In this document: one piece after another, positions 1 through 64,000 of the stretch
Numbering within the stretch: position 1 is the first letter of the stretch
Layout: every line of letters begins with the position of its first letter
Origin: an uncultured Chloroflexia bacterium
Lineage (GTDB): Bacteria; Chloroflexota; Anaerolineae; Anaerolineales; UBA4823
Reading direction: 5' to 3'
NCBI GenBank assembly: GCA_963744375.1
Contig: CAVUTH010000008.1
Span: 6,746 to 70,745, forward strand
Length of the DNA: 64,000 nucleotides
Notes under the pieces: generated by a model
Told to the model about the DNA's origin: nothing
Seen by the model: only the letters and a program-made list of their open reading frames with translations
Databases searched by the model: none
Translations under genes and position numbers: made by a program

Positions 1-767
1 GTGTTGTACTGGCCGCGCAGTGTGGCCAGCCCGGCGGTCACCGGCCGCAGGGCGTCGGAGCGCAGCAGGATGATGGCCCAAAGGTAGTCGTTGAACACCC
101 AGGTGAACTCCAGGGTAGCCAGGGCCGCCAGCGCCGGCAGGGTCAGCGGCAGCACCACCTGCCAGTAGATGCGGAACTCGCCGGCGCCGTCCACCCGGGC
201 GGCGTCGATGATCTCATAGGGCACGGTGCGCATGAAGTTGCGCAGCACGAAGGTGCAGAAGCCCAGCTGGAAGGCGGTGTGGATCAGGATCAGCGCACCG
301 TAAGTGTCGAACAATCCCAGCGAATTGGTCAGGCGGAAGACCGGCAGCATCAGGATCTGGAACGGCAATAGCGTCCCGGCGACGAAAATGAAGTAGATCA
401 GCAGGTTGCCGCGGAAGCGGTAGCGTGCCAGGGCGTAAGCCGCCAGCGATGAAAAAAACAGCATGGCCAGCAGCGCCGGGATGGTGACAATAAAACTGTT
501 GATCAGGTATTTCTCGACCCGCGCCTCTGTCCAGGCCTTGACGAAATTATCCAGCACGAACCTGTCTGGCAGTGTCCAGAAGCCGCGCGCCGTGATGTCG
601 TCCTGGGTGCGGAAGGAGGTGAATACTGCAGCAAAGACCGGCAGCAGCCAGATCAGGGTCAGCAGGGCGATGCCGGTGTACTTGACCACATCCTGGAAGA
701 TGCGCTTGTTTCGGGAAGCGCCGCGCACGGCTCTGGTTGGCTGCATGCTTGCAGATTGGGTGGTCAT
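1..767 (-). CDS. carbohydrate ABC transporter permease (MalG/UgpE-like); C-terminus lies beyond the window edge
   Basis: The minus-strand frame is open from the window edge to the ATG at 765-767. It is absent from the ORF track because it has no in-window stop. My translation MTTQSASMQPTRAVRG...TLLPFQILMLPVF...RNFMRTVPYEIIDAARVDGAGEFRIYWQVVLPL is multi-TM and carries the EAA loop of binding-protein-dependent permeases. The start lies 9 nt after the stop of the preceding permease, behind a GAGG. Confidence 0.85.
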   Translation of the reverse strand, partial: MTTQSASMQPTRAVRGASRNKRIFQDVVKYTGIALLTLIWLLPVFAAVFTSFRTQDDITARGFWTLPDRFVLDNFVKAWTEARVEKYLINSFIVTIPALLAMLFFSSLAAYALARYRFRGNLLIYFIFVAGTLLPFQILMLPVFRLTNSLGLFDTYGALILIHTAFQLGFCTFVLRNFMRTVPYEIIDAARVDGAGEFRIYWQVVLPLTLPALAALATLEFTWVFNDYLWAIILLRSDALRPVTAGLATLRGQYN

Positions 768-776
768 AAGCGCCTC

Positions 777-2120
777 CTAATACTCCAGCTCGTCCTTCAC
801 CGCGCGGGAAAGGTAGAAGATAATAAATACCAGGCTGATGGCGAACAACACCACCGCCACCGCCGCCCCATAGCCCATGCGGTAGTTGTTGAACGCTTCC
901 ATATACATGAAATTTGCCAGCACCTGGGTGCTCTGCCCGCCGCGTGTCATAATGGCAATCAGGTCAAAGGCCCGCAGCGAGTCAATAATCGAGATGACGA
1001 TCACAATGGTCGTCACCGGAGCCAGCAAGGGGAAGATGACGTGCAGGAACATCTGCCAGCGGCTGGCGCCGTCCACCTGGGCCGCATCCAGGTAGGTTGG
1101 GTCGATATTCTTCAATCCGGCCAGGTAGAGCACCATCACATAGCCCACCTGGCGCCACATGGCGGCGATGATCACCGCCCAGATCGCCAGGCCGCGATCG
1201 CCCAACCAGCCGGGCGGATTTTCCACCCCGATGCCGCGCAGGAAGGAGTTGATCAGGCCCATCTGTGGATTGTAAGCCCAGGCCCAGATCAGGCCGATGA
1301 CCGTCAGGGAGAGCACCAGGGGAGCGTAGAAGCTGACCTTGAAGACTTTGCTGCCGCGCATCTCCGAGTTGAAGACAATCGCCAGCGACAACCCGAGCGT
1401 GGTGGGGATGGTGATGAAGACCAGCAGCCACTTCAGGTTGTTGAGCAGCGATTCGACGAAGATGCGATCCTGGGTGAACAGGCGCTCGAAGTTGGCGAAA
1501 CCGATCAGCTTAGGGGTGGAGATTCCATCCCAGTTGGTCAGGCTGAGGAACATGGTATAAAACGTCGGCAGGATGATCCAGGCCAGGTAGAGCGTCAGCG
1601 GGGCGGCCAGGAAGAGCCAGGGGATGAGCTTGCGCGGTACGGTCGGCCCGCGCAGGTTGGCTTTGTTGGAGGCTTTGGCGAATCCCTGGCTGACGGCCGG
1701 TACGGCCAGCACGATCTGGATCACCAGCCCCACCAACGCCACCAGGGCGATCCAGAATCCAATCCCAGGCTGGTACTGCGGTTCGGCCAACAGCGGGCTG
1801 CCCAGGTTGAACAGGTAATAGATCATCCCCACGATCCCAAAAGCCAGCGCCCCAATAGCTGCGATACGGTTGTACTCCGCCTTCATCAGACCCAGCAAGC
1901 CCAGGGCGATGCCGCCCAGGCTGGCCAGGGGAACCACCCAAAGATACGGTGCAATCTTGGCGCCGGGCGTGCCGTACAGGTTATCCGACAGAATGCGCGC
2001 CCCATTCTCCGTCAGGCTTTTTCCGTACCAGGGTAGAAAGATAAAGGTAAAAAGAATGATGACGGCGCTGATCAGCGCTACGGTATTTGCTGCGGTAAAA
2101 TCCCAGTTTTTTTCCTGCAT
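777..2120 (-). CDS. carbohydrate ABC transporter permease (MalF/UgpA-like) with extra N-terminal TM region
   Basis: 447-aa ORF. The C-terminal two thirds form a six-TM permease core with an EAA loop (DPTYLDAAQVDGASRWQMFLHVIFPLLAP). About 150 additional hydrophobic N-terminal residues precede it. It sits in an operon with the SBP and the second permease. Confidence 0.85.
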   Translation of the reverse strand: MQEKNWDFTAANTVALISAVIILFTFIFLPWYGKSLTENGARILSDNLYGTPGAKIAPYLWVVPLASLGGIALGLLGLMKAEYNRIAAIGALAFGIVGMIYYLFNLGSPLLAEPQYQPGIGFWIALVALVGLVIQIVLAVPAVSQGFAKASNKANLRGPTVPRKLIPWLFLAAPLTLYLAWIILPTFYTMFLSLTNWDGISTPKLIGFANFERLFTQDRIFVESLLNNLKWLLVFITIPTTLGLSLAIVFNSEMRGSKVFKVSFYAPLVLSLTVIGLIWAWAYNPQMGLINSFLRGIGVENPPGWLGDRGLAIWAVIIAAMWRQVGYVMVLYLAGLKNIDPTYLDAAQVDGASRWQMFLHVIFPLLAPVTTIVIVISIIDSLRAFDLIAIMTRGGQSTQVLANFMYMEAFNNYRMGYGAAVAVVLFAISLVFIIFYLSRAVKDELEY

Positions 2121-2176
2121 GCAGCCCTGCCTTTTTGAAAGCGTACCGGCTAAAGTGTGTGGGGGAGGTTTCTAAC

Positions 2177-2238
2177 CTGCCGGGCACCCTGCGGGTTTGG
2201 TCCCGATCTACGATCGGGATGACAACCCGCCCTACGAC
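2177..2238 (-). repeat. GTAGGGC-hairpin-CCGG element (copy 1 of 4), followed by a second GC hairpin at 2239-2263
   Basis: On the minus strand it reads GTCGTAGGGCGGGTT...AACCCGCAGGGTGCCCGGCAG, about 50 nt downstream of the SBP stop. It has the same head (GTAGGGC), stem-loop and CCGG tail as the copies at 20432, 21843 and 60564. Confidence 0.45.
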
Positions 2239-2287
2239 TCCCCTCCCAGCACGGGAGGGGGAGTACCATCAGTAAGTCAACCGGCGA

Positions 2288-3670
2288 TCAGGAACCTGCT
2301 TCTTCGGCCAGAATGCGCTGGCGCTCGGCTTCGAGCTCGTTAAGCAGCGCTTCGATCTGGGTTGGGTCATCCCAGAAGCGCATGAAGGCCTCCATGCCGG
2401 CTTCCGCCATGGGCGGGGTGGTGTCCCGGTCATAGAACTGGGCGATCATGTCGGCGCCCTGGATCAGGGCGATGCCCTTCTGGGTAGGCGGGGTAGCGCC
2501 GGAGATATCCACATCCGTGCGGGTAGGCAGGCGGCCCAGGGTGTCGAAGGCCTGCTGCTGCACTTCCTTGGAGCCCAGGTAAGCCATGAAGGCTTCGGCG
2601 CCGGCCGGGTTGCCGGCATTGGACGAGACGAAGAATCCGTCGGTCGGGGCGTCTTCACCGATCAGCTGGTTGGGATCGATGATCGGGAAGCGGAAGAAGT
2701 CCAGGTCGTTCTCCAACTCATCCGGGTAGGAGTCGACGATGAACTGTCCCATCAGGTACATAGCTGCCTTACCATCGGTCATCAGCGGGATGGCTTCCTG
2801 CCAGTCGTAAGCGGCCGGGTCTTCAATGAAGCAGCCGGCGTTGATCATCTCGGCCCATTTCTCGAAGACGGCAGCAACCCTTGGATCGTTATAGGGGATC
2901 TTCAGGTCCATCAGGTCGATGTGGAACTGCGGGCCGTTGATGCGCATGTTCAGGTAGTCGAACCAGGCTGCCGCCGGCCATTTAAAGCGGGCGCCGATGG
3001 TGAAGGGCGTCACGCCGATGGCGTTCAGCTTATTGCAGGAGTCGAGCAGCTCATCCCAGGTTTCCGGGGGTTTCTCGATGCCGGCAGCCTCGAACAGGGA
3101 TGGGCGATAGTAGATCGCCCACCAATAGAAGGCGGTCGGCAGGAAGTACTGCTTGTCGTTGTACGAGGCCAGCTCCTGGAAGCCGGGGGCATAAACTTCG
3201 TTGAACTTGTTTTCGGCCCACATCTTGGACAGATCGTAGACCAGGCCCTTATCGATGAAGAAGCGCGTCCGGTTGCCGGCAAACCAGGTCAGCACGTCCG
3301 GGGCAGGATCGGCGGTCAGGTAGGCACGGATGGCTTGCTTGAAGTCCTCGTGAGCGATGATCGAGTGATTAACCGGCATCTCGGGGTGGGCCGCATTCCA
3401 ATCGGCTACGATTTTCTCATCGAAGGCGCGCGGCTCCGGATCGCCGTTGTAGGAGTTGTACAGGATGGACTGCACGGCGACGGGGACTTCGACTTCCTGG
3501 GTGACGACCACTTCTTCCTTGACGACTACGGTCGCTTCGACGATCGTTTCCACTTCACGGGTCACTTCTACGATCTCCGCCGGGGGCGGGGTGGCCTGGG
3601 CGCAGGCGCCCAGCATGAACACGAATACCAGCAGCAGGCTGGCGGCAATCCAAAGCTTTGAGTGTTGCAT
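2288..3670 (-). CDS. ABC transporter extracellular solute-binding protein (family 1, sugar type), lipoprotein
   Basis: ORF 2288..3709. I prefer the ATG at 3670, which has GAGGAG just upstream. It gives the lipoprotein-type signal MQHSKLWIAASLLLVFVFMLGAC. The rest has the typical length and composition of sugar SBPs. It is the first gene of an SBP-permease-permease operon. Confidence 0.85.
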   Translation of the reverse strand: MQHSKLWIAASLLLVFVFMLGACAQATPPPAEIVEVTREVETIVEATVVVKEEVVVTQEVEVPVAVQSILYNSYNGDPEPRAFDEKIVADWNAAHPEMPVNHSIIAHEDFKQAIRAYLTADPAPDVLTWFAGNRTRFFIDKGLVYDLSKMWAENKFNEVYAPGFQELASYNDKQYFLPTAFYWWAIYYRPSLFEAAGIEKPPETWDELLDSCNKLNAIGVTPFTIGARFKWPAAAWFDYLNMRINGPQFHIDLMDLKIPYNDPRVAAVFEKWAEMINAGCFIEDPAAYDWQEAIPLMTDGKAAMYLMGQFIVDSYPDELENDLDFFRFPIIDPNQLIGEDAPTDGFFVSSNAGNPAGAEAFMAYLGSKEVQQQAFDTLGRLPTRTDVDISGATPPTQKGIALIQGADMIAQFYDRDTTPPMAEAGMEAFMRFWDDPTQIEALLNELEAERQRILAEEAGS

Positions 3671-3882
3671 GGTTTTCTCCTCGCGATACTTAGATACTGG
3701 TTTGTTCAAGAGCCGATTTCCAACTGGATCCTCTATCAGCGTATCTGTCGTTCACCACCTCCTTTTTCATTTTTCATCAGCTTCCTTCAGGTTATTCCTG
3801 CAACCGTCCACGATATTCTCACGAATACACCAATGCCGACCGGACGGGAATCCATTCGTGGATGCGTGGATGGAATTCTCCC

Positions 3883-4951
3883 TTAATTATTAGTAGTCAG
3901 CCGTCCTCTGTCCTCCATTCGCCGTCTGCCGTCTGCGGTCTGCCGTCGTCCGTCGGCCGTCGATTCGCGCACTACCAGCTCGGCCGACAGGAGCACATGC
4001 TGCAGCGGGGACTCGGGCTGTTCCACCCTGGCAATCAGCAGCCGGGCGGCCTCCTTCCCGATGGCGAAGACATCCTGGTGCAGGGTGGTCAGCGGCGGCT
4101 CCTGGAAGGCCGCCAGCGGGATGTCGTCGAAGCCGATCACCGAAATATCCTGCGGCACGGCGCAGCCCGCCTGGCGCAATGCGTGGATGGCGCCGATCGC
4201 CATGCGGTCGTTCTGCGCGCAAACTGCGCTGAAGTTGTAGCCGTTCTCCAGCAGCGTGCAGACAGCCCGGTAGCCCGAACTCAACCGTCCAGTCGCCTTC
4301 CAGGGTGCAGTCGGTTTGCGGCATCACCCCGGATTCCGTCAAAGCAGCCAGGAAGCCTTCCAGCCGCTCGCGGGTGCAGTCTTCGACCAGCGGGCCGGTC
4401 AGGCAGGCAATCTGGCGGTGGCCAAGCTCCAGCAGATGCGTTGCGGCAGTATAACCGGCCTGCCAATCGTCCAGCGAAACGGTATCCACGCCGTCGGAAT
4501 CGGTATGCACGCCGGCGTATACCAGCGGCGCGGTTCCCTTGGCCAGGCGGTGGCGCCCGTCCGAATAGGGATTGAAGACGATCAGGCCGTCGGCGCGCCG
4601 GCTGTGAATCAGCTCTTCCACCAGGCAGGCGAAGGTTTGCTCGTCGGGTGCGGAGGCCGAGAGCAGGAAATAACCCTGCTGCCGGGCGTACTGCTCGGCG
4701 CCTTCGATCATGCTGGCAAAGGTGAAATCGATCAGGTTGGGAGAAAAGCAGGCCAGCAGGTGCGTGCGCCCGCGCGCCATGCTGCCGCGCCACTTCATTG
4801 CGGCGGTAGCCCAGCTGCTGGATGGCCTGATCCACGCGGCTGCGGGTTTCGGGGTTGACCCGCTCGGTGGCGTTGATCACCGCGAGACCGTCTGGTGCGA
4901 GACCCCAGCCAGGGCGGCGACATCACGGAGGGTAACACGGGAGCGCGGCAT
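3883..4951 (-). pseudogene. LacI-family transcriptional regulator, at least 3 frameshifts
   Basis: The ATG at 4951 gives MPRSRVTLRDVAALAGVSHQTVSR and then a stop. The HTH continues in another frame (VINATERVNPETRSRVDQAIQQLGY, ORF 4281..4880). The sugar-binding core is in ORF 3890..4798 (FLLSASAPDEQ...LIVFNP...VSLDDWQAGY) and the C-terminus in ORF 3883..4284 (FSAVCAQNDRMAIGAIHALRQAG..VIGFDDIPLA...ELVVREST). Frame changes fall near 4878, 4795 and 4285. Confidence 0.8.
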
Positions 4952-4995
4952 GCTAAGCAGGCAGGCTTTAAGTAGTGGGTTGTGGGTTTGGGCCG

Positions 4996-5023
4996 ATGTT
5001 ACCGGTCACGTGACCGGTAACAT
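4996..5023. promoter_or_regulatory. perfect 28-bp palindrome, candidate LacI-type operator
   Basis: ATGTTACCGGTCAC|GTGACCGGTAACAT is perfectly self-complementary. It lies 45 nt upstream of the LacI-family start codon. Confidence 0.5.
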
Positions 5024-5251
5024 GATTCTATGAGAACCGGATGTGTTTGTCAAGAGGGAATTTTTGTGCGAACGTTCGCCTGTTCGAACGGATTCCATAA
5101 TTTCTTGGTACGATGGATGTAATCTCGAAAGACGAAGTCAGAAGGGAAGTGAAAAAATGCAGAATATGGCGCCAGCTGCCCTCGCGTTGCTCGCTGGTTT
5201 GCCGCCTCGCAGGAAATGCTGTTGGCGTGGCGCATTTTGCGCCAGCAGCAT

Positions 5252-5662
5252 TTATTTGGCCATTGGTTTTTCCAGGTACTGATCGTCACTGACCTGCTCC
5301 ATCCAGTTGGCCATCGTTCCAGCGACACTGGCATAGATGGCGATGTAAGTCAGGGCTGAGCTGGGCGCGGCACCGTGCCAGTGCTTTTCATTGGGTGCGA
5401 AGGTAACGATATCCCCAGGGAAGATTTCTTGCACTGGGCTGCCCCAGCTTTGCACTCGACCGCAGCCGGAAGTCACGATCAGGACCTGGCCCTGTGGGTG
5501 GGTGTGCCAGGCCGTGCGCGCCCCCGGCTCGAAAGTGACGCTGATGCCGGTCACATTCCCAAGCGGAGTGGGTTCAAATAAGGGATCCACCCTTACCCGG
5601 CCGGTGAAATATTCTGCCGACCCTTGCTGAGAAGGCTGAGTGCCAATTCTTCTTATTTCCAT
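5252..5662 (-). CDS. cupin domain protein
   Basis: 136-aa ORF with cupin motifs (GARTAWHTHPQGQVLIVTSGCG...GDIVTFAPNEKHWHGA). GAGGAG lies upstream of the ATG. Confidence 0.75.
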   Translation of the reverse strand: MEIRRIGTQPSQQGSAEYFTGRVRVDPLFEPTPLGNVTGISVTFEPGARTAWHTHPQGQVLIVTSGCGRVQSWGSPVQEIFPGDIVTFAPNEKHWHGAAPSSALTYIAIYASVAGTMANWMEQVSDDQYLEKPMAK

Positions 5663-5681
5663 GTTCTGCTCCTCATTTGGT

Positions 5682-5755
5682 TGTCACCCTAAGAGAAGGG
5701 TCAAATCCTTTGCTTCGCTCAGGATGACTGGCTTTGCGTGGCCCACAGAGTGCGG
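5682..5755 (-). repeat. interspersed palindromic (REP/MITE-like) element, copy D
   Basis: TGTCACCCTAAGAGAAGGGTCAAATCCTTTGCTTCGCTCAGGATGAC...GCGTGGCCCACAGAGTGCG. It is homologous to copies at 18264, 51632, 57707 and 62012. On the minus strand its GGTGACA end lies 19 nt upstream of the cupin start. Confidence 0.6.
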
Positions 5756-5928
5756 GAAGGGATCGTCATGTGCCCGTACAGGTCCAGGGCCAAATAAACG
5801 AGCAGCACTTCGATTGGCAGCCCGGTACTGCGCTTGCACTTATAGTTTATCACCATTGCGGGCAGATTATTCACGCCGCCTCACTGGGTGCGGCAAAGCA
5901 ATGCGGGGTGCGGTAAAATCAACAGGCT

Positions 5929-6888
5929 ATGAGCGAAACCCGCATATCCATAGTCATCCGCTGCTATAACGAAGAGAAGCATATCGGCAAGCTGCTGACC
6001 GGCATCCTGGCGCAGTCGCTGCCTGAGCCGGAGATCATCCTGGTAGATTCCGGCTCCACCGACGCCACCCTGTCGATTGCCGGGCAGTTCCCGGTCAAGA
6101 TCGTCCACATCGAGCCGCAGCAGTTCACCTTCGGACGCTCACTCAATCTGGGCTGCCAGGCAGCCGGCGGCGAGCTGATTGTGATTGCCAGCGCTCATGT
6201 TTACCCGGTGTATGCCGACTGGCTCCAGGCACTGCTGGCGCCTTTCAGCGATCCGCAGGTAGCGCTGACCTACGGCAAGCAGCGCGGCGACCCAAACACG
6301 CAATTCTCCGAGGGGCAGATATTCATTCATTGGTTCCCCGAGCACGCCCAACAGTTCCAGGCTTACCCGTTCTGCAACAACGCCAATGCCGCCATCCGGC
6401 GCTCGCTGTGGGAAAAATTCCCTTACGACGAGACTCTCAGCGGGCTGGAGGACCTGGATTGGGCGCGCCGGGTGACTGCCGCCGGCTACAAGATTGTCTA
6501 TGTCCCGGAAGCGGAGATTATCCACCTGCACGACGAAACCCGCCGCGGCACGCTCAACCGCTACCGGCGAGAGGCAATGGCCTTCAAAGCCATCTACCCG
6601 CACGAGCGCTTTCACTTCTTCGACTTCCTGCACCTGTCGGCTTCCAACATCCTGCACGACCTGTGGCGGGCTTACCGGCAGAAGGTCTTACGGCGCAATC
6701 TCAGCGGGATATTCGCTTTCCGGCTGGCGCAGTTTTGGGGCACCTACCAGGGCTACCGCCGCAGCGCTCCCCTGAACTGGCAGCTGCGCCAGACCTTCTA
6801 TTACCCCAGGGGCATCGGCACGCCGGCCTCCAAACAATCCCGGGAAGCGGAACTGGTGCGATATGGCAGCCAACCCCCGCAGGAGTGA
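5929..6888 (+). CDS. family 2 glycosyltransferase
   Basis: 319-aa ORF. The N-terminus ISIVIRCYNEEKHIGKLL...EIILVDSGSTDAT and the later LEDLDWARR are typical of GT-A fold GT2 enzymes. Confidence 0.85.
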   Translation: MSETRISIVIRCYNEEKHIGKLLTGILAQSLPEPEIILVDSGSTDATLSIAGQFPVKIVHIEPQQFTFGRSLNLGCQAAGGELIVIASAHVYPVYADWLQALLAPFSDPQVALTYGKQRGDPNTQFSEGQIFIHWFPEHAQQFQAYPFCNNANAAIRRSLWEKFPYDETLSGLEDLDWARRVTAAGYKIVYVPEAEIIHLHDETRRGTLNRYRREAMAFKAIYPHERFHFFDFLHLSASNILHDLWRAYRQKVLRRNLSGIFAFRLAQFWGTYQGYRRSAPLNWQLRQTFYYPRGIGTPASKQSREAELVRYGSQPPQE

Positions 6889-6994
6889 GGCAGCCCTAAA
6901 TAGAGTTTTATCCTGAGCGCAGCCTCAAGCTGCACAGCCTGTTATAATTTCTCAGCTTGCGAGTCATCTTCAGTCGTGATTGAAGGAGGAACTC

Positions 6995-7399
6995 ATGTCT
7001 AAAGAAACAAACAAGGCACTCGCCATTGCCTGGCATGACGCCATGAACAGCGCCGATTGGGAAACGGCTATCGCCCCCTTCTTTTCCGGAGATCTGTCCC
7101 GCTATCACGTCTGGTTCGTGCAAAACCACCGGCAATTTCGCAAGGCCTTCCCCGATTACCACGCCACCATAACCCGGGTTGTGGCCGAAGGGGACACGGT
7201 GGTTGTGACCACTCTGGTAACCGGGACCCACTCGGCTGAATTTCCCTTTGGTGAGATGAAAGGCATCGCCGCCACCGGCAAGAAGCTGGCCTGGGAGGAA
7301 GTAACGATCACCAAATACCGGGCCGGGGCGCTGTCCGATATCAAGCTGATCGTGGATGGCGTCGCACGTTTGCAGCAATTGGGTGTGCTGTCTCTCTGA
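6995..7399 (+). CDS. SnoaL-like / ester cyclase family protein
   Basis: ORF 6980..7399. I prefer the ATG at 6995, behind GAAGGAGG. The protein is small and alpha+beta-barrel-like (ALAIAWHDAMNSADWE...FRKAFPDYHATITRVVAEGDTVVV...GKKLAWEEVTITKYRAG). Confidence 0.7.
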   Translation: MSKETNKALAIAWHDAMNSADWETAIAPFFSGDLSRYHVWFVQNHRQFRKAFPDYHATITRVVAEGDTVVVTTLVTGTHSAEFPFGEMKGIAATGKKLAWEEVTITKYRAGALSDIKLIVDGVARLQQLGVLSL

Positions 7400-7412
7400 T
7401 GATGCTGCTGGT

Positions 7413-8183
7413 TTACGCCTGAACGAAATCCCCGCGCTCCAATATCTCCACCAACCGGCTGGTAAAGCGCGCCGCCGGGGCGCCGTCTACCAGGTCGTGA
7501 TCGAAGGCCAGCGTCAGGTGCAGGATTTCCCGCAACGCAACCTGTCCCTGGTGCTCCACCGGCTTCTCGACGATGCTGCCAACCGTCAGCCCCAGGGTAT
7601 GCACCGGCAGGAAGGTGATCCCCCAGCCGGCAATCTTGCCGTACATCCCCAGCGAGGTGATGATCGTGGTGCCTTCCAGACACTTGAAGCGCTGCGGGGT
7701 TAGCTTGATGAGATGAAAGAACCACAACCGCAGAAAACGCGGCAAGTGCGGCGCCAGGCGCATCAGCCTGCTCGCCTGCCCTGCCCTATCCCCTGGCTCC
7801 GCCTGGACAGCCCGGATTTCGGCGCTGATCTCGGCTACGGATTTGCCCTGGGCGCCCCGGATGATGTGCGGGATGGCTGCCCGGCCGGGTGACGGCTCGA
7901 CCATCACCACCACATCTACGTCTCGGAAAATCACCAGCCGGCCGCGCCAATCGCGGTAGGCCTGCACTGCAGGGTACTCGGCGATGGCCCGCCCGAGAGC
8001 AGCGGCCATGCAGGCGGTGAAGGACAGGTCCTCGCCGGCGGCCTTGCGCTCGCGGATTAGCCGCCGGATATCGCTTACATCGACTTCCACCATCCCACAA
8101 AAAACATGCCGGCCGGTGCCCAGGTAGCCGGCATCCACCACCAGCCTGCGTTCGGGTGGGAAAGGCTTGATTTCATAATCCAT
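7413..8183 (-). CDS. 2-oxoacid dehydrogenase E2-type acyltransferase, catalytic domain only
   Basis: ORF 7413..8258. I prefer the ATG at 8183, which has AGGAGG upstream. The C-terminal LTLAFDHDLVDGAPAARF matches the DHRxxDG active-site motif. There is no lipoyl domain. Confidence 0.75.
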   Translation of the reverse strand: MDYEIKPFPPERRLVVDAGYLGTGRHVFCGMVEVDVSDIRRLIRERKAAGEDLSFTACMAAALGRAIAEYPAVQAYRDWRGRLVIFRDVDVVVMVEPSPGRAAIPHIIRGAQGKSVAEISAEIRAVQAEPGDRAGQASRLMRLAPHLPRFLRLWFFHLIKLTPQRFKCLEGTTIITSLGMYGKIAGWGITFLPVHTLGLTVGSIVEKPVEHQGQVALREILHLTLAFDHDLVDGAPAARFTSRLVEILERGDFVQA

Positions 8184-8298
8184 CGCTGCGCCTCCTGGCA
8201 CTATTTTAATATATCGAGTGAAAATTAATAAGGGACGTTGGGTTATCCACATTAACAATAGCTAAATAGATCGGAGAGTATAAAACCAGATAAAGATG

Positions 8299-8360
8299 AT
8301 GTGACAAAAGTTAGTAAAAAAATGTGACAAAAGTCAGTAAAAAAATGTGACATTTGTTAC
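8299..8360. repeat. 2.7 tandem copies of a 23-bp unit (ATGTGACAAAAGTYAGTAAAAAA)
   Basis: Direct repeats at 8299-8321, 8322-8344 and 8345-8360 (partial). They sit in the AT-rich divergent region between genes starting at 8183 (-) and 8584 (+). The TGTGAC core resembles half sites of CRP/FNR-type regulators. Confidence 0.5.
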
Positions 8361-8583
8361 TTTATTAAAGGCGAGTATTGTTGTAGTCTCATAGATAGAA
8401 TGAAAGGGGGCATGGCCAATGGCTCCAAAATCAATTTTTTTCGCCAATATTTCCTCGGTCTGTTATGAGCCGTATCTCGTTGGCAGAGCTACACAGTATT
8501 ATTTATTTTCAATGGTTTATTGACGAATTCCCTGTCGTAAGGATGATCAGGCATAAAATAATCAATTAAGGAGGGAAAGTAAA

Positions 8584-9243
8584 ATGCGACACACCAAAAC
8601 GCCAATCGTTTTCCTTATCGTCCTTTCCTTATTTTTTTCTCCGTATTTCATTCTTACAGTTTCCGCAAATTGGTATTCTTATTTTTCACAAACTGGCTAC
8701 TATGGTCTATGGTCTAATATTTATACTCCATTATACGAACCATTTATAGCTACTGGGGATCATCAATCTAATTCTGTAACAACACCAGGGGGCGCTGCTT
8801 GGGTTCAAGCAGGTTGGATCTTCTACCCTGGCTGGAATCAACCTAAACAATATATTGAATACTTTGTGGGTGGAGTAATTCATTTAGATTATTTAAATGA
8901 TCAGCCTTGGGGGACAGTAGCAAGGTATGAGGTCTCGTTTGATGGATCCTCCGGTATTAATAGATGGTGTATTTGGGTTAATACCTGGCAGATCGGTTGC
9001 TGGAATGATATTGATCCTGCTCCGAGTTTATTGATTGCCCAATCCGAAACGCATACAAGTACAGATACTGTATTTTGGACTGATTTTACATATATTAAGG
9101 TAAGAAATGCGTCTGGAATATGGGTTAATCCTACCCTGAGTAATAATATGCACGCAGACGTTCCTTATGGAAATACGATTTTAACTAACGATGCATTTCG
9201 AACATGGCGACATGGTATGCATTTACCGATAATAGTCAGATGA
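8584..9243 (+). CDS. hypothetical secreted protein (Trp/Tyr-rich), AT-rich island
   Basis: 219-aa ORF with GGAGGG upstream and an N-terminal signal or anchor (TPIVFLIVLSLFFSPYFILTVSA). I recognise no family. Codon and base composition clearly differ from the flanks. Confidence 0.6.
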   Translation: MRHTKTPIVFLIVLSLFFSPYFILTVSANWYSYFSQTGYYGLWSNIYTPLYEPFIATGDHQSNSVTTPGGAAWVQAGWIFYPGWNQPKQYIEYFVGGVIHLDYLNDQPWGTVARYEVSFDGSSGINRWCIWVNTWQIGCWNDIDPAPSLLIAQSETHTSTDTVFWTDFTYIKVRNASGIWVNPTLSNNMHADVPYGNTILTNDAFRTWRHGMHLPIIVR

Positions 9244-9267
9244 AGGTGATAATTAAGCAGTTCTTCC

Positions 9268-10155
9268 ATGAAGAACACGACTGTCAAGTTGTTCCAAGGG
9301 TCCTTGTATTTGATCGGATTGATTATCCTGGTGCTCGTACTGATCTTTGCTCTTTCCATACGACCACAAGTAAGCACCCAGGAGGATGGCATTCAATCCT
9401 TACAGGAACGCCTGGCTCGCACAGGTATTCCAATAAAAAGCCTGAAAGTCACCAGCCAATCACCTCTGGAAGTCGAAGTTATTATTAATAGCTCAGCAAG
9501 CGATGGTAAATTAAGTCATGAAGATGTATTGAATCAATTTCTTGCGGTGAGAGAAATCGAATTGGCTTATTTACATTTTGGCGCTTTAATCAACAGCTAC
9601 CGCCTGGTGCTTGAAACCAAAGAAGGCAATCCAATTTACGATAGTACCGTCTTCCTGAATCCTGACTTACCCTCTCAAAAATTAAGCCAGGCGCCACCTT
9701 CACCTGTCGATACCAGTAAAACGAAGCAAATATTAGAAAGCATGCTAGATTTTCGGGGATTAAAGCTATTGACTCTACAGGTGCCTTCTACATATCCCGC
9801 CAGCGATAACAGCAAGCTGGTCACGTTTGATCTTTCCACAGGGACTGCTGCCGAAAATACAGACAATGCCCAAATCCAGGAATTTCTGATGAGTTTACGC
9901 CAGCAAATTGAAGAGATTAACCAGCGTTCTGATACCGGCGTCGTGCTCTTCCATGTTCGTATCCTGGATTCGAATAATCGGCTATTAGTCGAATATCTGG
10001 AGGACATCGAAACCTGGAAACAGGTAACGTGGATAGACGAGACTTTTATAGCAGATTGGTATCCGCAACCCGCCCCAGACAGTAGCCCTGTACCCCAGGT
10101 TACACCATCGCCCGTAGTTTATCCTACACTACCGCCACAAAGCCCATATCCATAG
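9268..10155 (+). CDS. hypothetical membrane-anchored protein with Pro-rich C-terminus, AT-rich island
   Basis: 295-aa ORF with one N-terminal TM helix (LYLIGLIILVLVLIFAL) and a C-terminal tail PQPAPDSSPVPQVTPSPVVYPTLPPQSPYP. I recognise no family. Confidence 0.6.
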   Translation: MKNTTVKLFQGSLYLIGLIILVLVLIFALSIRPQVSTQEDGIQSLQERLARTGIPIKSLKVTSQSPLEVEVIINSSASDGKLSHEDVLNQFLAVREIELAYLHFGALINSYRLVLETKEGNPIYDSTVFLNPDLPSQKLSQAPPSPVDTSKTKQILESMLDFRGLKLLTLQVPSTYPASDNSKLVTFDLSTGTAAENTDNAQIQEFLMSLRQQIEEINQRSDTGVVLFHVRILDSNNRLLVEYLEDIETWKQVTWIDETFIADWYPQPAPDSSPVPQVTPSPVVYPTLPPQSPYP

Positions 10156-10608
10156 TTAATCGTTTGTGTCGCGCCTATGCCCGCCTGATCCCGGGTGCTG
10201 GTAGGTCGCGGCAAGTGCCAGCAGCGCCGCCACCGCCAGCATGCCTGGCGCCAGGATGGGGGAAGCCCCGTGCAGCGTTTCTGTGATGAGCTGGGCGGTG
10301 GTCGCATTGGGCTGGATTTCCTGCGCAAAGCCCAGGTTGGCCGACAGGTGCAGGAACAACCCCAGCGCGCTGCCCAGGATCGCCAGCAGCATGCTGCCCC
10401 GCAGCGCGTTCAGCGTGCCACGCGTGGGCCGCAGCAACACCACGATTGTCGCCACAACTCCCAGCCCGCACAGAATAAACGGGATCAACTGCTGCGCTTC
10501 GCCGGTATGCTCCTGAAAGATCAGCTCCACCATCGTCCCGGCGAACAGGAAGACGGCCATGGCGAGTAAGAAGGTGCGAAAAGTTTGCAGAAGTTTTTGA
10601 TTATCCAT
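10156..10608 (-). CDS. hypothetical four-TM membrane protein
   Basis: 150-aa ORF with four hydrophobic segments. It converges on the previous gene with no gap. Confidence 0.55.
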   Translation of the reverse strand: MDNQKLLQTFRTFLLAMAVFLFAGTMVELIFQEHTGEAQQLIPFILCGLGVVATIVVLLRPTRGTLNALRGSMLLAILGSALGLFLHLSANLGFAQEIQPNATTAQLITETLHGASPILAPGMLAVAALLALAATYQHPGSGGHRRDTND

Positions 10609-10623
10609 GAGTAAGCCTGGCCG

Positions 10624-11214
10624 TTAATCCAGATATCCTGCTGCCACCGCCGGATCCACCGCCGGCGCCAGCTCAGCCAGTTTGGCCAGGAAGGCCTCGT
10701 TCGAGCCGAAGGGGCGCGCCGCAATCAGCGCTGCCGCGGCCGCCTCATCCAGGCCGGGGATCTGCATCAGGGTGGCTGCGTCCAAGTCATCCACAGCCAC
10801 CGGTACGAAGACATACAGCTCATACTCGGCCACCTGGGCCTCGTCGACGTACTTGCCGATTTCCTGGCGGAACTGCTGGATGCTGATATAGGGGCGGTAC
10901 TCCAGGAACTCACGCACCATGCGGCTGCTGAAATTGGGGATGACGGCCAGGAAATCGTCACTGTTGGCGGCGTTCAGGTTGAGCCTGGTATTTTCTACGG
11001 CGGCTGGCGCCTCGATCGCCGCGTCGGTCGGCTGTATTTCTGGGGCGGTGGTGGCGGCCGCATCCAGCTGCACCGAAGTAGGGGTTGCTGCTGGTGCTTC
11101 CGTGAATACGGCTGGGGCCTCGCTGGGTGTGGCAGGGGTCGCGCAGGCCGCCAGCAGGCTCATGCCCAGCAGCGCCGGGATGAGCGTGCGTAGGGATAAC
11201 GATAGCTTATTCAT
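10624..11214 (-). CDS. helix-hairpin-helix (ComEA-like) repeat lipoprotein
   Basis: ORF 10624..11280. I prefer the ATG at 11214, giving MNKLSLSLRTLIPALLGMSLLAAC (lipobox). The C-terminal half reads LNLNAANSDDFLAVIPNFS...ATLMQIPGLDEAAAAALIAARPFGS, which resembles tandem HhH motifs. Confidence 0.55.
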   Translation of the reverse strand: MNKLSLSLRTLIPALLGMSLLAACATPATPSEAPAVFTEAPAATPTSVQLDAAATTAPEIQPTDAAIEAPAAVENTRLNLNAANSDDFLAVIPNFSSRMVREFLEYRPYISIQQFRQEIGKYVDEAQVAEYELYVFVPVAVDDLDAATLMQIPGLDEAAAAALIAARPFGSNEAFLAKLAELAPAVDPAVAAGYLD

Positions 11215-11400
11215 AGTGTACCTTTCAACAATCGTGAGATGGCATGGAGAGAATGTCTTCGGCAGCACCGGGACAGACAAACTTTATGATGTTTGTCTCC
11301 TATGCAGTTGGGATATGATACCCTGGGATTGTTCAGAAATTGTTAGCTTTTCTTAGGAATAAAATGAAGGCTTTCTGCAGCCATCCCGTTCATCCCTGTT

Positions 11401-11434
11401 AAATAAAAGTGGAAGCCGCCAGGGCGGCTTCCAC
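11401..11434 (-). terminator. Rho-independent terminator of the FKBP gene
   Basis: GC stem GTGGAAGCCGCC/GGCGGCTTCCAC followed on the minus strand by TTTTATTT. It lies 30 nt after the stop. Confidence 0.6.
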
Positions 11435-11465
11435 CGATGCTGATTTAGATCTAACCGAAATCGTC

Positions 11466-12714
11466 CTACGGCGCGACTTCGAGCAGCTCCACGTCGAAGA
11501 CCAGCGTGGCGTTGGCCGGGATCGGCCCGCTGCCGGTTTCGCCGTAAGCCAGGGCTGCCGGGATGCGCAGCTGGCGCTTGCCGCCCACCTGCATACCTGC
11601 CAGGCCCTCATCCCAACCTGGGATGACTCCGCCCTCGCCCAGGACGAAGGTGAAAGGCTCACCGCGGTCCACCGAGCTGTCGAACTGAGTGCCGTCTTCC
11701 AGCCAGCCGGTGTAGTGCACCGTCACGGTTTGGCCGGCTGCGGCGCTGGCGCCGTCGCCCTTAACGATGTCGTAATACTGCAGGCCGCTATCGGTGGTGG
11801 TGTAGTCCGCCGGGTCTACCTCGGTCTGCGTCACGGGCTCTTTCACGTCGGTCAGCGCGATCTCCATGATCAGCGTGGCGTTCGGCGGAATGGCGTTGGC
11901 GCCCTGCTCGCCCAGTGCAATTTCCGGCGGGATGACCAGCTGGCGCGTGCCGCCCACTTTCATGCCCTGCACACCTTCTTCCCAACCGGGGAAGACCGTG
12001 TCGCCGCCGCCAACCTTGAAGCTGATCGGCTGGCCTTCTGGCGAGCTGACAATGTATTCGTTGGCTCCCTCGCCCTGCACCCAGATGGTGTACGTGGTGG
12101 ACACGACGCTATCACTCTTCGCCTCGGCGCCATCGCCTTCGGTGATGTCGTAGTACTTCAGTCCGCTATCGGTGGTGGTCATGTCCGACTCAGACACCTC
12201 GGCAGGCATGGGCGGCTCTTCCACGGAGAGGAGCTCGACATCCAGCACGATCTGGCTGTTGGGCGGAACGCTGCCGTAGCCTTGCTCGCCAAAGGCCAGC
12301 TCTGCGGGGACCGCCATCTTGGCAGTGCCGCCGGCTTTCATCAGCGCCAGGCCTTCTTCCCAGCCGGGGAGCAGCTCATCGCGGCCCATGACGGCTTTGA
12401 TCGGCTGGCCAGAATTCCTGGCTGTTAATCACCTGCGTGCCGTCCGGTAGTGAGAGCACGAAGTTCATGGTCAGTATATCGCCGTCCTGCGGCGTGCGTC
12501 CGTCGCCGGCTACCTGCTCCAGGTACTGTACGCCGTTGGCGGTTGTTTCGGCGCCTTCCAGCGTGATGCTGGTGGGAGCGGCTGGCCCACTAATTTCCGG
12601 GACCTCGGTCGGCAGCAGTTCATCAGGAATGGGGGTGGCCGCCTGGCAGGCAGCCAGGGCGGTGGTCAGGATAATCAGGATCGACACGGCGATCCAACGG
12701 GTATTTCTCTTCAC
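11466..12714 (-). CDS. FKBP-type peptidyl-prolyl isomerase lipoprotein with three tandem FKBP domains (one frameshift)
   Basis: ORF 12376..12714 supplies the lipoprotein signal (ILTTALAAC) and the first half of domain 1. ORF 11466..12389 supplies the rest. The motif GWEEG..MK.GG......P...A.G..G...IPPN..L....EL recurs three times. The frame changes near 12395-12415. Confidence 0.8.
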
Positions 12715-12937
12715 AATATGCTCCTATGAAATAATTCGGCCGCGCCGGCAAACGACCGGCGCGTATTAAACCGTAGAATTTTATCATGAATAAGGAAGAG
12801 TCGTATAAAACTGGAAGCCTGCAATCCCCTTATGGCGTCCTTAAGGTTCTTTTAAGGGGCGAAAACCGATCTGGATTTGAAGCCGGCTATGCGGATCAAG
12901 GCGGCGCTTAGCGCTCCATACCGGGATTGCCCGTGAA

Positions 12938-12982
12938 AAGAAAACTACCGGACTGCGTGGAATGCCGTCCGGTAGTTTTCTT
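12938..12982. terminator. bidirectional Rho-independent terminator
   Basis: Stem AAAACTACCGGAC/GTCCGGTAGTTTT with A/T runs on both sides. It lies 25 nt downstream of the protease stop. Confidence 0.65.
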
Positions 12983-13006
12983 AGCTCTTTCAGTCAATAG
13001 CGGGGG

Positions 13007-13822
13007 CTATGGCGCCATAAAGGTCGCCAGCCAGTCCAGGTCGTCCGCCCGATCCACCCGGTAAACACCGCCGGTCCCGGCGCAGTTGCCGTTCATGCCG
13101 AAGGAGGTCACCCCGGCAAGCACACTGCTGCTGCCGATGAAGTTGGGGCCGCCCGAATCGCCGAAGCAGGTCCCGCCGGTGTTGGTATTGTTGGAGAGCA
13201 GCAGAGAGTAATCGCCCACTATGCCGCCATTGATCTGGATCAGGCGAGGAGTCGCCACCATCCGCATGCGGACGTTGTTTTCCTTCCATGCAGCCGCACT
13301 CGGGAAACTCATCTGCAGCCCGTAGCCCACCGCCGTAAAGGTATTATCTTGCTTACCCCTCTGAGTCTTCAGGACATCCAGTACATTCAAAGCGGGCAGC
13401 ACGCCGTACTCCGCCATGTACACGGGCTCCTCCAGGACCACAACCCCCAGGTCATACAGGTAGAACGCATTGGGGTCGAATGACGGATGAGTGTAGGGGG
13501 TGCCTTCGATCGCCCCACTGCCTGCGCCGCCATACGGGTAAAGCGGGTAGGGGACATTATCATAGGTCATATCCGCATAGAACCACACGCGTGCATCTGT
13601 TGCGCCATCCGTGCAGTGCCCGGCGGTCAAAAAGATCGTGGGTGAGATCAGGGTGCCGCTGCAGCGCCAGGCGGGTTCGCCATCTACATCCGCGATCATC
13701 AGCCCGACATACGGGTGGCCTTCGCCATCCAGCTCGCCATCCGTGACCGCGCCGGCATACCCAAAGACGGCAAATGCCAGGATAACCACGAGCGCCAGAG
13801 AAACGACAGCTTTTTTCATCAT
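13007..13822 (-). CDS. secreted trypsin-like (S1 family) serine protease
   Basis: 271-aa ORF with a signal peptide. It has the catalytic His context LTAGHC and the Ser context CFGDSGGP. Confidence 0.85.
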   Translation of the reverse strand: MMKKAVVSLALVVILAFAVFGYAGAVTDGELDGEGHPYVGLMIADVDGEPAWRCSGTLISPTIFLTAGHCTDGATDARVWFYADMTYDNVPYPLYPYGGAGSGAIEGTPYTHPSFDPNAFYLYDLGVVVLEEPVYMAEYGVLPALNVLDVLKTQRGKQDNTFTAVGYGLQMSFPSAAAWKENNVRMRMVATPRLIQINGGIVGDYSLLLSNNTNTGGTCFGDSGGPNFIGSSSVLAGVTSFGMNGNCAGTGGVYRVDRADDLDWLATFMAP

Positions 13823-13897
13823 CAGTCTCCTTTTCTATTTAACAGTGTTTGCATAATATTTGGCCCCCATACGTGTTATTGATATTATACTATCGAT

Positions 13898-15127
13898 ATG
13901 GTCACCGATTTTCTGCTGCTGATTATCCCCTCGCTGGCAGTGATGGGAGGCGCCTGGTGGGCCGGCCGCTCGGGCCAGCCGCAAGGCGCCCGCCGCCGCC
14001 TGTTACTTCTGCTGGCGGGGGCGGTACTGCTGGTGGCCTTGCTGGCTGCCCTGATCTGGTTCAATCCTTACGGGCGCAGCATCTCCAGCTCACTGGCGGC
14101 TTTCGGCCTGCTGCCGGTGCTGGTTGCTCTGTTTGTACTGCTGCTCAACCGGCCGGCGCAGTGGCTTGGTCTGTGGCGCAGCGATCGCCTGCTGCTGTCC
14201 ATCCTGCTGATCTTGCTCCTGGTGGCTTTCGGCTGGCTTTACGCCGCCCAGCCCTCCACCTTCTGGCTGGTTGTGGGGTTAACCGCATCCTTTGGGGTTG
14301 TTTGGTGGTTGGGGACGCGTCCCGGATTGGCGCTGCCAATGGTGGTGGGAGGTATCGCCCTGGTATGCATCTTCCTGGGAGGCGGCGGCTGGCTATACCT
14401 GCCCGGTATGCTGGCGCCGGAATGGCTGCGTATCGGCCTGAGCATAGCCGCTGGACTGTCTATGGTGCTGTGCATCTTCCTGGCAGCCGCTTTGCTGTAT
14501 GCCGCTCTGCGCAACGGGCTGCCGCTGCAGCGGCGCCATGCTTTACCCCGCCTGGCTTTGGGCTTCTTCCTGGTGCTGGGCAGCGCTTACTATATTCTGT
14601 GGGATGGCATCTGGTCTTCCGCCCATGCCCGCGCTTTTGAAGATCACTGGCCGTTCGCCCAGTTCCTGTTCAGCCTGCTGGCCGGATTGGTGATCTTCTT
14701 CCTGCTGCGCGGCCGTCTGCGCCTGGCAGGACCGGGGTTTACCGTGTTCGTGACCGCCGTCTATTTCATCGCCCTGTCTGCCGGCTGGCGCATCTCGGCT
14801 TTCGCCATCACCGAGCACCGGGCCGAGAGGGTAGAGGCTGCCTTGCAAGCCTATTATCAGGATCATGGGCAGTACCCGGCGCAGCTTGGCGACCTGACGC
14901 CCCGCTACCAGCGCCTGTTCCTACCGCCGGTAGTTGTGAGCGTTGGCGGCTGGTGCTACCAGGGCAGCGGCGACGCCTACCGCCTGGGTTATGTCAGCGG
15001 AGAGTTCACCTACTCTGAATCTGAGTTCTTCACCCAGATTTTTTCCAAATCCGGCGATCCGGACCAGGGCGAATGGGACTGCGAATCATTGGTGCGTCGC
15101 CTGCAGGCTGGCGGGATTTTGTATTGA
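13898..15127 (+). CDS. hypothetical polytopic membrane protein with soluble C-terminal domain
   Basis: 409-aa ORF with roughly 9-10 hydrophobic helices, followed by about 110 soluble residues (AERVEAALQAYYQDHGQYPAQLGDL...). I recognise no family. Confidence 0.55.
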   Translation: MVTDFLLLIIPSLAVMGGAWWAGRSGQPQGARRRLLLLLAGAVLLVALLAALIWFNPYGRSISSSLAAFGLLPVLVALFVLLLNRPAQWLGLWRSDRLLLSILLILLLVAFGWLYAAQPSTFWLVVGLTASFGVVWWLGTRPGLALPMVVGGIALVCIFLGGGGWLYLPGMLAPEWLRIGLSIAAGLSMVLCIFLAAALLYAALRNGLPLQRRHALPRLALGFFLVLGSAYYILWDGIWSSAHARAFEDHWPFAQFLFSLLAGLVIFFLLRGRLRLAGPGFTVFVTAVYFIALSAGWRISAFAITEHRAERVEAALQAYYQDHGQYPAQLGDLTPRYQRLFLPPVVVSVGGWCYQGSGDAYRLGYVSGEFTYSESEFFTQIFSKSGDPDQGEWDCESLVRRLQAGGILY

Positions 15128-15140
15128 ATTCAGGTGAGTC

Positions 15141-15413
15141 GTGGATCTACAGCAAATCCTCTTGGAAATCCATTCCCTGGAAGAAGAACTTCTGGCTTTT
15201 GAGCGAAAATACGGAGTCCGCTCGGAGATTTTTCATGTGGCATATATGAATGGGGAAGAACCAGAAGATGATGCCTGGGTGGCCGACTTTACAGATTGGG
15301 CCAGCGTTTATGAGACCTGGCAGACGCGTGATTCCCAGTATCGCGTTGAGATTAAAACTCTTCAGACGAAGCAGGATAGCTTGGTTGGATTAATTCATGT
15401 CCGATATGGATGA
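15141..15413 (+). CDS. small hypothetical acidic protein
   Basis: 90-aa ORF with a GTG start, immediately downstream of the membrane protein. Its composition is lower in GC. I recognise no family. Confidence 0.4.
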   Translation: MDLQQILLEIHSLEEELLAFERKYGVRSEIFHVAYMNGEEPEDDAWVADFTDWASVYETWQTRDSQYRVEIKTLQTKQDSLVGLIHVRYG

Positions 15414-16415
15414 GAACTCCATTTTATTTTCCGATACTCTGGCAGTTCACCACCTGGGTGAGCTCGAACCCGACGCGCTGGACTCCTGAGCACGCTGCTC
15501 GACCCGCGCATCCGCCTGAGCAGCGGCCCCGACCTTCCCGAACCGGCCGACTTCCAGGTGCTGGTCGCCGGGCGGCCCGAGCGCCGCCAGCTGCTCGCCA
15601 GCCCCAATCTACGGTTGCTCGTCATTCCCTGGGCGGGGCTGCCGCCCGAAACCCGCAGCTTGCTGCTCGATTACCCGCACATCGCCGTCCACAACCTGCA
15701 CCACAACGCCGCCCTGACCTCCGAGCTGGCTATTGCCCTGCTGCTGTCGGCTGCCAAGCTGATTATTCCCTACGACCGGGCGCTGCGCCTGAACGACTGG
15801 ACACTGCGTTACGCCGCGCCGCAGGCCCTGGTGCTGCAGGGCAAGACTGCCCTGATCCTGGGATTCGGCCATATTGGGCAGCATATTGGTCGGGCCTGCC
15901 ATGCGTTGGGCATGCGCGTGCTGGCTGTCAAACGCAGCCCGGGAACTCTGCCCGAGCTGGACTACCCGGCCGAAATCCACCCGCCGGCAGCCCTGCACAA
16001 CCTGCTGCCGTTGGCGCAGGCGGTTCTGGTGGCGCTGCCCAACACGCCGCATACCGAAGGACTGCTGGGCGAGACCGAGCTGCGCCTGATGCCGCCCGGA
16101 GGGCTGCTGGTGAATATTGCCCGCGGCCCGGTGGTCGATCAGGGCGCTCTTTACCGGGCGCTGCACGACGGGCACCTGCATGCCGCCGGATTGGACGTCT
16201 GGTATCACTACCCTGCAACGCCTGAAGCCCGCTCGAACACGCCGCCTGCCGATTTCCCCTTCCACGAGCTGGATAACCTGGTGCTGAGCCCGCACCGGGC
16301 CGGGCTGGCCGTCGAGACGGAAGCGCTGCGCATGCAAGCCCTGGCCGAGCTGCTCAACGCCGCCTGTCGTGGGGAGCAGGTTCCCAACCGGGTGGATGTT
16401 GCGGCGGGTTATTAA
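15397..16415 (+). CDS. D-isomer-specific 2-hydroxyacid dehydrogenase family protein (one frameshift near 15483)
   Basis: ORF 15558..16415 carries the NAD-binding GFGHIGQHIGRA motif, ARGPVVD and the catalytic region. The N-terminal about 30 aa (MSDMDENSILFSDTLAVHHLGELEPDALD) are in another frame starting at the ATG at 15397. Confidence 0.8.
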
Positions 16416-16421
16416 AAAAAT

Positions 16422-16451
16422 CAGGGCGAGGGATTGCTGCTCCTCGCCCTG
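16422..16451. terminator. hairpin between convergent genes
   Basis: CAGGGCGAGG...CCTCGCCCTG preceded by an A7 run. It sits between stops at 16415 (+) and 16472 (-). Confidence 0.5.
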
Positions 16452-16471
16452 CGATCAAAGATCATAAACGA

Positions 16472-16768
16472 CTAAAGAAACAGTCCAATCACCCAGTTGA
16501 GCAGCCAGGCGACCACCGACATGGCGATGGCCGCGATGATCGCGCCGCCGTAACCTTTAACGGTCAGGCCCTTGACCCACCTGCCGGCCAGCAGCAAAAC
16601 AGCAGCCGCGATCAAGAGGGTCACCAGGGGGCCGCACAAAGCGCCACCAAAGGTAAAGCCCAGTGCCTGGAGTATCCAGGTAACCAGCCACGACAGGACT
16701 GCAATGACGATTGCAGCTACGAAGGCGGCGCCAAAGCCGCTGACTTCCATAATATACACATTTCCCAC
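16472..16768 (-). CDS. small four-TM membrane protein (phage holin family IV-like)
   Basis: 98-aa ORF that is almost entirely hydrophobic with Gly/Ala-rich helices (GFGAAFVAAIVIAVLSWLVTWIL...). It resembles the superfamily IV holin / DUF-type membrane proteins. Confidence 0.5.
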   Translation of the reverse strand: MGNVYIMEVSGFGAAFVAAIVIAVLSWLVTWILQALGFTFGGALCGPLVTLLIAAAVLLLAGRWVKGLTVKGYGGAIIAAIAMSVVAWLLNWVIGLFL

Positions 16769-16839
16769 ACTACTTCTTCACAATTTCATAACAATCTTGC
16801 GGTATCCTGAGGATGTGAGCGGAAACAATCTCCGGAGGA

Positions 16840-18234
16840 ATGAAAAATATGAGTAGAAAAGCAATTTTTTGGATTGTTGGCATTGTCCTTGTCGCGGGTC
16901 TGGCCGCAGGCGGCTACTATTATTTCACCACACAGGCGGCGCAGGCTGAAAGTGAAGCCGCAGCCGAGGCCGAGCTGCAGACCGCGGTGGCCCGCTTGGG
17001 CGAGCTGACGGTCCTGGCCAGCGGCACCGGACAGGTGACTCCGACCAGCGAGATCGGCGTCGGTTTTGACGAAAGCGGCACGCTGATCGAGCTCAATGTC
17101 GCTCCGGGTGATGCCGTCCAGCCGGGGCAGGTGCTGGCCCGTTTGCAAACCAAGAACAGCGAACAGGATATTGCCGCATCTATCTCAGATGCCGAGCTGA
17201 ACGTGATCCGCGCCCGGCAGAGCCTGGACGACCTGTACACCAACGCCGAGCTCAACCGCACCACCGCCCTGAACAGCATCGCCGAGTATGCCCAGGCAGT
17301 GCGCGATGCCCAATATACGCTGGATAACTATACGCTGACGGCCGAGCAGGAAAAGATGGATGCCATCGAAGCCCTGGATATCATGCAGCAGAGGCTGGAG
17401 CAGGCTACCGCCGCTTTTGAGCCTTATCGCTACCTGGAGATTACCAACGAAACGCGAACGGATCGGCTCACGGCGCTTACCCTTGCTCAAACCAATTTCG
17501 ACGCAGCCGTCAAGCGCTTGAACTACGAATACGCCCTGCAGGTGGCTAAAGTGAACCTGGATAAAGCCCGCCAGGAGTACGAGCAGTATACCGCCGGGCC
17601 GGCCGCCGACGACCTGGAGCTGGCGCAAGCCGAGCTGGCCAATGCTGAAGCCAAGCTGGCCCTGGCGCAAGAAGCCCAGTCGATTATCGAGCTCAAAGCG
17701 CCCATCGCCGGCACTGTTATGGCGGTGGATGCCAGCCTGGGCGAAGTGCTGAGCACTGCTGCCATTATCACTCTGGCCGACCTGGAGATACCCACCCTGG
17801 ATGTTTACCTGGATGAGACGGATTTAGATAAGGCGGTTGTCGGCTACGACGCCGAGGTGGTCTTCGATGCCCTGCCGGATCAAAGCTTTACTGGTAAAGT
17901 GGTCAGCGTCAGTCCCGGATTGCAGTCGGTGGGCAACACCCAGGCGGTGCTGCTGCGCGTCCAGCTCGATACGGCCGGTGTGCAGGTCAACCTGCCGGTC
18001 GGCTTGAACGCAGCCGTAGATATCGTCGCCGGGAGGGCAGAAAATGCCGTCCTGGTGCCGGTGGAAGCATTGCGCGACCTGGGCGACGGGCAGTATGCCG
18101 TCTTCGTCATGGAAAACGGCGAGCCGACCCTGCGTGTGGTCGAAGTGGGTCTGATGGATGTCACCTATGCCGAGATCCTTTCCGGTCTGGAAGCGGGTGA
18201 GGAAGTCACCACCGGCATTGCGCAGACCCAATAA
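16840..18234 (+). CDS. HlyD/MacA-type periplasmic adaptor (membrane fusion protein)
   Basis: 464-aa ORF with an N-terminal TM anchor, a long coiled-coil hairpin and C-terminal beta-barrel domains (IIELKAPIAGTVMAV...). It is followed by the ABC ATPase and the FtsX permease. Confidence 0.85.
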   Translation: MKNMSRKAIFWIVGIVLVAGLAAGGYYYFTTQAAQAESEAAAEAELQTAVARLGELTVLASGTGQVTPTSEIGVGFDESGTLIELNVAPGDAVQPGQVLARLQTKNSEQDIAASISDAELNVIRARQSLDDLYTNAELNRTTALNSIAEYAQAVRDAQYTLDNYTLTAEQEKMDAIEALDIMQQRLEQATAAFEPYRYLEITNETRTDRLTALTLAQTNFDAAVKRLNYEYALQVAKVNLDKARQEYEQYTAGPAADDLELAQAELANAEAKLALAQEAQSIIELKAPIAGTVMAVDASLGEVLSTAAIITLADLEIPTLDVYLDETDLDKAVVGYDAEVVFDALPDQSFTGKVVSVSPGLQSVGNTQAVLLRVQLDTAGVQVNLPVGLNAAVDIVAGRAENAVLVPVEALRDLGDGQYAVFVMENGEPTLRVVEVGLMDVTYAEILSGLEAGEEVTTGIAQTQ

Positions 18235-18263
18235 GAAGTATTTACTATGAACCCATATGGAGT

Positions 18264-18325
18264 TGTCATCCTGAGCGCAGCGAAGGATCTAGATTCTTCA
18301 GTCGCTGCTCTCCTTCAGAATGACA
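18264..18325 (+). repeat. interspersed palindromic (REP/MITE-like) element, short variant, copy E
   Basis: TGTCATCCTGAGCGCAGCGAAGGATCTAGAT...TCCTTCAGAATGACA. The arms are related to copies A-D. It ends 13 nt before the ATG at 18339. Confidence 0.45.
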
Positions 18326-18338
18326 GGGAGTAGGCTGT

Positions 18339-19077
<739 letters not shown>

Positions 19078-19091
<14 letters not shown>

Positions 19092-20316
19092 AGTCATCCA
19101 GATCGCCTGGAAGGGCCTGACCAAAAACAAGCTGCGCTCGCTGCTCACCATGCTGGGCGTGATCATCGGTGTGGCGGCAGTCATCATCATGATCGCCATC
19201 AGCGCCGGCACCGAGGCGGCCATCGAAGAGCAGATCACCTCCCTGGGCAGCAACCTGATTTTCGTCTCACAGAGCTTCCAGCGCATGGGCTTTGGCCCTG
19301 GGCAGCGAGCGGAGGAGGGCGGCGGCCTGGTCTACGACGATGCCTTTGCCATCGCCGACCAGGTGGAGGGTGTGACCAATGTGGCGGTCGAGCAGGAGAG
19401 CATGGAAACGGTGGAAGCCGGCAATGCTTCGCTCAACTCGGTGCAGATCCTGGGCACCACGCCGGATTTCCCCGAAGTGCGCGATATGAGCCTGGATCAG
19501 GGGCGCTACTTCACCCAGCAGGAAGTCGACCGCAAGCAAAAAGTGGCCGTCCTGGGTTCTTCCCTGGCGGAAGAGCTGTTCGGCGAGCAGACTGCCGTCG
19601 GCCAGACGGTAAGCGTTGGCGATACCAAGCTGGCCGTGATCGGCGTCTTCGAAGAGCGCGGCCTGGTGGGCAATGTTGATTTCGACATGCGCCTGTACAC
19701 CCCCATCACGGTCGTCTTCCAAAAGTTCACCCCTTCCTTCATGGCGCGCGTCATGGGCGACCGGGTGCGCATGATCTATGTCAAGGTAGACGACTCGAAA
19801 GCACTGGACGATATCATCCTGCAGATCCAGCTGCTGCTGGCCAAGCGCCACGACGTCAGCCTGGAAGAAGCCGACTTCACCATCACCACCCAGCAGGATA
19901 TCATCAGCACCCAGGAATCGACCACCGCGGCTTTCCGCGACCTGCTGGCCTGGGTGGCGGCGGTTTCGCTGGTGGTGGGCGGCATCGGCATTATGAACAT
20001 CATGCTGGTCAGCGTTACCGAGCGCACGCGCGAGATCGGTTTGCGCCAGGCGGTAGGCGCCGCGCCCAATGACATCCGCTGGCAGTTCCTCACCGAAGCC
20101 CTGCTCTTGAGCATGGTCGGCGGCCTGATCGGTGTGCTGGTTGGGGTGGGCGGCGCCTGGCTGTTTGGCCAGCTGGGCGGCATGCGCACCGTCATCGTCC
20201 CCAGCTCGGTGCTGATCGCTTTCGCCTCCGCCGCGGCAGTGGGCGTGTTCTTCGGCTTCTACCCCGCCAACAAAGCCGCCCAGCTGGACCCGATCGAGGC
20301 GTTGAGGCATGAGTGA
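19078..20316 (+). CDS. ABC transporter permease, MacB/FtsX family
   Basis: 412-aa ORF overlapping the ATPase by 14 nt. It has an N-terminal TM, a large periplasmic domain and a C-terminal FtsX-like three-TM bundle (GIGIMNIMLVSVTERTREIGLRQAVGA). Confidence 0.9.
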
Positions 20317-20431
20317 TCGACGGACGACCGACGGCCGATCCCGCGAGAGAACGTCGCGGGACTGCGCCGCCGACGGGGACTGACGCGACGACGGTCCCGC
20401 GCAAGAACATCTCGGGATTCACGCCGGTGAT

Positions 20432-20466
20432 GTAGGGCAAACTGTTAGTTTGCCCGGTCTGGCAGC
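20432..20466 (+). repeat. GTAGGGC-hairpin-CCGG element (copy 2 of 4)
   Basis: GTAGGGCAAACTGTTAGTTTGCCCGGTCTGGCAGC, downstream of the permease stop at 20316. Confidence 0.45.
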
Positions 20467-20517
20467 TAAAGCTCCGGCACCGGTGGCTCAAGCCGCAGCA
20501 CAGCTGCAAATCGCCGG

Positions 20518-20563
20518 CTACTAATCACTATTACTAATCACTAATTACTGATTACTGATCACC
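20518..20563. repeat. cryptically simple tract (TAATCAC/TGATTAC words)
   Basis: CTACTAATCACTATTACTAATCACTAATTACTGATTACTGATCACC, immediately upstream of the RBS of the next gene. Confidence 0.6.
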
Positions 20564-20589
20564 ATTTACAAATGATAGGAGTACACACA

Positions 20590-21354
20590 ATGAAAAAAAA
20601 TATCTTGATCGTGACTTTATTTGTTCTAATCCTTACCCTGGCCGCCTGCGGGGGCAGCGCCAATACCGCCGCCAGCACCGATAGTGCCGCCGTGCAAGGC
20701 ACTCCACAGCCTGCCTCCAGCAGCAGTGACGCGCAGCCCGCCGCCGGCGACGGCACACCGCAGCCCGGCATACCCTTCCAGGGCGAGCGGCCCGACTCGA
20801 TGGCACTGGCCTACGGCATCTTCCAGCTGGAAGAGAGCGACGCACCCATCGATGCGGCCCAGGCTGCCAAACTGCTGCCGCTGTGGAAGGCTGCCCGCAG
20901 CCTGAGTGCCAGTGATACGGCTGCCACCGCCGAGATCGAAGCGCTGTGGAAGCAGATCCGCAGCACGCTCACCGCCGAGCAGCAGCAGCTGATCGACTCG
21001 GCGGAGCTCACCCCGGAGCAGTTTGCCGCCCTGGGCGAGAAGTACGGGCTTACGATGGGCTTTGGCCCGGGTGGCGGACAGATGGATGAGAGCACGCGGG
21101 CGACCGTCGAAGCGCTGCGCGCCAGCGGGCAGATGCCCCAGCGCGGCCAGGGCGGCGGTATGGGGTTGGGACCGGGTGGTGAAGCTGGCATGATCGTAGG
21201 TGGCCCGGGCGGCGGAGAATTTGCCGCCGGTGGCGATCCCTCTGCCATGCAGACTGCCGTAGCGGAGAATGGTGGTTTCCGCGGCGCCCGCATGGGCCTG
21301 AACAGCGCCCTGCTGGATGCCATCATTACCTTCCTGGAAGGCAAGGTCCAATAA
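20590..21354 (+). CDS. hypothetical lipoprotein with LTxEQ helices and Gly-rich C-terminal half
   Basis: ORF 20572..21354. I prefer the ATG at 20590, behind AGGAG. It has the lipobox LTLAAC, then LTAEQQQLIDSAELTPEQFAAL and later GGGMGLGPGGEAGMIVGGPGGGEF. Confidence 0.6.
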   Translation: MKKNILIVTLFVLILTLAACGGSANTAASTDSAAVQGTPQPASSSSDAQPAAGDGTPQPGIPFQGERPDSMALAYGIFQLEESDAPIDAAQAAKLLPLWKAARSLSASDTAATAEIEALWKQIRSTLTAEQQQLIDSAELTPEQFAALGEKYGLTMGFGPGGGQMDESTRATVEALRASGQMPQRGQGGGMGLGPGGEAGMIVGGPGGGEFAAGGDPSAMQTAVAENGGFRGARMGLNSALLDAIITFLEGKVQ

Positions 21355-21387
21355 AGCCGTAGGTTCAGGACTGGGGAGGTGTAGCGT

Positions 21388-21836
21388 ATGTGGAAAAAAT
21401 TGATCTGGATCGTCCGCTGCTGGCCCTGCTCTTAATGGGTGTGGGCAAAGTGGAAGGCCGTCGCTACGATCAGAACGGCGTCGCCGGCGGTCCCATGCTG
21501 CTGGTGGTGATCAACAAGTCCGGCATGCCGCTCGAGCTGAGCCTGACCGGTCAGGATACGGACAGCTTCTACGTGCTGCGCGTGCCCACTGGGACCAAGG
21601 AATTCCCTTACGAGCAGACCTTCGAAGTGCTGCCGGATACCTACACCTCGTCCCTTTTTTACGTCGAGATTTATGATCCGGTCTACGGCTACACCTGCGA
21701 CTCGAAAAGCATGCAGCTGCCGGTCTACCGTAAAGTGTGGGTCACCGTCACCGGCTGCGATCACAGCACCCGCGGCCGCCCCGAAGCCCCGGCAATTTTG
21801 AAATACGGTGTCAGCGCCGGGAGGCAGGGGAGATAA
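21388..21836 (+). CDS. hypothetical protein, probable N-terminal anchor split by a frameshift
   Basis: The ORF track starts at GTG 21390. The ATG at 21388 lies 9 nt after GGGGAGG and gives MWKKLIWIV before hitting a stop. The main frame continues PLLALLLMGVG..., which suggests an indel near 21412-21417. I recognise no family. Confidence 0.45.
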
Positions 21837-21842
21837 GCCTCT

Positions 21843-21875
21843 GTAGGGCAAGCTGTCAGCTTGTCCGGGTGCCCG
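21843..21875 (+). repeat. GTAGGGC-hairpin-CCGG element (copy 3 of 4)
   Basis: GTAGGGCAAGCTGTCAGCTTGTCCGGGTGCCCG, 7 nt after the stop at 21836. Confidence 0.45.
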
Positions 21876-21947
21876 TCCATCTTGAAACATGGCGTCAGTG
21901 CCGGTAGGAAGGCGCGCTAATGGCCAGCCATGATCTAAAAAGACTAA

Positions 21948-22417
21948 TTACTCATTCAGTATGTACTGCTGATGGGTTGGCAGAATATTCTTGATAAAGT
22001 TGCCAGGTAGCATGGCGATTACGCCAAGGTTCGCGATGTTTACTTCATTAATCAGGTTTTTATCGAGTGTGAGGAAGATGAGAGATGGATTCATTAACAA
22101 AGCAGCAGCAACAACATGTGCATCTTTCTTATTCACTCGGCCTTCAAACTGGCGACTCGAATCAGGGAGTGGCATTGGTGCCAGCCTGAAAGGTGTGATT
22201 GCTATTAATGCCTCAAAACGCTGGAGAGCCTCAATGCCTAATTTCGCTTGGATATTGTGCTGAGTTTCCAATAAAACTGGTTGTGAGACATACGCCTGGA
22301 GATATCCCCGGGCACACATGGAAAATAAAAAGCCCGAACCTCCCGTTGGATTGCCTGCAGCCGCGATCAGGCAGGCTGCATCAAAGAATATCCGGGTATT
22401 GGAGTTACAGAGATCAT
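21948..22417 (-). pseudogene. PIN-domain toxin (VapC-like), one frameshift close to the start
   Basis: The ATG at 22417 overlaps the antitoxin stop as ATGA and gives MISVTP. The PIN frame then continues as NTRIFFDAACLIAAAGNPTGGSGFLF...AHVVAAALLMN...FLTLDKN (ORF 21948..22319). One A appears to be missing in CCAATACC. Confidence 0.65.
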
Positions 22418-22712
22418 TTAGTTTCTGAGCGAAAACGTTGGGTGATTGCTAGTGCTTCCTCATCCAAAGTGTCATCTTTCAGAAACTCGCTGATTTCTCT
22501 CCCTGTATACTCGCGGAGGGAAATGTCTTTCCGGGTACGGGTTGCCCACAATAACAAGTCGATGCTTGTCCTGGGAATACGGTAAGCCCTCCAAGCCCCA
22601 GCCTGGAAGCGACCAGCTTTCCCTGGCGAATGTAGCGATATACCGTCTCTCGGTCGATCTGCAGGTATTCAGCTGCCTGTTCAGGTGTGAAAATCTCGGG
22701 TGACCTTTCCAC
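22414..22712 (-). pseudogene. excisionase/MerR-type HTH antitoxin, one frameshift
   Basis: ORF 22479..22712 gives MERSPEIFTPEQAAEYLQIDRETVYRYIRQGKLVASRLG. The remainder (AYRIPRTSIDLLLWATRTRKDISLREYTGREISEFLKDDTLDEEALAITQRFRSETK) is in another frame and ends at 22414. Confidence 0.65.
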
Positions 22713-22898
22713 GATTGCTCCTCGACTCTATTTGATCCTATTATACACGATTTGATAATGAATAGGACCATAATCCACAGGTCGCCACTCAGGCGGTGAT
22801 CCAATATCAGATTTCAGTCCATATCAGGCTGAAAAAGATGGAAATAGCTAGCCATATCAGGCTAAGGAACCATCTCAAGATCGCTCCGAGAAAGTAAA

Positions 22899-23180
22899 TC
22901 AACCCAGGTTGCTGGCTGCCTCTTCCAGGGTAAAAGCACGAATGGTCTCCGTGCGCAGTCCACTTCGGGACAGGGACATCGCAAATTTCATCGCAATGCC
23001 TGCATTTGCCGCCTGGAATACCAGCAGGGAGTCGTATTGCCCTTGAAGCACCAGCCAGGTGGACAGGCTGATCCCCAATCCCTTTGCAGTAGCCTTAACC
23101 TGAGTCATCATTGCCCCGGTATCCTCAGGCTTCATCGCACCGGGGTTGGCGAAGGTCGCCAGGATTACGTATGTTTCCAT
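22899..23180 (-). CDS. GYD domain protein
   Basis: ORF 22899..23192, with METYVILATF as the likely start. The VLQGQYDSLLVF motif and the size of about 93 aa fit the GYD family. Confidence 0.7.
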   Translation of the reverse strand: METYVILATFANPGAMKPEDTGAMMTQVKATAKGLGISLSTWLVLQGQYDSLLVFQAANAGIAMKFAMSLSRSGLRTETIRAFTLEEAASNLG

Positions 23181-23197
23181 AATTGTTCTCATTATCC

Positions 23198-24028
23198 TTA
23201 ACCATGAATCACTCGAACGCGCACGGTCTCGCTCTTGCCTTTTAACTCCAGGTCTCGGATTTCCAGGCTTTCATCATCCAGGTGGGCAGCCTGGTAAGTG
23301 GCCTCACTGATCAAGACTTCACCAGCCAGCGCTTTAGACGCCAACCGGGCGGTGATATTGACGTTGTCGCCCAGGGCGGTAAAATCCGAGGAAGCTTCGT
23401 TCGCACCGGATATGGTGCCGATCCAGGCTGGGCCGGTATGGATTCCAACCCCGACGGGCACCCATGGGCCGCCGGCATCCCTGTGGCCGGTAGCTCTCAG
23501 CAAGGCTTTACCGGCTTCCACCGCCCGCCGGGCGTGCTCTTTACCGGCATAGCCGGGGACAAAAAAGCCGATGACTTCATCGCCAACAATTTTATCGACC
23601 AGCGCATCCGCCTGGATAAGCTCGTTGATGGTCGCCTCGTAGAAGCGATTCATCAGACGGCTGAATTCGCTGGTGCTCATCCTCTCGGCCAGCTTGGTGG
23701 AGCCGCGCACATCGGCAAAGAGCATGCTTAATTCGACCTCTGTGCCTCCAGGGAATTTGTTGTTGAAAATCTCGCAAGCATTGCAGTAGCGTGGATTCTT
23801 GGCGGAGGGCTGGCTGCCATACAGCCCAAAACGGGCCAGAAAACCGCCGAAGCCACCAAAGGGCGTATAGCAGGATGCACAGCGTGGGTTTGATGGAAGT
23901 AATTTGTGAAAATGCCGGGTTTTTCGGTAGTTGGGATCGCCCTCCGAGAGCAGCTTGTGCCACATTTCCTCCACCGTCGTGACCTGGAACATCTTTTGAT
24001 AACTTTTCGGTAGCGGTTTATCGGACAT
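23198..24028 (-). CDS. class III adenylate/guanylate cyclase with N-terminal Cys-rich (zinc-ribbon-like) region
   Basis: 276-aa ORF. The cyclase core reads LFADVRGSTKLAERMS...KIVGDEVIGFF...GIHTGPAW...TALGDNVNITARL. The N-terminus has CASC...CNAC. Confidence 0.8.
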   Translation of the reverse strand: MSDKPLPKSYQKMFQVTTVEEMWHKLLSEGDPNYRKTRHFHKLLPSNPRCASCYTPFGGFGGFLARFGLYGSQPSAKNPRYCNACEIFNNKFPGGTEVELSMLFADVRGSTKLAERMSTSEFSRLMNRFYEATINELIQADALVDKIVGDEVIGFFVPGYAGKEHARRAVEAGKALLRATGHRDAGGPWVPVGVGIHTGPAWIGTISGANEASSDFTALGDNVNITARLASKALAGEVLISEATYQAAHLDDESLEIRDLELKGKSETVRVRVIHG

Positions 24029-24060
24029 GAGGTGTCCCTCTGAGGAGTGTTACTGATAAA

Positions 24061-24168
24061 TTAGACCATAATTATATCATATCCGTCAAATTCCAGATCC
24101 TCGGTGTATCTCAGGATTTTCTTGCAGGATAGCTGGATATCTTCCAGGTACAGCCGGACGTCACGCGA
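24061..24168 (-). pseudogene. truncated HEPN (DUF86-type) toxin fragment
   Basis: My minus-strand translation RDVRLYLEDIQLSCKKILRYTEDLEFDGYDIIMV* matches only the N-terminal third of DUF86 HEPN proteins. It overlaps the MNT stop. Confidence 0.45.
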
Positions 24169-24448
24169 CACGGATCGCCTCTCGTTCAACTTCCGGCCGA
24201 ATTCTTGGTTTTAAAGTGTCGGCAAATACCAGATCTACCTCCCGACCGAGCAAATCTTCAAGGAAGAATTTTACCTGGATGTAGCGATCATAAGTCAGCG
24301 GGGGGGCAAGCTCGATAAGCAAATCCACATCGCTGTTGGGGTGAACATCTCCTCGAGCGACTGAACCAAAGACTTTCAGGAACGAACCCCAAGTTCATGT
24401 AAACGAGGGGCATGATCACGGATTGCTGCTAAGATTTCTTCGATCCAT
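24161..24448 (-). pseudogene. nucleotidyltransferase (MNT-type antitoxin), at least 2 frameshifts
   Basis: Minus-strand pieces: the ATG at 24448 (MDR..), then EEILAAIRDHAPRLHELGVRS, then KVFGSVARGDVHPNSDVDLLIELAPPLTYDRYIQVKFFLEDLLGREVDLVFADTLKPRIRPEVEREAIRVA*. The GSxxRG...SDxDLL motif is present. Confidence 0.65.
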
Positions 24449-24489
24449 ACTGCCTATTATACAGAAGAAATGTCGAAAAATCTCTGAAA

Positions 24490-25860
24490 TCACCCCGCCG
24501 GGAAGCGCATGGTGAAAGTCGCCCCCTCGCCTAAATGGCTCTCCACCCCGATCTGCCCGCCCATAGCCGTGACCAGTGATTTGGCGATGGTCAGGCCCAG
24601 CCCGGCGTCGCCGTTGTTCTGGCGGGAAGTGTCGCCCCGGTAGAAGCGGTTGAAGACGTTGGGCAAATCTTGGGGGGCGATGCCCGCGCCGTTATCGCGC
24701 ACCCGCAGCAGCACCTGCTTGCCTTCCTGGTTGGCGGAAAGCTCGATCAGGCCGCCGGTTGGCGTGTAGCGCAGGGCGTTGGAGACCAGGTTGCCGAGCA
24801 CCTGCGCCATGCGCTCCGGATCCACATTGACTGTGGGCAGGTCTTCGGCAGCGCTCACCTGCAGCGCCACGCCCTGGGCCTCTGCTTTGGCGGAATAGGA
24901 TTGGCGCGCCCTTTCCAGCATAGCCGCCGGGGGCGTCGCTTGCGGCTGGATAGGCAGCTCGCCGGCATCTGCCAGAGAGAGCGTGCGCAGGTCGTCCACC
25001 AGGCGGCTGAGCTGCCCGGCTGAGTTGTGCATGGTGTCGAAAATCTCGGTCGTGCCGGATAGCTTGCCGTCACTGAGCGCCTCGGTGTAGCCCAGCAGGA
25101 TGCTGAGCGGGTTGCGCAGGTCGTGGGCGATGTCGGCGGTCATCTGCTTGCGCAGGCGGTTGGATTGTTCCAGGTCGGCGCTCATCCTGTTGAAGGAGCC
25201 GGTCAGCTGGCCGATCTCATCGTTGGAGCGCACCGGCACCTGAATGCCCAGCGCTCCCTGGGCAACACGACGGGTAGCCTCGGCCAGCGCATGCAGCGGC
25301 GAGGTCAGCGAGCGCGCCAGCAGCCCGCCCAGCACCAGCGAGACCAGCATGGCGCCGATGGCACCGATCAGGATGGCCTGGTTGATCGTGCTGAGGAAGA
25401 TGCCCTGCGGCGAGCTGCGTTCCCAATCTACCAGAGCGCGCGCACTGAGCAAGTAACCGACCGTATTGCCATCGACTTCGATGGGGATGCCGGTCCTCAG
25501 CTCGGCGGAGCTAACCGTCTGCTGGTCATTGGGCAGGCGGCCGTACACCAGCCGCCCATCGACATCGGCCAGCAGGTAGGGCAGGCGCACCACATCACCG
25601 CGCCCGTCAAGTGGATGATTATCCGGTCTGCCGGGATTCGTGTCCGGTATCTGCACCAGCACCGACTCCAGGTTGCCCCAGCCGCCCTGCGCCTGGTAAT
25701 AGTCGGCCAGGGCTGCGGCCACCTGCTCGATGTTCTGGTCGAACAGGAAGCGGTCGAATGCGGTGCGGGTGCGCTGTTGGATGATCAGCACCGCCAGGCC
25801 GGCGCCTACCAGGCTGACCAGCACGAAGGCCAGGGTGATCTTGGCAAATAATGAGCGCAT
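24490..25860 (-). CDS. sensor histidine kinase (TM-sensor-TM-HAMP-HisKA-HATPase)
   Basis: 456-aa ORF with H-box DIAHDLRNPLS, N-box NLVSNALRYTP, G-boxes DNGAGI and GLGLTIAKS, and two TM segments flanking a periplasmic domain of about 150 aa. Confidence 0.9.
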   Translation of the reverse strand: MRSLFAKITLAFVLVSLVGAGLAVLIIQQRTRTAFDRFLFDQNIEQVAAALADYYQAQGGWGNLESVLVQIPDTNPGRPDNHPLDGRGDVVRLPYLLADVDGRLVYGRLPNDQQTVSSAELRTGIPIEVDGNTVGYLLSARALVDWERSSPQGIFLSTINQAILIGAIGAMLVSLVLGGLLARSLTSPLHALAEATRRVAQGALGIQVPVRSNDEIGQLTGSFNRMSADLEQSNRLRKQMTADIAHDLRNPLSILLGYTEALSDGKLSGTTEIFDTMHNSAGQLSRLVDDLRTLSLADAGELPIQPQATPPAAMLERARQSYSAKAEAQGVALQVSAAEDLPTVNVDPERMAQVLGNLVSNALRYTPTGGLIELSANQEGKQVLLRVRDNGAGIAPQDLPNVFNRFYRGDTSRQNNGDAGLGLTIAKSLVTAMGGQIGVESHLGEGATFTMRFPAG

Positions 25861-26555
25861 CAGATTTTTTCCAGCTGGGCGGCGAAGCGGTAGCCCGCAC
25901 CGTAGAGCGTCTCGATGTACACCGGGTGCGCCGGCTCGGGCTCGATCTTGTTTCTCAAATTATGGATGTGCACGTCGATGGTGCGCTCGTAGCCTTCGTA
26001 GGCGGTGCCTTGCAGGCGCTCGAGCAGCTCCAGGCGGGTGAAGGAACGCCCCGGTGCAGCCATCAGCACCGCCAGCAGGTCGAACTCTGAGGCGGTCAGG
26101 TCCACCAGGCGGTCGCCTACCTTCACCAGCCGCCCGCTGCGGTCCAGGGTGATATCGGAGGCGCGCAGGATATCGGTCTGCAGGTCTTGCTTACCCACGC
26201 GGCGCAGCACCGTGCGCACCCGGGCGGCCAGCTCGCGGATGCTGAACGGTTTGGTGATGTAGTCGTCGGCGCCCAGCTCCAGCCCCAGCACTTTGTCGTT
26301 TTCCTCCAGCTTGGCGGTCAGCAGAATGACCGGCGTGTTGGATTCACGTGCGAACAAGCGCATGAACTCGTAGCCGTCCATCTCGGGCATCATAATATCC
26401 AGGATCACCAGGTCGGGCTTCTCGTAACGTGCCACGAACAGGGCTTCCTTGCCGTTGGAGGCAGTCTCGATGGTGAAGCCCTCCTGGACAAGGTAGGATT
26501 TGAGCATCGAGCGCAGCTGCAGGTTATCGTCAACAATCAGGATTTTCTTGGGCAT
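25860..26555 (-). CDS. OmpR-family response regulator
   Basis: Receiver domain (ILIVDD...DLVILDIMMPEMDG...LTAK) plus a winged-helix output domain (RTIDVHIHNLRNKIE...IETLYGAGYRF). It overlaps the HK start by 1 nt. Confidence 0.9.
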   Translation of the reverse strand: MPKKILIVDDNLQLRSMLKSYLVQEGFTIETASNGKEALFVARYEKPDLVILDIMMPEMDGYEFMRLFARESNTPVILLTAKLEENDKVLGLELGADDYITKPFSIRELAARVRTVLRRVGKQDLQTDILRASDITLDRSGRLVKVGDRLVDLTASEFDLLAVLMAAPGRSFTRLELLERLQGTAYEGYERTIDVHIHNLRNKIEPEPAHPVYIETLYGAGYRFAAQLEKI

Positions 26556-26804
26556 GGGTTTGCATCCACAGATCAGGTTATTGTTCTGTTCTGAGGATAA
26601 CAGGGATTTGTTTAGAAATTATTAAGAAGGTATGTTGAAATCATGATGATTTTTGGAATAATCAGCCACAGATGAACGCAGATTGCCACAGATAGTTAAT
26701 TATTTGAATTCATTTGCATTCATCGGTGGTTGCTCTTAACCCTTTCGTCCAGGGCAATCTATCTGCCCTGGACGAAAACTTTACCAGGCTAGAACTTTAC
26801 TCGA

Positions 26805-27551
26805 TTAGCTATCGGTGCTTGGTGTCGTCGTGTCCGGGTTGGTTGAGTCATCGGGTTGGCCGAACATACCCGGTCCACCATGACCGCCGTGACCGCCGCG
26901 CCCACCGGGACCTTCAAGACCGCCATCCCTGCCAAAAGGTTCCATACCGGGCAGGACGCGCATGCCGCTGCTCAGCACCAGGTCAGCCTGCTCCTGGGTG
27001 ATCACGCCGTCGTCCACGGCCTGCTGGATGGCAGCTTCATAGGCAGCCTGCAGGGCGGTGCGATACTCAGCCGCAGTCAGGCCCTGCTCAGTCAGGATAT
27101 CGGTCATCGAAGTGCCTGCATCGCGGGCCGCTTGCAGCTCTTCCACGGTCATGCCCAGCGCCTCAGCCTGCAGAGCTTCCGGGTCGATGTAGCCTTTCAA
27201 CGCCTGCTGCGCGCGCATCTGGTCGGCTTCTTCCGCCGTCAGGTCGCCGTTTTCCACTGCCTGGTCGAGCGCCGCCGAGTAGGCCTGCTGCTGAGCAGCC
27301 TGCAGCTCTTCGACACTGATGCCCAGGGCTTCGGCCAGCAGGGCATCGTAATCGATGTCGCTGCCGAACATATGCCTGTCAAAGCCGGGCAGCCCGCGGC
27401 CGAGCGGCGCGCTGGTCTGAGTTGTGGTTGTGGCTGTATCCTGCGCCTGGACGAGCTGCGGGGCGAAGGACATCACGCCGATGGCGATTGCGCCAACGAC
27501 TGCCGCCGTGATGGCGGTTTTCCAAACGTTCCATTTCTTGGGTTGTTCCAT
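26805..27551 (-). CDS. hypothetical periplasmic helical-repeat protein with Gly/His-rich tail (CpxP/ZraP-like by context)
   Basis: ORF 26805..27611. I prefer the ATG at 27551, behind AAGGAG. It has an N-terminal anchor and repeated units LLAEALGISVEELQAAQQQAY / LQAEALGMTVEELQAARDAG. The tail reads GGRGGHGGHGGPG. It lies upstream of the RR/HK on the same strand. Confidence 0.55.
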   Translation of the reverse strand: MEQPKKWNVWKTAITAAVVGAIAIGVMSFAPQLVQAQDTATTTTQTSAPLGRGLPGFDRHMFGSDIDYDALLAEALGISVEELQAAQQQAYSAALDQAVENGDLTAEEADQMRAQQALKGYIDPEALQAEALGMTVEELQAARDAGTSMTDILTEQGLTAAEYRTALQAAYEAAIQQAVDDGVITQEQADLVLSSGMRVLPGMEPFGRDGGLEGPGGRGGHGGHGGPGMFGQPDDSTNPDTTTPSTDS

Positions 27552-27689
27552 TGTTGTACTCCTTGTGCAGTATCTGGTTTGTAGTTTGTGATCTGACAGA
27601 CCGTCTGTCATGATCTATACACAAGGATATCAATGGGTTGTTCAGGGAGTGTTAAGAAGTGATTTTGAGATTATTGGGGTCGCGCGATG

Positions 27690-27724
27690 AAAAGAAAATC
27701 CGGGGTTGTTGTTCGCCCCGGATT
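27690..27724 (-). terminator. Rho-independent terminator
   Basis: Stem AATCCGGGG/CCCCGGATT followed on the minus strand by TTTTCTTTTC. It lies downstream of the small gene ending at 27765. Confidence 0.55.
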
Positions 27725-27764
27725 TGTAAGCTGCCTTACCTGGCTATGGGATGTGTCATATTTT

Positions 27765-27995
27765 CTATTGATGAATCGGTGGGTTCTTTTCACGCCGGGC
27801 GATTTGGATGAGCATCCGAAGGGCTTCATTTACTGCTTCAGAATCAGGAAATACCTCCGCCACATCCGGGGAAAGAACGACGATGTTCGTGCCTTGCTGG
27901 AATTCTTGCGTATATTTGCCTCTGACTCCTTTGGTGAAGTCATACTCCGCAAGGATTTCTTCGTTTATTGACTTAGATGCCTTCTTCATATTCAC
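27765..27995 (-). CDS. small antitoxin-like protein (orphan)
   Basis: 76-aa ORF in an AT-rich patch. The pattern YDFTKGVRGKY...VVLSPDVAEVFPDSEAVNEALRMLI is one I associate with small type II antitoxin-like proteins. No toxin partner is adjacent. Confidence 0.4.
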   Translation of the reverse strand: MNMKKASKSINEEILAEYDFTKGVRGKYTQEFQQGTNIVVLSPDVAEVFPDSEAVNEALRMLIQIARREKNPPIHQ

Positions 27996-28111
27996 TTATC
28001 TAATTTTATCATTAGATAGGACACAAAAAACTGGTATCTGATTTGACGACGGTCTCCTTGCTGTTTTCTTAATTACACACTGCCTCTCTATGGGTATTAA
28101 CTAAGATTCAT

Positions 28112-28149
28112 TAAAGAAAAGACCCATCTGAGATTGAAGGATGGGTCTT
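28112..28149 (-). terminator. Rho-independent terminator of the azoreductase-like gene
   Basis: Stem AAGACCCAT/ATGGGTCTT followed on the minus strand by TTTCTTTAATG. It lies 7 nt after the stop. Confidence 0.55.
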
Positions 28150-28155
28150 TGATGA

Positions 28156-28860
28156 TCACTTATTCGTTTCTAACGGCGCAGGCTTTACGCCCTCTGGGAA
28201 CTCGATCGACTCCAGCGGCTCATGCTCATCCCAGTGGTTGCCGGCGACCATGGCCTTGGCTTCCTCGATGGCTTTGAGCAGAGCGTCTCGGCGCAGCGCA
28301 GCGGAAACATCCATCGGCTGCGCATTAATAAAGTGCAGGTCGGTGATGCCCACAAAATTGAAGATTGCCCGCAGGTAAGGTTCAACAAAATCCAGGGAGT
28401 GAATGTAGGTGTTCGGGGAATAATCTCCGCCCCGCGACGTAACCACGATCATCTTTTTGCCATGCACCAATCCCTCCGGAATTCCTCGCTCGTTGTAGCG
28501 AAACAGGTATCCCGGCTGCACGATGGCATCAATGTAGTATTTCAGGGCGTAAGGGATGCCAAAATTCCACATCGGCGTGGTAATCACGTACAGATCGGCA
28601 TCTAAGAAGCGCTTGATACTGGCTTCGATCGCCTCCCAGGATGATTTATGATGCTCGTCTAGCTCCTGCCCGGTCATCAGCTTATATTTGCTGTCAATAT
28701 TTTCTCCAGCCACAGAAGGCAAATCGGCTTTAAACAGGTCCAGCACGTTGACTCGCAGATCCGCATAGTTTTTATACAGCTCTTCGATCAGTACATTGGA
28801 TACACGTATCGTATTGGATTCGTGGCCGCGGGGAGTAGCAACAATGTGTAAGAGTTTCAC
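28156..28860 (-). CDS. FMN-dependent NADH-azoreductase / NAD(P)H quinone oxidoreductase (flavodoxin-like fold)
   Basis: ORF 28156..28965. I prefer the GTG at 28860, giving VKLLHIVATPRGHESNT. The motifs YVITTPMWNFGIPYALKYYID and VVTSRGGDY are typical of AzoR-type enzymes. The context is AT-rich. Confidence 0.75.
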   Translation of the reverse strand: MKLLHIVATPRGHESNTIRVSNVLIEELYKNYADLRVNVLDLFKADLPSVAGENIDSKYKLMTGQELDEHHKSSWEAIEASIKRFLDADLYVITTPMWNFGIPYALKYYIDAIVQPGYLFRYNERGIPEGLVHGKKMIVVTSRGGDYSPNTYIHSLDFVEPYLRAIFNFVGITDLHFINAQPMDVSAALRRDALLKAIEEAKAMVAGNHWDEHEPLESIEFPEGVKPAPLETNK

Positions 28861-29061
28861 GGTAAATCCCTTTTCTAATAGAATATGGATACTCGAATTA
28901 CTCTTTTTACCTGAAACACTGACAGGGTGCCCGGTAAATAGGATAATGAGGGTATTCATTCTCATTATAGTCCGCTATAGATTAATTCAGGGAATATTAA
29001 TAATCCCTAAGGAAATTAACAAGCTGCAATCAAATATCGCAGAGCTGTGCTGGATACTGAC

Positions 29062-30566
29062 TTACTTCCTGATGAGCGGCAAAAAGATCGGTGTGCTGTA
29101 AAGAAACCGCACCGCCGAAGGTTCTACCAGGTTGCCCGTGGCGCTGGCCGGGATATCCACGATGACCCAGTAGGCATAGCGGCTGTTATCCACCGCGCCG
29201 CCCAGGATGGTGCTATCCGAACCGGCCCCGCCGGTGGGAGAGCCGCTGCCGGTGCTGGTGAAGATGGTGGCTAGCTCCTGGTAATTACCCTGGTTCAGCT
29301 CGGTGCGCTGCAGCCGGGCGACACCTGCGATAGCGCTCTTCTCAATCCAGTAAAAGTCCATGCGGTTGATGATGGCCCCATCCGGCAGGTTGACCGGCGC
29401 CAGGTACCAGCCGTTGGCGGTGTTATTGCCCGGACCGTGCTTGTGCTCGATGTGGCGGCCGTGGTTTTCGAAATCGTAGCCGTCCTGGTAAGGCTGGAAG
29501 GCAGCCGCCGGGATCGCCAGCACGTTGTTATAGGGGACCTGCAGACTGTACTCGACGTACACCTCCCTCGCCTCCACCTCCACCGGGTTGCCGGCCGGGA
29601 CGTCGATGACAAGCCAGTAGGTATATAAAACATTGAGCACCTGGGCGTTGGCGATGGACGCAGTGAATGTCGACGCGGTATATGGGCCGCTGCCGGTGCT
29701 TGAGGTGGACGTCGCCATGTGCTCGGTAGTCGTCGTTGGAGAGGAAGGTGCGGTATAAGATAGCGCTAGCAGTCTGGTTGGTATTCATTTTTCGCTGCCA
29801 GTGAAAGCTCAGCCCGGTGACCGCGGCCCCATCCGGCAGGGTTACCGGCGCAAAATACCAGCCGCGCCCGAACAGGTTGGCCGGGCCGCCGAAGGCATCC
29901 ACGTACCAGCCATTATTGTAGTAATCATGCCCGTCGCTGAAGGGCGTGTAGGCCGCCGGCGGGATGGTGACGACACCGGAGGTTGGCGTGGCAGCCGGTT
30001 CGGTGTACTCGATCTGGAAAGCGCAGGCCCAGATCTGTCCGCTGCCGGGGATGCTCATATGGATATAGTAAGTATATGCCAGGTTGTTGATCGGTTCGTT
30101 GATGCTGAAGTGCTGCGGGATGCTGAATGGTAGAACCGAAGCTGGGGGGGAACAGGTCATACGAACTGGGGACGCCGGCTACCAGCTCAAAATTGTTCGT
30201 CCAGCGCAGCGAGCGGTAAAGCGAAGCACTGGTATCCCCCGGCGCACCGGGGTCTTTCCAGAAATAAGTGACTTTGGTGATCAGCGCCCCCTGCGGCAGC
30301 GTTACGGGTGCAAAATAGGTGCCCGGATGGTTCTGCCCGCCCTGGCCGAAGTGGATCAGGTAGCGCCCGTGAATCTGGTAGTTTTGATCATCTGCTGCAG
30401 GCTGGAAGGCCGCCGCCGGGATGGTCAGGTAGCGGGTGCCGCCGCTGGGCAATTCTGGGATGTCGGGTGTGGGGGGCGGTGCAGCCTGTGCGAGGGAAGA
30501 CCGTGGTGCGCCGAGTGAAACGGCCATCAGGAGACAGACAACTAGCGTCAACCATCGAGCTAACAT
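29062..30566 (-). CDS. secreted protein built of three tandem modules of about 165-190 aa, unknown family (2 frameshifts)
   Basis: ORFs 29925..30566 (signal peptide MLARWLTLVVCLLMAVSLGA), 29528..30160 and 29062..29718 each contain IP(A/P)AA(F/Y)xP...G(T/W)YFAPVxLPxGAxI...FxW...LxR and then (Y/W)Y..W..(I/V).(I/V)P. Frame changes fall at a G7 run (30144-30150) and near 29721-29727. Confidence 0.7.
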
Positions 30567-30796
30567 AAGTCCCTCCTGGATCTAAAGGAAGAAAGCCGGT
30601 TATTTTTCGTAATTATACCGCAATTATCGGGATATAATGATTCTCACGTCCTGGGGGGATCACCCTGGACCAGGGACGCAAAGATAAACACTTAACCTGG
30701 TGAGCTTTGCGCCCTGGCGAAGGTCAGCCGGGAAATCAGCTTTGCGTGAGTATATTCTTGAAACTTCCCGTATAATCCTTCCCAGGAGGTAGCTCT

Positions 30797-32146
30797 ATGG
30801 AACTTGCAGCCCAGATCGTCCTGGCAGTAGCCGGATTGGTTATCTTGCTGTTTTCGCTGCTTTTCGCTATCCCAAGCTTTCGCCGGCAGGAAATCCGGGC
30901 CGGGTATATTGGCCTGGCAGGGGCAGCAGCTGGCACGATCTTGCTGGCGGCCGTCTATTTACCGGCCCCTGGCAGGATCATCCTGGCGGGGGCGATTGTG
31001 GCGCTTGGGATTGCCGCCGGGCTGATCCTGGCGCTGCCGGTTGGGAGGGTGGCTCTACAGCCTCAGCGCCCAACCCGGCGGGTGGACGAGCGCACCATCA
31101 TGTTCGCTCGCCACCGCCTGGTGCCGGGCTCGCCCCAGTATGCTAGCTACTACCGGGTGCATCCAGAGCACCAGGAGATCGACGATGCCATCCGGGCTCT
31201 TCCTGGGTTGCTTTCAGCCAAGGCGCCGATGGCTAACCCGCTGGCCTTTGCCGCCACGGATGCGGCTTTCTTCCTGGCGGAATCGCTGCGCGAGGCCGTG
31301 GATGGCCTGCCGGCGCAGGAACCGCACTCGCTTTCTCCGGAATCGGCTACTCGCTATGTCAAACAGCTTGCTCACTATTGGGGCGCCCGCCGCTGCGGAG
31401 TCGCTGAGGTGCGCGATTACCAGGTTTACTCGCACATCGGGCGCGGCGCCGGCGTCTATGGCGAGCCGATCGAGATGGAGCACCGTTACGTGCTGGTCTT
31501 CACCTTTGAGATGGCAGAAGACATGCTTCGCACCGCTCCCCGGGCGCAGGAGACGATGGAAACTGCCCACCAATATAGTGAAGCAGCCCAGGTCGCCGTC
31601 CAGATAGCTGCCTGGATTCGGGCGCTGGGCTACCCGGCCCGGGCGCACATCGACGGCAACTACCGATTGATCCTGCCGCTGGCAGCACGAGATGCCGGTT
31701 TGGGTGAGATTGGGCGAATGGGGCTGCTGATGACCCCCGACCTGGGGCCGCGCGTGCGCCTGAGCGCCGTCAGTACCAATATGCCGCTGATCCCAGATTC
31801 CCCCGGCGATAGCCCGGCCGTGCTGGATTTCTGCAATATCTGCCGCAAGTGCGCTGAAAACTGCCCAAGCAAAGCCATCCCACAGGGCGACCGGCAGGAG
31901 ATCGACGGAGCGCTGCGCTGGAAAATCGACGCCGAAAAATGCTTCCGCTACTGGAACAGCGTTGGCACCGACTGCGGGCGCTGCATGATGGTTTGCCCGT
32001 ACTCGCACGCCTCCGACCCGGCCCACAATGCCATGCGGCAGCTTGTTGCACGCTCTGGTGTGGCGCGGCGCATCGGCTTGCGCCTGGATGACTGGTTGTA
32101 TTCCCGCAAGCCAAAAGTGCGCCCCGGGCCGCGCTGGACCCTGTAA
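30797..32146 (+). CDS. membrane-anchored reductive dehalogenase / QueG-like 2x[4Fe-4S] protein
   Basis: 449-aa ORF with AGGAGG upstream. It has three N-terminal TM helices. The core reads LAARDAGLGEIGRMGLLMTPDLGPRVRLSAVSTNMPL, followed by FCNICRKCAENCPSKAI and CGRCMMVCPYS. Confidence 0.65.
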   Translation: MELAAQIVLAVAGLVILLFSLLFAIPSFRRQEIRAGYIGLAGAAAGTILLAAVYLPAPGRIILAGAIVALGIAAGLILALPVGRVALQPQRPTRRVDERTIMFARHRLVPGSPQYASYYRVHPEHQEIDDAIRALPGLLSAKAPMANPLAFAATDAAFFLAESLREAVDGLPAQEPHSLSPESATRYVKQLAHYWGARRCGVAEVRDYQVYSHIGRGAGVYGEPIEMEHRYVLVFTFEMAEDMLRTAPRAQETMETAHQYSEAAQVAVQIAAWIRALGYPARAHIDGNYRLILPLAARDAGLGEIGRMGLLMTPDLGPRVRLSAVSTNMPLIPDSPGDSPAVLDFCNICRKCAENCPSKAIPQGDRQEIDGALRWKIDAEKCFRYWNSVGTDCGRCMMVCPYSHASDPAHNAMRQLVARSGVARRIGLRLDDWLYSRKPKVRPGPRWTL

Positions 32147-32163
32147 TATGAAGGAGTTTCACT

Positions 32164-33735
32164 TTGCCCGATGTCCCTATCCCCGGAATTTTTGTTGAAG
32201 AAGGCGCACCACCGCCCCCGATTGTTGGGGTGAGCACCAGCACCGCCGGGTTCGCCGGTGCGGCCGAGCGCGGCCCGGAATATGCCTGCCTGGTCACCAG
32301 CTGGGCAGAGTACCAGCGCCTGTATGGCGGGGGCAACCCCAGCCAGTCGTTCCTGGCGGATGCCGTCTATGGCTTTTTCGCCAACGGCGGACGACGCAGC
32401 TATGTCACTCGCGTCGTCCCAGGGGCGGCCAGGGCTGCTTCGGCAGGCCTGGGAGGACTGGTTGTGCGGGCTATCGGCCGCGGCCCGTGGGGGCAGAATA
32501 TCTTCTTCAAGTTCGAGCCTTCCGCGACGCCCGTCGATGGCGAGACCCGCTACAAGATCAGAATCTGGTACTACCGGGCGCCGGTGCCTCGCGGCAACCC
32601 CGACCCCAGCGCACCCGATGCCAGCCCCAACCGCCGAAAACCTGAGGCCTTCGAGCAGTATGACAATCTGACCGGCGAGCAGGGGGCGGAAAACTACCTG
32701 CTTGATGTGATCAATTCACATTCCAACCTGGTGCGGGTGGCCTGGGATGCACGCCGCCGGCCTGCATTACCGGCCAATCCACTGACCGTGCGCCTGAGGC
32801 GAGCCGCCTCGGGCGGCAGCCTGCAGCTGGCCGATTTTGAAGGCGATCTCGACCCGATCGGCGGGTTGGCAGGCGCACCCCTGGGCAGCGGGCGCGGCTT
32901 GAAAGCCCTGGAGGCGATCGATGAAATCGCCCTGCTGTGTGTGCCTGATGAAGTTCATCCGACCCTGGCCGCATTGCGTAGCCCGCTGCGGGCGGCCATC
33001 CTGAACCAGTGCGAGACCCGCCGCGACCGCTTTGCCATCCTGTCGGCGGAGGCAGGTCGCAGCGATATCGACCATCCGCCCCTGCTGCCGCCCGGGGACA
33101 GCGCCTACGCGGCTTTTTATTACCCCTGGATTGAAGTCTTGGATCCGCAATCGCAAAAGAAGCGCCTGGTGCCTCCGACAGGGCACCTGGCTGGAATTTA
33201 CGCCCGCACCGACCTGGAGCGTGGGGTGCACAAGGCGCCGGCCAATGAGGTGGTGCGCGAAGCGCTCAACCTGGAGCTGCCGGTGACCCAGGCAATCCAA
33301 GATGCCTTAAACCCGCGCCAGGTGAACTGCCTGCGCGATTTTCGCCCGGACTCGCGCGGCATCCGGGTGTGGGGGGCGCGCACGATGTCTTCCGACCCAG
33401 AGTGGCGCTATGTGAATATCCGGCGCTTGTTTATCTTTGTGGAAAACTCGATCGCCCGGGGTACCCAGTGGGTGGTGTTTGAGCCCAATGACGAGCCCTT
33501 ATGGGCGCGGGTGCGCCAGAACGTCACGAATTTTCTGGTTGACCTGTGGCGCAGCGGCCTTCTGCTAGGCGCTACCCCGGACCAGGCATTCTTCGTACGC
33601 TGCGACCGCAGCACGATGACTCAGCACGATATCGATCACGGCCGTCTGATCTGCCTGATCGGGCTGGCGGCGGTCAGGCCGGCCGAGTTTGTCATCTTCC
33701 GCATCGGGCAAAAAACCGCCGGCGCCTCGGAATAA
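32164..33735 (+). CDS. contractile tail sheath family protein (phage/eCIS/T6SS-type), solitary
   Basis: 523-aa ORF with a TTG start 7 nt after AAGGAG. N-terminus: PGIFVEE..VGVSTSTAGFAGAAERGP..LVTSWAEYQRLYGG...FFANGGRRSYVTRV. C-terminus: GVHKAPANE...GIRVWGARTMSSDPEWRYVNIRRLFIFVENSI..WVVFEPNDEPLWARV...PAEFVIFRIGQ. Confidence 0.85.
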   Translation: MPDVPIPGIFVEEGAPPPPIVGVSTSTAGFAGAAERGPEYACLVTSWAEYQRLYGGGNPSQSFLADAVYGFFANGGRRSYVTRVVPGAARAASAGLGGLVVRAIGRGPWGQNIFFKFEPSATPVDGETRYKIRIWYYRAPVPRGNPDPSAPDASPNRRKPEAFEQYDNLTGEQGAENYLLDVINSHSNLVRVAWDARRRPALPANPLTVRLRRAASGGSLQLADFEGDLDPIGGLAGAPLGSGRGLKALEAIDEIALLCVPDEVHPTLAALRSPLRAAILNQCETRRDRFAILSAEAGRSDIDHPPLLPPGDSAYAAFYYPWIEVLDPQSQKKRLVPPTGHLAGIYARTDLERGVHKAPANEVVREALNLELPVTQAIQDALNPRQVNCLRDFRPDSRGIRVWGARTMSSDPEWRYVNIRRLFIFVENSIARGTQWVVFEPNDEPLWARVRQNVTNFLVDLWRSGLLLGATPDQAFFVRCDRSTMTQHDIDHGRLICLIGLAAVRPAEFVIFRIGQKTAGASE

Positions 33736-33748
33736 TCCCCTCGAGCGG

Positions 33749-35904
33749 TTATTTCCCGCTGCCGGCTTTTAATACCCCGTGTACCGTGGTGCTGTAGTAT
33801 GCGATGCTGGGATTGAAAGGATCCAGGCTGATATTTTGCACGGTGTGCCCCGCCAGCTCGGCTGAGACCGGCTGCCAGGTAATCCCACCATCGATCGTTG
33901 TGTAAGCGCCGTCCGTCGTTCCCGCCAGGATATGCTGCGAGTTCGGCCGCAGCGATGCTGATCCAGGCGACGGTCTGACCGCTCAGCCCCAAGGGCTGCC
34001 AGCTGCCGCCGATCAGCTGGTACACGCCGTCGTCGGTGCCGGCCAGCGGCGCGCCCGGGTTGGCCGGCGACACTGCCAGGGCATACACATCCCGGTTGGG
34101 GATGGAAGAATTATTCCACGAGCCGCCCCCATTGCTAGAGACTTTCACGACGCCTGACTGGCTGGTGGCGGCGTAGACCGTCTGCGGATCGAGCGGATCT
34201 ACGGCCAGCGCCCAGACCGTCTGCGAGGAAAGCCCGGCGGACTGCCAGTTGAAACCGCCATCGCTGCTGGAAAATGCGCCGCCCGAAGAGCTGCCGATGT
34301 AGGCGATGCTGGGGTTGGAGGGGGCAAAGGCCATCGCCAGCAGCCCGTAATTGCCCGGCACCGCTTCGATCGAGAGCGAGTCCGGCGGGTACGCTTCCTG
34401 GAAGGTGGTGAAGGGCGAGAAGGGGCGCGGGACGCGCAGCGATTGAATGGCATCTTGCTGGCTGTCGGTCGGCAGGTTGCCGCCTACCTGATCCCAGCAC
34501 AGGGCCAGGTTCTGCAGGTCGCAGCGGTACAGGCCGGCGCCTTCGGTGAAGGCGAACAGCACGCTGATTGCCCGGCTGCTGCACCAGCCCATTGACCCAT
34601 TCGCTGCCAATATTGTTGCTGAAATCGCTCCAGGTCAGGCCGCCGTCGCTGGAAACCTGCACCCCGCCGCCATCCACGCCGGCATACAGTTCCGACGGGT
34701 TGAGCGGCGAGACGACCACTCCGGTGGCGGAGGACGCCTGCAGCCCGTCCATGCTGGGCGACCAGCTGCTCCCGCTATCCCGGCTGGCGTACAGCCCCAG
34801 CCCGGCCGTCCCGGCGAAGACCAGGGCGCTGTTCCCCGGGTGCACCCGCACGGTGGATACCGGCCGGTTGGATAGGGCCGCGTTGGACCAGGAATTGCCG
34901 CCGCTGCTGGTGCTCATCACGCCTTTGTTGTAGGTCGCCAGGTACACCTTCTGCGGGTTCGCATAGTCGATGTCCAGCCCGTAAATGTTCGCCCCGCTGA
35001 TGCCGCTGCTCTTCTGCGTCCAGGAGCCGCCCAGGTTGGTGGTTTTGAAGGCGCCTTCACCGGTCCACACCCCGGTGTAGGCCGTGCCGGCGCTGGCGCT
35101 GGTAGGGCCGATGCCGATCCCCCGGGTGGTGAAGCGGGTGATGCCGTTATTGGCCGCCCCCCAGCCGCTCCCGGCGTTGGTGGTCTTATAAATCCCGTGC
35201 TCGTGGGTGGCGGCCATCAGCGTGGAGGGCGAGGTCCGGCTGATAGCCAGCATGTAGGTCCAGTCCTGGTAATTCGATCCGCCCAGGTTGGAGAGCACGG
35301 AGTACCAGCTGGCCCCGCCGTCATCGCTGCGGTAGGTGACGCCCGCCCAGGGCTGCCCGCCGTTATTGGACAATCCGCGCGTGGCGGCATACACCCGCTG
35401 CGAAACCTGCGGGTTTACCACCATGGAATACACAATTGCATTGCCCTGGATGCCCTGGTTGGCCTCACTCCAGGTACTCCCCCCGTCGATGGTCTTGTAC
35501 ACGCCGCCGCGGTAAGTGCCGGCGTAAGCAATATCCGGGTTAGAGGGGTCGGCCGCCATCGAGACGACCGTCAGGTTGCCCAACCCCCGGCTGGCCCAGC
35601 GCCAGGTCAGGCCGCCGTCATCGCTGCGGTACACGCCGCCGCCCCACGAGCCGGCATAGACCCGGTTGGCATCCTGCGGCGATGCCGCCACTGCGGCGAT
35701 CAAGCCGCCATCCGGCCCCAGCCAAACCGGTTGGACCGCCTCCACCACGATGGGCAGGTACAGCAGCAGGTTGGAGGCCGCCTGCTCGGCAAGCGCGGGT
35801 TCCGCCGCCGGCGCCGGCTGGGATCCCAAGCGGAACCAGGCTCCCAGCGCCAGCGAGCACAGTGCCAGCATGCATATCCAGGTGACAAGCAGGGTGCGTT
35901 TCAT
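33749..35904 (-). CDS. secreted BNR/Asp-box repeat beta-propeller protein (sialidase/Ycf48-like fold), 2 frameshifts
   Basis: ORF 34135..35904 has a signal peptide and many S(x)DGGxTW units. It continues in ORF 33636..34610 and then in a third frame that ends ...PSIAYYSTTVHGVLKAGSGK* at 33749. Frame changes fall near 34565 and 33950. Confidence 0.75.
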
Positions 35905-36035
35905 CGATGGTGGGGAGGGTGCAAGATGTGTGCCGGGGAGGACAGCCGACCGCGGACCGTTGACCGCGCGGACCGAGGACGGAAGACCGAGGACCGAAAT
36001 TTACCACGACTGGCCAGCGAATGAAGCCATCCCCC

Positions 36036-36155
36036 TTTTCAATTTCAAATTTCCAAATTTCCAAATCCCCAATTCCCCAATTCCCCAATTCCCAATCCCC
36101 AATCCCCGATCCCCAATTCCAAATTCCAAATTCGCAATTCCAAATTCGCATTTCC
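36036..36155. repeat. 120-bp cryptically simple tract of CCMAATTY words
   Basis: TTTCAATTTCAAATTTCCAAATTTCCAAATCCCCAATTCCCCAATTCCCCAATTCCCAATCCCCAATCCCCGATCCCCAATTCCAAATTCCAAATTCGCAATTCCAAATTCGCATTTCC. It lies in the divergent region between starts at 35904 (-) and 36187 (+). Confidence 0.75.
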
Positions 36156-36186
36156 GTGTATAGTTAACCCACAACGGAGGCCTTCT

Positions 36187-36714
36187 ATGATTCACGGCGA
36201 AAAAATTGCCCTGCGCACAATGCGCGATAGCGACCTGGATATCCTGCTCGAAATGCTGGAGGATATCGAATCACGTGGCGAGTACTACCCCCAGGAGATG
36301 CCGTCCCAGGTGGCGATGCGCAAACGCTTCGCGGAGGACGGTTACTGGGGCGATAATTTTGGCCGCCTGCTGATCTGCGAGCCGGATGGCCGCATCGTCG
36401 GGATGGTGCATTTCTTCAAAGAGCCGTCCTACTTCGATGGGCTGGAGCTGGGTTACATCATGCTCGATCCCGCGGCACGCGGCAAGGGCTACATGACCGA
36501 AGCCGTGAGTCTGTTAGTGCGCTACCTGTTCCGGGTGTTCAAGATCAACCGCCTGCAGATCCTGGCGACACCGGAGAACATCCCCTCCTGGCGCGTGGCT
36601 GAAAAATGCGGCTTTACCTACGAAGGCACCGCCCGCCAGGCGATCTTCAATGCCGGGAAGATGTACGACCTGAAGGTCTATTCCTTGCTGAGAGCAGAAG
36701 CCAACCTGGATTAG
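36187..36714 (+). CDS. GNAT family N-acetyltransferase (RimJ/RimL-like)
   Basis: 175-aa ORF with the acetyl-CoA motif ARGKGYMTEAV and C-terminal NIPSWRVAEKCGFTYEG. Confidence 0.85.
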   Translation: MIHGEKIALRTMRDSDLDILLEMLEDIESRGEYYPQEMPSQVAMRKRFAEDGYWGDNFGRLLICEPDGRIVGMVHFFKEPSYFDGLELGYIMLDPAARGKGYMTEAVSLLVRYLFRVFKINRLQILATPENIPSWRVAEKCGFTYEGTARQAIFNAGKMYDLKVYSLLRAEANLD

Positions 36715-36728
36715 GTTGCAAGAAATTC

Positions 36729-37064
36729 TTACTCGTAATTTTCTTTTCCTTCAGCCAGCATGCGCGGGCGGACTTCACGCGCCAGGCGATTGCCGAGCAG
36801 ATCGGCGGCGACATCCAGGTCGTAATCCGTCTGCAAGCCCATCCAGAACTGGGGTGAATTGCCGAAGTAGCGTGCCAGGCGCAGGGCGGTATCGGCGGTG
36901 ATACTGCGCTTGCCCAGCACGATCTCATTGATGCGGCGCGGGTGCACACCGATCTCCAGGGAAAGGCGGTTCTGGCTCAATCCCATCGGTCGCAGGAATT
37001 CTTCCAGCAGGACTTCACCGGGATGGATGGGATGTAAGGTCGCTTTATTCAAGGAATTGATCAC
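36729..37064 (-). CDS. higA: HigA-family XRE-type antitoxin (no adjacent HigB)
   Basis: 111-aa ORF with a GTG start. IHPGEVLLEEFLRPMGLSQNRLSLEIGVHPRRINEIVLGKRSITADTALRLARYFGNSPQFWMGLQTDYDL is a textbook HigA/VapI sequence. Confidence 0.85.
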   Translation of the reverse strand: MINSLNKATLHPIHPGEVLLEEFLRPMGLSQNRLSLEIGVHPRRINEIVLGKRSITADTALRLARYFGNSPQFWMGLQTDYDLDVAADLLGNRLAREVRPRMLAEGKENYE

Positions 37065-37074
37065 AGGTTGATTA

Positions 37075-37107
37075 TATAACGCGTAGCGCTAAACGTCTAG
37101 CGTTATA
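37075..37107. promoter_or_regulatory. inverted repeat upstream of higA (candidate operator)
   Basis: TATAACGC-N17-GCGTTATA lies 11-43 nt upstream of the GTG start. Confidence 0.4.
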
Positions 37108-37115
37108 AGCAACAA

Positions 37116-38112
37116 TTAAGGCTTTGTCTTGATCTTTCCAGCAATAATATCCTCTTTGATCCGCTCCAGGTCGGCCTTCACCTGGTCGGAGATCAGCCAA
37201 TCCAGTTCGTAGAAGGGCGAGATGCCGACTTCGCCGCTGGCCAGCGTGCCGGTATGAATGCCGCCGGAAAAGCTGCCGTTGGCGATGGCCTGGGCTGCCT
37301 GGGTCACACTGGCAGCGTAGCGCTTTTCGATGCTGGTCAGGATGACCTCCCTCAGATCGGGTGAGCTCAGCGCCCAATCATTATCCACGCCGATCATCCA
37401 GGCGCTCGCCGTGTTCCAGGATTTCTGCCCCGGCGCCCCAGCCGATGCTCTCTCCGGCCACCGGCAGGATGATATCCGCGCCTTGCTCCAGCAGCTGCCG
37501 CGCCAGCGCCCTGCCTTCCGTAGTGCAGCAAAAACCACCGGCGAATAATCCGCTGTGTTTGGCCGGGTCCCAGCCGAGCACCTGGATATCTGTGCCATGC
37601 TTCTGGTTGTAATAGCTCACTCCCAGGGCGAAACCGTCCATAAAGCCGGTCACCTGCGGGATATCGACCCCGCCAAAGACGCCCACCTTGCCTGTTTTGG
37701 TCGCCGAGGTGGCCGCGTAACCGGCCAGGAAGGCTGCCTGATCGGTGGCATACACCTGAGTCCACAGGTTATCCGGCTGGTCCTCCAGCACAAAATCGGT
37801 GACCATGAACTTTTGCAGCGGGTTAGCCAGAGCTGCTTTACCAACCGCTTCCACAGCGACCCTGGCGCGACAACCACATGACAGCCGCTGTCCATGAGAG
37901 CATTGATGTTCCCCTCGAAATCGGAAGCTGCCGGCGAACTCCAGCACAGTGGCTTCCCAGCCATGCTGGCCGGCCGCCTGCTGTACTCCTTCATATATAA
38001 ACTGATTGAAGTAAGAATTGTTCAGGCCGCCGGTGTCCGTCACCTGGCAGATGCGGCCCTGCTCCACGATCGGCAGTGCAGTCGGCTCGGCGGGAGGCGC
38101 CGGCGGGATGCA
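37116..38112 (-). pseudogene. BMP-family (Med/PnrA-like nucleoside-binding) domain, at least 3 frameshifts, no own start or signal peptide; possibly the C-terminal domain of the upstream WD40 gene
   Basis: Pieces in ORFs 37381..38067, 37650..37994 and 37116..37598: ICQVTDTGGLNNSYFNQFIYEGVQQAA.., DFEGNINALMDSGCHVVVA.., TKTGKVGVFGGVDIPQVTGFMDGFALGV..., GADIILPVAGESIGWGA.., MIGVDNDW.... This frame opens just after a TAG at 38122-38124. Confidence 0.7.
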
Positions 38113-41100
38113 GCCAGCTCTCTACCCGGTGCAGGTACTTCTGGCATTCGTCCACGGTCAGCGAGCGGGTTACCAGTGACCTGGCCAGGGCTGCCAGCTC
38201 CTGGGTATCCAGCAGGTAAAAACGCACCCCATCCGCATTAGCCGCCGCCAATCGTTTCCCATCCGGGCTGAAAGCCAGGCTATAATGCCCGGCGCCGTTG
38301 TCGAAGAAGGTGAGCAGCTCCTCACCCGTCGCAGCATCCCACAGCTTGGCGCTCCCATCCTGGCTGGCGGTGCCGATACGCGTACCATCCGGGCTGAAGG
38401 CGGCGCTGGTGACTGCGCCGGTGTGCCCGCTCAGTACCAGCAGCTCTGCCCAACTGCCTGTGTCCCACACTCTGGCGCTGCCATCCATGCTGGCGCTAAC
38501 CAGCCGCTCACCATCCGGGCTGAAACCTAACGAAAGGATTGAGTTGGTGTGCCCTTGCAAAGTGGTGCTTTCCTTTTTGGATTCCAGGTTGAACAGGCGC
38601 ACGCCTGCCGTTATGGAGACCGGCTGCCAGCATGGCTGCCATCCGGGCTGATCGCCAGGGATTTGATCTCATTTTGCAGCTCAAAGGTATCGACAGGCTG
38701 CATTTCTGCGCTGCTCGTCAGCTCTGCTGGGGAGATATCCCACAGCTTGATCTTAAAGTCGTCGCTGGCAGTGGCCAACAGCATGGCCTGGGGGTGAAAG
38801 GCGAGCCGCGTTGATCCGTCCGGTGTGAGCCGGCCACTGGCGCAGCAGCTCGCCGCCGAGGCGGCATCCCAGACTTTCACGACAGCCTCTTCGCCGGCGG
38901 TGGCGATGAGCTTGCCGTCCGGGCTGAAGGCATAGGCCGAGACCCAATCACCGCCCACCGGCAGGGATTGCATCTCCTGGCCAGTGGCTGTTTCCCACAG
39001 CTTGACCGCATCTCCCTGGCCGCCGGCCAGCAGCGCGCCATCCTGGGCTGAAGGCAACCTGACCGCCGACGCCGCCAGGCTCGAAAATGGCCTGTCCTTC
39101 GCGTGCCGGCAGGATATCCCAGGTACGCAGGCTGCCATCCTCGCTGCCGGAAGCTAATTGCGTGCCGTCCGGGCTGAAAGCCAGCCCGGTGATCGCTCCG
39201 TTGTGGCCGTTCAGGGTGAAAATTCGGCGGCCGGTGGCTGTGTCCCACAGGATGATTTTGCGATCGGCGCCCCCGGTCGCCAGGCGGCTGCCGTCCGGGC
39301 TGAAAGCGACGGCTTGAATATCGTATTCAGGTGCCCGCCGAAGGTGAGCAGCTTTTGCCCGCTTTCGGCATCCCACAGCATGGCTTCAGTCTCGCTGACG
39401 GTCGCGATGCGGCTGCCATCCGGGCTGTAAGCCGCCGCCCACACCCAGCCCGGATGACCGGCAAGCTGCAGGATCTCCTGGCCGCTGGCGGCATCCCATA
39501 CCCGGGCTGTGCGGTCGTCGCTGATGGTCAGCAAACGGTTCCCATCCGGGCTGAAGACTGGCCCCGGAGACGTAATCGGTGTGGCCGGGGAAGTTGGCCA
39601 GCTCGTTTCCGGATAGCGAGATCCCAAACTCTGGGCAAATTGCCCGCTGGTGACCGTCGCCAGCCGGGCGCCATCCGGGCTGAAATCGACTGTGGCGCCG
39701 GCATCGATGTGCCCGTTGAGCGGCAGCGCCTCGCCGGTAGCGGCATCCCACAGGGCGACGGCTGCCATCGGCAAGCACCGTGGCAAGCCGGCGTGCCATC
39801 CCGGCTGAAGGCGGCGGCATGCCCGGCGGTCGTGAACAGCCAATCGTCCCGTCAGCCGAGCCCCCAGACTTTCACCACCTCGTCCGGGCTGGCGGCTGCC
39901 AGGCTGTTTGCCATCCGGGCTGTAGGCCAGGCTGATCGCTTTGCCCTGGCTCGCCGGCGGGGATGACCTGCCGCACCCTGGATGCCAGCACTGCCTGGTG
40001 CAGCGCTTCTTCGCGCCTCAGGTCGTATCGGCGGCATCCAGCGCCTCAAGGCCCAGCAGCAGGCTGCGCTCGGGGTCAATTTCCAGGCTGCCGGATAGCG
40101 GCGGCTGCCAGCTCACGCGAAGCTGCCAGGCGGCCTTCGCTCAGCCACTGCCGCCCGATGAACAACGCCAGCGAATGCCATCAGGGCGGCCAGGACGAAG
40201 GCCACGGCCAGGTAGATGGAGCGTTTGCGCAGCTGCCCTGCGGCGTGGGCCTGCTCCTCGGCGCGCCGCCGCTCGGCTTCGGCCAGTTTTTGGGCAGCCT
40301 CCAGCTCGCGCTGGCGTTGTGCTTCGCGCTCGATGCGCTTCGCACTCGGCAAAATCCTGCGCCGCGGCGATAAATTCGCGTTCCAGCGGGTTCATCTCGT
40401 CCTGATGGCCGGATCGGCCCATTCCACGTGCCTGCGCCAGCCGGGCGCCGCGATAGAGCACATCCGGCTCGCGGCTCCAGGTCGGCCCACTCCTGGGCGG
40501 CTTCGGTCAGGTGACGGTGCAGGCGCAAGCCCTCACGGTTGTCTTCCAGCCAGCCGCGCAGCGTCGGCCACTCGCGGATCAGCGCCTCGTGCGCCACCTC
40601 GGCCGAGTTTTCGCTGGTGGTGATCAGGCGGGCATCGGCCAGGGCTTTGAGCACCAGCTGGGTGGTGTCTGCCTCTTCCGGCTTCAGGATCAGCTCATTG
40701 AATGTCGCCCGGCGGCGGGTATCGCCGGTGGCTGTTTCGTCACCCAGCTCGGTCAGCCGCAGGAAGATGCGGCGGGCGATCTGCCCGCTGCTCGGGCTTG
40801 AATTGATCGGTGAAAACCGCTTCGGCGGTCTCGGCGATCGCGCCGCGCACCCCGCCCGAGGAGGTGTAGCCGCTCAGGGTCATCATGCGCCCGCGCCGGC
40901 GCTGCCAGGTCTCGAACAGCGCATGCGAGAGCAGCGGCAATGCCCCGGCTCATGGCCCACATCGTGCAGCAGCAGATCCACCAACCCCGGCTCGAGCTCC
41001 CAGCGCCCGCGGCGGGCAGGTTCCTCGATCGCCCGGCGCAGCTCCTCATCATTCATCGCGCCGATGTACTCCTGCTGTCTGCGCCAGGGCATCGCGCAGC

Positions 41101-41982
41101 CGGGCATAGCCGGCGCAGTGGGCATAAAAATCGGCCCGCAGGGTGATGACAGCACAATGACCGGTCCGTCCGGCTCGGCAGCGGCTGTCATGAGCAGGTT
41201 GTCGATGAAGCGGCCCGCTCGTCCTCCGAGCGGCACAGGGCGAACAGCTCCTCGAACTGGTCAACCACCAGCAACATCCGGCGCCGCATTCGCTGATCAG
41301 TTACTTGCCGTGCGTGAACAGGTGCAGGCTGCGCGGATCTGCGGGCCAGGTCATCCATCAGGCTGGCGGCAGCACCACCGAGCCATTTTCCTGCGTCAGG
41401 GCCATCGCCAGGCTTTCCAGCGGATGGGCGGTGGGCGTGAGCACATGAATATCCCAGTCCGCCGACTCCTTGTTCCAGCGCAGCGCCGGCACCAGCCCAG
41501 CCCGCACCAGCGATGATTTGCCGCTGCCGGATGCGCCCACGACCGCCAGGAAGCGCGGCTCGCTCGGATGCCGCCTGGGAGGCCAAACCCAGCAGCCGGT
41601 TCAGTCAGTTTGGCCGTCAGCGCTTCCGCGTCCAACGAACAGATCCGCATCGGCCTTCATCGAAGATAATTCAACCCTTTGTAGGGACACAACCCCAGCA
41701 CCGGCGCATCTTCGCGGCGCACGTTGGCGGCCAGATCGAGCAGGCTGCGCCACCGCCAGCGGGCTCATCTTCCAGGTCCAGCGCCGGGACGAAGCGCGCT
41801 TCGATGGTGGGGATATCCGGCAGGCGCAGGTTTTGTTCCAGGCGGCTGATCTGCGCATCGCTGTAGCCGACCGCGATCGCCAATTCCATCTGGGTGATGC
41901 CGGCGCGCCGCCGCAGAAAGCGCAGCAGGTCGCCAAAGGTGGTGAATTTTTCCAGCGTGCTGGAAGGGATGGAATTAATCAT
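38113..41982 (-). pseudogene. XRE-HTH / STAND-class P-loop NTPase / TM / ~14x WD40 repeat protein, at least a dozen frameshifts
   Basis: The ATG at 41982 gives the HTH (GITQMELAIAVGYSDAQISRLE). Then come Walker A VVGASGSGKSSLVRAGL (ORF 41358..41540), Walker B LLVVDQFEELF (ORF 41188..41586), a coiled coil plus TM helix IYLAVAFVLAALMAFA (ORF 40113..40352), and WD40 units in ORFs 39211..39843, 38948..39376, 38611..39138 and 37991..38602. The sequence ends ...SLTVDECQKYLHRVES. Confidence 0.8.
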
Positions 41983-42170
41983 CGTGCTGTCCCTTCTATA
42001 GGCGGATTGATTTCCCGTCGTATATTGCACAAGAATATCATAATTCAGTTTTCTATTGGAGAATTTTGGCAGAAAATGGCAAGCCTGGTAACTCACCGGT
42101 TGATATAGTTCAGAGCATCAAACGGCGCCCATGGAGCGCCAATATTCACCAGTTTATTTTGGAGGAAACC

Positions 42171-43753
42171 ATGAAGCACATAACCCGAACCGATATTACC
42201 TTTGCTCGTCTTGCTGGCAGTCCTGCTGTCCGCTTGCAGCAGCGCCGGCCACCGAGCAGCCCGCCGCCCCGGCAGGCCACCGAAAAGCCGGCGGAGATGC
42301 CTGCCACCAGATGTACCTGCCGAGCCGACGGCATGCCGCCGATCGTAGCGCCTGGCCGAGATCCAGGAGATCGCCATCGAAGCCACAGGACTTCTCCTAC
42401 AGCGTGCCGGAAAACGTGGTGGAAGGCTGGGTGCGCGTCAACCTGACCAACAGCGGCAGCGAGCCGCACCACGTCCAGTTCCTGCGCCTGAACGACGGCG
42501 TGACCTTCGAGCAGTTCCAGGAAGCACTGCAAGCAAGGCGCAGGCCCGGCCATGGCGCTGGTGCAGCAGGTGGGCGGTGTGGGCGCCATCGCTCCGACCA
42601 TGTCTGCCGAGTGCGGTGCTCAACCTGCCCGCCGGCGAGTATGTCATGCTGTGATCTGATCCCCTCGCCCAGCGATAACATGCCGCATTTCACCAAGGGC
42701 ATGATCGCCAATTTCCCCGTGCTGGCTGCCGCAGGGTGAAGGCGCTGCCGAGCCGCAAGCCTCGCCTGACTGTGGACCTGCAAGATTTCACCTTCGAGAT
42801 GCCGGATAGCCTGCCGGTGGGTGAGAGTGTCATCAAAGTTGCCAACAATGGCCCCGAGGCGCACGAGTGGAACCTGCTGCTGCTGGCCGAAGGCAAGACC
42901 GGCTGCCGATGTGGAAGCCTTCCTGTCCGGCGCCGGCGGGCCGCCGCCCTTCGCCCCCATCGGTGGGATCAACGGCATGGACAAGGGTCTGCACGGCTAC
43001 GCCGAAGTCGACCTGCAGCCCGGCCGCTATGCCGCCATCTGCAACATCCCCAGCCCCAACGCCGGCGGCCAACCCCACCATGCCCTGGGGATGATCAAAG
43101 AGTTCACCGTTGGCGATGTGGCTGCCGCCCCGGTCGCTGCCCCTGCCGCCGCTTTCCCCATCGGCCAGTTTGTCTCCAATACCGATGCAGCCCTCTCGTA
43201 CATCTTCAATGCCGATGGCACCTTCTCTTACGTGGTCAGCCAGACCCCGGTGCTGAACGGCACCTACGAAATCCAGGGCGATGTCTTCCAGGAGCTCTCC
43301 AACGATGACAGCGATCCCGCCTGCCAGAATCCGCCCGCCTACAAGTGGTCCTTCGACGGCGCCACCCTGTCCTTCTCCCGCACGGAAGAAGATGCCTGCC
43401 GCGGCCGCCGCGAAGCCAACGCCGATACCTACACCCTGGTCAAGGCTGCATCCGGCGAGTTTCCCACCGGCCGGTTCATCTCCAATAGCGATACTGCCCT
43501 GGCGTATGTCTTCAACGCCGACGGTACCTTCTCCTTCGTAGTCAGCGAAACCCCGGTGCTGAACGGCACCTACGAAATCAATGGGGATCTCTTCCAGGAG
43601 CTGACCAACGACGATAGCGAGCCTACCTGCCAGGAGCACCCCGCCTACCAGTGGATGTTCGACGGCACGACCCTGTCCTTCATGCCCACCGGCGAGGACA
43701 CCTGCCGCGGCCGCCGCGAGGCCATGGCCGATACCTACACGATCGCTCCGTAA
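42171..43753 (+). pseudogene. lipoprotein with two cupredoxin-like domains and two C-terminal Cys-containing repeat modules (several frameshifts in the first half)
   Basis: The ATG at 42171 sits behind GGAGGA. Signal-like fragments are spread over three frames. Domain 1: SGSEPHHVQF...GEYVMLC(D)LIPSPSDNMPHFTKGM. Domain 2: NGPEAHEWNL...GRYAAICNIPSPNAGGQPHHALGM. Two modules of about 100 aa follow at 43154-43459 and 43460-43750, intact in ORF 42821..43753. Confidence 0.6.
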
Positions 43754-43907
43754 CTAGGGGTTTAGATGTAGCAGCAGGCTGTCCGAGGGGAAGGACAGCC
43801 TGCTTGATGTTAATCCTATCGGGTGAAAAGGTCGCTCACCCGACAGTGAATCGAACGCTTAGCGCCCGAATTTAGAAACCGATATCCGGCGGTCGGCGTT
43901 GCGGCGG

Positions 43908-46900
43908 TCAAACAACTCGCTGGTCGGTGCAGTTTTTCCCCGGGCCGCCCTTGATGCGCACATCCTTACGCACCGTGTTATTGGCTGCTACCGGATCGAA
44001 GGTGGTCGAGGTGACCGAGGCAAAGTTAGAGATAATCCTGACGCTGCCGCGCACATCGACAATGATATCCACGCTCACCGTTTGTCCGGCGGGCAGGGTG
44101 CCGAAGTTGCAGACCACATTGTGCAGCGCCAGGCTGTAAGCGCACAGGCCATTGCCGCTGTCCATCACATAGACAATCTTCTTCGGGTCCATCGGCAGTG
44201 TATCGGTCATCACCACATTCAAGGCATCCGAGGCGCCCAGGTTGGTGATCGTGATGACGTACTGGATGCGCGGGGCGGGATTGATGGTCAGGAAGTTGGC
44301 GGCTTTGGTGATCATCAGGTCGGCGCTGGCGTTAACCAGCGTGTCCTCCTGCACCATCACCGGAGCGGCCTCCAGCGCATCGGCAGTGGCGGTGTTCGTC
44401 AGAGTCGTGCCATGCGGCACCGAGGAACTCACCAGCACGGTGAAGATCACCTTGACATACGCGCCCGGATCCAGGTCGTTCAGATCGCAGTACAGCGTAT
44501 CGGGCGGATTTGCCAGCAGCGAACAGGTGCCTGAGCCGTTGGATATGGAGTAACCCTGGTAGCTTGACTCCGCCGGGCAGCAGGTCGCTCAGGGTGACAT
44601 CCGTGGCGGTGGAAGGCCCGTTGTTGCTGATGGTGACCTCGTAGGTCAGGATCATACCGGCGATCACCGGGTCGGGTAAATCCGTCTTGGTGATGCTCAG
44701 CACGGCCATAGCGTCTACCTGGACGGCCACCGTGGCCAGGTTGTCGTCGTTATCCCCATCGTAGGTGTCGCTGGAAACGCTGGCGTTGTTGCCCAGCACG
44801 CCGCGTGTCCCCGGTAAGACGTGCACGACGATGGTCATCGTCTCGGAGGCGCCATCCGCCAGCGAGTTGAAGGCGCAGGTCGTCGGCAGGGCTGCATTAC
44901 CGGGCACGCCGGCATTACAAACTCCATTGGTCGCTGAAACACTCTGGATGGTCACGCCGGCCGGCATGACATCCGAGATGACTACATTGACCGCTGTGGA
45001 GGGGCCATTGTTGGTCACTTGCAGGGTGTAAGTCAGGTCCGTCCCCGCCACCACCGGGTTAGGCGCGGCTGTTTTGGTCAACGCCAGGTTGGCGGCCGGG
45101 GTGACTGTGGTGCTGTCTTGTGCAACGTTATTGCCTGGGACCGGGTCGGGGGTGATGCTGGAGACCGTGGCGGTGTCGTTGATATCCTGGCCTTCATCGG
45201 CGCTGAGCACCACCTTGATCGTGGCTATAGCGCCAGCGCTCAAATTGCCTATATTGCAGCTTACATCACCCCCACCTATTTGTGGGTTGGCGGGGAAATT
45301 GCATACTCCCAGGGTGGATGTGGCGCTGACAATGTTGAATGTTCCGCTGCTCACGATCGCGTCAAGCAGAGCAACCGATTGGGCAGTTGAAGGTCCCAGG
45401 TTTTCGATGACGATGGTGCAGGTCGCGGTATCACCGGCATACCATGGGGTGCCCTGGCGATCGGGCTTGCAATCCTTCGTTACCCTCAGGTCGGCTTCTT
45501 CGATGACTATGGTGTCCGCGGTTGCGCTGTTGTCGCTCATGTCAGGATCAAACTCGGTCGCGCTTACCGTCGCCGTATTGCTGAGTGTATTGGTGCCATT
45601 GGCGATCAAAGACGCGGATACTCGCACCACGACATCGAAGGGTATGCTGGCACCAGGAGCCATATCTCCCAGGTTGCAGGTTAAGGTTGGATTGGCGAAG
45701 GTGCAGCCTCCCGTATTGGAGATATAAGTCACCCCGGCAGGCAGGCTGTCACTGACGACCACATCCGTTGCCTGGCTGGGGCCGTTGTTTGTCACCGTGA
45801 TTGAGTAGGTCAGCAGGCCACCGGCAGTCACCGGGTCCGGTGAGTCGACTTTCGTGATGGACAGGTCGGCCTGGTTGCAGGTGGGGAAGCGGAAAGCACC
45901 GACGCGTGTAGCCCAGCCTCCGTTCGCCAGGCCGTACTCCTGGGTGTACCAGAAGGTGCAGCCATCCACCGGATCCAGGCTCATATCGCTGTAGTCACCC
46001 CAGCGACCCGGACAGGGATTGCCACCGCAGACCAGGTTTTGTGATCCCGTTCCGTTCATCAGCGTAACCTCACCGTGGGGCAGCAATCCAAGCGGATCGC
46101 TGGCCAGGCGGCCGGCGTAACGGATGCCCGGGAAAGTGGCATTGTTGTCGGACACGCTGTAGCCAAGAGCCATGTTACCGGCTTTATCCATGGCAACACT
46201 GCCCATCCAGCGGTGCAGCCAGGCCGGCGCACCCACCTGCTGTGGGGCATAGGTGCCTTGCTGGAACAGAGTCCAGGCGCCAGCTCCGGCCGGGGTTCGG
46301 CGCAGCTCATACCAGCGGATGCCGGTATTCCCGTTGCCATCGGCATCTACCGTGTGGTTAAAGACCATGGCTTCATATGCGCCAAAGTTATGGTATTGCA
46401 GACGGAACATCGGCCAGACTGTGATTCCAGCCAAATTCTGCATCCCCACTCCTGGCTGTGGGATGCAGTATTCCATCAGGCTTCCTGGGGCGCACAGGCC
46501 CGAATCGAAAGGTGCGGTATTCAGCGCAGTTGGACCGCTTAATGTGGAGTTGGCCGGGTTGCCCCAATCCACGCTGAACTGGAAGACTTCGACACGGTCG
46601 TTGCCGCCCCACAGGCCGCCATCCATCATGCGAGCGAAGAAGGCCGGGCTGCCTGCCGGCGGTGCATTCCAGTCGGCATCGCTGGGCAGCAGGACGATAG
46701 CAGGGCTGCCTACAGTGGCGACCTGGAAAGTCGCCGGGTTTCCGTTGAGCATGTTAGCCCGGTCGAATGCCATGACGTTCAGATCGCCACCAGTGTAGCC
46801 CCGTTGGGAAGTCAGGTAATAGGCATCCGGCCAGACGCTCATCTTGGGGTAATCGTGTCCGAAGTTGAACTGGAACTCGTACAGGTACCAGCCGCCGTTC

Positions 46901-47595
46901 ACCGGATCGCCGGTTTGAGAGACGGCAATACACTGCCAGGTTGGGGGATTGGCGAAGCCGTTGGGTACGGCAAACTGGCTGATCACCCAACGATCCGCGT
47001 AACGATCATAGAGCACGATCGGATCGCCATTGTTGTTTGCCTGGCAGGCTGTACCGCTGTTCGCTGCCACCCACAGCTGGTTGATGTTGGTAGGACCGGC
47101 CAGTAAATTTCCCAGGCGGTCGTAGATGGCAAACTGAGAATTGACCGATTGGATGTATTCATTGCGGCCAATTGCCCCATTCGTATCGGGGGGTAAAGAC
47201 CCGGTGAAACCAATCCCGTTGAAATTGGGATTGGGATTGAGAAATTCAGGCGGCGTGACGGCATCCGGCATTTCCGTTTGCATCACGCTGTCTGGGACGC
47301 CAGGGGCATCCGGAAATACCAGCGGTGAATTCTGGCTCTGGTCTCCCAGGGGGAAATCCCGGATTGCATCTCCAGGCATCCATTTCAACGCCTTTGGTAG
47401 AGAATTAATCCCTCCGCTAAATACGCCGGGTGTTACTGGCGCACCGGAGGCGACCTGCCCCTGGGTGGGTGGTGAGAGAGCTTCGCGAGCCTGCCCGATC
47501 GCTGGTGAGCTGCGCAGCATGGTGATAGACAGGATCGCGACTGTCAGTATCACAACTGCCCGCAATAAAGTAGCGTTCTTCCTTTGGCGGTTCAT
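43908..47595 (-). CDS. large secreted DUF11-repeat surface protein (one frameshift near 44555)
   Basis: ORF 44332..47661. I prefer the ATG at 47595, behind AGGAG, giving MNRQRKNATLLRAVVILTVAIL. The N-terminal domain is about 560 aa. At least six DUF11-type units follow (DLSITKVDSPDPVTAGGLLTYSITVTNNGPSQATDVVVSDSLP...). The last units continue in ORF 43908..44450 after an extra G in a GGG run. Confidence 0.8.
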
Positions 47596-48264
47596 ATCCC
47601 AATCTCCTATTCGAAAGGTGCATAAATTGGTAAGGGTTTTTCGGAGGCGCGTTGAAACCAATGCGGCAAAATAAACGCGCAGATGACGTGGTTTTGGGTT
47701 AAACCGGTCTTTTAAAAATTGTCTCTCAGGAACAGCTTAACGCGGGTTCCTACGAGCGAGAGAATAGCTACTCGCCTAGGATCAGGACGTCAGGCCCATA
47801 ACCTTTCGGCCGGTCCAAAACCCACTGCCCAACTGACTTCGTGTGATAGCCAATGGTAAATCAGCCGGGCCTCATTGATGGAGGAGTAGAGGGTAGATCG
47901 TTTATCCAGGCGCCTCCTTCTTCGGGGAATAGAATCCCCCATTGCTCTACAAGCGACCAGGTGCTGAAAAGGCTGAGATGATCTTCCGGGTTTCACAAGG
48001 ATCAGCTATTTCCCCAAAAAGCTTTATAAGCTGACCTTGCCCGGTCTGGCAATTTGACTATTCAACACCAATAAGGTAAAAGAACTATGAAAAGATTATA
48101 GTATCATTACCCGGTTTGTCAATAGGTCAATATCGATATTGTCATAATTCTTAGCCTGGTTAAATATTAATGGTTTGCCAGCTGTCAATTGCAGAGGGGG
48201 TATTGATCGATCGATTAAGTTTGTGTTGAATTTGTGAATATTTGCGCGATAATAAATTAACTCG

Positions 48265-51200
48265 ATGATTCTTACCACACACACCGCCGGGGTTTCCGGT
48301 GGGGAGGGCTCAGGGGTGGAATACGAGGATTTTTCAATTAAGATTGAGCCGCGGCAGGGCGATGCCTACCCGGTGATCGTGCTGCGCTCGCCGGCGGGCG
48401 AAGGACGCTCGCAGTTCACCCCGCCCTTCGACCCTGCCCGCCTGGCGGAGCAAGCCGCTACCCTGGACCAGGAAGTGCGCACCCGCCAGCCGGCCTCCCG
48501 GGATGCCTCCCCGGCTGCCACCGCCAGCCTGCCGCAGCGCATCGGCGACCAGCTGTTCACCGCCCTGTTCTCGGGCGTGGTGCGCTCGTTATTCGACCGC
48601 TCTCTGGGTATGATGCAGGTGCAGCAGCGCGGCCTGCGCATCAAGCTGCACATCGACCCGGAAGACCCCAGCCTGGCAGCGCTGGTCGCGCTGCCGTGGG
48701 AATACCTGTACCGTAAAGAGACCCGCGAGTTCCTCAATCTCTCCCGTTTCACCCCCATCCTGCGCGACCTGGACGTGCAGCGCCCCTACATGCCGCTGCA
48801 GCTGGCTCTGCCGCTGCGCATCCTGGTCTTTGCCGCCGACCCGATCGATTACCCCCGCCTGGAGCTGGAGCGCGAACAGCAGCAGTTGGAAGCCTGCCTG
48901 GGGCGGCTGCCGGGCGTGCAGGCGGAATTCCTGCCCCACGCTACCCTGGCCTCCTTGCAAGAGCGCCTGGGCGAAGCGGCGTACCACGTGCTGCACTACA
49001 TGGGCCACGGCGGCTTCGACGAAGAGTCCGGCAGAGGCGTGCTGCTGCTGGAAGACGAAAATCAACGTGCGCAGCGCGTCGACGGCGGCACCTTAAGCGT
49101 TCTGCTGCACGATTTCGCCTCCCTGCGCCTGGTGTTCCTGAATGCCTGCGAAACCGCCCGCCTGGCCGGCGAGCATGGACTGGATCCCTTTGCCGGGGTG
49201 GCTTCGTCGCTGGTGATGACTGGCATCCCGGCGGTGGTGGCGATGCAGTTCCCCATCAGCGATCGGGCGGCGATCACCTTTGCCCAGCGTTTCTACGGTC
49301 TGCTCTCGCGCGGCCAGCCGGTGGATGCGGCGGTGGCTGAAGGACGGCGGGCGCTGCGCATGGCCGAGCCGGATACCCTCGAGTGGGGCACCCCGGTGCT
49401 TTTCACCAGCGCCCCCGATGGCGTGATCTTCACCGTAGCCGGCCAGCCCCAGGCCATTGCTGCTCCCGCGCCGCTGCACGCCGCCGCCGACGAGGTGGAT
49501 GCCGGCGAGCAGCTGCGCATCCAAAAGCTGTACAACGATGGCCTGGAAGCCTTCTGGCTGGAAGATTGGTCCCGGGCCGAAGCCTGCTTCAGCCAGGTGA
49601 TCGCCGCCCGGCCAGAGAACCAGGATGCCCGCCTCAAGCTGGATGAAGCCAGCCGCCGGCGGGAGCTGCAGGTGCAGTATGCCGCCGCCCAGTCTGCTCA
49701 GGAAGCCGGTGATTGGCCCGCCGCGATCGCCGCCCTGGAGCAGCTCGAAAAGCGCCAGCCCGGTTACAGGGATGTCTCCGAACGTCTGCAAGCAGTCCGC
49801 CGCAGTGCTCAGCTGGCCGACCTGTACGACCAGGCACGCCAGCTGTTTCAGGCGGCTCGCTGGACTGCCGTATTGAAGGTCTTTTCCCAGATCCGCACCC
49901 TGCAGCCCGATTACCCCGACCCCGACCGGCTGCTGGAGCAGGCCAGCAGCCAGGCCGAGGCTCAACGCCAGGCCACCGCTCTGGAGAAGAACTACCAGCA
50001 GGCTCTGGTCGAGCTGGATGCCGGGCGTTGGACGGAAGCCGAAGCCTTGCTGGAACGGGTGCTGGCACAGCAGCCCGATTACCGCCAGGCGCAAGCCTTG
50101 ATCTCCCGGGCGCAGGCCGAGCAGCGCCGCGCACTGGAAGAGCAATCCCGCCTGCAAGCCGAGCGTGAAAAGGAAGAAAAAATCCTCATCCTGTACCGGG
50201 AGGCGCAGGAGCAGCTGGCCGCCGGCAAGTTCAATGCCGTTCAGGCGCAGCTGCAGGCCATCCGGGCGATCGACCCGCAGTTTGACGATCCGCTGGAGGT
50301 GGAAGCGCAGGCCCAGGCCGGGTTGGAGCGCCAGGCCGGCGAGATGCAGCAGCAGGAGCAGCAGGCTGAGCACCTTGCTCGGATAGAATGGCGCTATGAT
50401 GAAGCCGTAAAGCTCCTGGCTGGCAAGGAATATCAGGCCGCACTGGATGCCTGGGAGGCGCTGCATGCGGATGCCCCCGCCTTCCCCGACCGGCAAGGAG
50501 TGGTCCGCAAGGCGCGGCGCGCCCTGGACAAAGCCGGCGAGGTGCAGCGGCAGGAGCAGCAGGCTGAGCACCTTGCTCGGATGGAATGGCGCTATGATGA
50601 AGCCGTAAAGCTCCTGGCTGCGAAGGAATATCAGGCCGCACTGGATGCCTGGCAGGCGCTGCATGCGGAGCCCCCGCCTTCCCCGACCGGCAGGGCGTGG
50701 TCCGAAGGCGCGGCCCTGGATAAGGCTGCCCACAGCAGCGCCCGGCGCTGGAAGAGCCCGCCTGGCCCGGGCCCGCGTTGGGCCTGGGTAGTTGGCGGGG
50801 TTACACTGCTTGCCTTGCTGGTGGGTGGATTTTTCCTGCTGCGCGGTCCTTTGCCTAAAAAGTATACGGACTACCAGGGCATCCCGATGGTACTGGTGCC
50901 GGCGGGGAATTTCATGATGGGCAGTGATTATTATGAGCCGGATGAACGCCCCTTCCACCAGGTGCGCCTGAGCAGCTACTACATCGATCTCTACGAAGTT
51001 ACCAATGCCCGCTATGCAAAATGCGTCTCTGCTGGGGCGTGCAAGCCTCCAGGGACATATTCTTCCCGCACGCAGGCGCAATATTATGACAGAGCTAACT
51101 ATTCAACTTACCCTGTGATTTATGTGAGCTGGGAGCAGGCGCAGGCTTACTGCCAGTGGCGCGGGGCGCGCCTGCCAACCGAAGCCGAATGGGAGAAGGC

Positions 51201-51618
51201 CGCCCGCGGTTCAAAACGCGCGAACCTACCCCTGGGGAAACAAGTTTGATGGCACGCGAAGTCAATTTTTGCGACCTGAAATGCCCAAATCCGGAGAACA
51301 ACAAGTCTTTCGACGGGTATGAAGATACCGCCCCGGTAAACATTTTCCCCCAGGGAGCCGGCCCCTACGGGGCGCTCAACCTGGCCGGCAACGTCTCGGA
51401 GTGGGTGGCAGACTGGTATGATCCGGATTTTTACGCTCACTCTCCAAATTCCAACCCCGTGGGACCGCCTTCCGGGAAGATGCATATTTTGAAGGGTGGT
51501 GATTTCGGTCTCCCGAGATTGCAATCTTCCGATCGCTATGCGGTTAGATCCCGGGTTTGCATCGGACGCTGCCGGTTTTCGCTGCGCTTACTCCCCGGGA
51601 CTATTATTTGGCTATTAA
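48265..51618 (+). CDS. CHAT (caspase-like) protease - TPR/helical repeats - TM - FGE-sulfatase (SUMF1) domain protein; 3 frameshifts in the last 400 nt
   Basis: ORF 48265..51249 has the CHAT dyad contexts HVLHYMGHGGF and LVFLNACETA, long helical repeats, the TM helix WAWVVGGVTLLALLVGGFFLL, and then the FGE domain MVLVPAGNFMMGS...YPVIYVSWEQAQAYCQWRGARLPTEAEWEKAARG. That domain continues out of frame (RTYPWGNKFDG / NFCDLKC...GNVSEWVADWY... / DPGFASDAAGFRCAYSP*) to 51618. Confidence 0.8.
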
Positions 51619-51631
51619 CGCAATGAGGAAA

Positions 51632-51718
51632 GCTGCTCACACTACGTGGGCCACACAAATCGATTGTCATCCTGAGCTTGCGAAGGATGCTAGACCCTTC
51701 GCAAGCTCAGGGTGACAC
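51632..51718 (+). repeat. interspersed palindromic (REP/MITE-like) element, copy A
   Basis: GCTGCTCACACTACGTGGGCCACACAAATCGATTGTCATCCTGAGCTTGCGAAGGATGCTAGACCCTTCGCAAGCTCAGGGTGACAC. The stem is 22 bp with one G-U-compatible position. It ends 15 nt before the ATG at 51734. Confidence 0.75.
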
Positions 51719-51733
51719 AGGAAGAAAGGAACC

Positions 51734-52864
51734 ATGAGCGACTCAGCCACCCTCACCCTGGGCACCACGCCCGCCATCCGCCTGCCCAAGGAAGCCACCC
51801 CGGCGCCGCTGCAGCCCGGCCAGGGCTATTTCCGCGTCCGGGTGCACGCCGCCCAGGCGGCCATCTTCGGCCCCTTTTGGCAGAAATCGCAGCAGCTGGT
51901 GATCACCAGCGAAGTGCGCCTGTTCTGCCCGCCCTTCAACGGCGAGCCGGTGCAGTCGCTGCAGCGCATCAAGCCGATCAAGCAGGGCGCCGCCGAGCAG
52001 CTCGGCCTCAGCCCCTCCCTGGTCGACCTGACCCCCGCGGCCCTGGATAAAGTCGGCATCAGCGTCGAGTTCCTGCTCGACCGGCAGAACCGGCTGGCGA
52101 ACCTGGCGCAGATTGTCAACGACGACGCCTTCCTGTCGGTCGTCTCGCTGGCGCCTGGGGCGGCCGCGGTCGCCAAAGCGGTTGGCGCTCTTTCCAAGAA
52201 GCTGCTGGAAGGCACTCTGGAGGCCTCCGACCAGGTGCCCGTGCTGCGCTTTGCCGGCGATTTCAGCCTGCCGGCCGGCGACCTGGCGGACGCCTACTAT
52301 GTCATCCTGGGGACGCGCTTCGAGCAGCACCCCCTGCCGCGCCCGCTGCCCGGCCCGCCCCGCCTGCAGGTCTCCGGGCGCGACCTGCTGCTGGACAACC
52401 AGCCGGTGGTGCATTGGTCGTACGTCATCCTGGATGTCGACACCGTAGCGGCACGCACGCGTGACCTGGGGCGCGGCGAGCCCTGGTATGAGAAGCTATC
52501 GCTGGTGGAAGTGCAAGTCTCCCAGGTCGCCAACAATCCCTGGCTCAGCGAGGATGAGCGCCGCCAGACCTGGAGCGCCTGCCTGGCGATGATTAAGGAA
52601 GCCGATTTGCTGCTGCGCCAGTCGCCGCTCTACCTGCCCGCCGAAGCGCAGGCCATTATCCAGCAGGCTTATTTCAATGCCCAGCAGCAGGTCTTCCCCC
52701 AACGGCGAGAGGCCCTGGCCCTCACCCTCCCGGAGGGCAGGCCGGAACCCCCCGCTTTCTCCTGGGCCGCCGATGAGCAGGCCCTCACCCGCCAGGTATC
52801 TGCCTACGAAGGGTTGACCGCCCCCGCCCGCGGCAAGCTGCGCAGCATGGGCATGCTGAAGTAA
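51734..52864 (+). CDS. hypothetical protein (376 aa), possible partner of the CHAT protein
   Basis: Intact ORF behind AGGAAGAAAGGA. It has no TM segment and I recognise no motif (…GYFRVRVHAAQAAIFGPFWQKSQQLVITSEVRL…VLRFAGDFSLPAGDL…WSYVILDVDTV…). Confidence 0.6.
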   Translation: MSDSATLTLGTTPAIRLPKEATPAPLQPGQGYFRVRVHAAQAAIFGPFWQKSQQLVITSEVRLFCPPFNGEPVQSLQRIKPIKQGAAEQLGLSPSLVDLTPAALDKVGISVEFLLDRQNRLANLAQIVNDDAFLSVVSLAPGAAAVAKAVGALSKKLLEGTLEASDQVPVLRFAGDFSLPAGDLADAYYVILGTRFEQHPLPRPLPGPPRLQVSGRDLLLDNQPVVHWSYVILDVDTVAARTRDLGRGEPWYEKLSLVEVQVSQVANNPWLSEDERRQTWSACLAMIKEADLLLRQSPLYLPAEAQAIIQQAYFNAQQQVFPQRREALALTLPEGRPEPPAFSWAADEQALTRQVSAYEGLTAPARGKLRSMGMLK

Positions 52865-52910
52865 TTTCCAAATTTCAATTTCGAAATTCATCAAATTTCC
52901 CGAGGCCATC

Positions 52911-54153
52911 ATGACCGAACAACCTTCCTCCGCTTCTCCCCGCCTCTACTACCTGGACGCCCTGCGCGTCATCGCCATCCTGTTCGTCTTCCTGTTCCAC
53001 GCCGTCCATCCCTTCGATTTGAACGGCTGGCATGTCAAAAACATCGAACAAAGCCTGACCCTGACCGTGATCCTGGTCATCCTGTGGATGTGGGGCATGC
53101 CGTTCTTCTTTCTGATTGCCGGTGCAGGCAGCCGGCTGGCCTTGCGGCGGCGCAGCGCCAAAGAATTTGCCATCGAGCGCACCCGGCGCCTGGGTGTGCC
53201 CTTAATATTTTTGACGATTGCCTCTTTTTTCATTGCTACGTACTTCGAGTGGGGCAATAGGGTCTACCGGATGTCTACAGCCATCAGCTTTCCCGGATTA
53301 CCTGCTGGCCACCAAAGACTGGTTTCTGGACTTTGGCTTTTCTCCCATATGGTTGTCGCTGGGCGCCCATCTGTGGTTCCTGGGGTTTTTATACGCTTTT
53401 TCCATCCTATCATTACCGCTCTTTGTGTGGTTTAAAGGCACGCACGGCAGGGGCTTCATCGATTGGCTGGCCAGGGTTTGCAGCCATCGCGGCGGCCTGC
53501 TCATCTTTATCCTCCCGCTGCTTGCAATCCGTTATGTGCTCACCCCGCTCTTCCCGCAGGAGCACGATTGGAGCGACTTCATCTACCAGGGCGCCTTTTT
53601 CGTGATTGGCTTCTTGTTGTTCGCCGATGAGCGCATCTTGAAGGCTGTGCGCCGCGACGGCTGGCTGCTGGGCGCTGTCGGCCTGGCTGCGGTTGTCTTC
53701 ATGCTGGGGCTATATGGGCTGGGCTACGATGTCACGGGATGGGTCGAGGAATACGGTCAAGTTGGTTTTTACCTGGCGATTGGTATCATCACCCTGGTTG
53801 GCCTGACCTGGAGCCTGACCATGCTCTTCATCGGCATGCGCTACCTGGACCGGGACAGAGCCTGGGTGCGCTATGCCCAGGAGATAGCCCTGCCCTTCTT
53901 TATCGTGCACCAGCCGGTCATCCTGCTTTTTGCCTCGTTCATCGTCAAATGGGATGTGGGCATCCCGCTCAAGATGCTGGTCACGGTGGTCAGCTCCTTC
54001 TTCGTCTCCTGGGGATTGGTGGAGTTTGTCATCAAGCGCGTCGGCTTCCTGCGCTTCTTGTTCGGCATGACCTCGCACGGTCAAGCCTGTCAGGCAAGAG
54101 ACCCCGGCTGCAGCTGGCTGAGCGTCAGAACCTCTTACGGATTTTCCTGCTGA
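52911..54153 (+). CDS. acyltransferase family 3 (OpgC/OafA-like) membrane protein, paralog 1 (one frameshift near 53270)
   Basis: ORF 52911..53435 (RLYYLDALRVIAILFVFLFHAVHPF...MPFFFLIAGAGS) continues in ORF 53218..54153 (HLWFLGFLYAFSILSLPLF...ALPFFIVHQPVILLF...). Confidence 0.75.
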
Positions 54154-54201
54154 TTATCCCGCTGCCGTACCCTCAGCCGCCATCCTTGAAAGCCCAAAGC
54201 C

Positions 54202-55419
54202 ATGAACGACCGACCTGCCTCGTCCCAATCCTCCCCCCGCCTGTACTACCTGGATGCCCTGCGCGTCATCGCCATCCTGATTGTCTTCCTGTTTCACGCC
54301 GTCCATCCCTACGACATGTGGGACTGGCACATCAAGAACATCGAGCAGAGTCTGACTCTGACGATATTCATCACCATCCTGGCCCTGTGGGGCATGCCGT
54401 TTTTCTTTTTGGTCGCCGGGGCAGGCAGCTGGTTTGCCTTGCGGCGGCGCACGCCGAAACAATATGCCGTCGAGCGCACCAAACGCCTGCTGGTGCCTTT
54501 TCTATTCGGTACGCTGATCGTCTACGTCTACACCCAATACTTTCAGTGGGATAACCAGGTCTACCGGGGCGTCACCGATGCACCTTTCGCACAGTACATC
54601 CTGGAGAGTTTACGCTGGTACCTGACCTTAGGATTCACCCCACGATTGGGGAGTCGGCGTGCATCTGTGGTTCCTGGGCTTCCTGTGGTCTTTTGCCCTG
54701 CTCAGCCTGCCGCTCTTCCTGTGGCTCAAGGGCGAGAAAGGCCAGCACGCTTCTTGACCGCCTGGCCAAGGTGTGTGAAAAACGCGGGGCCTGCTCATCT
54801 TTTTCATCCCGCTGGTGCTGATCCGCTACCTCTTAGCCCGTTTTTCCCCGACGAGCATAACTGGAGCGACTTCCTGTTCCAGGGCTCGTTCTTCATCCTG
54901 GGCTATTTCGTGTTCGCCAGCGAGCGCATCCCCGCACTGTGAGGCGTGACGGCTGGTGGCTGGGAGGCATCGGTCTGGCGGCGGTGTTGCTGCTGTTGAT
55001 CATCTATCTCATAACCCTGCAGCCGGTGACTGGGCGGAGGCCTACGGCACGCCCGGCTTTTACCTGGTGATGGGCACTGTCGTCCTGATTGGCCTCACCT
55101 GGAGCCTGGCGATGCTCTTCATTGGCATGCGCTACCTGGACAAAGACGGGTCTGGGTGCGCTATGCCAACGAGCTGGCCCTGCCCTTCTTCATCGTCCAC
55201 CAGCCGGTGATCATCTTCATTGCCTCCTTCGTCGTCAAGTGGGAGCTGGCCACCCCGCTTAAGCTGGTCGTCACCGTGGTCGTCTCTTTCCTGGTCGCCT
55301 GGGGGCTGGTGGAGTTCGTCATCAAGCGGGTCGGCTTCCTGCGCTTCCTTTTCGGTATGCCCGCAAGACACTCGGACGTGAAGAAAGAATCGCAGCCTAC
55401 GCCTGTTGACGTTGGGTGA
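54202..55419 (+). pseudogene. acyltransferase family 3 membrane protein, paralog 2, at least 4 frameshifts
   Basis: ORF 54202..54942 begins almost identically to paralog 1 (RLYYLDALRVIAILIVFLFHAVHPY...MPFFFLVAGAGS). Later segments are scattered across frames (ORFs 54956..55210 and 55156..55419, ending ...VEFVIKRVGFLRFLFGM...). Confidence 0.7.
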
Positions 55420-55523
55420 TGGAAAAGAAACCACCGATAAAGCAGATGAACGCCGGATATCATCGGGCGGCTGCCGAGTGAGGTACAAGTGAGATACCCG
55501 GTGTTCCTGCCAGTGGTCAGAAA

Positions 55524-55943
55524 GTGAGCTGGTCTATGACCTCCTACATCATCCTAAGTATAATCAGCGGCATCCTGTTCGGCATCCTGGATGGTCTGAT
55601 CAATGGCAATCCTTACGCCGCCCGGTTGTTTGAATTCTACAAGCCAATTGCCAGGACGTCGGTCAATGTTCCGGCGGGCGTGATCATTGACCTTGCCTAC
55701 GGATTCATCATGGCAGGTGTGTTTCTGCTGCTCTATGACAGCCTCCCCGGTGAGACCGGGCTGCTGAAGGGCTTGAGTTTTGCCCTGCTGGTGTGGTGTT
55801 TCCGGGTGGTGATGAGTGCCCTCTCGCAATGGATAATGTTCAAGATGCCCGGTAAAGCCCTGATTTATTCTCTTGCAACCGGATTAGCTGAGATGTTCGT
55901 GCTGGGTGTGCTTTACGGGCTGACGCTTAATCCGGCGGTATAG
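55524..55943 (+). CDS. hypothetical four-TM membrane protein
   Basis: 139-aa ORF with four hydrophobic helices. The start is uncertain (GTG at 55524 or ATG at 55536). Confidence 0.5.
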   Translation: MSWSMTSYIILSIISGILFGILDGLINGNPYAARLFEFYKPIARTSVNVPAGVIIDLAYGFIMAGVFLLLYDSLPGETGLLKGLSFALLVWCFRVVMSALSQWIMFKMPGKALIYSLATGLAEMFVLGVLYGLTLNPAV

Positions 55944-55951
55944 GAGCTGCA

Positions 55952-56644
55952 ATGAAAACCATCGGTCTGATCGGCGGGATGAGCTGGGAATCCTCGATTG
56001 AGTATTACCGCATGATTAACCAGCTGACCAAAGCGCAGCTCGGCGGTCTGCATTCCGCCAAAAGCGTAATGGTCTCGGTCGATTTTGCCGAGATCGAGAT
56101 CCTGCAGCACCAGGGACGCTGGGCGGAGGCCGCCGCACTGCTGGTAGCAGCCGCCGTCTCCCTGGAAGCCGGCGGGGCGGATTTCATCGTGCTGTGCACC
56201 AACACCATGCACAAGGCTGCGGATGCCATCCAGGCCAATACCGCCATCCCATTCCTGCATATTGCGGATGCCACCGCGCAGCGTGTGCTGGAGGCGGGCA
56301 TTCAGAAGATCGGCCTGCTCGGTACGCGCTTTACAATGGAAGAAGATTTCTATAAGGGCAGGCTTACCGGGGGCTACGGCCTGCAGGTGCTCGTCCCCGA
56401 TGCGCAGGAGCGCGAGATCGTCCACCGCGTCATCTACGACGAGCTGGTCCTGGGCAGGATCGAGCCGCACTCCAAAGCGCAGTACCTCGCCATCATCCAA
56501 CAGCTGGAGCAGCGCGGCGCGCAAGGCGTCATCCTGGGCTGCACCGAGATCGGCCTGCTGGTGCAGCAGTCCGACTGCCGCCTGCCGCTCTTTGACACCA
56601 CCCGCATCCACGCCGAAGCGGCGGTGGCGTATGCGTTAAGCTAG
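55952..56644 (+). CDS. aspartate/glutamate/hydantoin racemase family protein (aspartate racemase-like)
   Basis: 230-aa ORF with MKTIGLIGGMSWESSIEYY, VLCTNTMH and ILGCTEIGLL motifs. Confidence 0.85.
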   Translation: MKTIGLIGGMSWESSIEYYRMINQLTKAQLGGLHSAKSVMVSVDFAEIEILQHQGRWAEAAALLVAAAVSLEAGGADFIVLCTNTMHKAADAIQANTAIPFLHIADATAQRVLEAGIQKIGLLGTRFTMEEDFYKGRLTGGYGLQVLVPDAQEREIVHRVIYDELVLGRIEPHSKAQYLAIIQQLEQRGAQGVILGCTEIGLLVQQSDCRLPLFDTTRIHAEAAVAYALS

Positions 56645-56705
56645 GTCGTTTATTAGGACGACGGAAGTTACAGATATCTCAAAGGATATCCTTTATAATA
56701 GCGAT

Positions 56706-57071
56706 ATGGATTCTGCTGCACTGAATGTTCCGCCGCTAAATACTCGCCAACGCATCCCAATGGCTGCTATCGAAGATGTCGTCGGTCAGATTGTGGCGCG
56801 CTTTCATCCGGAAAAAATCACCATGTTTGGATCATTTGCATACGGACAGCCGCACCCGGAGAGTGACGTGGACCTTCTCGTGGTGATGGACACGCAGCTC
56901 AGCGGTCCACGCCAGGCAGCAGAAATCCTTAAGTCAATACGCTATCGTTTTGGGTTAGATCTGATCGTATATACACCACAACTGCTCGCTACCCGGTTGG
57001 AATGGGGAGATCCATTCTTGTTGGAAATAACAAGGCAGGGGAAAGTTCTATATGAATCCTCTCGTACTTGA
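56706..57071 (+). CDS. nucleotidyltransferase (MNT-type antitoxin)
   Basis: 121-aa ORF with the GSFAYGQPHPESDVDLLVV motif. It is paired with a downstream HEPN gene. Confidence 0.8.
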   Translation: MDSAALNVPPLNTRQRIPMAAIEDVVGQIVARFHPEKITMFGSFAYGQPHPESDVDLLVVMDTQLSGPRQAAEILKSIRYRFGLDLIVYTPQLLATRLEWGDPFLLEITRQGKVLYESSRT

Positions 57072-57433
57072 GTGGATTGAGAAAGCAGAAGGCGATTATG
57101 CCACTGCGCAGAGAGGAACTCAGGGCTCGTAAATTGCCGAACTACGATGCTGCTTGTTTTCATGCCCAACAGATGGCAGAGAAATATCTGAAGGCATTTC
57201 TCCAAGTCAACGATGTGGTGCCGCCACGCAGCCATGATCTGGTCGAGTTACTGGCGCTCGCCTTGAACTTCCAGCCACACCTCGTGTTGCTGGAACCGGA
57301 CCTTAAGAGCCTGAATGCATTTGCTGTTCAGTTTCGCTATCCTGGTCAATCTGCCGAAAAAGCTGATGCGCGATCCGCTTTAGCGGCTGCGAAGGTAATC
57401 AGAGTGCAGCTTCGAGTTTTATTAGAGTACTAG
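57052..57433 (+). CDS. HEPN domain protein (toxin partner of MNT), one frameshift near 57113
   Basis: The ATG at 57052 gives MNPLVLEWIEKAEGDYATAQR. The frame of ORF 57068..57433 continues ELRARKLPNYDAACFHAQQMAEKYLKAFL...PPRSHDLVELL (Rx4H motif). An extra G appears in AGAGGAAC. Confidence 0.75.
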
Positions 57434-57706
57434 TCGAGAGGTGTAAGTGCAATAATCGCTGCCGGAGACTTGAGGAAATCGATAAGTCCGGTAAAGATAA
57501 AAAGAGCGGATTGGTCCAATTCTTATTGGCATCTCCACTAGATGGCACAGATCTGGTCATCGATCGTGACCAGAGTACTCCACGTGAAATTGATATTGAG
57601 GGTTAGGCTCCAGGTAATCAATTTCCCTTCACCTGTTGCTGAGCCGATTTTCTCCCCACCGGCGTTCAACTCATCAATCCCTGGCAGTAATCCATCCGTA
57701 TTTCAG

Positions 57707-57793
57707 GTGTCACCCTGAGCTTGCGAAGGGTCTAGATCCTTCACTTCGTTCAGGATGACAATCGGTTTGCGTGGCCCACGTAGTGCGAGTAGC
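57707..57793 (-). repeat. interspersed palindromic (REP/MITE-like) element, copy C (inverted orientation)
   Basis: Its reverse complement is almost identical to copy B: GCTACTCGCACTACGTGGGCCACGCAAACCGATTGTCATCCTGAACGAAGTGAAGGATCTAGACCCTTCGCAAGCTCAGGGTGACAC. Confidence 0.75.
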
Positions 57794-57847
57794 TTCTGCG
57801 GCTATTTCGTGGTTTATCTCGACTGATCCTGTCTTATAATAGCCTCC

Positions 57848-58850
57848 ATGCCGCCCATCCTCACCACCAACCAGCTTGCCAAGCATTTCCAGGTACCCAC
57901 CCGCCAGGAAGGGTTGAAAGCTTCCATCGGCGCCCTGTTCCACCGCACCTACAACACCGTCAAAGCCGTGGACGGGGTCTCCTTCCAGATCGAGCCGGGG
58001 GAGGTGGTCGGCTTTCTCGGGGCCGAACGGCGCCGGCAAGACCACCACCCTCAAGATGCTCAGCGGGCTGCTGTACCCCACCGGCGGGCAGGTGCGCGTG
58101 CTGGGCTTCGAGCCCTCCCGCCGCGACCACGGACTTACCTGCGCCAGATCACCCTGGTGATGGGCAACCGCAACCAGCTCGCCTGGGACCTGCCGGCGCT
58201 GGATTCGTTCGAGCTGCAGCGCGCCATCTACGGCATCCCGCACGCGGATTTCAGCCGCACGCCGCGACGAGTTCATCGAGCTGCTGGAGCTGAAAGACCT
58301 GGTGCAACAAGCCGGTGCGCAACCTGTCGCTGGGCGAGCGCATGAAGATGGAGATCGTCGGCGCGCTGCTGCACCGCCCGAAGGTGCTCTTCCTGGACGA
58401 GCCGACCATCGGCCTGGATGTGACCATGCAGCGCCGCATCCGCACTTTCGTGCCGAGTACAACCGCCGCTACGGGGCCACCGTGCTGCTCACCAGCCACT
58501 ACATGGCGGATGTGGAAGCGCTGTGCAAGCGGGTGATCGTCATCCACCACGGGCAACTGCTCTTCGACGGCGAGCTGAGCCAGCTGGTGGAGACGCTTCT
58601 CCGCCTTCAAGACCATCGGCGTGACCCTGGCAGAACGGCGGCGCCGACCTGATCTGCCTACGGCGAGGTGATCAGCCAGGAGGGCGGCCAGGTCACGCTG
58701 CGCGTGCCCAAAGCCGAGACGCCCCAGGTCACCGCCCGCCTGCTCGCCGAGCAGCCGGTCGACGACCTGACCGTGGAAGACCCGCCCATCGAAGATGTCA
58801 TCGAGCAGGTCTTCGCCCAGACACGCGCCGGATGGAGCAGGCTGGCATGA
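57848..58850 (+). pseudogene. ABC-2-type transporter ATP-binding protein, multiple frameshifts
   Basis: ORF 57848..58345 starts the NBD ([13 protein letters not shown], then [15 protein letters not shown] out of frame). ORF 58315..58536 has [35 protein letters not shown] 58302..58652 has [34 protein letters not shown] 58668..58850 has the C-terminal domain. Confidence 0.75.
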
Positions 58851-59660
58851 GACGCTACGCTCGACTATCTACCTGACCACGATGAAGCATCGCCATCCTG
58901 ACGCAGTTCCAGTACCGGGTGGCGAATTATTTCTACATGATCGGCATGATCGCCGAGCCGGTGATCTACCTGGTGGTCTGGTCGACGGTGGCCAGTGCGC
59001 AGGGCGGCTCGGTGGGCGGCTATACCCCGGCGCAGTTCGCCGCCTATTACATCGTCTGGACGCTGGTGCGCAACATGAACATCGTCTTCACCCCCTACGG
59101 CTGGGAGTGGCGCATCCGCGCAGGGCAGCTCTCCGGCGAGCTGCTGCGCCCGATCCACCCGCTGCACCGCGATGTGGCCTATTTCGCCGGCTGGAAGGTG
59201 GTCGTGATCATGCTGTGGCTGCCGCTCGCCGCTGGTCCTTTCGCTGATCTTCAAGCCCGACTCTGCACCCCACCTGGTACCAGGGCGTGGTCTTCTTCTT
59301 CGCCATCTGGGGCGCTTACCTGATCCGCACCATGCTGCTCTCGCTGCTGGGCATGATCACCTTCTGGACCACGCGGGTGGGCGCGATCTTCGAGCTGTTC
59401 TTTGCCGTCGAGCTGATGCTCTCCGGGCGCCTGGTGCCGATGACCCTGATGCCGCCGTGGGTGCAGCAGCGTGGCCGCTTACCTGCCCTTCCAGTGGACC
59501 TTCTACTTCCCCATCGAAGCCCTGGTCGGGCAACTGACCGCCGCAGCAGCTGCTCATCGGGCTGGGCATGCAGCTGCTGTGGATCGTGATCGGCTTGGTG
59601 GCGGTCAACCTGCGTGTGGCAGTTCGGCATCCGGCGCTTCTCGGCGGTAGGGAGATCTGA
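58847..59660 (+). pseudogene. ABC-2 family permease (DUF990-like), multiple frameshifts
   Basis: The ATG at 58847 overlaps the ATPase stop (ATGA). ORFs 58919..59323 (VANYFYMIGMIAEPVIYLVVWS...YGWEWRIRAGQLSGELLRPIHPL) and 59287..59589 carry the TM segments in different frames. Confidence 0.65.
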
Positions 59661-59663
59661 GAC

Positions 59664-60470
59664 ATGAGGCGTCATGCGTATCCGTCTAGGCTGAGCCTGC
59701 TGACCTACTCTGCGCATCGGCATCGCCAACGAGCTGCAGTACCGCGTCAACTTCTTCATCCAGATGCTGCAATCGCTCATTGCCCTGGCGATCGGGCTGA
59801 TCGGGCTGTGCGCTGGTCTTCAGCCACACCGACCGAGCTGAGCGGCTGGACGCAGCCCGAGCTGCTGGCGGTGATGGGCGTCTACATCCTGATGGGCGGC
59901 GTGATCCAGCCTGCCATCCAGCCCAACATGCAGCGCCTGATGGACGAGATCCAGCAGGGCACGCTGGATTTGCCCTGACCAAGCCGGCGGATGCGCAGGT
60001 GCTGGTCAGCGTGCGCGAGTTCCGCTTCTGGCAGCTGGTGGACGTGGTCGTGGGGCTGGTGGTGCTGGCATGGTCGCCCTGCTGCAGATGGCAGGCCTGT
60101 CGTTGCTGGCAGCAGGCGCTGGCCTTCATCGCTCGCCCTGCTGCTGGGCGGGGTGATGATCTACTGCTTCTGGCTGATGCTGACCTCCACCGCCTTCTGG
60201 GTCGTGCGCGTCGATGAGATGGTCAACCTGTTCCAGGGCGTGTACGCCGCCGGGCGCTGGCCGGTGGGCATCTACCCCGCCTGGCTGCGCCTCGGGCTGA
60301 CCTTCCTCGTCCCGGTGGCTTTCGCCGTCACCGTCCCGGCCGAAGCGCTCACCGGGCGCCTGACCTGGCAGACCCTGCTCTTCGCGGCTGCCCTGGCGCT
60401 GGGGCTGCTGCTGGTTTCGCGTTGGATCTGGAAGAAGGGGGTGAGGAATTATTCGGGCGCCTCGGCGTGA
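59664..60470 (+). pseudogene. ABC-2 family permease (DUF990-like), multiple frameshifts
   Basis: The start is the ATG at 59664. ORF 59664..59978 (…LSGWTQPELLAVMGVYILMGGVIQPAIQPNMQRLMDEIQQGTLD) and ORF 59991..60470 (…FWLMLTSTAFWVVRVDEMVNLFQGVYAAGRWPVGIYP...) are in different frames. Confidence 0.65.
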
Positions 60471-60563
60471 GAGAGCATTGAACCGCTAAGGCGCTAAGGT
60501 CGCTAAGGAATTTATTAGGATTATTGCCTGGCGAGTTTTGTGGTTTTGGCGTGAAGGTCCCAT

Positions 60564-60590
60564 GTAGGGCGGGATTCCAATCCCGCCAGG
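60564..60590 (+). repeat. GTAGGGC-hairpin-CCGG element (copy 4 of 4)
   Basis: GTAGGGCGGGATTCCAATCCCGCCAGG, about 95 nt after the stop at 60470. Confidence 0.45.
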
Positions 60591-60925
60591 AATTCGGGGC
60601 GGCCTGGGGGAGGTTTTGAGTAAAAAAATCCGAAATAAATAAAAACGAATGCCGCAGGCGGGGAGAGGCGGTGGGGGAGGGGTTGCGTGGGGAGAGGGGA
60701 TAGGTTTGCATAGCATGCTCCGAGGGTATTGTAGGCCGGGTGGGGTGGGGAGCGCAATCCCCCGAGGGGGGATTTTTTGGGGGGGATTAGGGTGGAAAGG
60801 AAGCGATTTCTTTCCTAAACTGAAATAAGTATCTGTTTTGTGTGCAGTACCTGCAACAAGCTCCTGGTATCGTGGGGGTCAATGGAACGACAAATACGAT
60901 TACATCACCACAGGGGAGGCTGAAG

Positions 60926-61936
60926 ATGAGCACAGGCTTGTCCAAAGCAGAAAAACTGAGGGAGATGGAGTGGCATTACTGCGAGCGGGCCTACAGCGAC
61001 AGCGAGATGGCTGCCAGGCTGGGTGTCGACCGCTCTACTGCTTACCGCGACCGCATCCTGCTGACCACGCAGGTGCCGCTCGAAGAGGTTCAGCCAGGGC
61101 GCTGGAAGATCGACCGCGCTACCTACCTCTCTAACCTGCGGCTGAACCTGCACGAAGCCCTGGCATTTACCTGACGGCGCGTCGCGCCCTCCCGCCAGAC
61201 CTTTAGCGCCCAGCCGCACCTGGCCGGCGGGCTGGAGAAGCTGTCCAGCGTCCTACACAGCCAATGACTGGGCTGTCCTAGCCCCGGTGCAGAAAGAGAG
61301 TGCGATGGCTGTCGCCAGCCAGGACGACAGCAGCAGGACTCGCCTGCAGGCGCTGGAAACGATCGACCGCGCCTGGGTGGAGCAGCGCCGGGTGCGCCTG
61401 CGCTATCACTCGATGACCCGGCCGCGACCCGTTTTCCATACCGTCGACCCCTACCTGATCGAACCTTCCCTGTGGGACACGGGCACCTACCTGATCGGCT
61501 ATCTCTGGACTCTCACCAGGAGCTGACCACCTTCAAGTTGAGCGCATCGAGTCGGCGGAGCTGTTGGCCGAGACATTCACACTACCGGCGGATTTCGACG
61601 ACAGGGAACTTCTGCGCTACGCCTGGGGCATCTGGGTCGACGAGGACGGCCCGGAAGCGGTGAGGCTGCGCTTTTCCCCCGGCCCTACCGCCCGCCGCCT
61701 GCGTGAGAGCGTCTGGCATCCCACTCAGCTGGTATGCGAATCGGACGAGGCGGCTGCACCTGGGAGGCCCAGGTGAACGACTGGCGCGTGATCCTGCCCT
61801 GGGTGCGCTCGTGGGGCCCGGACTGCGAGTGCTGGCGCCGGAGGGCTTGAGGGAGCAGGTGAAGGAGGAGGCGGGGAAGATGGCGGGGATGTATGGGGAG
61901 GAGGCGCACCAAGTGAGGAGAAACCTCCACCGCTAA
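60926..61936 (+). pseudogene. HTH-WYL-WCX transcriptional regulator (cas-associated type), several frameshifts
   Basis: The ATG at 60926 sits behind GGAGG. HTH: MSTGLSKAEKLREMEWHY...MAARLGVDRSTAYRDRILL (ORF 60842..61174). WYL core: RRVRLRYHSMTRPRPVFHTVDPYLIEPSLWDTGTYLIGY (ORF 61287..61526). C-terminal part: ORFs 61564..61776 and 61703..61936. Confidence 0.7.
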
Positions 61937-62011
61937 GGCGCGAAGAGCGCTAAGAATTCTCTCGCCTTGGGGAGATCACCCAGGACCCTGCGCCGCCGCA
62001 CAGCCCGCAAA

Positions 62012-62098
62012 GCTGCTCGCACTATGTGGGCCATACAAACCGACTGTCATCCTGAACGAAGTGAAGGATCTAAACCCTGCGCAAGCTCAAGGTGACAC
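62012..62098 (+). repeat. interspersed palindromic (REP/MITE-like) element, copy B
   Basis: GCTGCTCGCACTATGTGGGCCATACAAACCGACTGTCATCCTGAACGAAGTGAAGGATCTAAACCCTGCGCAAGCTCAAGGTGACAC. It ends 22 nt before the ATG at 62121. Confidence 0.75.
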
Positions 62099-62120
62099 AT
62101 GAAAAAAGGAGAGAATCCAA

Positions 62121-62437
62121 ATGGCAAAGAAGACTGTTCAGGAAAACCAGGAACCTAAGCGGTTGGTAGTCAGCCCGACGACCCGTGTGTTGTGGGAAAA
62201 CATAGCGCCGGAAGATTACGCACTGATCAACCTAGAACACAACCGGCTGTCGCTGCCAACCTGGAAGAGATAAACCGCACGATTATCAAGATAAATCAGG
62301 ATATCAAAGGCATCCGGGGCTGGGTGGGTTTCTTCGGCTTCCTGGCTATCCTGTCGTTCATTGGGGCTTTGGTGGCAACCTGCAATGCGCTTCTGAGTTT
62401 AACATTTATACACTTCATGTTGATTGCTGTTTGGTAA
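62121..62437 (+). CDS. small hypothetical single-pass membrane protein between WYL regulator and cas3 (one frameshift)
   Basis: The ATG at 62121 sits behind AAGGAG and gives MAKKTVQENQEPKRLVVSPTTRVLWENIAPEDYALINLEHNRLSL, then a stop. ORF 62192..62437 continues ANLEEINRTIIKINQDIKGIRGWVGFFGFLAILSFIGALVATC.... Confidence 0.4.
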
Positions 62438-62601
62438 GCCAAATCCGGTATGGTAATATTGCTAAAGAGAGGGATTTGGATGCACCCGGAATGGGTTGCG
62501 ATTCTATGCAAGCATCCAGCTATTTGTGTGGTACGTAAAGAAAATATAGGTCAATCCGTTAGCCAAAGTAGACTAGGGTAGAGACGCGGGATCGAAACAT
62601 C

Positions 62602-64000
62602 ATGGCATATTTTGCCCATTCAAACGAGCTAGGACAGGAAAACTGGCAGAGCCTGCAGGCGCACCTGCAAAACACTGCTGCCCTGGCCTACAGAATGGCA
62701 GCCGGGATTGGGCTGGCAGATTTTGTAAACATTATCGCTGCAATGCATGATATTGGGAAATATTCAAGGAGTTTCCAGAAGAAGCTGGAAGGACATTCGA
62801 TTAAGGTCGACCATTCAACCGCGGGGGCACAGTCCTTCGGCTGTTCGTTGCCAATCAGAACCAGAGGGTAATTGCTAAACTCCTGGCCTATTGCATTGCC
62901 GGGCACCATAGTGGCCTGCCTGATTATGGGAGTGAAATGGATTTTAAGCACCGATGGGACTTTACTAGGGCGTTTGAAAAAATCCATTGAGAGATTATCG
63001 AGATTATTCCAAGGAAATAGATGTATCTCTATTTCAGCCTGCCAGTAATGATTCCGATCAAGCCCATTAAAGGGAACGTTGGTTACAGCCTGTTTTTTTT
63101 TCACAAGAATGCTGTACTCAATTTTGCCGTAGAATGTACAGATTACCCTAGAACACAGAGAACTTTATTCAGGCTGGAAGGGTTTCCAGAGGTAATTTTC
63201 TCTAATCTACCAGAACTGTGCAGTAAATATACTCAATTCCTGGAGAGATTTTGACCAGCCAATCGGCTCGATCAACGCCCGTAGGACGCACACACTGAAA
63301 TCCTGTATCCAGAAAGCTGCAGAGAACCGCGGGATTATTATCCTTAACCGTGCCAACTGGTGGGGGCAAGACATTTTCATCAATGGCATTTGCACTTTAA
63401 CCATCCCCAGATTCACGGGATGGAGCGGGTTATTTATGTCATTCCGTATACCAGCATTATCGAGCAGAATGCCGCAGTATTCAAAGATTGCCTCGGTTCT
63501 GACAATATATTAGAACATCATTCCAATTTTGATGTGGAGAAGGCGACAAGTCAAACTCGAGTCGAAGAATGCTGACGATTCCACGTCAGTGTAATAAGCA
63601 ACTCAAACTGGCATCCGAAAATTGGGATATTCCGATCGTCGTGACTACCAATGTCCAGTTCTTCGAGTCCTTGTTTGCCAATAAACCCTCCCGTGCCGCA
63701 AATTGCACAATATGGCAAAGAGCGTCATTATTTTCGATGAAGCCCAAATGCTTCCGCGAGAATACTACAACCATGTCTTTAGCAGTATCTAAGAACTTGT
63801 AAAAAACTACGGTGCAACAGCAGTAATTTGCACAGCCACTCAACCAGCGGTTAAACGGTTTTTCCCGGTGGGTGCAAAATTTACGGAATTGGCGCCTGAC
63901 CCACCAGGCCTATTTGATTTTTACAAGCGAGTTCAGGTTGATAATCTTGGAAAGATCCCGGATCATGAGTTAATCCAAAGGACTAATGACCAACAGCAAG
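62602..64000 (+). pseudogene. cas3: CRISPR-associated Cas3 (N-terminal HD nuclease fused to DEAD/DEAH helicase), many frameshifts, continues past window end
   Basis: HD domain: MAYFAHSNELGQENWQSLQAHLQNTA...AAMHDIGKYSRSFQKKL...KVDHSTAGAQ, then LLAYCIAGHHSGLPDYGS out of frame. Helicase pieces: PTGGGKT (out of frame near 63355), [58 protein letters not shown] and [10 protein letters not shown]-like segments in shifting frames. Confidence 0.8.

Follow-up and report, generated by a model that had tools for sequence, protein, structure and literature searches.

Clustered frameshifts in an Anaerolineae metagenome-assembled genome as very probable consensus errors of long-read assembly

The frameshifts that interrupt many genes in this Anaerolineae metagenome-assembled genome (MAG) are very probably not biological, and comparative and statistical evidence points to patchy, insertion-biased consensus error of long-read metagenome assembly. 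The indels are private to this assembly, occur genome-wide and reach essential genes, and they fall without regard to codon position, coding status or gene borders. Our analysis covers a stretch of 64,000 nucleotides on contig C8, referred to as the window (Table 1), and the whole 4.8-Mb, 9-contig MAG. Gaps were counted against G001, a MAG of the same genus that represents a different species-level lineage (82-97% identity). Most of the sequence would have been well corrected, with kilobase-scale patches left near the quality of an unpolished contig, probably where effective read depth was low or polishing failed. In such patches a small indel would occur about every 60-100 nt, usually as a single additional base placed at random; genes beneath a patch would look shredded and genes outside it intact.

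Published densities of frame-shifts per kb are 14.8 for raw long reads, 6 for contigs assembled from long reads and 1.2 once short reads have been used for polishing (Arumugam et al. 2019, PMC6469205). The dense patches described here, with 10-18 per kb, resemble the raw-read and unpolished-contig values, and the clean blocks, with 0-1, resemble polished sequence. Long-read error is also a known source of false pseudogenes (Kastor, PMC12007338). As in other long-read assemblies, single-base indels fragment conserved genes, including essential ones, and lower CheckM-type completeness. Unlike the published errors, those in this MAG are strongly patchy (varying between 0 and 18 per kb over a few kb), insertion-dominated and not tied to homopolymers.

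If the indels are consensus errors, this record would yield incorrect gene calls, incorrect numbers of pseudogenes and incorrect estimates of completeness, and any account of defence-island decay based on it would be incorrect too. Real, selected genes would have been made to look dead, among them those for the 1,623-aa nSTAND1-WD40-Bmp protein, the type I CRISPR-Cas locus and the ABC-2 exporter. Readings of the LacI gene and the toxin-antitoxin modules as decayed, and of a compensated frameshift patch in the CHAT gene, should be weighed as artefact-affected. Artefact and decay can be separated without reads by the codon-position spectrum, dN/dS, the insertion/deletion ratio, the uniformity over codon slots and a check of essential genes.

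Dense patches and clean blocks in the window

Table 1. Interrupted genes, dense patch B and clean blocks in the window
Feature	Coordinates	Strand	Observation
LacI-family regulator gene	3883..5023	-	indels at ~4279 (extra A), 4786 (extra C), 4881 (base missing) and 4971 (extra A) vs G001:C211
Triple-FKBP lipoprotein gene	11469..12693	-	one frame switch near 12408
MacA/MacB-type efflux operon	16840..20316	+	three intact ORFs; orthologous to G002 at 74-79%
Threefold-repeat secreted protein gene	29062..30566	-	indels at 29725 and in a cluster at 30112-30163 vs G001:C144
Clean block	30744..34440	+	0-1 gaps vs G001; substitutions 13.5% in 30744-32484
BNR/sialidase-like repeat protein gene	33785..35871	-	single extra T at 33942 and at 34569
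nSTAND1 NTPase-WD40-PnrA/Bmp-like gene	37149..42091	-	~50 small indels vs intact orthologue
Dense patch B core	38600..42900	.	57 indels of 1-2 nt, mean spacing 77 nt
Cupredoxin-like lipoprotein gene	42171..43753	+	~14 one-base insertions in 5' half (42192-42900), none from 43000 on
DUF11-type giant surface protein gene	43920..47661	-	one frame switch near 44520-44562; rest is a 1109-aa ORF
CHAT-TPR-FGE-sulfatase gene	48265..51626	+	994-aa ORF, 2.7 kb clean; frame changes only past ~51015
Two tandem Acyl_transf_3 paralogues	52887..55420	+	first ~1 frame switch, second at least 5
ABC-2 exporter operon (ATPase and two ABC2_membrane_6 permeases)	57842..60413	+	at least 12 frame switches
WYL-domain regulator gene	60962..61915	+	4 frame switches; WYL and WCX Pfam hits
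cas3 (HD and DEAD helicase)	62572..64000	+	at least 6 frame pieces; joined pieces match Cas3_HD and DEAD

A sequence-only reading of the window had noted that specific genes are shredded next to intact multi-kb neighbours. The frame changes are present in the genes that it named, where Pfam profile coordinates run continuously over the junctions. The nSTAND1 alignment (residues 97-428) is continuous over five junctions, and in the second acyltransferase paralogue a single Acyl_transf_3 alignment (residues 3-306) covers all five. ABC_tran (residues 44-184) crosses four junctions and ABC2_membrane_6 three, Peripla_BP_1 of the LacI protein is continuous over one, and the joined FKBP translation contains three FKBP_C domains. 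The counts of that reading hold as lower bounds but were too low, its 'at least 12' for the STAND-WD40 gene corresponding to about 50 gaps relative to the orthologue. Its separate BMP domain is in fact the C-terminus of this same gene, which G001 carries as a single ORF of 1623 aa or more (L109 2133-7001); in the window, WD40 and Bmp also match over junctions, Bmp crossing one. The orthologous ORFs of G001 are unbroken.

Clustering of the indels is equally clear. Frameshifting gaps relative to G001 vary between 0 and 18 per kb, with a variance-to-mean ratio of about 6 (26 one-kb bins). The multi-kb neighbours consist of single long ORFs and, where comparable, are nearly free of gaps, with 0-1 in each of 30744-32484, 32364-34440 and 48296-49400 (0 in the last). 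We also considered whether short-read polishing had converted the clean blocks to alleles of the G001 type, and rejected this, since a 3-5% difference from G001 persists in these blocks, with third codon positions contributing most of it.

The window region 37177-43805 shows 65 gaps against G001:C64, of which 56 are 1 nt and five are 2 nt long; 51 are single extra bases in the window and five are single missing bases. Nanopore consensus is expected to be biased towards deletions and homopolymers, whereas the spectrum here is insertion-dominated and non-homopolymer. The sequence-only reading had placed some indels in homopolymers and others outside them. The G7 run (30144-30150) does contain a true homopolymer indel, with two G fewer in G001, and 38 of the 56 one-base gaps lie outside homopolymers. 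Homopolymers were rejected as the main driver on the basis of the gaps against G001 and between near-identical repeats. Neither a sequence motif nor a strong trinucleotide enrichment was found at the indels when methylation or another motif was tested as the cause.

Within this region, patch B spans two divergent genes plus the spacer between them. Its right edge is sharp and falls inside the cupredoxin gene, and the intergenic interval 42000-42132 has an indel density equal to that of the neighbouring coding DNA. Indel spacing inside the patch is Poisson-like (CV 0.98), and insertions are distributed uniformly over the three codon slots (16/14/21). A further dense patch, C, includes the ABC-2 operon and extends to the contig end. 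Its segment 59213-60533 has 23 gaps relative to G001:C164, 12 of them 1-nt and five 2-nt extra in the window. Single-base gaps also separate the two Acyl_transf_3 paralogues in their DNA alignment. In the LacI gene the indels are isolated, and the frame switches fall at 4257/4275 and 4788/4791. No Rfam match was found within the window. In a search for related loci that excluded the window's own record, the closest named relative was an Anaerolineae MAG at 54% amino-acid identity.

Indel density correlates positively with how far the local sequence diverges from G001 (rho 0.53). It is possible that the patches mark switches of the assembly path to a rarer, more divergent co-occurring Anaerolineae population. 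In that case two lineages ~8-14% apart would be combined in a mosaic MAG, and the density of indels would indicate where the path switches, as opposed to random low-depth spots. Divergence from G001 predicts the patches incompletely, however, since 30744-32484 contains no gaps over 1.7 kb at 13.5% mismatches, versus 10-18 per kb at 8% elsewhere. Separately, and with the same reserve, a few isolated indels (LacI, toxin-antitoxin modules, DUF11) could be genuine differences, because G001 belongs to another species-level lineage.

The same artefact could also have arisen by another mechanism, in which both alleles at a strain-polymorphic site were written into the consensus, one after the other. 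The predominance of single extra bases and the correlation with divergence would agree with it, as would the presence of at least two related populations in the sample. The latter follows from the last 26.8 kb of contig C6, a fold-back that joins two 92%-identical alleles differing mostly at third positions. We nevertheless regard this mechanism as improbable, because strain-SNP sites should favour third positions and transitions. Instead, the insertions outside homopolymers are even over codon slots, the extra base forms a transition pair with a neighbouring third-position base in only 7 of 35 cases, and an adjacent mismatch accompanies only 12 of the 51 insertions.

Selection on the interrupted genes and damage to core genes

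No relaxation of selection is evident in the interrupted genes. In the most shredded one, the STAND-WD40-Bmp gene, 71, 49 and 253 mismatches to G001 fall at the first, second and third codon positions (68% at the third); with its 50 gaps, the gene retains 93% amino-acid identity and a dN/dS of 0.15. Clean neighbours have values of 0.04-0.16, the cupredoxin and BNR genes 0.12 each, and the LacI gene 0.19 with no in-frame stop. Same-frame interruptions in the HMM scan blur with true gene borders, so stops were checked by projection onto orthologues, and none was found inside genes, either in the window or in the C6 patch described below.

That patch (C6:646-655 kb) covers the genes for S10, L4, L23, L2, S19, L22, S3, L16 and EF-Tu. 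Against G001 it shows 76 gaps, 50 of which are 1-nt extra, and the same sites are flagged against G002, a second, independent relative. The dN/dS of this ribosomal-protein/tuf patch is 0.04-0.17. The adjoining 5.8 kb (C6:660152-666000) contain two gaps, and fusA, also on C6, is shredded as well.

The sequence-only reading had proposed two causes for the pattern. Under the first, accessory, defence and signalling genes (STAND-WD40, ABC-2, WYL, Cas3, LacI, toxin-antitoxin) are selectively pseudogenised and useful operons kept under selection. Within the window, the genes with the most damage do belong to the accessory or defence class, and several conserved operons are unbroken; this apparent selectivity results from viewing a single window. 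Across the MAG, equally dense patches lie over ribosomal-protein genes, tuf and fusA, and dnaK, ftsZ, gyrA and groEL contain frame switches. In addition, the gene with ~50 indels has a dN/dS similar to that of its clean neighbours and lacks nonsense codons, patch edges lie within genes, intergenic DNA is equally affected, and block 30744-32484 shows no link between the density of indels and the divergence in substitutions. The natural bacterial mutation spectrum is deletion-biased, and 51 one-base insertions versus 5 deletions are unnatural for it. Selective decay is thus very unlikely. The second cause, indel-type assembly error concentrated in certain stretches, agrees with the essential-gene patches, the G001 comparison and the codon-slot and spacing statistics. 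Repeat-richness, one of the two settings suggested for it, contributes partially at best, since non-repetitive genes and intergenic DNA lie within dense patches too. Of the checks suggested at the time, comparison with related genomes showed intact orthologues, and dN/dS showed purifying selection.

Frame-switch load across the genome

A codon-model scan of the MAG detected ~1,070 strict same-strand frame switches, or 2.2 per 10 kb (3.2 on contig C8; range over C3-C9, 2.1-4.6). The rate is ~5 times that of G011, a control genome of the same family (GC 0.61; 0.45 per 10 kb). With a sensitivity of ~40% in simulation, the scan implies ~2,000 indels in the MAG. At least one frame switch is present in 735 of 4,934 coding chains (~15%), and Pfam domains continue over the junction in six of ten randomly sampled chains. 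The same holds for EF-Tu (tuf), DnaK, FtsZ, GyrA, GroEL and BipA, in which Pfam domains cross the frame switches. The net direction is +1 genome-wide (758 vs 312); a direction bias in the detector had been suspected, and simulation revealed none. The same scan yielded a few tens of nonsense-interruption candidates at most.

Signs of the error also appear where the assembly can be compared with itself. Between near-identical repeats, 109 of the 118 gaps are one-base, both copies of the rRNA operon differ mutually by one-base gaps, and the end of C3 and the start of C4 overlap over 3.3 kb at 97.1% identity with 22 gaps. The fold-back that ends C6 is a further assembly defect.

The fraction of interrupted chains and a CheckM-type completeness of only 87.9% for a nine-contig genome could suggest a lineage that has entered an early phase of reductive evolution, in the manner of recently host-restricted bacteria, and has ~15% of its genes genuinely inactivated. 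We consider this even less likely than selective decay. Single-copy essential genes, including those for EF-Tu, FtsZ and ribosomal proteins S3, L2 and L16, are broken, purifying selection is intact, and nonsense candidates are far outnumbered by the ~1,000 frame switches. Poisson patches adjoin clean blocks, and the one-base gaps extend to rRNA operon copies and contig-end overlaps. In host-restricted genomes such as those of Mycobacterium leprae and Sodalis, nonsense codons, deletions and IS insertions occur together, dN/dS is relaxed and the translation machinery is intact. The MAG resembles them in its large fraction of frameshifted genes, and differs in showing neither this mixture of lesions, nor relaxed dN/dS in dead genes, nor a spared translation machinery. 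Natural recoding, in which programmed ribosomal frameshifting, transcriptional slippage or unusual decoding restores the frames in vivo, has nothing in its favour beyond joined translations that look functional. Its probability is negligible given ~50 shifts in one gene at non-repetitive, motif-free sites, the presence of both +1 and -1 shifts, the involvement of intergenic DNA and the lack of the shifts in the orthologues of two relatives.

Two further correlates of the presumed consensus error were considered. Although patch C reaches the end of C8, a contig-end effect was rejected, as enrichment is not consistent over the 18 contig ends. Frame-switch density increases with GC; we do not claim GC as a cause, since detector sensitivity itself rises with GC (from 7% to 64% in simulation) and the cas3 region, with a low GC of 46%, is also dense. 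Past the window on contig C8, cas5 and cas7 are fragmented too.

Frame breaks in the window

The studied MAG (G000) comprises nine contigs totalling 4.8 Mb, with completeness of 87.9% and contamination of 6.3%; the window covers 6746-70745 of contig C8, most of its 74.7 kb. The small number of very long contigs suggests a long-read assembly. A clean gene of the window has its closest named relative in an Anaerolineae MAG. Reading frames were traced along all contigs by a seven-state Viterbi path (six frames plus non-coding) under a codon-usage model trained on long ORFs of G000, and a frame switch was considered strict when it stayed on the same strand with both frames open across it. As a control, 333 kb of a genome from the same family (80 contigs, GC 0.61) was passed through the identical pipeline. 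When random one-base indels were planted in the control sequence, the strict test recovered ~40% of them, insertions and deletions equally.

At the genes listed as frameshifted in the sequence-only reading, the path moves to another frame of the same strand with no stop in between, and the blocks named there as clean are single long ORFs. Frame pieces were joined into conceptual translations and scanned against Pfam. The resulting alignments are continuous over five junctions for nSTAND1 (residues 97-428), five for Acyl_transf_3 (residues 3-306) and four for ABC_tran (residues 44-184), where the Walker A motif itself is split; three junctions are crossed in ABC2_membrane_6 and one each in Peripla_BP_1 and Bmp. 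The continuity of these domains and the long ORFs of the clean blocks confirm the initial observation. HD and helicase motifs of cas3 are spread over at least six stop-to-stop ORF pieces in different frames, which match Cas3_HD and DEAD once joined. This gene opens a low-GC (46%) CRISPR-Cas locus, which extends from 62572 to the end of C8 (~67,900 in window numbering), continues with cas5- and cas7-like pieces and is heavily frameshifted throughout. Another low-GC stretch, 8001-10000 (2 kb at GC 0.42 versus a background of 0.59-0.61), is called almost entirely non-coding by the codon model and is likely foreign DNA.

Features in the window and on contig C6 of G000 (window positions unless C6 is named; clean and dense refer to gaps versus G001, a MAG of the same genus)
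Feature	Coordinates	Strand	Remark
nSTAND1 NTPase, WD40 propeller, PnrA/Bmp-like substrate-binding domain	37149-42091	-	counterpart in G001: L109 2133-7001
Clean stretches	30744-32484; 43001-43805; 48296-49400
Dense stretches	39-43 kb; 59-60 kb
cas3, start of CRISPR-Cas locus	62572-64000		46% GC, unreadable for the codon model
Examples of C6 sites flagged versus both relatives	647033, 647048, 647548, 648285, 648818, 648904, 649074, 650081, 650415, 651360, 651823, 651966, 652101, 653275, 654572-654574

Genome-wide load and core genes

The scan of the whole assembly found 1,956 same-strand adjacent frame junctions, 1,070 of them strict. This corresponds to 2.2 strict switches per 10 kb (3.2 on C8 and 2.1-4.6 across C3-C9), versus 0.45 in the control. 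Given the ~40% sensitivity, the frameshifting indels of G000 would number roughly 2,000. Of the 1,070 switches, 758 have a net +1 direction, and among the 4,934 coding chains 735 contain switches. Ten of these chains were drawn at random from other contigs; in six, a Pfam domain runs over the junction, including GH3 beta-glucosidase, an Opp/Dpp-type ABC ATPase, RmlD, pyridoxal-dependent decarboxylase, GH77 and a glycosyltransferase. Contigs C1 and C2 have fewer detected frame switches and a GC of 0.53-0.54, versus 0.58-0.59 elsewhere. A 1.54-kb IS-like repeat is common to C1, C2, C3 and C7 with up to 99% identity. C1 and C2 may or may not belong to the same organism as the rest of G000 (contamination 6.3%).

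Essential genes, located by motif and then checked for junctions within conserved domains, are also hit. EF-Tu has a junction at 162, within GTP_EFTU (4-199), FtsZ has two in its conserved domain, and DnaK, GyrA, GroEL and BipA carry them there as well. The load is thus special neither to the window nor to accessory genes, whose selective decay had been raised as one possibility. The S10-spc ribosomal-protein cluster with tuf (C6:646-655 kb) shows 76 gaps versus G001, 50 of which are one extra base, and the majority of the gap sites are also flagged versus G002, an independent second relative. The adjoining fusA (C6:655-659 kb), alignable only to G002, has 43 gaps; the adjoining 5.8 kb at C6:660152-666000 have two. 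Ribosomal-protein genes on C6 contain one to six frameshifting gaps each at dN/dS of 0.04-0.17, with no internal stops. These core-gene indels cannot be real lesions in any organism.

Selection and the nature of the indels

G001 (300 contigs) provides collinear matches, 82-97% identical, to ~25 kb of the window. Frameshifting gaps versus G001 range from 0 to 18 per kb, with a variance-to-mean ratio of ~6, so the clustering noted from the sequence is strong. Within 37177-43805, DNA alignment to C64 of G001 yields 485 mismatches and 65 gaps: 51 single and five two-base extras in the window, and only five single missing bases. Some indels had been noted in homopolymers and others outside them; here, 38 of the 56 one-base gaps lack an adjoining identical base. 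On the right, the dense patch ends within the cupredoxin gene (at ~42,900-43,000), the divergently oriented neighbour of the STAND-WD40-Bmp gene, and indel density in the spacer equals that of the two genes. In the intergenic stretch 36033-36111, the window has extra CCCCAATT-like tandem-repeat tracts of 9 and 52 nt versus G001.

G001 encodes the nSTAND1, WD40 and PnrA/Bmp-like domains in a single uninterrupted ORF (at least 1,623 aa). Thus, the BMP domain, previously listed as a separate entry, forms the C-terminal end of the STAND-WD40 protein; this STAND sensor architecture is unusual and is masked in G000 by ~50 false frameshifts. A gene that had been dead for long enough to gather 50 indels should show unconstrained substitutions in the hundreds as well as several nonsense codons; projection of the STAND-WD40-Bmp gene onto the G001 frames revealed neither. 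Its mismatches fall at codon positions 1/2/3 as 71/49/253, with 93% amino-acid identity, dN/dS of 0.15 and 50 gaps. The cupredoxin gene, projected likewise, has dN/dS of 0.12 and 20 gaps. Both values are in the range of the clean neighbours (0.04-0.16), contradicting the genuine selective decay that had been offered as one explanation. Furthermore, 30744-32484 differs from G001 by 13.5% substitutions with zero gaps, so indel load does not follow evolutionary time.

The 57 small indels within 38600-42900 have a mean spacing of 77 nt and a CV of 0.98, as in a Poisson process, and no clear sequence motif was found at them. In near-identical repeats, including two rRNA operons, 109 of 118 gaps are one base. 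Published frame-shifts per kb are 14.8 in raw long reads, 6 in unpolished long-read contigs and 1.2 after polishing (PMC6469205). The dense patches (10-18 per kb) agree with the raw and unpolished figures, and the clean blocks with the polished one. Genome-wide load, essential-gene hits, normal dN/dS and Poisson spacing all favour the other explanation initially offered, indel-type assembly error. Judged from the sequence, the frameshifts present in the record are very probably a consensus-error artefact of long-read metagenome assembly rather than selective or general decay. Single indels that stand alone could in a few cases be genuine. Another candidate mechanism, in which the consensus carries the two strain alleles next to each other, is argued against by the even distribution of non-homopolymer insertions over codon slots (16/14/21) and by transition pairing with the adjacent third-position base in only 7 of 35.

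Patchiness and other assembly defects

Indel density correlates with local divergence from G001 (rho 0.53, 75 bins of 500 nt), and dS is 0.23-0.74 in dense patches versus mostly ~0.1 in clean blocks. Identity to G001 varies by block in the window and C6:646-666 kb: some blocks reach ~95-97%, others 82-92%. Dense patches may derive from a less abundant population of greater divergence, or may be low-depth or unpolished for another reason. Error-dense blocks do tend to be more divergent; 30744-32484, divergent but clean, is an exception.

The last 26.8 kb of C6 (1100024-1126810) fold back as a self-reverse-complement in perfect register. The two 13.4-kb arms are 92.3% identical, with 387 of 523 coding differences at third codon positions; they are two diverged alleles joined head-to-head in a chimeric contig end. 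The assembly therefore combines at least two related populations. The end of C3 (497312-500643) and the start of C4 (1-3320) are 97.1% identical over a 3.3-kb overlap that contains 71 mismatches and 22 small gaps; the two are probably one locus assembled twice.

Follow-up and report, generated by a model that had tools for sequence, protein, structure and literature searches.

Gene Organization of the Locus

The 64-kb window, i.e., the whole stretch of DNA analyzed here, derives from an uncultured Chloroflexia bacterium and carries a gene for an injection-system (CIS) sheath protein immediately downstream of a gene for a membrane-anchored protein of the reductive dehalogenase superfamily (RdhA-like). 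The two genes and their surroundings are as follows:

24490..27611, minus strand: histidine kinase, OmpR-type response regulator (25860..26555), and 268-aa secreted protein, in synteny with the orphan-sheath locus L009
29062..30566, minus strand: gene for a secreted three-repeat protein, a conserved orphan-sheath neighbor, split over three frames in the window
30611..30639, plus strand: upstream block, an 11-nt-periodic direct repeat (AATTATACCGC/AATTATCGGGA; AATTAT units) followed by TATAAT, a candidate promoter/operator
30797..32146, plus strand: gene for a membrane-anchored reductive-dehalogenase-superfamily protein with a corrinoid/Fe-S domain, 449 aa, its TAA stop ending at 32146
32151..32156, plus strand: Shine-Dalgarno sequence AAGGAG, 7 nt 5′ of the sheath TTG, within the 17-nt spacer
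32164..33735, plus strand: orphan CIS sheath gene, 523 aa, TTG start, a full-length sheath-1-type subunit
33636..35904, minus strand: gene for a BNR/Sortilin-Vps10 repeat protein (Sortilin-Vps10, 1.3e-20), convergent with the sheath gene and disrupted in the window

Reading of the sequence confirmed the TTG start, preceded by AAGGAG at 7 nt and lying 17 nt past the preceding stop, that the initial annotation had described. The TTG aligns with the family-conserved M1, and an earlier in-frame start is unavailable since the open frame begins at 32152. The same annotation had described both flanks as opposite-strand secreted repeat proteins; this is correct, and both are frameshifted in the window relative to intact orthologs. 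The three-repeat protein, for which no Pfam family was matched, is 64-69% identical to a single 500-aa open reading frame (ORF) in L009 and is intact, at 501 aa, in locus L094. The BNR protein is intact (726 aa) in locus L001; relative to this copy, the window gene has a +1 insertion at each of 33942 and 34567 and has lost 60 nt at 34438. The histidine kinase, the response regulator, and the 268-aa protein are 76, 92, and 78% identical, respectively, to their L009 counterparts. The location of the gene pair at the exact center of the window, which had been remarked upon, is biologically meaningless.

Identity of the Sheath Protein

The 523-aa gene encodes a genuine CIS sheath subunit. Sheath-like signatures had been reported at both of its ends, and profile searches, full-length alignments, and structure prediction all identify the protein as a sheath. 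In Pfam, the protein matches Phage_sheath_1 (PF04984; 2.8e-15, 57.0 bits) and Phage_sheath_1C (PF17482; 1.5e-16, 60.7 bits), with both scores above the respective gathering cutoffs of 31.4 and 26.9. The Streptomyces CIS sheath 8BKY matches it over its full length (3e-106, residues 1-522 to 1-530), and the haloarchaeal CIS sheath 9EZM gives a sequence match of 1.3e-119. The AlphaFold monomer model (pTM 0.80) has a sheath-like fold, matching 9EZM in Foldseek at 3.6e-49 (TM 0.79/0.84). The segments corresponding to the arms of the inter-subunit handshake mesh, one N-terminal (MPDVPIPGIFVEE) and one C-terminal (RPAEFVIFRIGQ), are both present and alignable, and both are modeled with low pLDDT in the monomer.

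Full-length homology extends to the sheaths of the cytoplasmic CIS of Streptomyces coelicolor (8BKY/8BL4/9GTP; PMC10066040) and of the CIS of Halogeometricum borinquense (9EZM; PMC11566945), which share with the window sheath a length of ~520-575 aa and a surface insert domain. According to the titles of their PDB entries, the solved sheaths come from assembled particles with tube and baseplate; the papers deal with CIS gene clusters (PMC10066040, PMC11566945). In contrast, the window sheath has no tube or baseplate gene in the 64 kb and carries clade-specific changes in the N-terminal arm.

The cluster-encoded relatives that are 55-62% identical to the window sheath occupy the position of first sheath in complete eCIS clusters, which comprise Pvc16_N, sheath, tube, second sheath, tube, LysM-tube, VgrG, PAAR, and gp25. 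These Afp/PVC-like sheath 1 proteins of Chloroflexota and Acidobacteriota (loci L002, L005, L008, and L010) align at this identity over the full length and have the same Pfam domains and terminal motifs. Their genes follow Pvc16_N and a gene of ~306-353 aa and precede tube, second sheath, LysM-tube, VgrG, PAAR, and gp25, whereas the window sheath is preceded by the RdhA-like gene and faces the convergent BNR protein gene. An origin from a prophage tail was rejected, as the sheath is closest to those of eCIS/CIS and only distantly related to those of phages (T4 gp18, ~3e-08), and the genes in the window are of ordinary chromosomal kinds.

A Sheath Gene Without a Nearby Cluster

To our knowledge, sheath proteins are known solely within complete contractile machines, namely phage tails, tailocins, eCIS, and T6SS. 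In the window, the sheath lacks co-located genes for tube, baseplate (gp25, gp6/J-like), spike (VgrG/PAAR), and assembly proteins over ~30 kb on each side. The profile HMMs used represent 18 families of genes found repeatedly near 82 sheath loci, including tube, Pvc16_N, LysM-tube, VgrG, gp25, and baseplate families. In a six-frame search of the 64 kb at E<=1, the sheath was their sole match and no remnants of CIS genes were detected, and Pfam scans of 47 window ORFs returned ordinary chromosomal genes. The observation that nothing else in the 64 kb is tail-like thus holds. Of the 66 comparison loci that extend 3 kb or more on each side, 63 carry injection-system genes according to the same HMMs. 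PADLOC assigned no defense system to the sheath, the RdhA-like protein, or the conserved neighbors, with one weak match (0.0015) at chance level. Full-text literature searches found a solitary sheath gene nowhere described; a paper on sheath evolution and an eCIS review are silent on such genes.

The Orphan-Sheath Clade and Its Constraints

The window sheath and three further sheaths (P0001, P0002, and P0007) form a clade with 100% neighbor-joining bootstrap; all are solitary and come from related Anaerolineae. Four sequenced lineages make up this clade, with the L007 and L011 loci cut by contig ends. In the sheath trees, all built by neighbor-joining, the position at which the clade branches relative to cluster-embedded sheaths has low bootstraps (0.40-0.43), and the clade is not nested within the nearest embedded sheaths of Anaerolineales. 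The orphan sheath of L009 is 59% identical to the window sheath and lies in a syntenic neighborhood. A metagenome scan with the orphan-clade alignment recovered six loci, none of them a new orphan-clade lineage, and the best 120 sheath homologs included no further members.

Purifying selection has kept the orphan sheath intact in a lineage with ~40% protein sequence divergence among its members. Sheath dN/dS is 0.16-0.18 against L001, 0.13-0.17 against L007, and 0.27 against L009, a comparison in which dS is saturated; cluster-embedded sheaths give 0.11-0.13. In lineages apart by dS>1, the ORF is complete and uninterrupted as far as the contigs reach (L007 and L011 being cut by contig ends). 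These results bear on the earlier proposal of a stranded sheath gene, which stands insofar as no other CIS component lies within ~30 kb on either side and must be amended insofar as it implies a relic. The sheath could be a decaying remnant, the one gene left of an eCIS or prophage tail cluster that has broken down, functionless but not yet inactivated; its solitude, the frameshifts in both flanking genes, and its faster evolution than that of embedded sheaths would agree with this. However, an omega of 0.13-0.27 contradicts a relic, and the intact ORF in these divergent lineages, the near-unchanged core (1 of 67 conserved columns altered, residues 241-410), the lack of other CIS-gene remnants at E<=1, and the synteny conserved with L009 all speak against decay, which makes this explanation scarcely credible.

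The orphan clade does evolve faster than cluster-embedded sheaths. Family-conserved columns are kept at 190 of 217 positions in the window sheath and 171 of 217 in P0007, compared with at least 202 of 217 in cluster-embedded sheaths. In the groups compared, pairwise identity is ~67-71% among embedded sheaths and only 55-64% between orphans and embedded ones. The two orphan lineages have 18 substitutions in common, which fall disproportionately in the N-terminal arm (5 of its 17 columns vs. 13 of 200 elsewhere, p=0.007). In the arm of the window sheath, 7 of the 17 family-conserved positions are altered, of which 5 are shared with the L009 orphan. Outside the arm, changes also affect the charged residues E428, R452, and E474.

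It may be that the sheath is a displaced component, supplying in trans a sheath layer for a CIS whose cluster lies at another site in the genome, either as the main sheath or as a cap- or baseplate-proximal paralog like Afp2/3/4 and Pvc2/3/4. Related clusters bear two sheath paralogs, solved eCIS structures hold up to three sheath species (Afp2-4, Pvc2-4), and CIS clusters are present in other genomes of Anaerolineae/Anaerolineales (L010/L012, L036, and L058). The retention of the fold and both arms, under purifying selection near that on embedded sheaths, is also consistent with such a role. On the other hand, the orphan clade lies outside the nearest Anaerolineales embedded sheaths, unlike a recent duplicate, and the sheath has evolved faster and had its N-terminal arm remodeled. 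A genome scan detected no second sheath match in the species-representative metagenome-assembled genome (MAG), which weighs little given the pattern limit of the scan and the fragmented state of the MAG. A displaced component is considered a serious possibility, if not a probable one.

The RdhA-Like Neighbor

The protein encoded upstream of the sheath is, as originally noted, a 449-aa protein with three N-terminal transmembrane helices and two 4Fe-4S Cys clusters. Its description as RdhA/QueG-like holds for the first name and not for the second. The protein scores 162.6 bits against TIGR02486, marginally above the trusted cutoff of 160.35, and matches Fer4_7 at 2.2e-09 as well as the structures of NpRdhA (4RAS, 3e-45 over residues 89-438) and PceA (4UQU, 3.3e-39). 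An identity as QueG was rejected, with 42.4 bits against TIGR00276 (cutoff 200) and PDB matches to QueG of only ~7e-06. The catalytic domain is homologous to those of 4RAS and 4UQU and has the two Fe-S motifs in common with them, CNICRKCAENCP at residues 346-357 and C382-x10-C393xxC396xxxC400P; the protein differs in lacking the NpRdhA-type C-terminal reductase module. Three hydrophobic helices occupy residues ~5-80, no TAT (RR) motif was found, and the positive-inside topology places the catalytic domain, by prediction, in the cytoplasm. In some deltaproteobacterial RdhA homologs, fused transmembrane helices likewise replace a separate anchor (PMC6129605). The gene is flanked by the sheath gene and the secreted repeat protein gene with no adjacent rdhB, and thus does not have the layout of respiratory RdhAB. 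More than 3,900 homologs of ~450 aa were detected for this family.

Association of the RdhA-Like and Sheath Genes

The pair had been described as translationally coupled; a spacer of 17 nt that contains a Shine-Dalgarno sequence for the sheath is no evidence for coupling. This arrangement does make co-transcription likely, and the two genes are probably co-transcribed in the window's population. Scans for sigma-70 promoters and terminators around the pair gave nothing above chance, and the spacer has no terminator-like site. The upstream block occurs once in the window, where zero chance matches are expected, and is identical at 20 of 24 nt to positions 5807-5830 of L009, 148 nt 5′ of the solitary sheath. 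The block may be a promoter, shared in the window by the RdhA-like gene and the sheath. In the window's closest relatives (L001, L093, and L094) the second repeat half is degenerate, which weakens the idea of an operator. Rfam searches of the window, L009, and L001 identified no riboswitch or other family; the L009 leader has a strong hairpin (z = -3.8) that is not conserved in the window.

Comparison with relatives shows how far the pairing extends. The adjacency recurs in four samples and was found solely in a population of ~89-96% identity. In L009, the syntenic sheath is without an RdhA-like gene and has the conserved upstream block directly 5′ of it, whereas in the window the RdhA-like gene lies between block and sheath. 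Conversely, no sheath adjoins the 67% identical RdhA-like relative encoded on a 1-Mb contig, and among the four types of RdhA-like locus whose neighbors were compared, a sheath was found alongside in the near-identical population only. A sharp breakpoint in divergence at ~32,235 implies that the two genes differ in recent history, and it is read from the sequences as a recombination breakpoint separating them.

It had been suggested that the sheath was co-opted together with a redox membrane partner. In such a two-gene module, the sheath polymer and the membrane-anchored RdhA-like enzyme would cooperate, for instance as a membrane-tethered scaffold for redox enzymes. The 17-nt spacing without an intervening terminator, the recurrence of the pair in four samples of the near-identical population, and the predicted cytoplasm-facing location of both proteins fit this idea, as do the oxidoreductase genes beside the solitary sheaths of L039 and L055, a post-hoc observation on very few cases. 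The proposal is not supported by the comparison with L009 and the 67% relative or by the breakpoint; moreover, the compared distant members of the large RdhA-like family do not lie beside a sheath, and the solitary sheaths of other phyla have no common partner. A two-gene module is therefore very unlikely, and the adjacency looks like a recent juxtaposition, an accidental operon rather than a partnership. Within the pair-bearing population, a local functional link may exist. A tight pair of this kind serves as a caution that such an arrangement can be a young accidental operon.

Proposed History and Role

It is probable that the window gene is a conserved orphan sheath, separated from its cluster and maintained as a functional single gene, with the RdhA-like gene as an incidental neighbor. 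Phylogeny and synteny suggest that the sheath left its gene cluster once, in the ancestor of a small Anaerolineae lineage, and it would since have been maintained singly, the two-component system and the secreted repeat protein remaining its neighbors. Among the loci compared, the window's species-level population alone has the RdhA-like gene separating the sheath from what would be its ancestral promoter block. Because the complete fold and both terminal arms are kept, the sheath most likely still self-polymerizes, and its faster evolution and remodeled N-terminal inter-subunit arm would fit an altered role in assembly. It could act as an extra sheath paralog for an injection system encoded elsewhere or form tube-less, polysheath-like cytoplasmic tubules.

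We know of no natural cellular role for polysheaths. A mechanistic precedent for a tube-less role is provided by gp053 of phage FV3, which self-assembles as a recombinant protein into polysheaths without other tail proteins, so that a lone sheath subunit can yield stable tubes; this is a phage protein, observed in vitro or under over-expression (PMC6357053). For a dispersed arrangement, the likeness is to orphan T6SS islands, in which hcp, vgrG, and PAAR genes distant from the main cluster encode parts of a contractile machine apart from the rest (PMC13098142).

Solitary sheaths outside the orphan clade were found in Acidobacteriota (L018), Nitrospiraceae (L055), and Mesorhizobium (L039), in unrelated contexts and with no partner gene in common; the L018 contig measures 1.7 Mb and the L055 contig 2.9 Mb. 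They amount to 3 of the 66 sheath-1-type loci with sequence on both sides, ~5% in this sample. It is possible, if rather unlikely, that the orphan sheath is a domesticated CIS part that works without tube, baseplate, and spike, e.g., as regulated cytoplasmic polysheath-like tubules in filamentous Anaerolineae, and that comparable solo sheaths arose independently in these three lineages. If so, they would represent a recurrent and undescribed class of exapted sheath proteins. Long purifying selection on a lone sheath points either to dispersed encoding of an injection system or to reuse of a self-assembling contractile polymer, and in the former case cluster-based surveys would miss or miscount components. 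With 3 of 66 loci solitary, the phenomenon may be general, and a survey would be cheap.

Oxidoreductase genes adjoin the sheath in L039 (xanthine-dehydrogenase subunits) and in L055 (tyrosinase). A meaningful link from such adjacency, seen in three of four solitary-sheath lineages, was set aside as a post-hoc coincidence among few cases.

The Solitary Sheath Gene and Its Product

The sheath gene of the window is probably a functional orphan paralogue, that is, one without contractile injection system (CIS) genes nearby, of a single ancient origin in this lineage. The gene directly upstream, encoding a protein of the reductive-dehalogenase superfamily (RdhA-like), would be its incidental, young operon partner. 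The pair and its flanks are as follows.

29062-30566: three-repeat secreted protein gene, split over three frames
30797-32146, + strand: RdhA-like ORF, 449 aa, a marginal pass of the NCBIfam reductive-dehalogenase model
32164-33735, + strand: sheath ORF, 523 aa, matching Phage_sheath_1 (2.8e-15) and Phage_sheath_1C (1.5e-16) in Pfam
33636-35904: BNR/Sortilin protein gene, disrupted in the window, intact in relatives

Both ORFs of the pair lie where the initial annotation had read them, with the sheath TTG start 7 nt downstream of AAGGAG and 17 nt after the end of the RdhA-like TAA. This TTG is aligned to the conserved M1 of the family, and with the open frame starting at 32152 no earlier start is available. 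The proposed sheath identity was confirmed by the Pfam profile search, in which both sheath families were matched. The nearest solved structures are the sheaths of the Streptomyces coelicolor cytoplasmic CIS and of a haloarchaeal CIS. With its AlphaFold model (pLDDT 80, pTM 0.80) matching 9EZM at TM 0.79/0.84, the protein is a complete sheath subunit. The window stems from an Anaerolineae bacterium, and a 97% identical copy of the sheath is present in MAG PPR_0243.

The sheath family is very large (about 8,000 matches). Relatives of 55-62% identity, found in Anaerolineales, Acidobacteriota and other groups, occupy the first sheath position (sheath 1) of complete Afp/PVC-like clusters (eCIS), in which Pvc16_N, a ~306-353-aa gene, sheath 1, tube, sheath 2 and tube are followed by LysM/CIS_tube, VgrG, PAAR, gp25 and baseplate genes. 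Same-strand ORFs of 82 sheath loci with flanks were clustered, and each of the 20 families that occurred in 8 or more loci was turned into an HMM, among them tube, Pvc16_N, LysM-tube, VgrG-like, gp25, baseplate and spike; off-frame ORFs within sheath genes account for two of these families. Against every stop-to-stop frame of the window at E<=1, only the sheath HMM and these two off-frame families matched, with no other CIS family. Pfam scans of 47 window ORFs revealed an ordinary chromosomal neighbourhood of ABC transporters, two-component systems, a GNAT acetyltransferase, glycosyltransferases, and WD40 and DUF11 repeat proteins. Both searches agree with the original observation that nothing else in the 64 kb is tail-like. 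The orphan sheath may serve a CIS encoded elsewhere in the genome, which we rate at somewhat short of an even chance.

Descent and Selection of the Orphan Clade

The orphan sheaths form a single clade of four lineages (NJ bootstrap 100%): the window sheath, its ~96% relatives (L001, L011, L093, L094), an 84% relative (L007) and a 59% relative (P0007, the sheath of locus L009). The L009 sheath is likewise solitary, and its locus shares with the window a histidine kinase (76%), a response regulator (92%), a 268-aa secreted protein (78%) and the ~500-aa three-repeat secreted protein (64-69%). One stranding event in the common ancestor of the clade would be the simplest reading.

Omega for the window sheath is 0.16-0.18 against L001, 0.13-0.17 against L007 and 0.27 against L009, where dS is saturated. 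For cluster-embedded sheath pairs it is 0.11-0.13. Purifying selection acts on the orphan gene, and a decaying relic is very improbable. The orphan clade has evolved faster than the embedded sheaths: those of the groups compared share ~67-71% mutual identity, and orphans share only 55-64% with them. Of 217 columns in which embedded sheaths show conservation of at least 90%, the window sheath keeps 190 and P0007 171, compared with at least 202 in embedded sheaths and about 135 in sheath-2 paralogues. Both orphan branches have 18 substitutions in common, enriched in the N-terminal arm (5/17 columns versus 13/200 elsewhere, p=0.007), and core residues 241-410 are nearly unchanged in the window sheath (1/67 columns altered). 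Since the N-terminal arm of solved sheaths gives a strand to the adjacent subunit, we infer that the orphans would have an altered assembly interface and are not in decay. Recombinant sheath proteins can form polysheaths on their own, with no other tail protein present (PMC6357053); that the orphan sheath acts alone as such a predicted self-assembling polymer is conceivable, though on the unlikely side.

The RdhA-like Gene as Probable Operon Partner

The initial "RdhA/QueG-like" label stood in its first part, with a marginal 162.6 bits against the NCBIfam reductive-dehalogenase cutoff of 160.35, and fell in its second, QueG identity being ruled out (42 bits, cutoff 200). The three N-terminal transmembrane helices and two Fe-S Cys motifs previously described were recovered, as three hydrophobic helices and as CNICRKCAENCP and C-x10-CxxCxxxCP; a TAT motif was looked for and is absent. 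By the positive-inside rule, the catalytic domain would be placed in the cytoplasm. The best solved relatives are NpRdhA (3e-45, residues 89-438) and PceA (3.3e-39), and >3,900 members of the RdhA-like family, each of ~450 aa, were detected across several phyla.

Co-transcription with the sheath gene is likely in the window, as the gap is 17 nt and a terminator scan of it found none. No support was found for a conserved functional partnership. The adjacency was found only with RdhA-like proteins ~89% identical to that of the window (L001, L093, L094, L095), and the gene is absent from the syntenic orphan locus L009. Next to a 67% RdhA-like relative, encoded on a 1-Mb contig, the gene that follows is a convergent PGI gene; the contig of a 72% relative stops just past the gene, so its downstream neighbour is not visible. 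Between the window and L001, divergence jumps at ~32,235: the upstream gene, intergenic region, RdhA-like gene and first ~70 nt of the sheath gene are 80-90% identical, versus 95-99.5% for the remaining sheath and the BNR gene (dS 0.50 versus 0.13). This pattern indicates a recombination breakpoint near the 5' end of the sheath gene, inside its first ~25 codons, and the two genes have different recent histories. Of the earlier interpretation, the stranded sheath was upheld by the lack of any other CIS family in 64 kb, but co-option together with a redox membrane partner was not, and sheath and redox protein as a functional pair is improbable.

A 24-nt block that occurs once in the window, 163 nt 5' of the RdhA-like gene, matches at 20/24 positions a block 148 nt 5' of the L009 sheath, and both contain an 11-nt-periodic AATTAT direct repeat adjoining TATAAT. 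Given this shared block, the RdhA-like gene would separate the sheath from its putative ancestral promoter region, as the outcome of an insertion in the lineage of the window or of a deletion in that of L009.

Solitary Sheaths in Other Phyla

Of the 66 sheath loci flanked by 3 kb or more on each side, three further ones lack any CIS family within +-10 kb.

L018, 9995-11542: Acidobacteriota MAG, 1.7-Mb contig
L055, 10001-11479: Nitrospiraceae MAG, 2.9-Mb contig
L039, 9917-11485: Mesorhizobium MAG

Their neighbours (tyrosinase and YchF; xanthine-dehydrogenase subunits and an aconitase-family subunit; uncharacterised proteins) show no kinship, and each sheath is on a separate long branch, so sheath-1 stranding recurs. 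The literature searches yielded no account of solitary sheath genes; for T6SS, orphan hcp/vgrG/PAAR islands are already known (PMC13098142). The L039 sheath lies on the same strand, 75 nt 3' of xanthine-dehydrogenase-family MoCo and FAD subunit genes, and the tyrosinase gene of L055 is divergent to the sheath.

Other Features of the Window

The three-repeat secreted protein is intact in L009 (500 aa) and L094 (501 aa). Relative to the 726-aa L001 gene, the BNR/Sortilin gene has a +1 insertion at each of 33942 and 34567, and at 34438 it has lost 60 nt. Other genes look fragmented (WD40, 37991-39138; Bmp, 37381-38067; Acyl_transf_3, 53218-54942), and the broken genes reflect either long-read-assembly indel errors or true pseudogenes.

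AATTAT direct repeats of 11-nt spacing occur at 30611-30639, 24059-24075 and 3874-3890 in the window and at 5807-5830 in L009. The loose pattern is found three times in the window versus 0.07 expected, a figure biased by AT-rich intergenic regions. One copy lies 31 nt 5' of an adenylate/guanylate-cyclase-domain gene adjoining the HK/RR operon, and the repeats may be candidate binding sites of the conserved OmpR-type response regulator (25860-26555). The 136-nt leader of the L009 sheath (folding z = -3.8) carries a strong hairpin, GGGGUGUUUUUUUU...AAAAACACCCC, at 5878-5925, which lacks conservation in the window and matched no Rfam family.

The intergenic tract at 36030-36130, with degenerate CCCCAAT-like short repeats, exceeds its L001 counterpart by 59 nt. 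Low-GC islands at 8001-10000 (0.42), 22001-24000 (0.52) and 62001-64000 (0.46), versus ~0.60 elsewhere, may be horizontally acquired segments; Pfam gave no family for the ORFs at 8584-9243 and 9268-10155. A 994-aa protein with a CHAT (caspase-like) domain and a C-terminal FGE-sulfatase domain is encoded at 48265-51249, preceded on the opposite strand by a 1,109-aa DUF11 repeat protein (44332-47661).

What the first reader, a model, noticed from the sequence alone, without database searches (positions are those of the whole stretch)
37116..41982. Membrane-spanning HTH-STAND NTPase-WD40 giant, possibly fused to an extracytoplasmic BMP ligand-binding domain
Seen: the minus-strand fragments read in order give the following.
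- An XRE-type HTH.
- A P-loop NTPase (Walker A GASGSGKSS at about 41514-41537, Walker B LLVVDQFEELF).
- A helical region and a coiled coil (EREAQRQRELEAAQKLAEAERRRAEEQ).
- A single TM helix (about 40166-40217).
- About 14 WD40 units, ending ...LTVDECQKYLHRVES near 38115.

The BMP-family frame opens immediately there, after a TAG at 38122-38124 (RAGCIPPAPPAEPTALPIVEQGRICQVTDTGGLN...). It has no ATG or signal peptide of its own and runs to 37116. A single-base indel would therefore fuse it to the WD40 C-terminus.

Inference: the HTH and NTPase would be cytoplasmic and the propellers plus BMP domain outside. That makes a one-polypeptide transmembrane STAND switch with a small-molecule-binding head. 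STAND-WD40 proteins with N-terminal HTH are known as conflict or signalling modules, but a BMP-capped version would be unusual. The gene is interrupted by at least a dozen frame changes.
Basis: partly seen in the sequence, partly recalled or inferred. Interest (0 to 1): 0.7.

Follow-up and report, generated by a model that had tools for sequence, protein, structure and literature searches.

The report
Transmembrane STAND regulator with nucleoside-binding head
The broken reading frames are one roughly 1,600-residue signalling protein of Anaerolineae bacteria, with a DNA-binding switch inside the cell and two propellers plus a nucleoside-type binding domain outside; the fusion is real in many intact relatives, and the 41 frame breaks in this copy look like sequencing errors.

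Summary
On the minus strand, 41982..37116 reads as:
- HTH_31
- a full-length nSTAND1 NTPase
- a charged helix
- one strongly hydrophobic helix
- 14 WD40 blades
- a Cys-containing "CQKYLH...C" cap
- a Pro-rich linker
- a complete BMP/PnrA domain

The fusion is real. About 90 intact protein clusters of 1,570-1,730 aa cover the whole repaired protein at 45-65% identity. In 11 independent loci the BMP domain follows the cap in frame. No locus has it as a separate downstream gene.

The copy in the window needs 41 frame changes, not "a dozen". It has no in-frame stop and keeps 227 of 231 family-invariant residues. The frame-shifted zone also runs into the neighbouring gene, and intact 3-kb ORFs lie nearby. 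I therefore read the breaks as consensus errors (about 80%) rather than gene decay.

The BMP head keeps the aromatic sandwich and the ribose-binding Asp/Asp/Lys. Its nearest structures are nucleoside-bound Lbp, PnrA and BmpD.

Most likely function (inferred): a membrane-spanning, ligand-gated STAND transcription regulator. A candidate control site is a near-invariant 26-28-nt block in its own promoter region.

The architecture is common in Anaerolineae. I found no description of it in the papers I could search.

The parts
37116..41982 (-). Whole gene, conceptually about 1,604 codons plus the stop at 37116-37118: HTH-nSTAND1-TM-WD40x14-BMP.
   Evidence: Frameshift-aware alignment to the intact homologue P0001: 1131 of 1607 residues identical and no in-frame stops. 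About 90 intact full-length homologue clusters.
41797..41937 (-). XRE-type helix-turn-helix (residues 16-62).
   Evidence: PF13560 HTH_31, E=1e-10 and 6e-9.
40465..41686 (-). nSTAND1 NTPase module (residues 99-499). Walker A is at 41511-41537 and Walker B at 41248-41274.
   Evidence: PF20703 profile positions 1-378 of 379, 424 bits, E=9.9e-127. Motif coordinates.
40218..40331 (-). Highly charged E/R/Q/A-rich helix (residues 543-580) ending in LRKRS. It is either a coiled coil or a single alpha-helix connector.
   Evidence: Read directly from the sequence. Conserved in the 25-sequence alignment A1. No coiled-coil predictor was run.
40154..40217 (-). Single predicted transmembrane helix (residues 581-601).
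   Evidence: Kyte-Doolittle 19-residue mean of 2.66. The equivalent segment scores 1.8-2.9 in 24 of 25 fused homologues and is the only strong peak.
38159..40132 (-). Extracytoplasmic region: a helical SRELAAAA...DPERS lead-in, then 14 WD40 blades (two seven-bladed propellers).
   Evidence: PF00400 and many propeller families. 14 FSPDG-type motifs at about 42-residue spacing.
38056..38158 (-). TxxECQKYLHxxxxxC cap with two family-invariant Cys, followed by a Pro-rich linker. The +1 frame change at about 38116 that separates the WD40 and BMP frames lies here.
   Evidence: C1266 and C1277 are invariant. BMP-less paralogues end 4-6 residues after the second Cys (P0108). The linker has pLDDT below 50 in the AF2 model.
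37119..38055 (-). BMP/PnrA-type periplasmic-binding-protein domain (residues 1294-1604).
   Evidence: PF02608, E=2.5e-40. Sequence match to PDB 7x0r at 1.9e-31 and 2fqw at 4e-21. For the model of orthologue P0001, the top 12 Foldseek matches are 11 nucleoside-bound BMP proteins and one unannotated Aeropyrum pernix binding protein.
37404..41757 (-). 41 frame changes inside the gene: 30 of +1 type and 11 of +2 type.
   Evidence: Positions listed. No in-frame stop; 227 of 231 invariant columns kept.
42056..42083 (-). Near-invariant promoter-region block CTTGCCATTTTCTGCCAAAATTCTCCAA, upstream of the gene. It is a candidate operator lying between two back-to-back promoters.
   Evidence: Alignment A2. 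The 21-nt core matches exactly, on the gene's strand, about 33-82 nt upstream of the start in 10 further distinct loci.
42169..43753 (+). Divergently transcribed lipoprotein gene: two cupredoxin-like EPHHVQFLRLNDG modules and DUF5640-like repeats. It carries 6-8 frame changes between 42385 and 42904. It is a possible regulatory target.
   Evidence: tblastn to the homologous upstream genes of L001, L083 and L084. The same gene sits upstream in L006, L007, L018 and L035. Pfam hits are weak, below the gathering score.

Best explanation
The locus encodes one large membrane-spanning signalling protein of the Anaerolineae (Chloroflexota) HTH-nSTAND1-TM-WD40 family, in its BMP-capped form.

**Shown**
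- The domain order is an XRE HTH, an nSTAND1 P-loop NTPase, a charged helix, one hydrophobic helix, 14 WD40 blades, a Cys-containing cap, a flexible Pro-rich linker and a complete BMP/PnrA-type binding domain.
- This order is a continuous ORF in many independent assemblies.

**Inferred**
- The HTH and NTPase are cytoplasmic. The helix spans the membrane as a signal anchor. The propellers and the BMP head face outwards, so the helix replaces the lipid anchor of ordinary BMP lipoproteins.
- The BMP head binds a nucleoside or a close ribosyl-heterocycle.
- Flytrap closure, perhaps together with a partner bound by the propellers, is relayed through the helix to the STAND module. That module exchanges nucleotide and oligomerises, which brings the HTH domains together.
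- The clustered HTH domains act on a conserved repeat-containing block, with CCA(T/A)-starting units about 10-11 bp apart, that sits between the gene's own promoter and a divergent promoter.

**Frame changes**
The 41 frame changes in this window are most likely consensus or assembly errors, not biology.
For: **Domains:**

**Fusion**
- One search gave about 90 intact clusters of 1,570-1,730 aa at 93-100% coverage. Sources include NCBI, JGI, ENA and Logan, and some entries are named 'WD40 repeat protein/basic membrane lipoprotein Med' or 'BMP family ABC transporter substrate-binding protein [Anaerolineales]'.
- One search showed BMP in frame after the cap in 11 distinct loci, and no BMP at all in 50 cap-bearing loci.

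**Topology**
- One hydrophobic peak, preceded by LRKR, is conserved in 24 of 25 homologues.
- There is no N-terminal signal peptide.
- The C-terminal part carries family-invariant Cys (C1266, C1277, C1298, C1353).
- BMP proteins are exported lipoproteins (PMC7093131).

**Ligand**
- The closest solved structures are Lbp with guanosine, PnrA with adenosine, uridine, thymidine or inosine, and BmpD with adenosine (PMC9601137).
- PMC13325309 defines an aromatic sandwich and a ribose-binding Asp/Asp/Lys. Through the PnrA alignment these map to F (YFN), D (TDF), F1470, D1519 and K1539. The last three are invariant in the family, and all five are kept in the window.

**Regulatory site:**

**Error reading**
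- No stop in 1,604 codons, and 227 of 231 invariant residues kept.
- Single-base insertions outnumber the other type 30 to 11.
- The dirty zone, 37404-42904, crosses the intergenic region into the neighbouring gene.
- Other dirty zones exist, while ORFs of 3.3 and 3.0 kb at 44-51 kb are intact.
Against: - No experiment exists for any member, so topology, ligand, oligomerisation and DNA target are all inferred.
- Positive charges flank both sides of the helix (3-4 against 2-3 in the 15 residues on each side), so the positive-inside rule alone does not settle the orientation.
- Two BMP positions that are invariant among the 25 homologues differ in the window (D1308N and D1542A). This copy could have a changed or impaired pocket.
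- The divergent neighbour is not the same gene in all loci.
- nSTAND1 was defined in conflict-system contexts (PMC8195603).
- The frame changes show no clear link to homopolymers, and I have no reads to prove that they are errors.
Confidence: 0.62

Rival explanations
1. This copy is a true decaying pseudogene. The organism has lost the sensor, and possibly its divergent lipoprotein partner, and the 41 indels are real mutations.
For: - The frame changes are very dense, about 8 per kb, while nearby 3-kb ORFs are intact.
- The functionally linked divergent gene is also broken.
- Two invariant BMP residues are altered.
Against: - There is no in-frame stop in 1,604 codons, and 98% of invariant positions are kept. 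Neutral decay that produced 41 indels should also have produced many substitutions, including several stop codons.
- Insertions outnumber the other type 30 to 11, opposite to the deletion bias known for bacterial pseudogenes.
- Similarly dense zones hit unrelated genes, including an ABC-2 transporter operon at 57.8-60.4 kb.
Confidence: 0.17
2. The protein is a conflict or immunity STAND rather than a metabolic or environmental regulator. It would sense an extracellular sign of attack or of kin lysis and trigger a defensive transcription programme.
For: - nSTAND1 was defined in counter-invader systems of multicellular prokaryotes (PMC8195603).
- Several paralogues occur per genome.
- The window also carries a CHAT-FGE-sulfatase protein and a tail-sheath gene.
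Against: - The N-terminus carries only an HTH, with no enzymatic or death-type effector.
- No PADLOC defence family matches beyond generic repeat and HTH profiles.
- The sensor faces outwards, unlike characterised antiviral STANDs.
- No effector gene is a conserved neighbour.
Confidence: 0.15
3. The hydrophobic segment is not membrane-spanning. The whole protein is cytoplasmic, and the BMP domain senses an intracellular metabolite, as LacI-type regulator cores do.
For: Type I binding-protein folds do occur in cytoplasmic repressors; LacI, CcpA and RbsR appear among the weaker Foldseek matches. Charge flanking the helix is not decisive.
Against: A 21-residue segment with a Kyte-Doolittle mean of 2.3-2.9 is conserved at one position. 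The nearest relatives of the head are all exported lipoproteins. Conserved Cys are added in the C-terminal part.
Confidence: 0.05
4. There are two genes: a WD40 protein that ends at the CQKYLH cap and a separate BMP lipoprotein.
For: A TAG stop lies at 38124-38122 in the BMP frame. BMP-less paralogues end at the cap (P0108).
Against: The BMP frame has no start with a signal peptide or lipobox. The closest relatives are all fused in frame, and no locus has a separate downstream BMP gene. This junction shift is only one of 41.
Confidence: 0.02

Closest known systems
BMP-less HTH-nSTAND1-TM-WD40 proteins of Anaerolineae (for example P0108, 1,274 aa)
   Same: They share the same HTH, nSTAND1, charged helix, single hydrophobic helix, 14 WD40 blades and CQKYLH...C cap. 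Some also share the same promoter block (L012, L015, L018).
   Different: They end 4-6 residues after the cap. The form in the window continues through a Pro-rich linker into a BMP domain.
STAND transcription regulators such as MalT and AfsR/SARP-LAL (from general knowledge of these families)
   Same: The logic is the same: a P-loop STAND switch joined to a DNA-binding domain and a sensor region, with ligand-driven oligomerisation that activates promoters carrying repeated sites.
   Different: Those regulators are soluble cytoplasmic proteins with LuxR- or OmpR/BTAD-type DNA-binding domains and TPR/SUPR sensors. This protein has an N-terminal XRE HTH, belongs to the nSTAND1 clade, has a membrane helix and places its sensor outside the cell.
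ToxR/CadC-type membrane-tethered one-component regulators (from general knowledge)
   Same: They have an N-terminal cytoplasmic DNA-binding domain, a single transmembrane helix and a C-terminal extracytoplasmic sensor.
   Different: They have no NTPase module, a winged-helix DNA-binding domain and much smaller sensors. They are not homologous to this protein.
PnrA/TmpC, BmpD, BmpA and C. thermocellum Lbp (nucleoside-binding BMP lipoproteins)
   Same: They match PF02608, share the type I binding-protein fold, and keep the aromatic sandwich and the ribose-binding Asp/Asp/Lys (PMC7093131, PMC13325309, PMC9601137).
   Different: They are free-standing lipoproteins with a signal peptide and lipobox, encoded in ABC transporter operons. 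Here the domain is the C-terminal head of a 1,600-residue receptor, has extra conserved Cys and has no transporter genes nearby.
B. subtilis Med, a BMP-family lipoprotein needed for KinD signalling (Banse et al. 2011, J Bacteriol 193:3949, cited in PMC3911142)
   Same: It is a BMP-fold protein used for signalling at the membrane rather than for transport. A Med homologue (2hqb) is a strong structural match, with target-normalised TM-score 0.85.
   Different: Med is a separate protein that works with a histidine kinase. Here the BMP domain is covalently fused to a STAND/HTH output.
Apaf-1-type STAND proteins with WD40 sensors
   Same: A STAND NTPase is followed by two WD40 propellers that act as the ligand sensor (PMC7159879).
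   Different: Apaf-1 is cytosolic and belongs to the AP-ATPase clade. It has a CARD effector, no membrane helix and no binding-protein domain.

Membership tests
nSTAND1 clade of STAND NTPases (PF20703) | Full-length match to the family profile above the gathering score. | tested here: met
   424 bits against a cut-off of 27.1, profile positions 1-378 of 379.
nSTAND1 clade of STAND NTPases (PF20703) | Walker A GxxxxGK[ST] and Walker B hhhhD. | tested here: met
   GASGSGKSS at 41537..41511 and LLVVDQFEE at 41274..41248. G147-S155 and D238-E241 are invariant in A1.
nSTAND1 clade of STAND NTPases (PF20703) | Tripartite STAND layout: N-terminal output domain, NTPase, C-terminal repeat sensor. | tested here: met
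   HTH_31, then nSTAND1, then 14 WD40 blades.
nSTAND1 clade of STAND NTPases (PF20703) | Nucleotide-dependent oligomerisation on ligand binding. | not testable with these tools
   This needs biochemistry.
BMP/PnrA family (PF02608), as a domain | Profile match above the gathering score and a type I binding-protein fold. | tested here: met
   138.8 bits against a cut-off of 24.1, profile positions 6-296 of 301. In the AF2 model of orthologue P0001 most of the BMP part has pLDDT of about 80-97. Top Foldseek matches are 7x0r, 6y9u, 2fqw and 6shu.
BMP/PnrA family (PF02608), as a domain | Nucleoside pocket: two stacking aromatics and a ribose-binding Asp, Asp and Lys. | tested here: met
   The residues are named in PMC13325309 and PMC7093131. 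Through the PnrA alignment they map to YFN-F, TDF-D, F1470, D1519 and K1539. All five are present in the window protein. The mapping of numbering is my own.
BMP-family ABC-transporter substrate-binding lipoprotein, as a functional class | Own signal peptide and lipobox cysteine. | tested here: not met
   There is no start codon or signal peptide in the BMP frame. In intact homologues the domain follows the WD40 cap in frame.
BMP-family ABC-transporter substrate-binding lipoprotein, as a functional class | Encoded next to the cognate ABC ATPase and permease genes. | tested here: not met
   None is present within the flanks of L001, L083, L084 or L085, or next to the gene in the window.
WD40 beta-propeller | Repeated WD40 units in numbers sufficient for closed propellers. 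| tested here: met
   PF00400, E=2.8e-29 to 5.7e-16 on four fragments. 14 blades.
XRE-type HTH | Profile match above the gathering score. | tested here: met
   PF13560, 42.2 bits (on the 74-aa fragment) and 36.5 bits (on the repaired N-terminal half), against a cut-off of 27.
Known anti-phage defence systems (PADLOC, including Avs-type STANDs) | Match to a defence-system protein model. | tested here: not met
   Only generic repeat (HEAT-ARM_XIII), HTH_VI and a marginal mad3 hit.
Genuine pseudogene | Premature stops and loss of conserved residues along with the indels, with the damage confined to the gene. | tested here: not met
   No stops and 227 of 231 invariants kept. The frame-shift zone extends into the neighbouring gene, and other such zones exist. 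Final proof needs reads.

The most novel reading that the evidence does not exclude
This family is a cell-surface, NLR-like 'danger' receptor of filamentous Chloroflexota. The tethered BMP head would detect nucleosides released by lysed neighbours or by attackers, and the propellers would detect a second, macromolecular cue. The signal would cross the membrane and drive STAND oligomerisation and a transcriptional defence or differentiation programme. That would be an outside-in STAND pathway, without a described precedent in the papers I could search.
Probability: 0.12. Interest if true: 0.8.

Novelty: new variant of a known kind. Interest (0 to 1): 0.45.

Why it matters
Characterised STAND/NLR-type switches are soluble intracellular sensors. 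Here an nSTAND1 switch with a DNA-binding output appears to be wired through a single membrane helix to a very large external sensor made of two propellers and a nucleoside-type flytrap domain. The arrangement is a populous, conserved family in Anaerolineae, bacteria that are abundant in sludge, sediments and soils.

If the inferred topology and ligand hold, three things follow:
- It would be a new way of coupling extracellular small-molecule sensing to transcription.
- It would give a tractable model: a purifiable BMP head, a defined candidate operator and a short list of candidate ligands.
- It would show that the database name 'BMP family ABC transporter substrate-binding protein' is misleading for these 1,600-residue proteins.

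For the scan itself, the practical lesson is that this window contains local zones of dense indel errors.

Tried and rejected
- **Plain tblastn of P0001 against the window.** It gave long low-identity alignments that ran across frames and was useless for locating the shifts. I replaced it with my own frameshift-aware alignment.
- **Source of the window.** Exact-sequence look-ups of three intact window proteins found nothing on record. blastn against 85 fetched loci gave at most 72-75% nucleotide identity. The source genome and its read technology remain unknown.
- **Rfam.** No match anywhere in the window, so the conserved intergenic block is not a described RNA.
- **Sigma-70 consensus scan of the intergenic region.** No pair was found. 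The promoter reading rests on TGnTA-type extended -10 elements seen in the alignment and is an inference.
- **Homopolymer association of the +1 shifts.** The skipped base equals a neighbouring base in 16 of 30 cases, about what chance gives (hand count). The exact indel positions are ambiguous.
- **Positive-inside rule.** The charge difference across the helix is small and was not used as decisive evidence.
- **Conserved divergent lipoprotein as an obligate partner.** Rejected as a general rule. It is present in 8 loci, but L085, L012 and L015 have other small exported proteins in that position.
- **Literature.** Searches for this architecture found no description.
- **Not run.** A second AF2 job, the representative-library search and a metagenome scan, because the question was already settled.

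Full report
**1. What is in the sequence**

Three-frame translation of the minus strand between 42.1 and 37.1 kb gives fragments that, read in order, form one protein. Pfam scans confirm each part:
- HTH_31 (E=1e-10).
- nSTAND1, covering profile positions 1-378 of 379 (E about 1e-127).
- Many WD40 and propeller hits.
- Bmp/PF02608. After frame repair it covers profile positions 6-296 of 301 at E=2.5e-40.

- Walker A at 41537..41511.
- Walker B at 41274..41248.
- Charged helix at 40331..40218.
- Hydrophobic helix at 40217..40154.
- Cap at 38158..38110.
- BMP domain from 38055 to 37119, with the stop at 37118..37116.
- Fourteen FSPDG-type blades about 42 residues apart, enough for two seven-bladed propellers.

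**2. Is the WD40-BMP fusion real?**

I repaired the frames with a codon-usage dynamic programme, which found 29 shifts. I then searched the 1,607-aa conceptual protein against the protein collection.

The best roughly 90 clusters are continuous proteins of 1,570-1,730 aa that cover 93-100% of the query at 45-65% identity. They come from NCBI, JGI, ENA and Logan assemblies. Where a source gives a name, it is 'BMP family ABC transporter substrate-binding protein [Anaerolineales bacterium]' or 'WD40 repeat protein/basic membrane lipoprotein Med'.

Lower-scoring relatives of about 1,275-1,330 aa lack the BMP part. They end '...ECQKYLHVEACPAVP' (P0108).

A scan of species-representative genomes found 542 relatives, essentially all in Chloroflexota/Anaerolineae MAGs. 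In every one of the 11 distinct loci with a BMP homologue, the domain lies in frame 23-42 codons after the cap. In 50 loci that have the cap but no fusion, there is no BMP gene anywhere in the fetched flank.

So the fusion is genuine, and a split version was not seen. In the window the cap and the BMP domain are 103 nt apart, one base out of register. This fits a single +1 change at about 38116.

**3. The frame changes**

A frameshift-aware alignment of the best intact homologue (P0001) to the window needs 41 frame changes: 30 that skip one base and 11 that skip two. It meets no in-frame stop and gives 1131 of 1607 identical residues. Of the columns that are invariant in a 25-sequence alignment of fused homologues, the window keeps 227 of 231, and it keeps 250 of 269 near-invariant ones.

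The shifts are not limited to this gene:
- They continue across the 186-bp intergenic region into the first 0.75 kb of the divergent lipoprotein gene, with the last one at about 42904.
- Other dense zones lie at about 54.2-55.6 kb and 57.8-62 kb, in unrelated genes that include an ABC-2 transporter operon.
- ORFs of 3.3 kb (44332-47661) and 3.0 kb (48265-51249) are intact.

Four features point to locally poor consensus sequence rather than gene decay, at about 80% against 17%: the absence of stops, the retained invariant residues, the excess of insertions, and a zone that ignores gene boundaries. I could not identify the source record or its reads, so this remains an inference.

**4. Topology**

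A single segment with a Kyte-Doolittle mean of 1.8-2.9 over 19 residues occurs at the same place in 24 of 25 fused homologues and in the window (2.66). No other segment approaches it. It is preceded by a conserved LR(K/R)R motif and by about 580 residues that have no signal peptide and include an ATP-dependent module and a DNA-binding domain.

If the helix spans the membrane, the C-terminal 1,000 residues must be outside. Three independent hints agree:
- The head belongs to a family otherwise known from exported lipoproteins (PMC7093131).
- The C-terminal part has family-invariant cysteines (C1266 and C1277 in the cap, C1298 and C1353 in the BMP domain, plus a near-invariant CC). Lbp and PnrA lack these in the alignments.
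- The linker is Pro/Thr-rich and is modelled as disordered.

Flanking charge is not decisive. None of this is an experimental demonstration.

**5. The BMP head**

By sequence the closest solved proteins are C. thermocellum Lbp (7x0r, 1.9e-31) and T. pallidum PnrA (2fqw, 4e-21).

An AF2 model of the last blade, cap, linker and BMP of P0001 has mean pLDDT 80.5, with most of the BMP part at about 80-97. Eleven of its 12 best Foldseek matches are BMP proteins crystallised with guanosine, adenosine, uridine, thymidine or inosine; the other (4pev) is an Aeropyrum pernix binding protein with no ligand named. A Med homologue also matches well. Lbp was found with an endogenous ligand best fitted as guanosine (PMC9601137).

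PMC13325309 names the family's conserved pocket: two stacking Phe and a ribose-binding Asp, Asp and Lys. Using the PnrA alignment, with numbering checked against Asp27, Ser28 and Phe186 in PMC7093131, these correspond to:
- the F of 'YFN';
- the D of 'TDF';
- F1470, D1519 and K1539.

The last three are invariant in the family, and all five are present in the window protein. A nucleoside or a related ribosyl-heterocycle is therefore the most likely ligand.

The window differs at two positions that are otherwise invariant, D1308N and D1542A. I cannot tell whether this is real variation or error.

No ABC permease or ATPase genes accompany the gene in four homologue contigs or in the window. The domain is therefore unlikely to serve a transporter.

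**6. Surroundings and a candidate control site**

Upstream and divergent lies a lipoprotein gene (42169-43753,+). It has two cupredoxin-like modules and DUF5640-like repeats, supported only by weak Pfam hits. The same gene sits in the same position in L001, L083, L084, L006, L007, L018 and L035. It does not in L085, L012 or L015, where other small exported proteins occupy that place.

The intergenic alignment has 39% mean column identity, yet it contains a near-invariant block, CTTGCCATTTTCT(A/G)CCAAAATTCTCCAA (window 42083..42056). Its 21-nt core occurs exactly, on the gene's strand, about 33-82 nt upstream of the start codon in 10 further distinct loci, both fused and BMP-less.

The block lies between two TGnTA-type extended -10-like elements that face outwards. 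It contains CCA(T/A)-starting units about 10-11 bp apart.

I read it as a shared control region of back-to-back promoters and the most likely target of the protein's own HTH. This is inference; the simple sigma-70 scan found nothing and Rfam found nothing.

**7. How it most likely works**

Shown: the architecture, its conservation, and the nucleoside-type pocket.

Inferred:
- Ligand-induced closure of the tethered flytrap, possibly with a partner bound by the propellers, is transmitted through the single helix and the charged connector to the nSTAND1 module.
- That module exchanges nucleotide and oligomerises, as STAND proteins generally do (PMC7159879).
- Oligomerisation clusters the XRE HTH domains on the repeated units of the promoter block, changing transcription of the gene itself and of the divergent gene.

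Rivals are a true pseudogene (0.17), a conflict or immunity role (0.15, not exclusive with the main reading), a fully cytoplasmic protein (0.05) and two separate genes (0.02). PADLOC gives no defence-family match.

**8. Comparison with what is known, and novelty**

Each domain is a clear member of its family, as set out in the membership table. As a whole protein, however, it fails two defining features of a BMP-type ABC substrate-binding lipoprotein: it has no signal peptide or lipobox of its own, and no transporter operon. The database name is therefore misleading.

In function it resembles three known kinds of system:
- STAND transcription regulators (MalT, AfsR) in logic.
- ToxR/CadC in topology.
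- Med-KinD in using a BMP fold for signalling.

It belongs to none of those families.

nSTAND1 was named in PMC8195603 without this architecture. Searches of the held literature found no description of an HTH-nSTAND1-TM-WD40(-BMP) protein.

I rate it a new variant of a known kind: common in databases and uncharacterised. It is moderately interesting to people who work on STAND/NLR evolution and bacterial signal transduction. The frame-shift aspect is most likely an artefact.

Noticed in passing
window 42056-42083 (-), and upstream of the homologous gene in L001, L006, L007, L008, L011, L012, L015, L018, L083 and L084: A near-invariant block, CTTGCCATTTTCT(A/G)CCAAAATTCTCCAA, sits in an otherwise poorly conserved intergenic region, flanked by outward-facing TGnTA-type -10-like elements. 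It is a candidate operator or shared promoter core.
   Followed up: partly
window 42169-43753 (+): A divergent lipoprotein gene with two 'EPHHVQFLRLNDG' cupredoxin-like modules and two DUF5640-like repeats. It has 6-8 frame changes in its first 0.75 kb. It is a conserved neighbour of the STAND gene in 7 other loci.
   Followed up: partly
window about 54.2-55.6 kb and 57.8-62.0 kb: Further zones of dense frame changes lie in unrelated genes: the second of two tandem acyltransferase-like membrane proteins, an ABC-2 transporter ATPase with two permeases, and a WYL-like regulator. ORFs of 3 kb at 44-51 kb are intact, so sequence quality is locally uneven.
   Followed up: partly
window 48265-51249 (+): An intact 994-aa protein with a CHAT (caspase-like) domain and a C-terminal FGE-sulfatase/C-lectin-type domain. 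This architecture is typical of conflict systems and of targets of diversity-generating retroelements. I did not search for a reverse transcriptase or template repeat.
   Followed up: no
window 32164-33735 (+): A phage tail-sheath-like protein (PF04984/PF17482), suggesting a contractile injection system or a prophage remnant.
   Followed up: no
window 44332-47661 (-): An intact 1,109-aa DUF11-repeat protein, probably a surface protein.
   Followed up: no
window 33749-35904 (-): A secreted Sortilin/BNR-repeat protein with about 3 frame changes.
   Followed up: no
window 36729-37064 (-) and 36187-36714 (+): A lone HigA-type XRE antitoxin gene lies 52 nt downstream of the large gene, with no toxin gene visible beside it. 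A GNAT acetyltransferase gene follows. Both are free of frame changes.
   Followed up: no
window 8-10 kb, 22-24 kb and 62-64 kb: Patches of low G+C (0.42, 0.52 and 0.46, against about 0.60 elsewhere). ORFs 8584-9243 and 9268-10155 have no Pfam match, so these may be foreign islands.
   Followed up: no
L059 (CAWJPR010000018.1), match at 6001-12771: A relative whose match to residues 1-1271 is spread over 6.8 kb in a long-contig MAG. This could be tandem copies or another frame-shifted copy.
   Followed up: no
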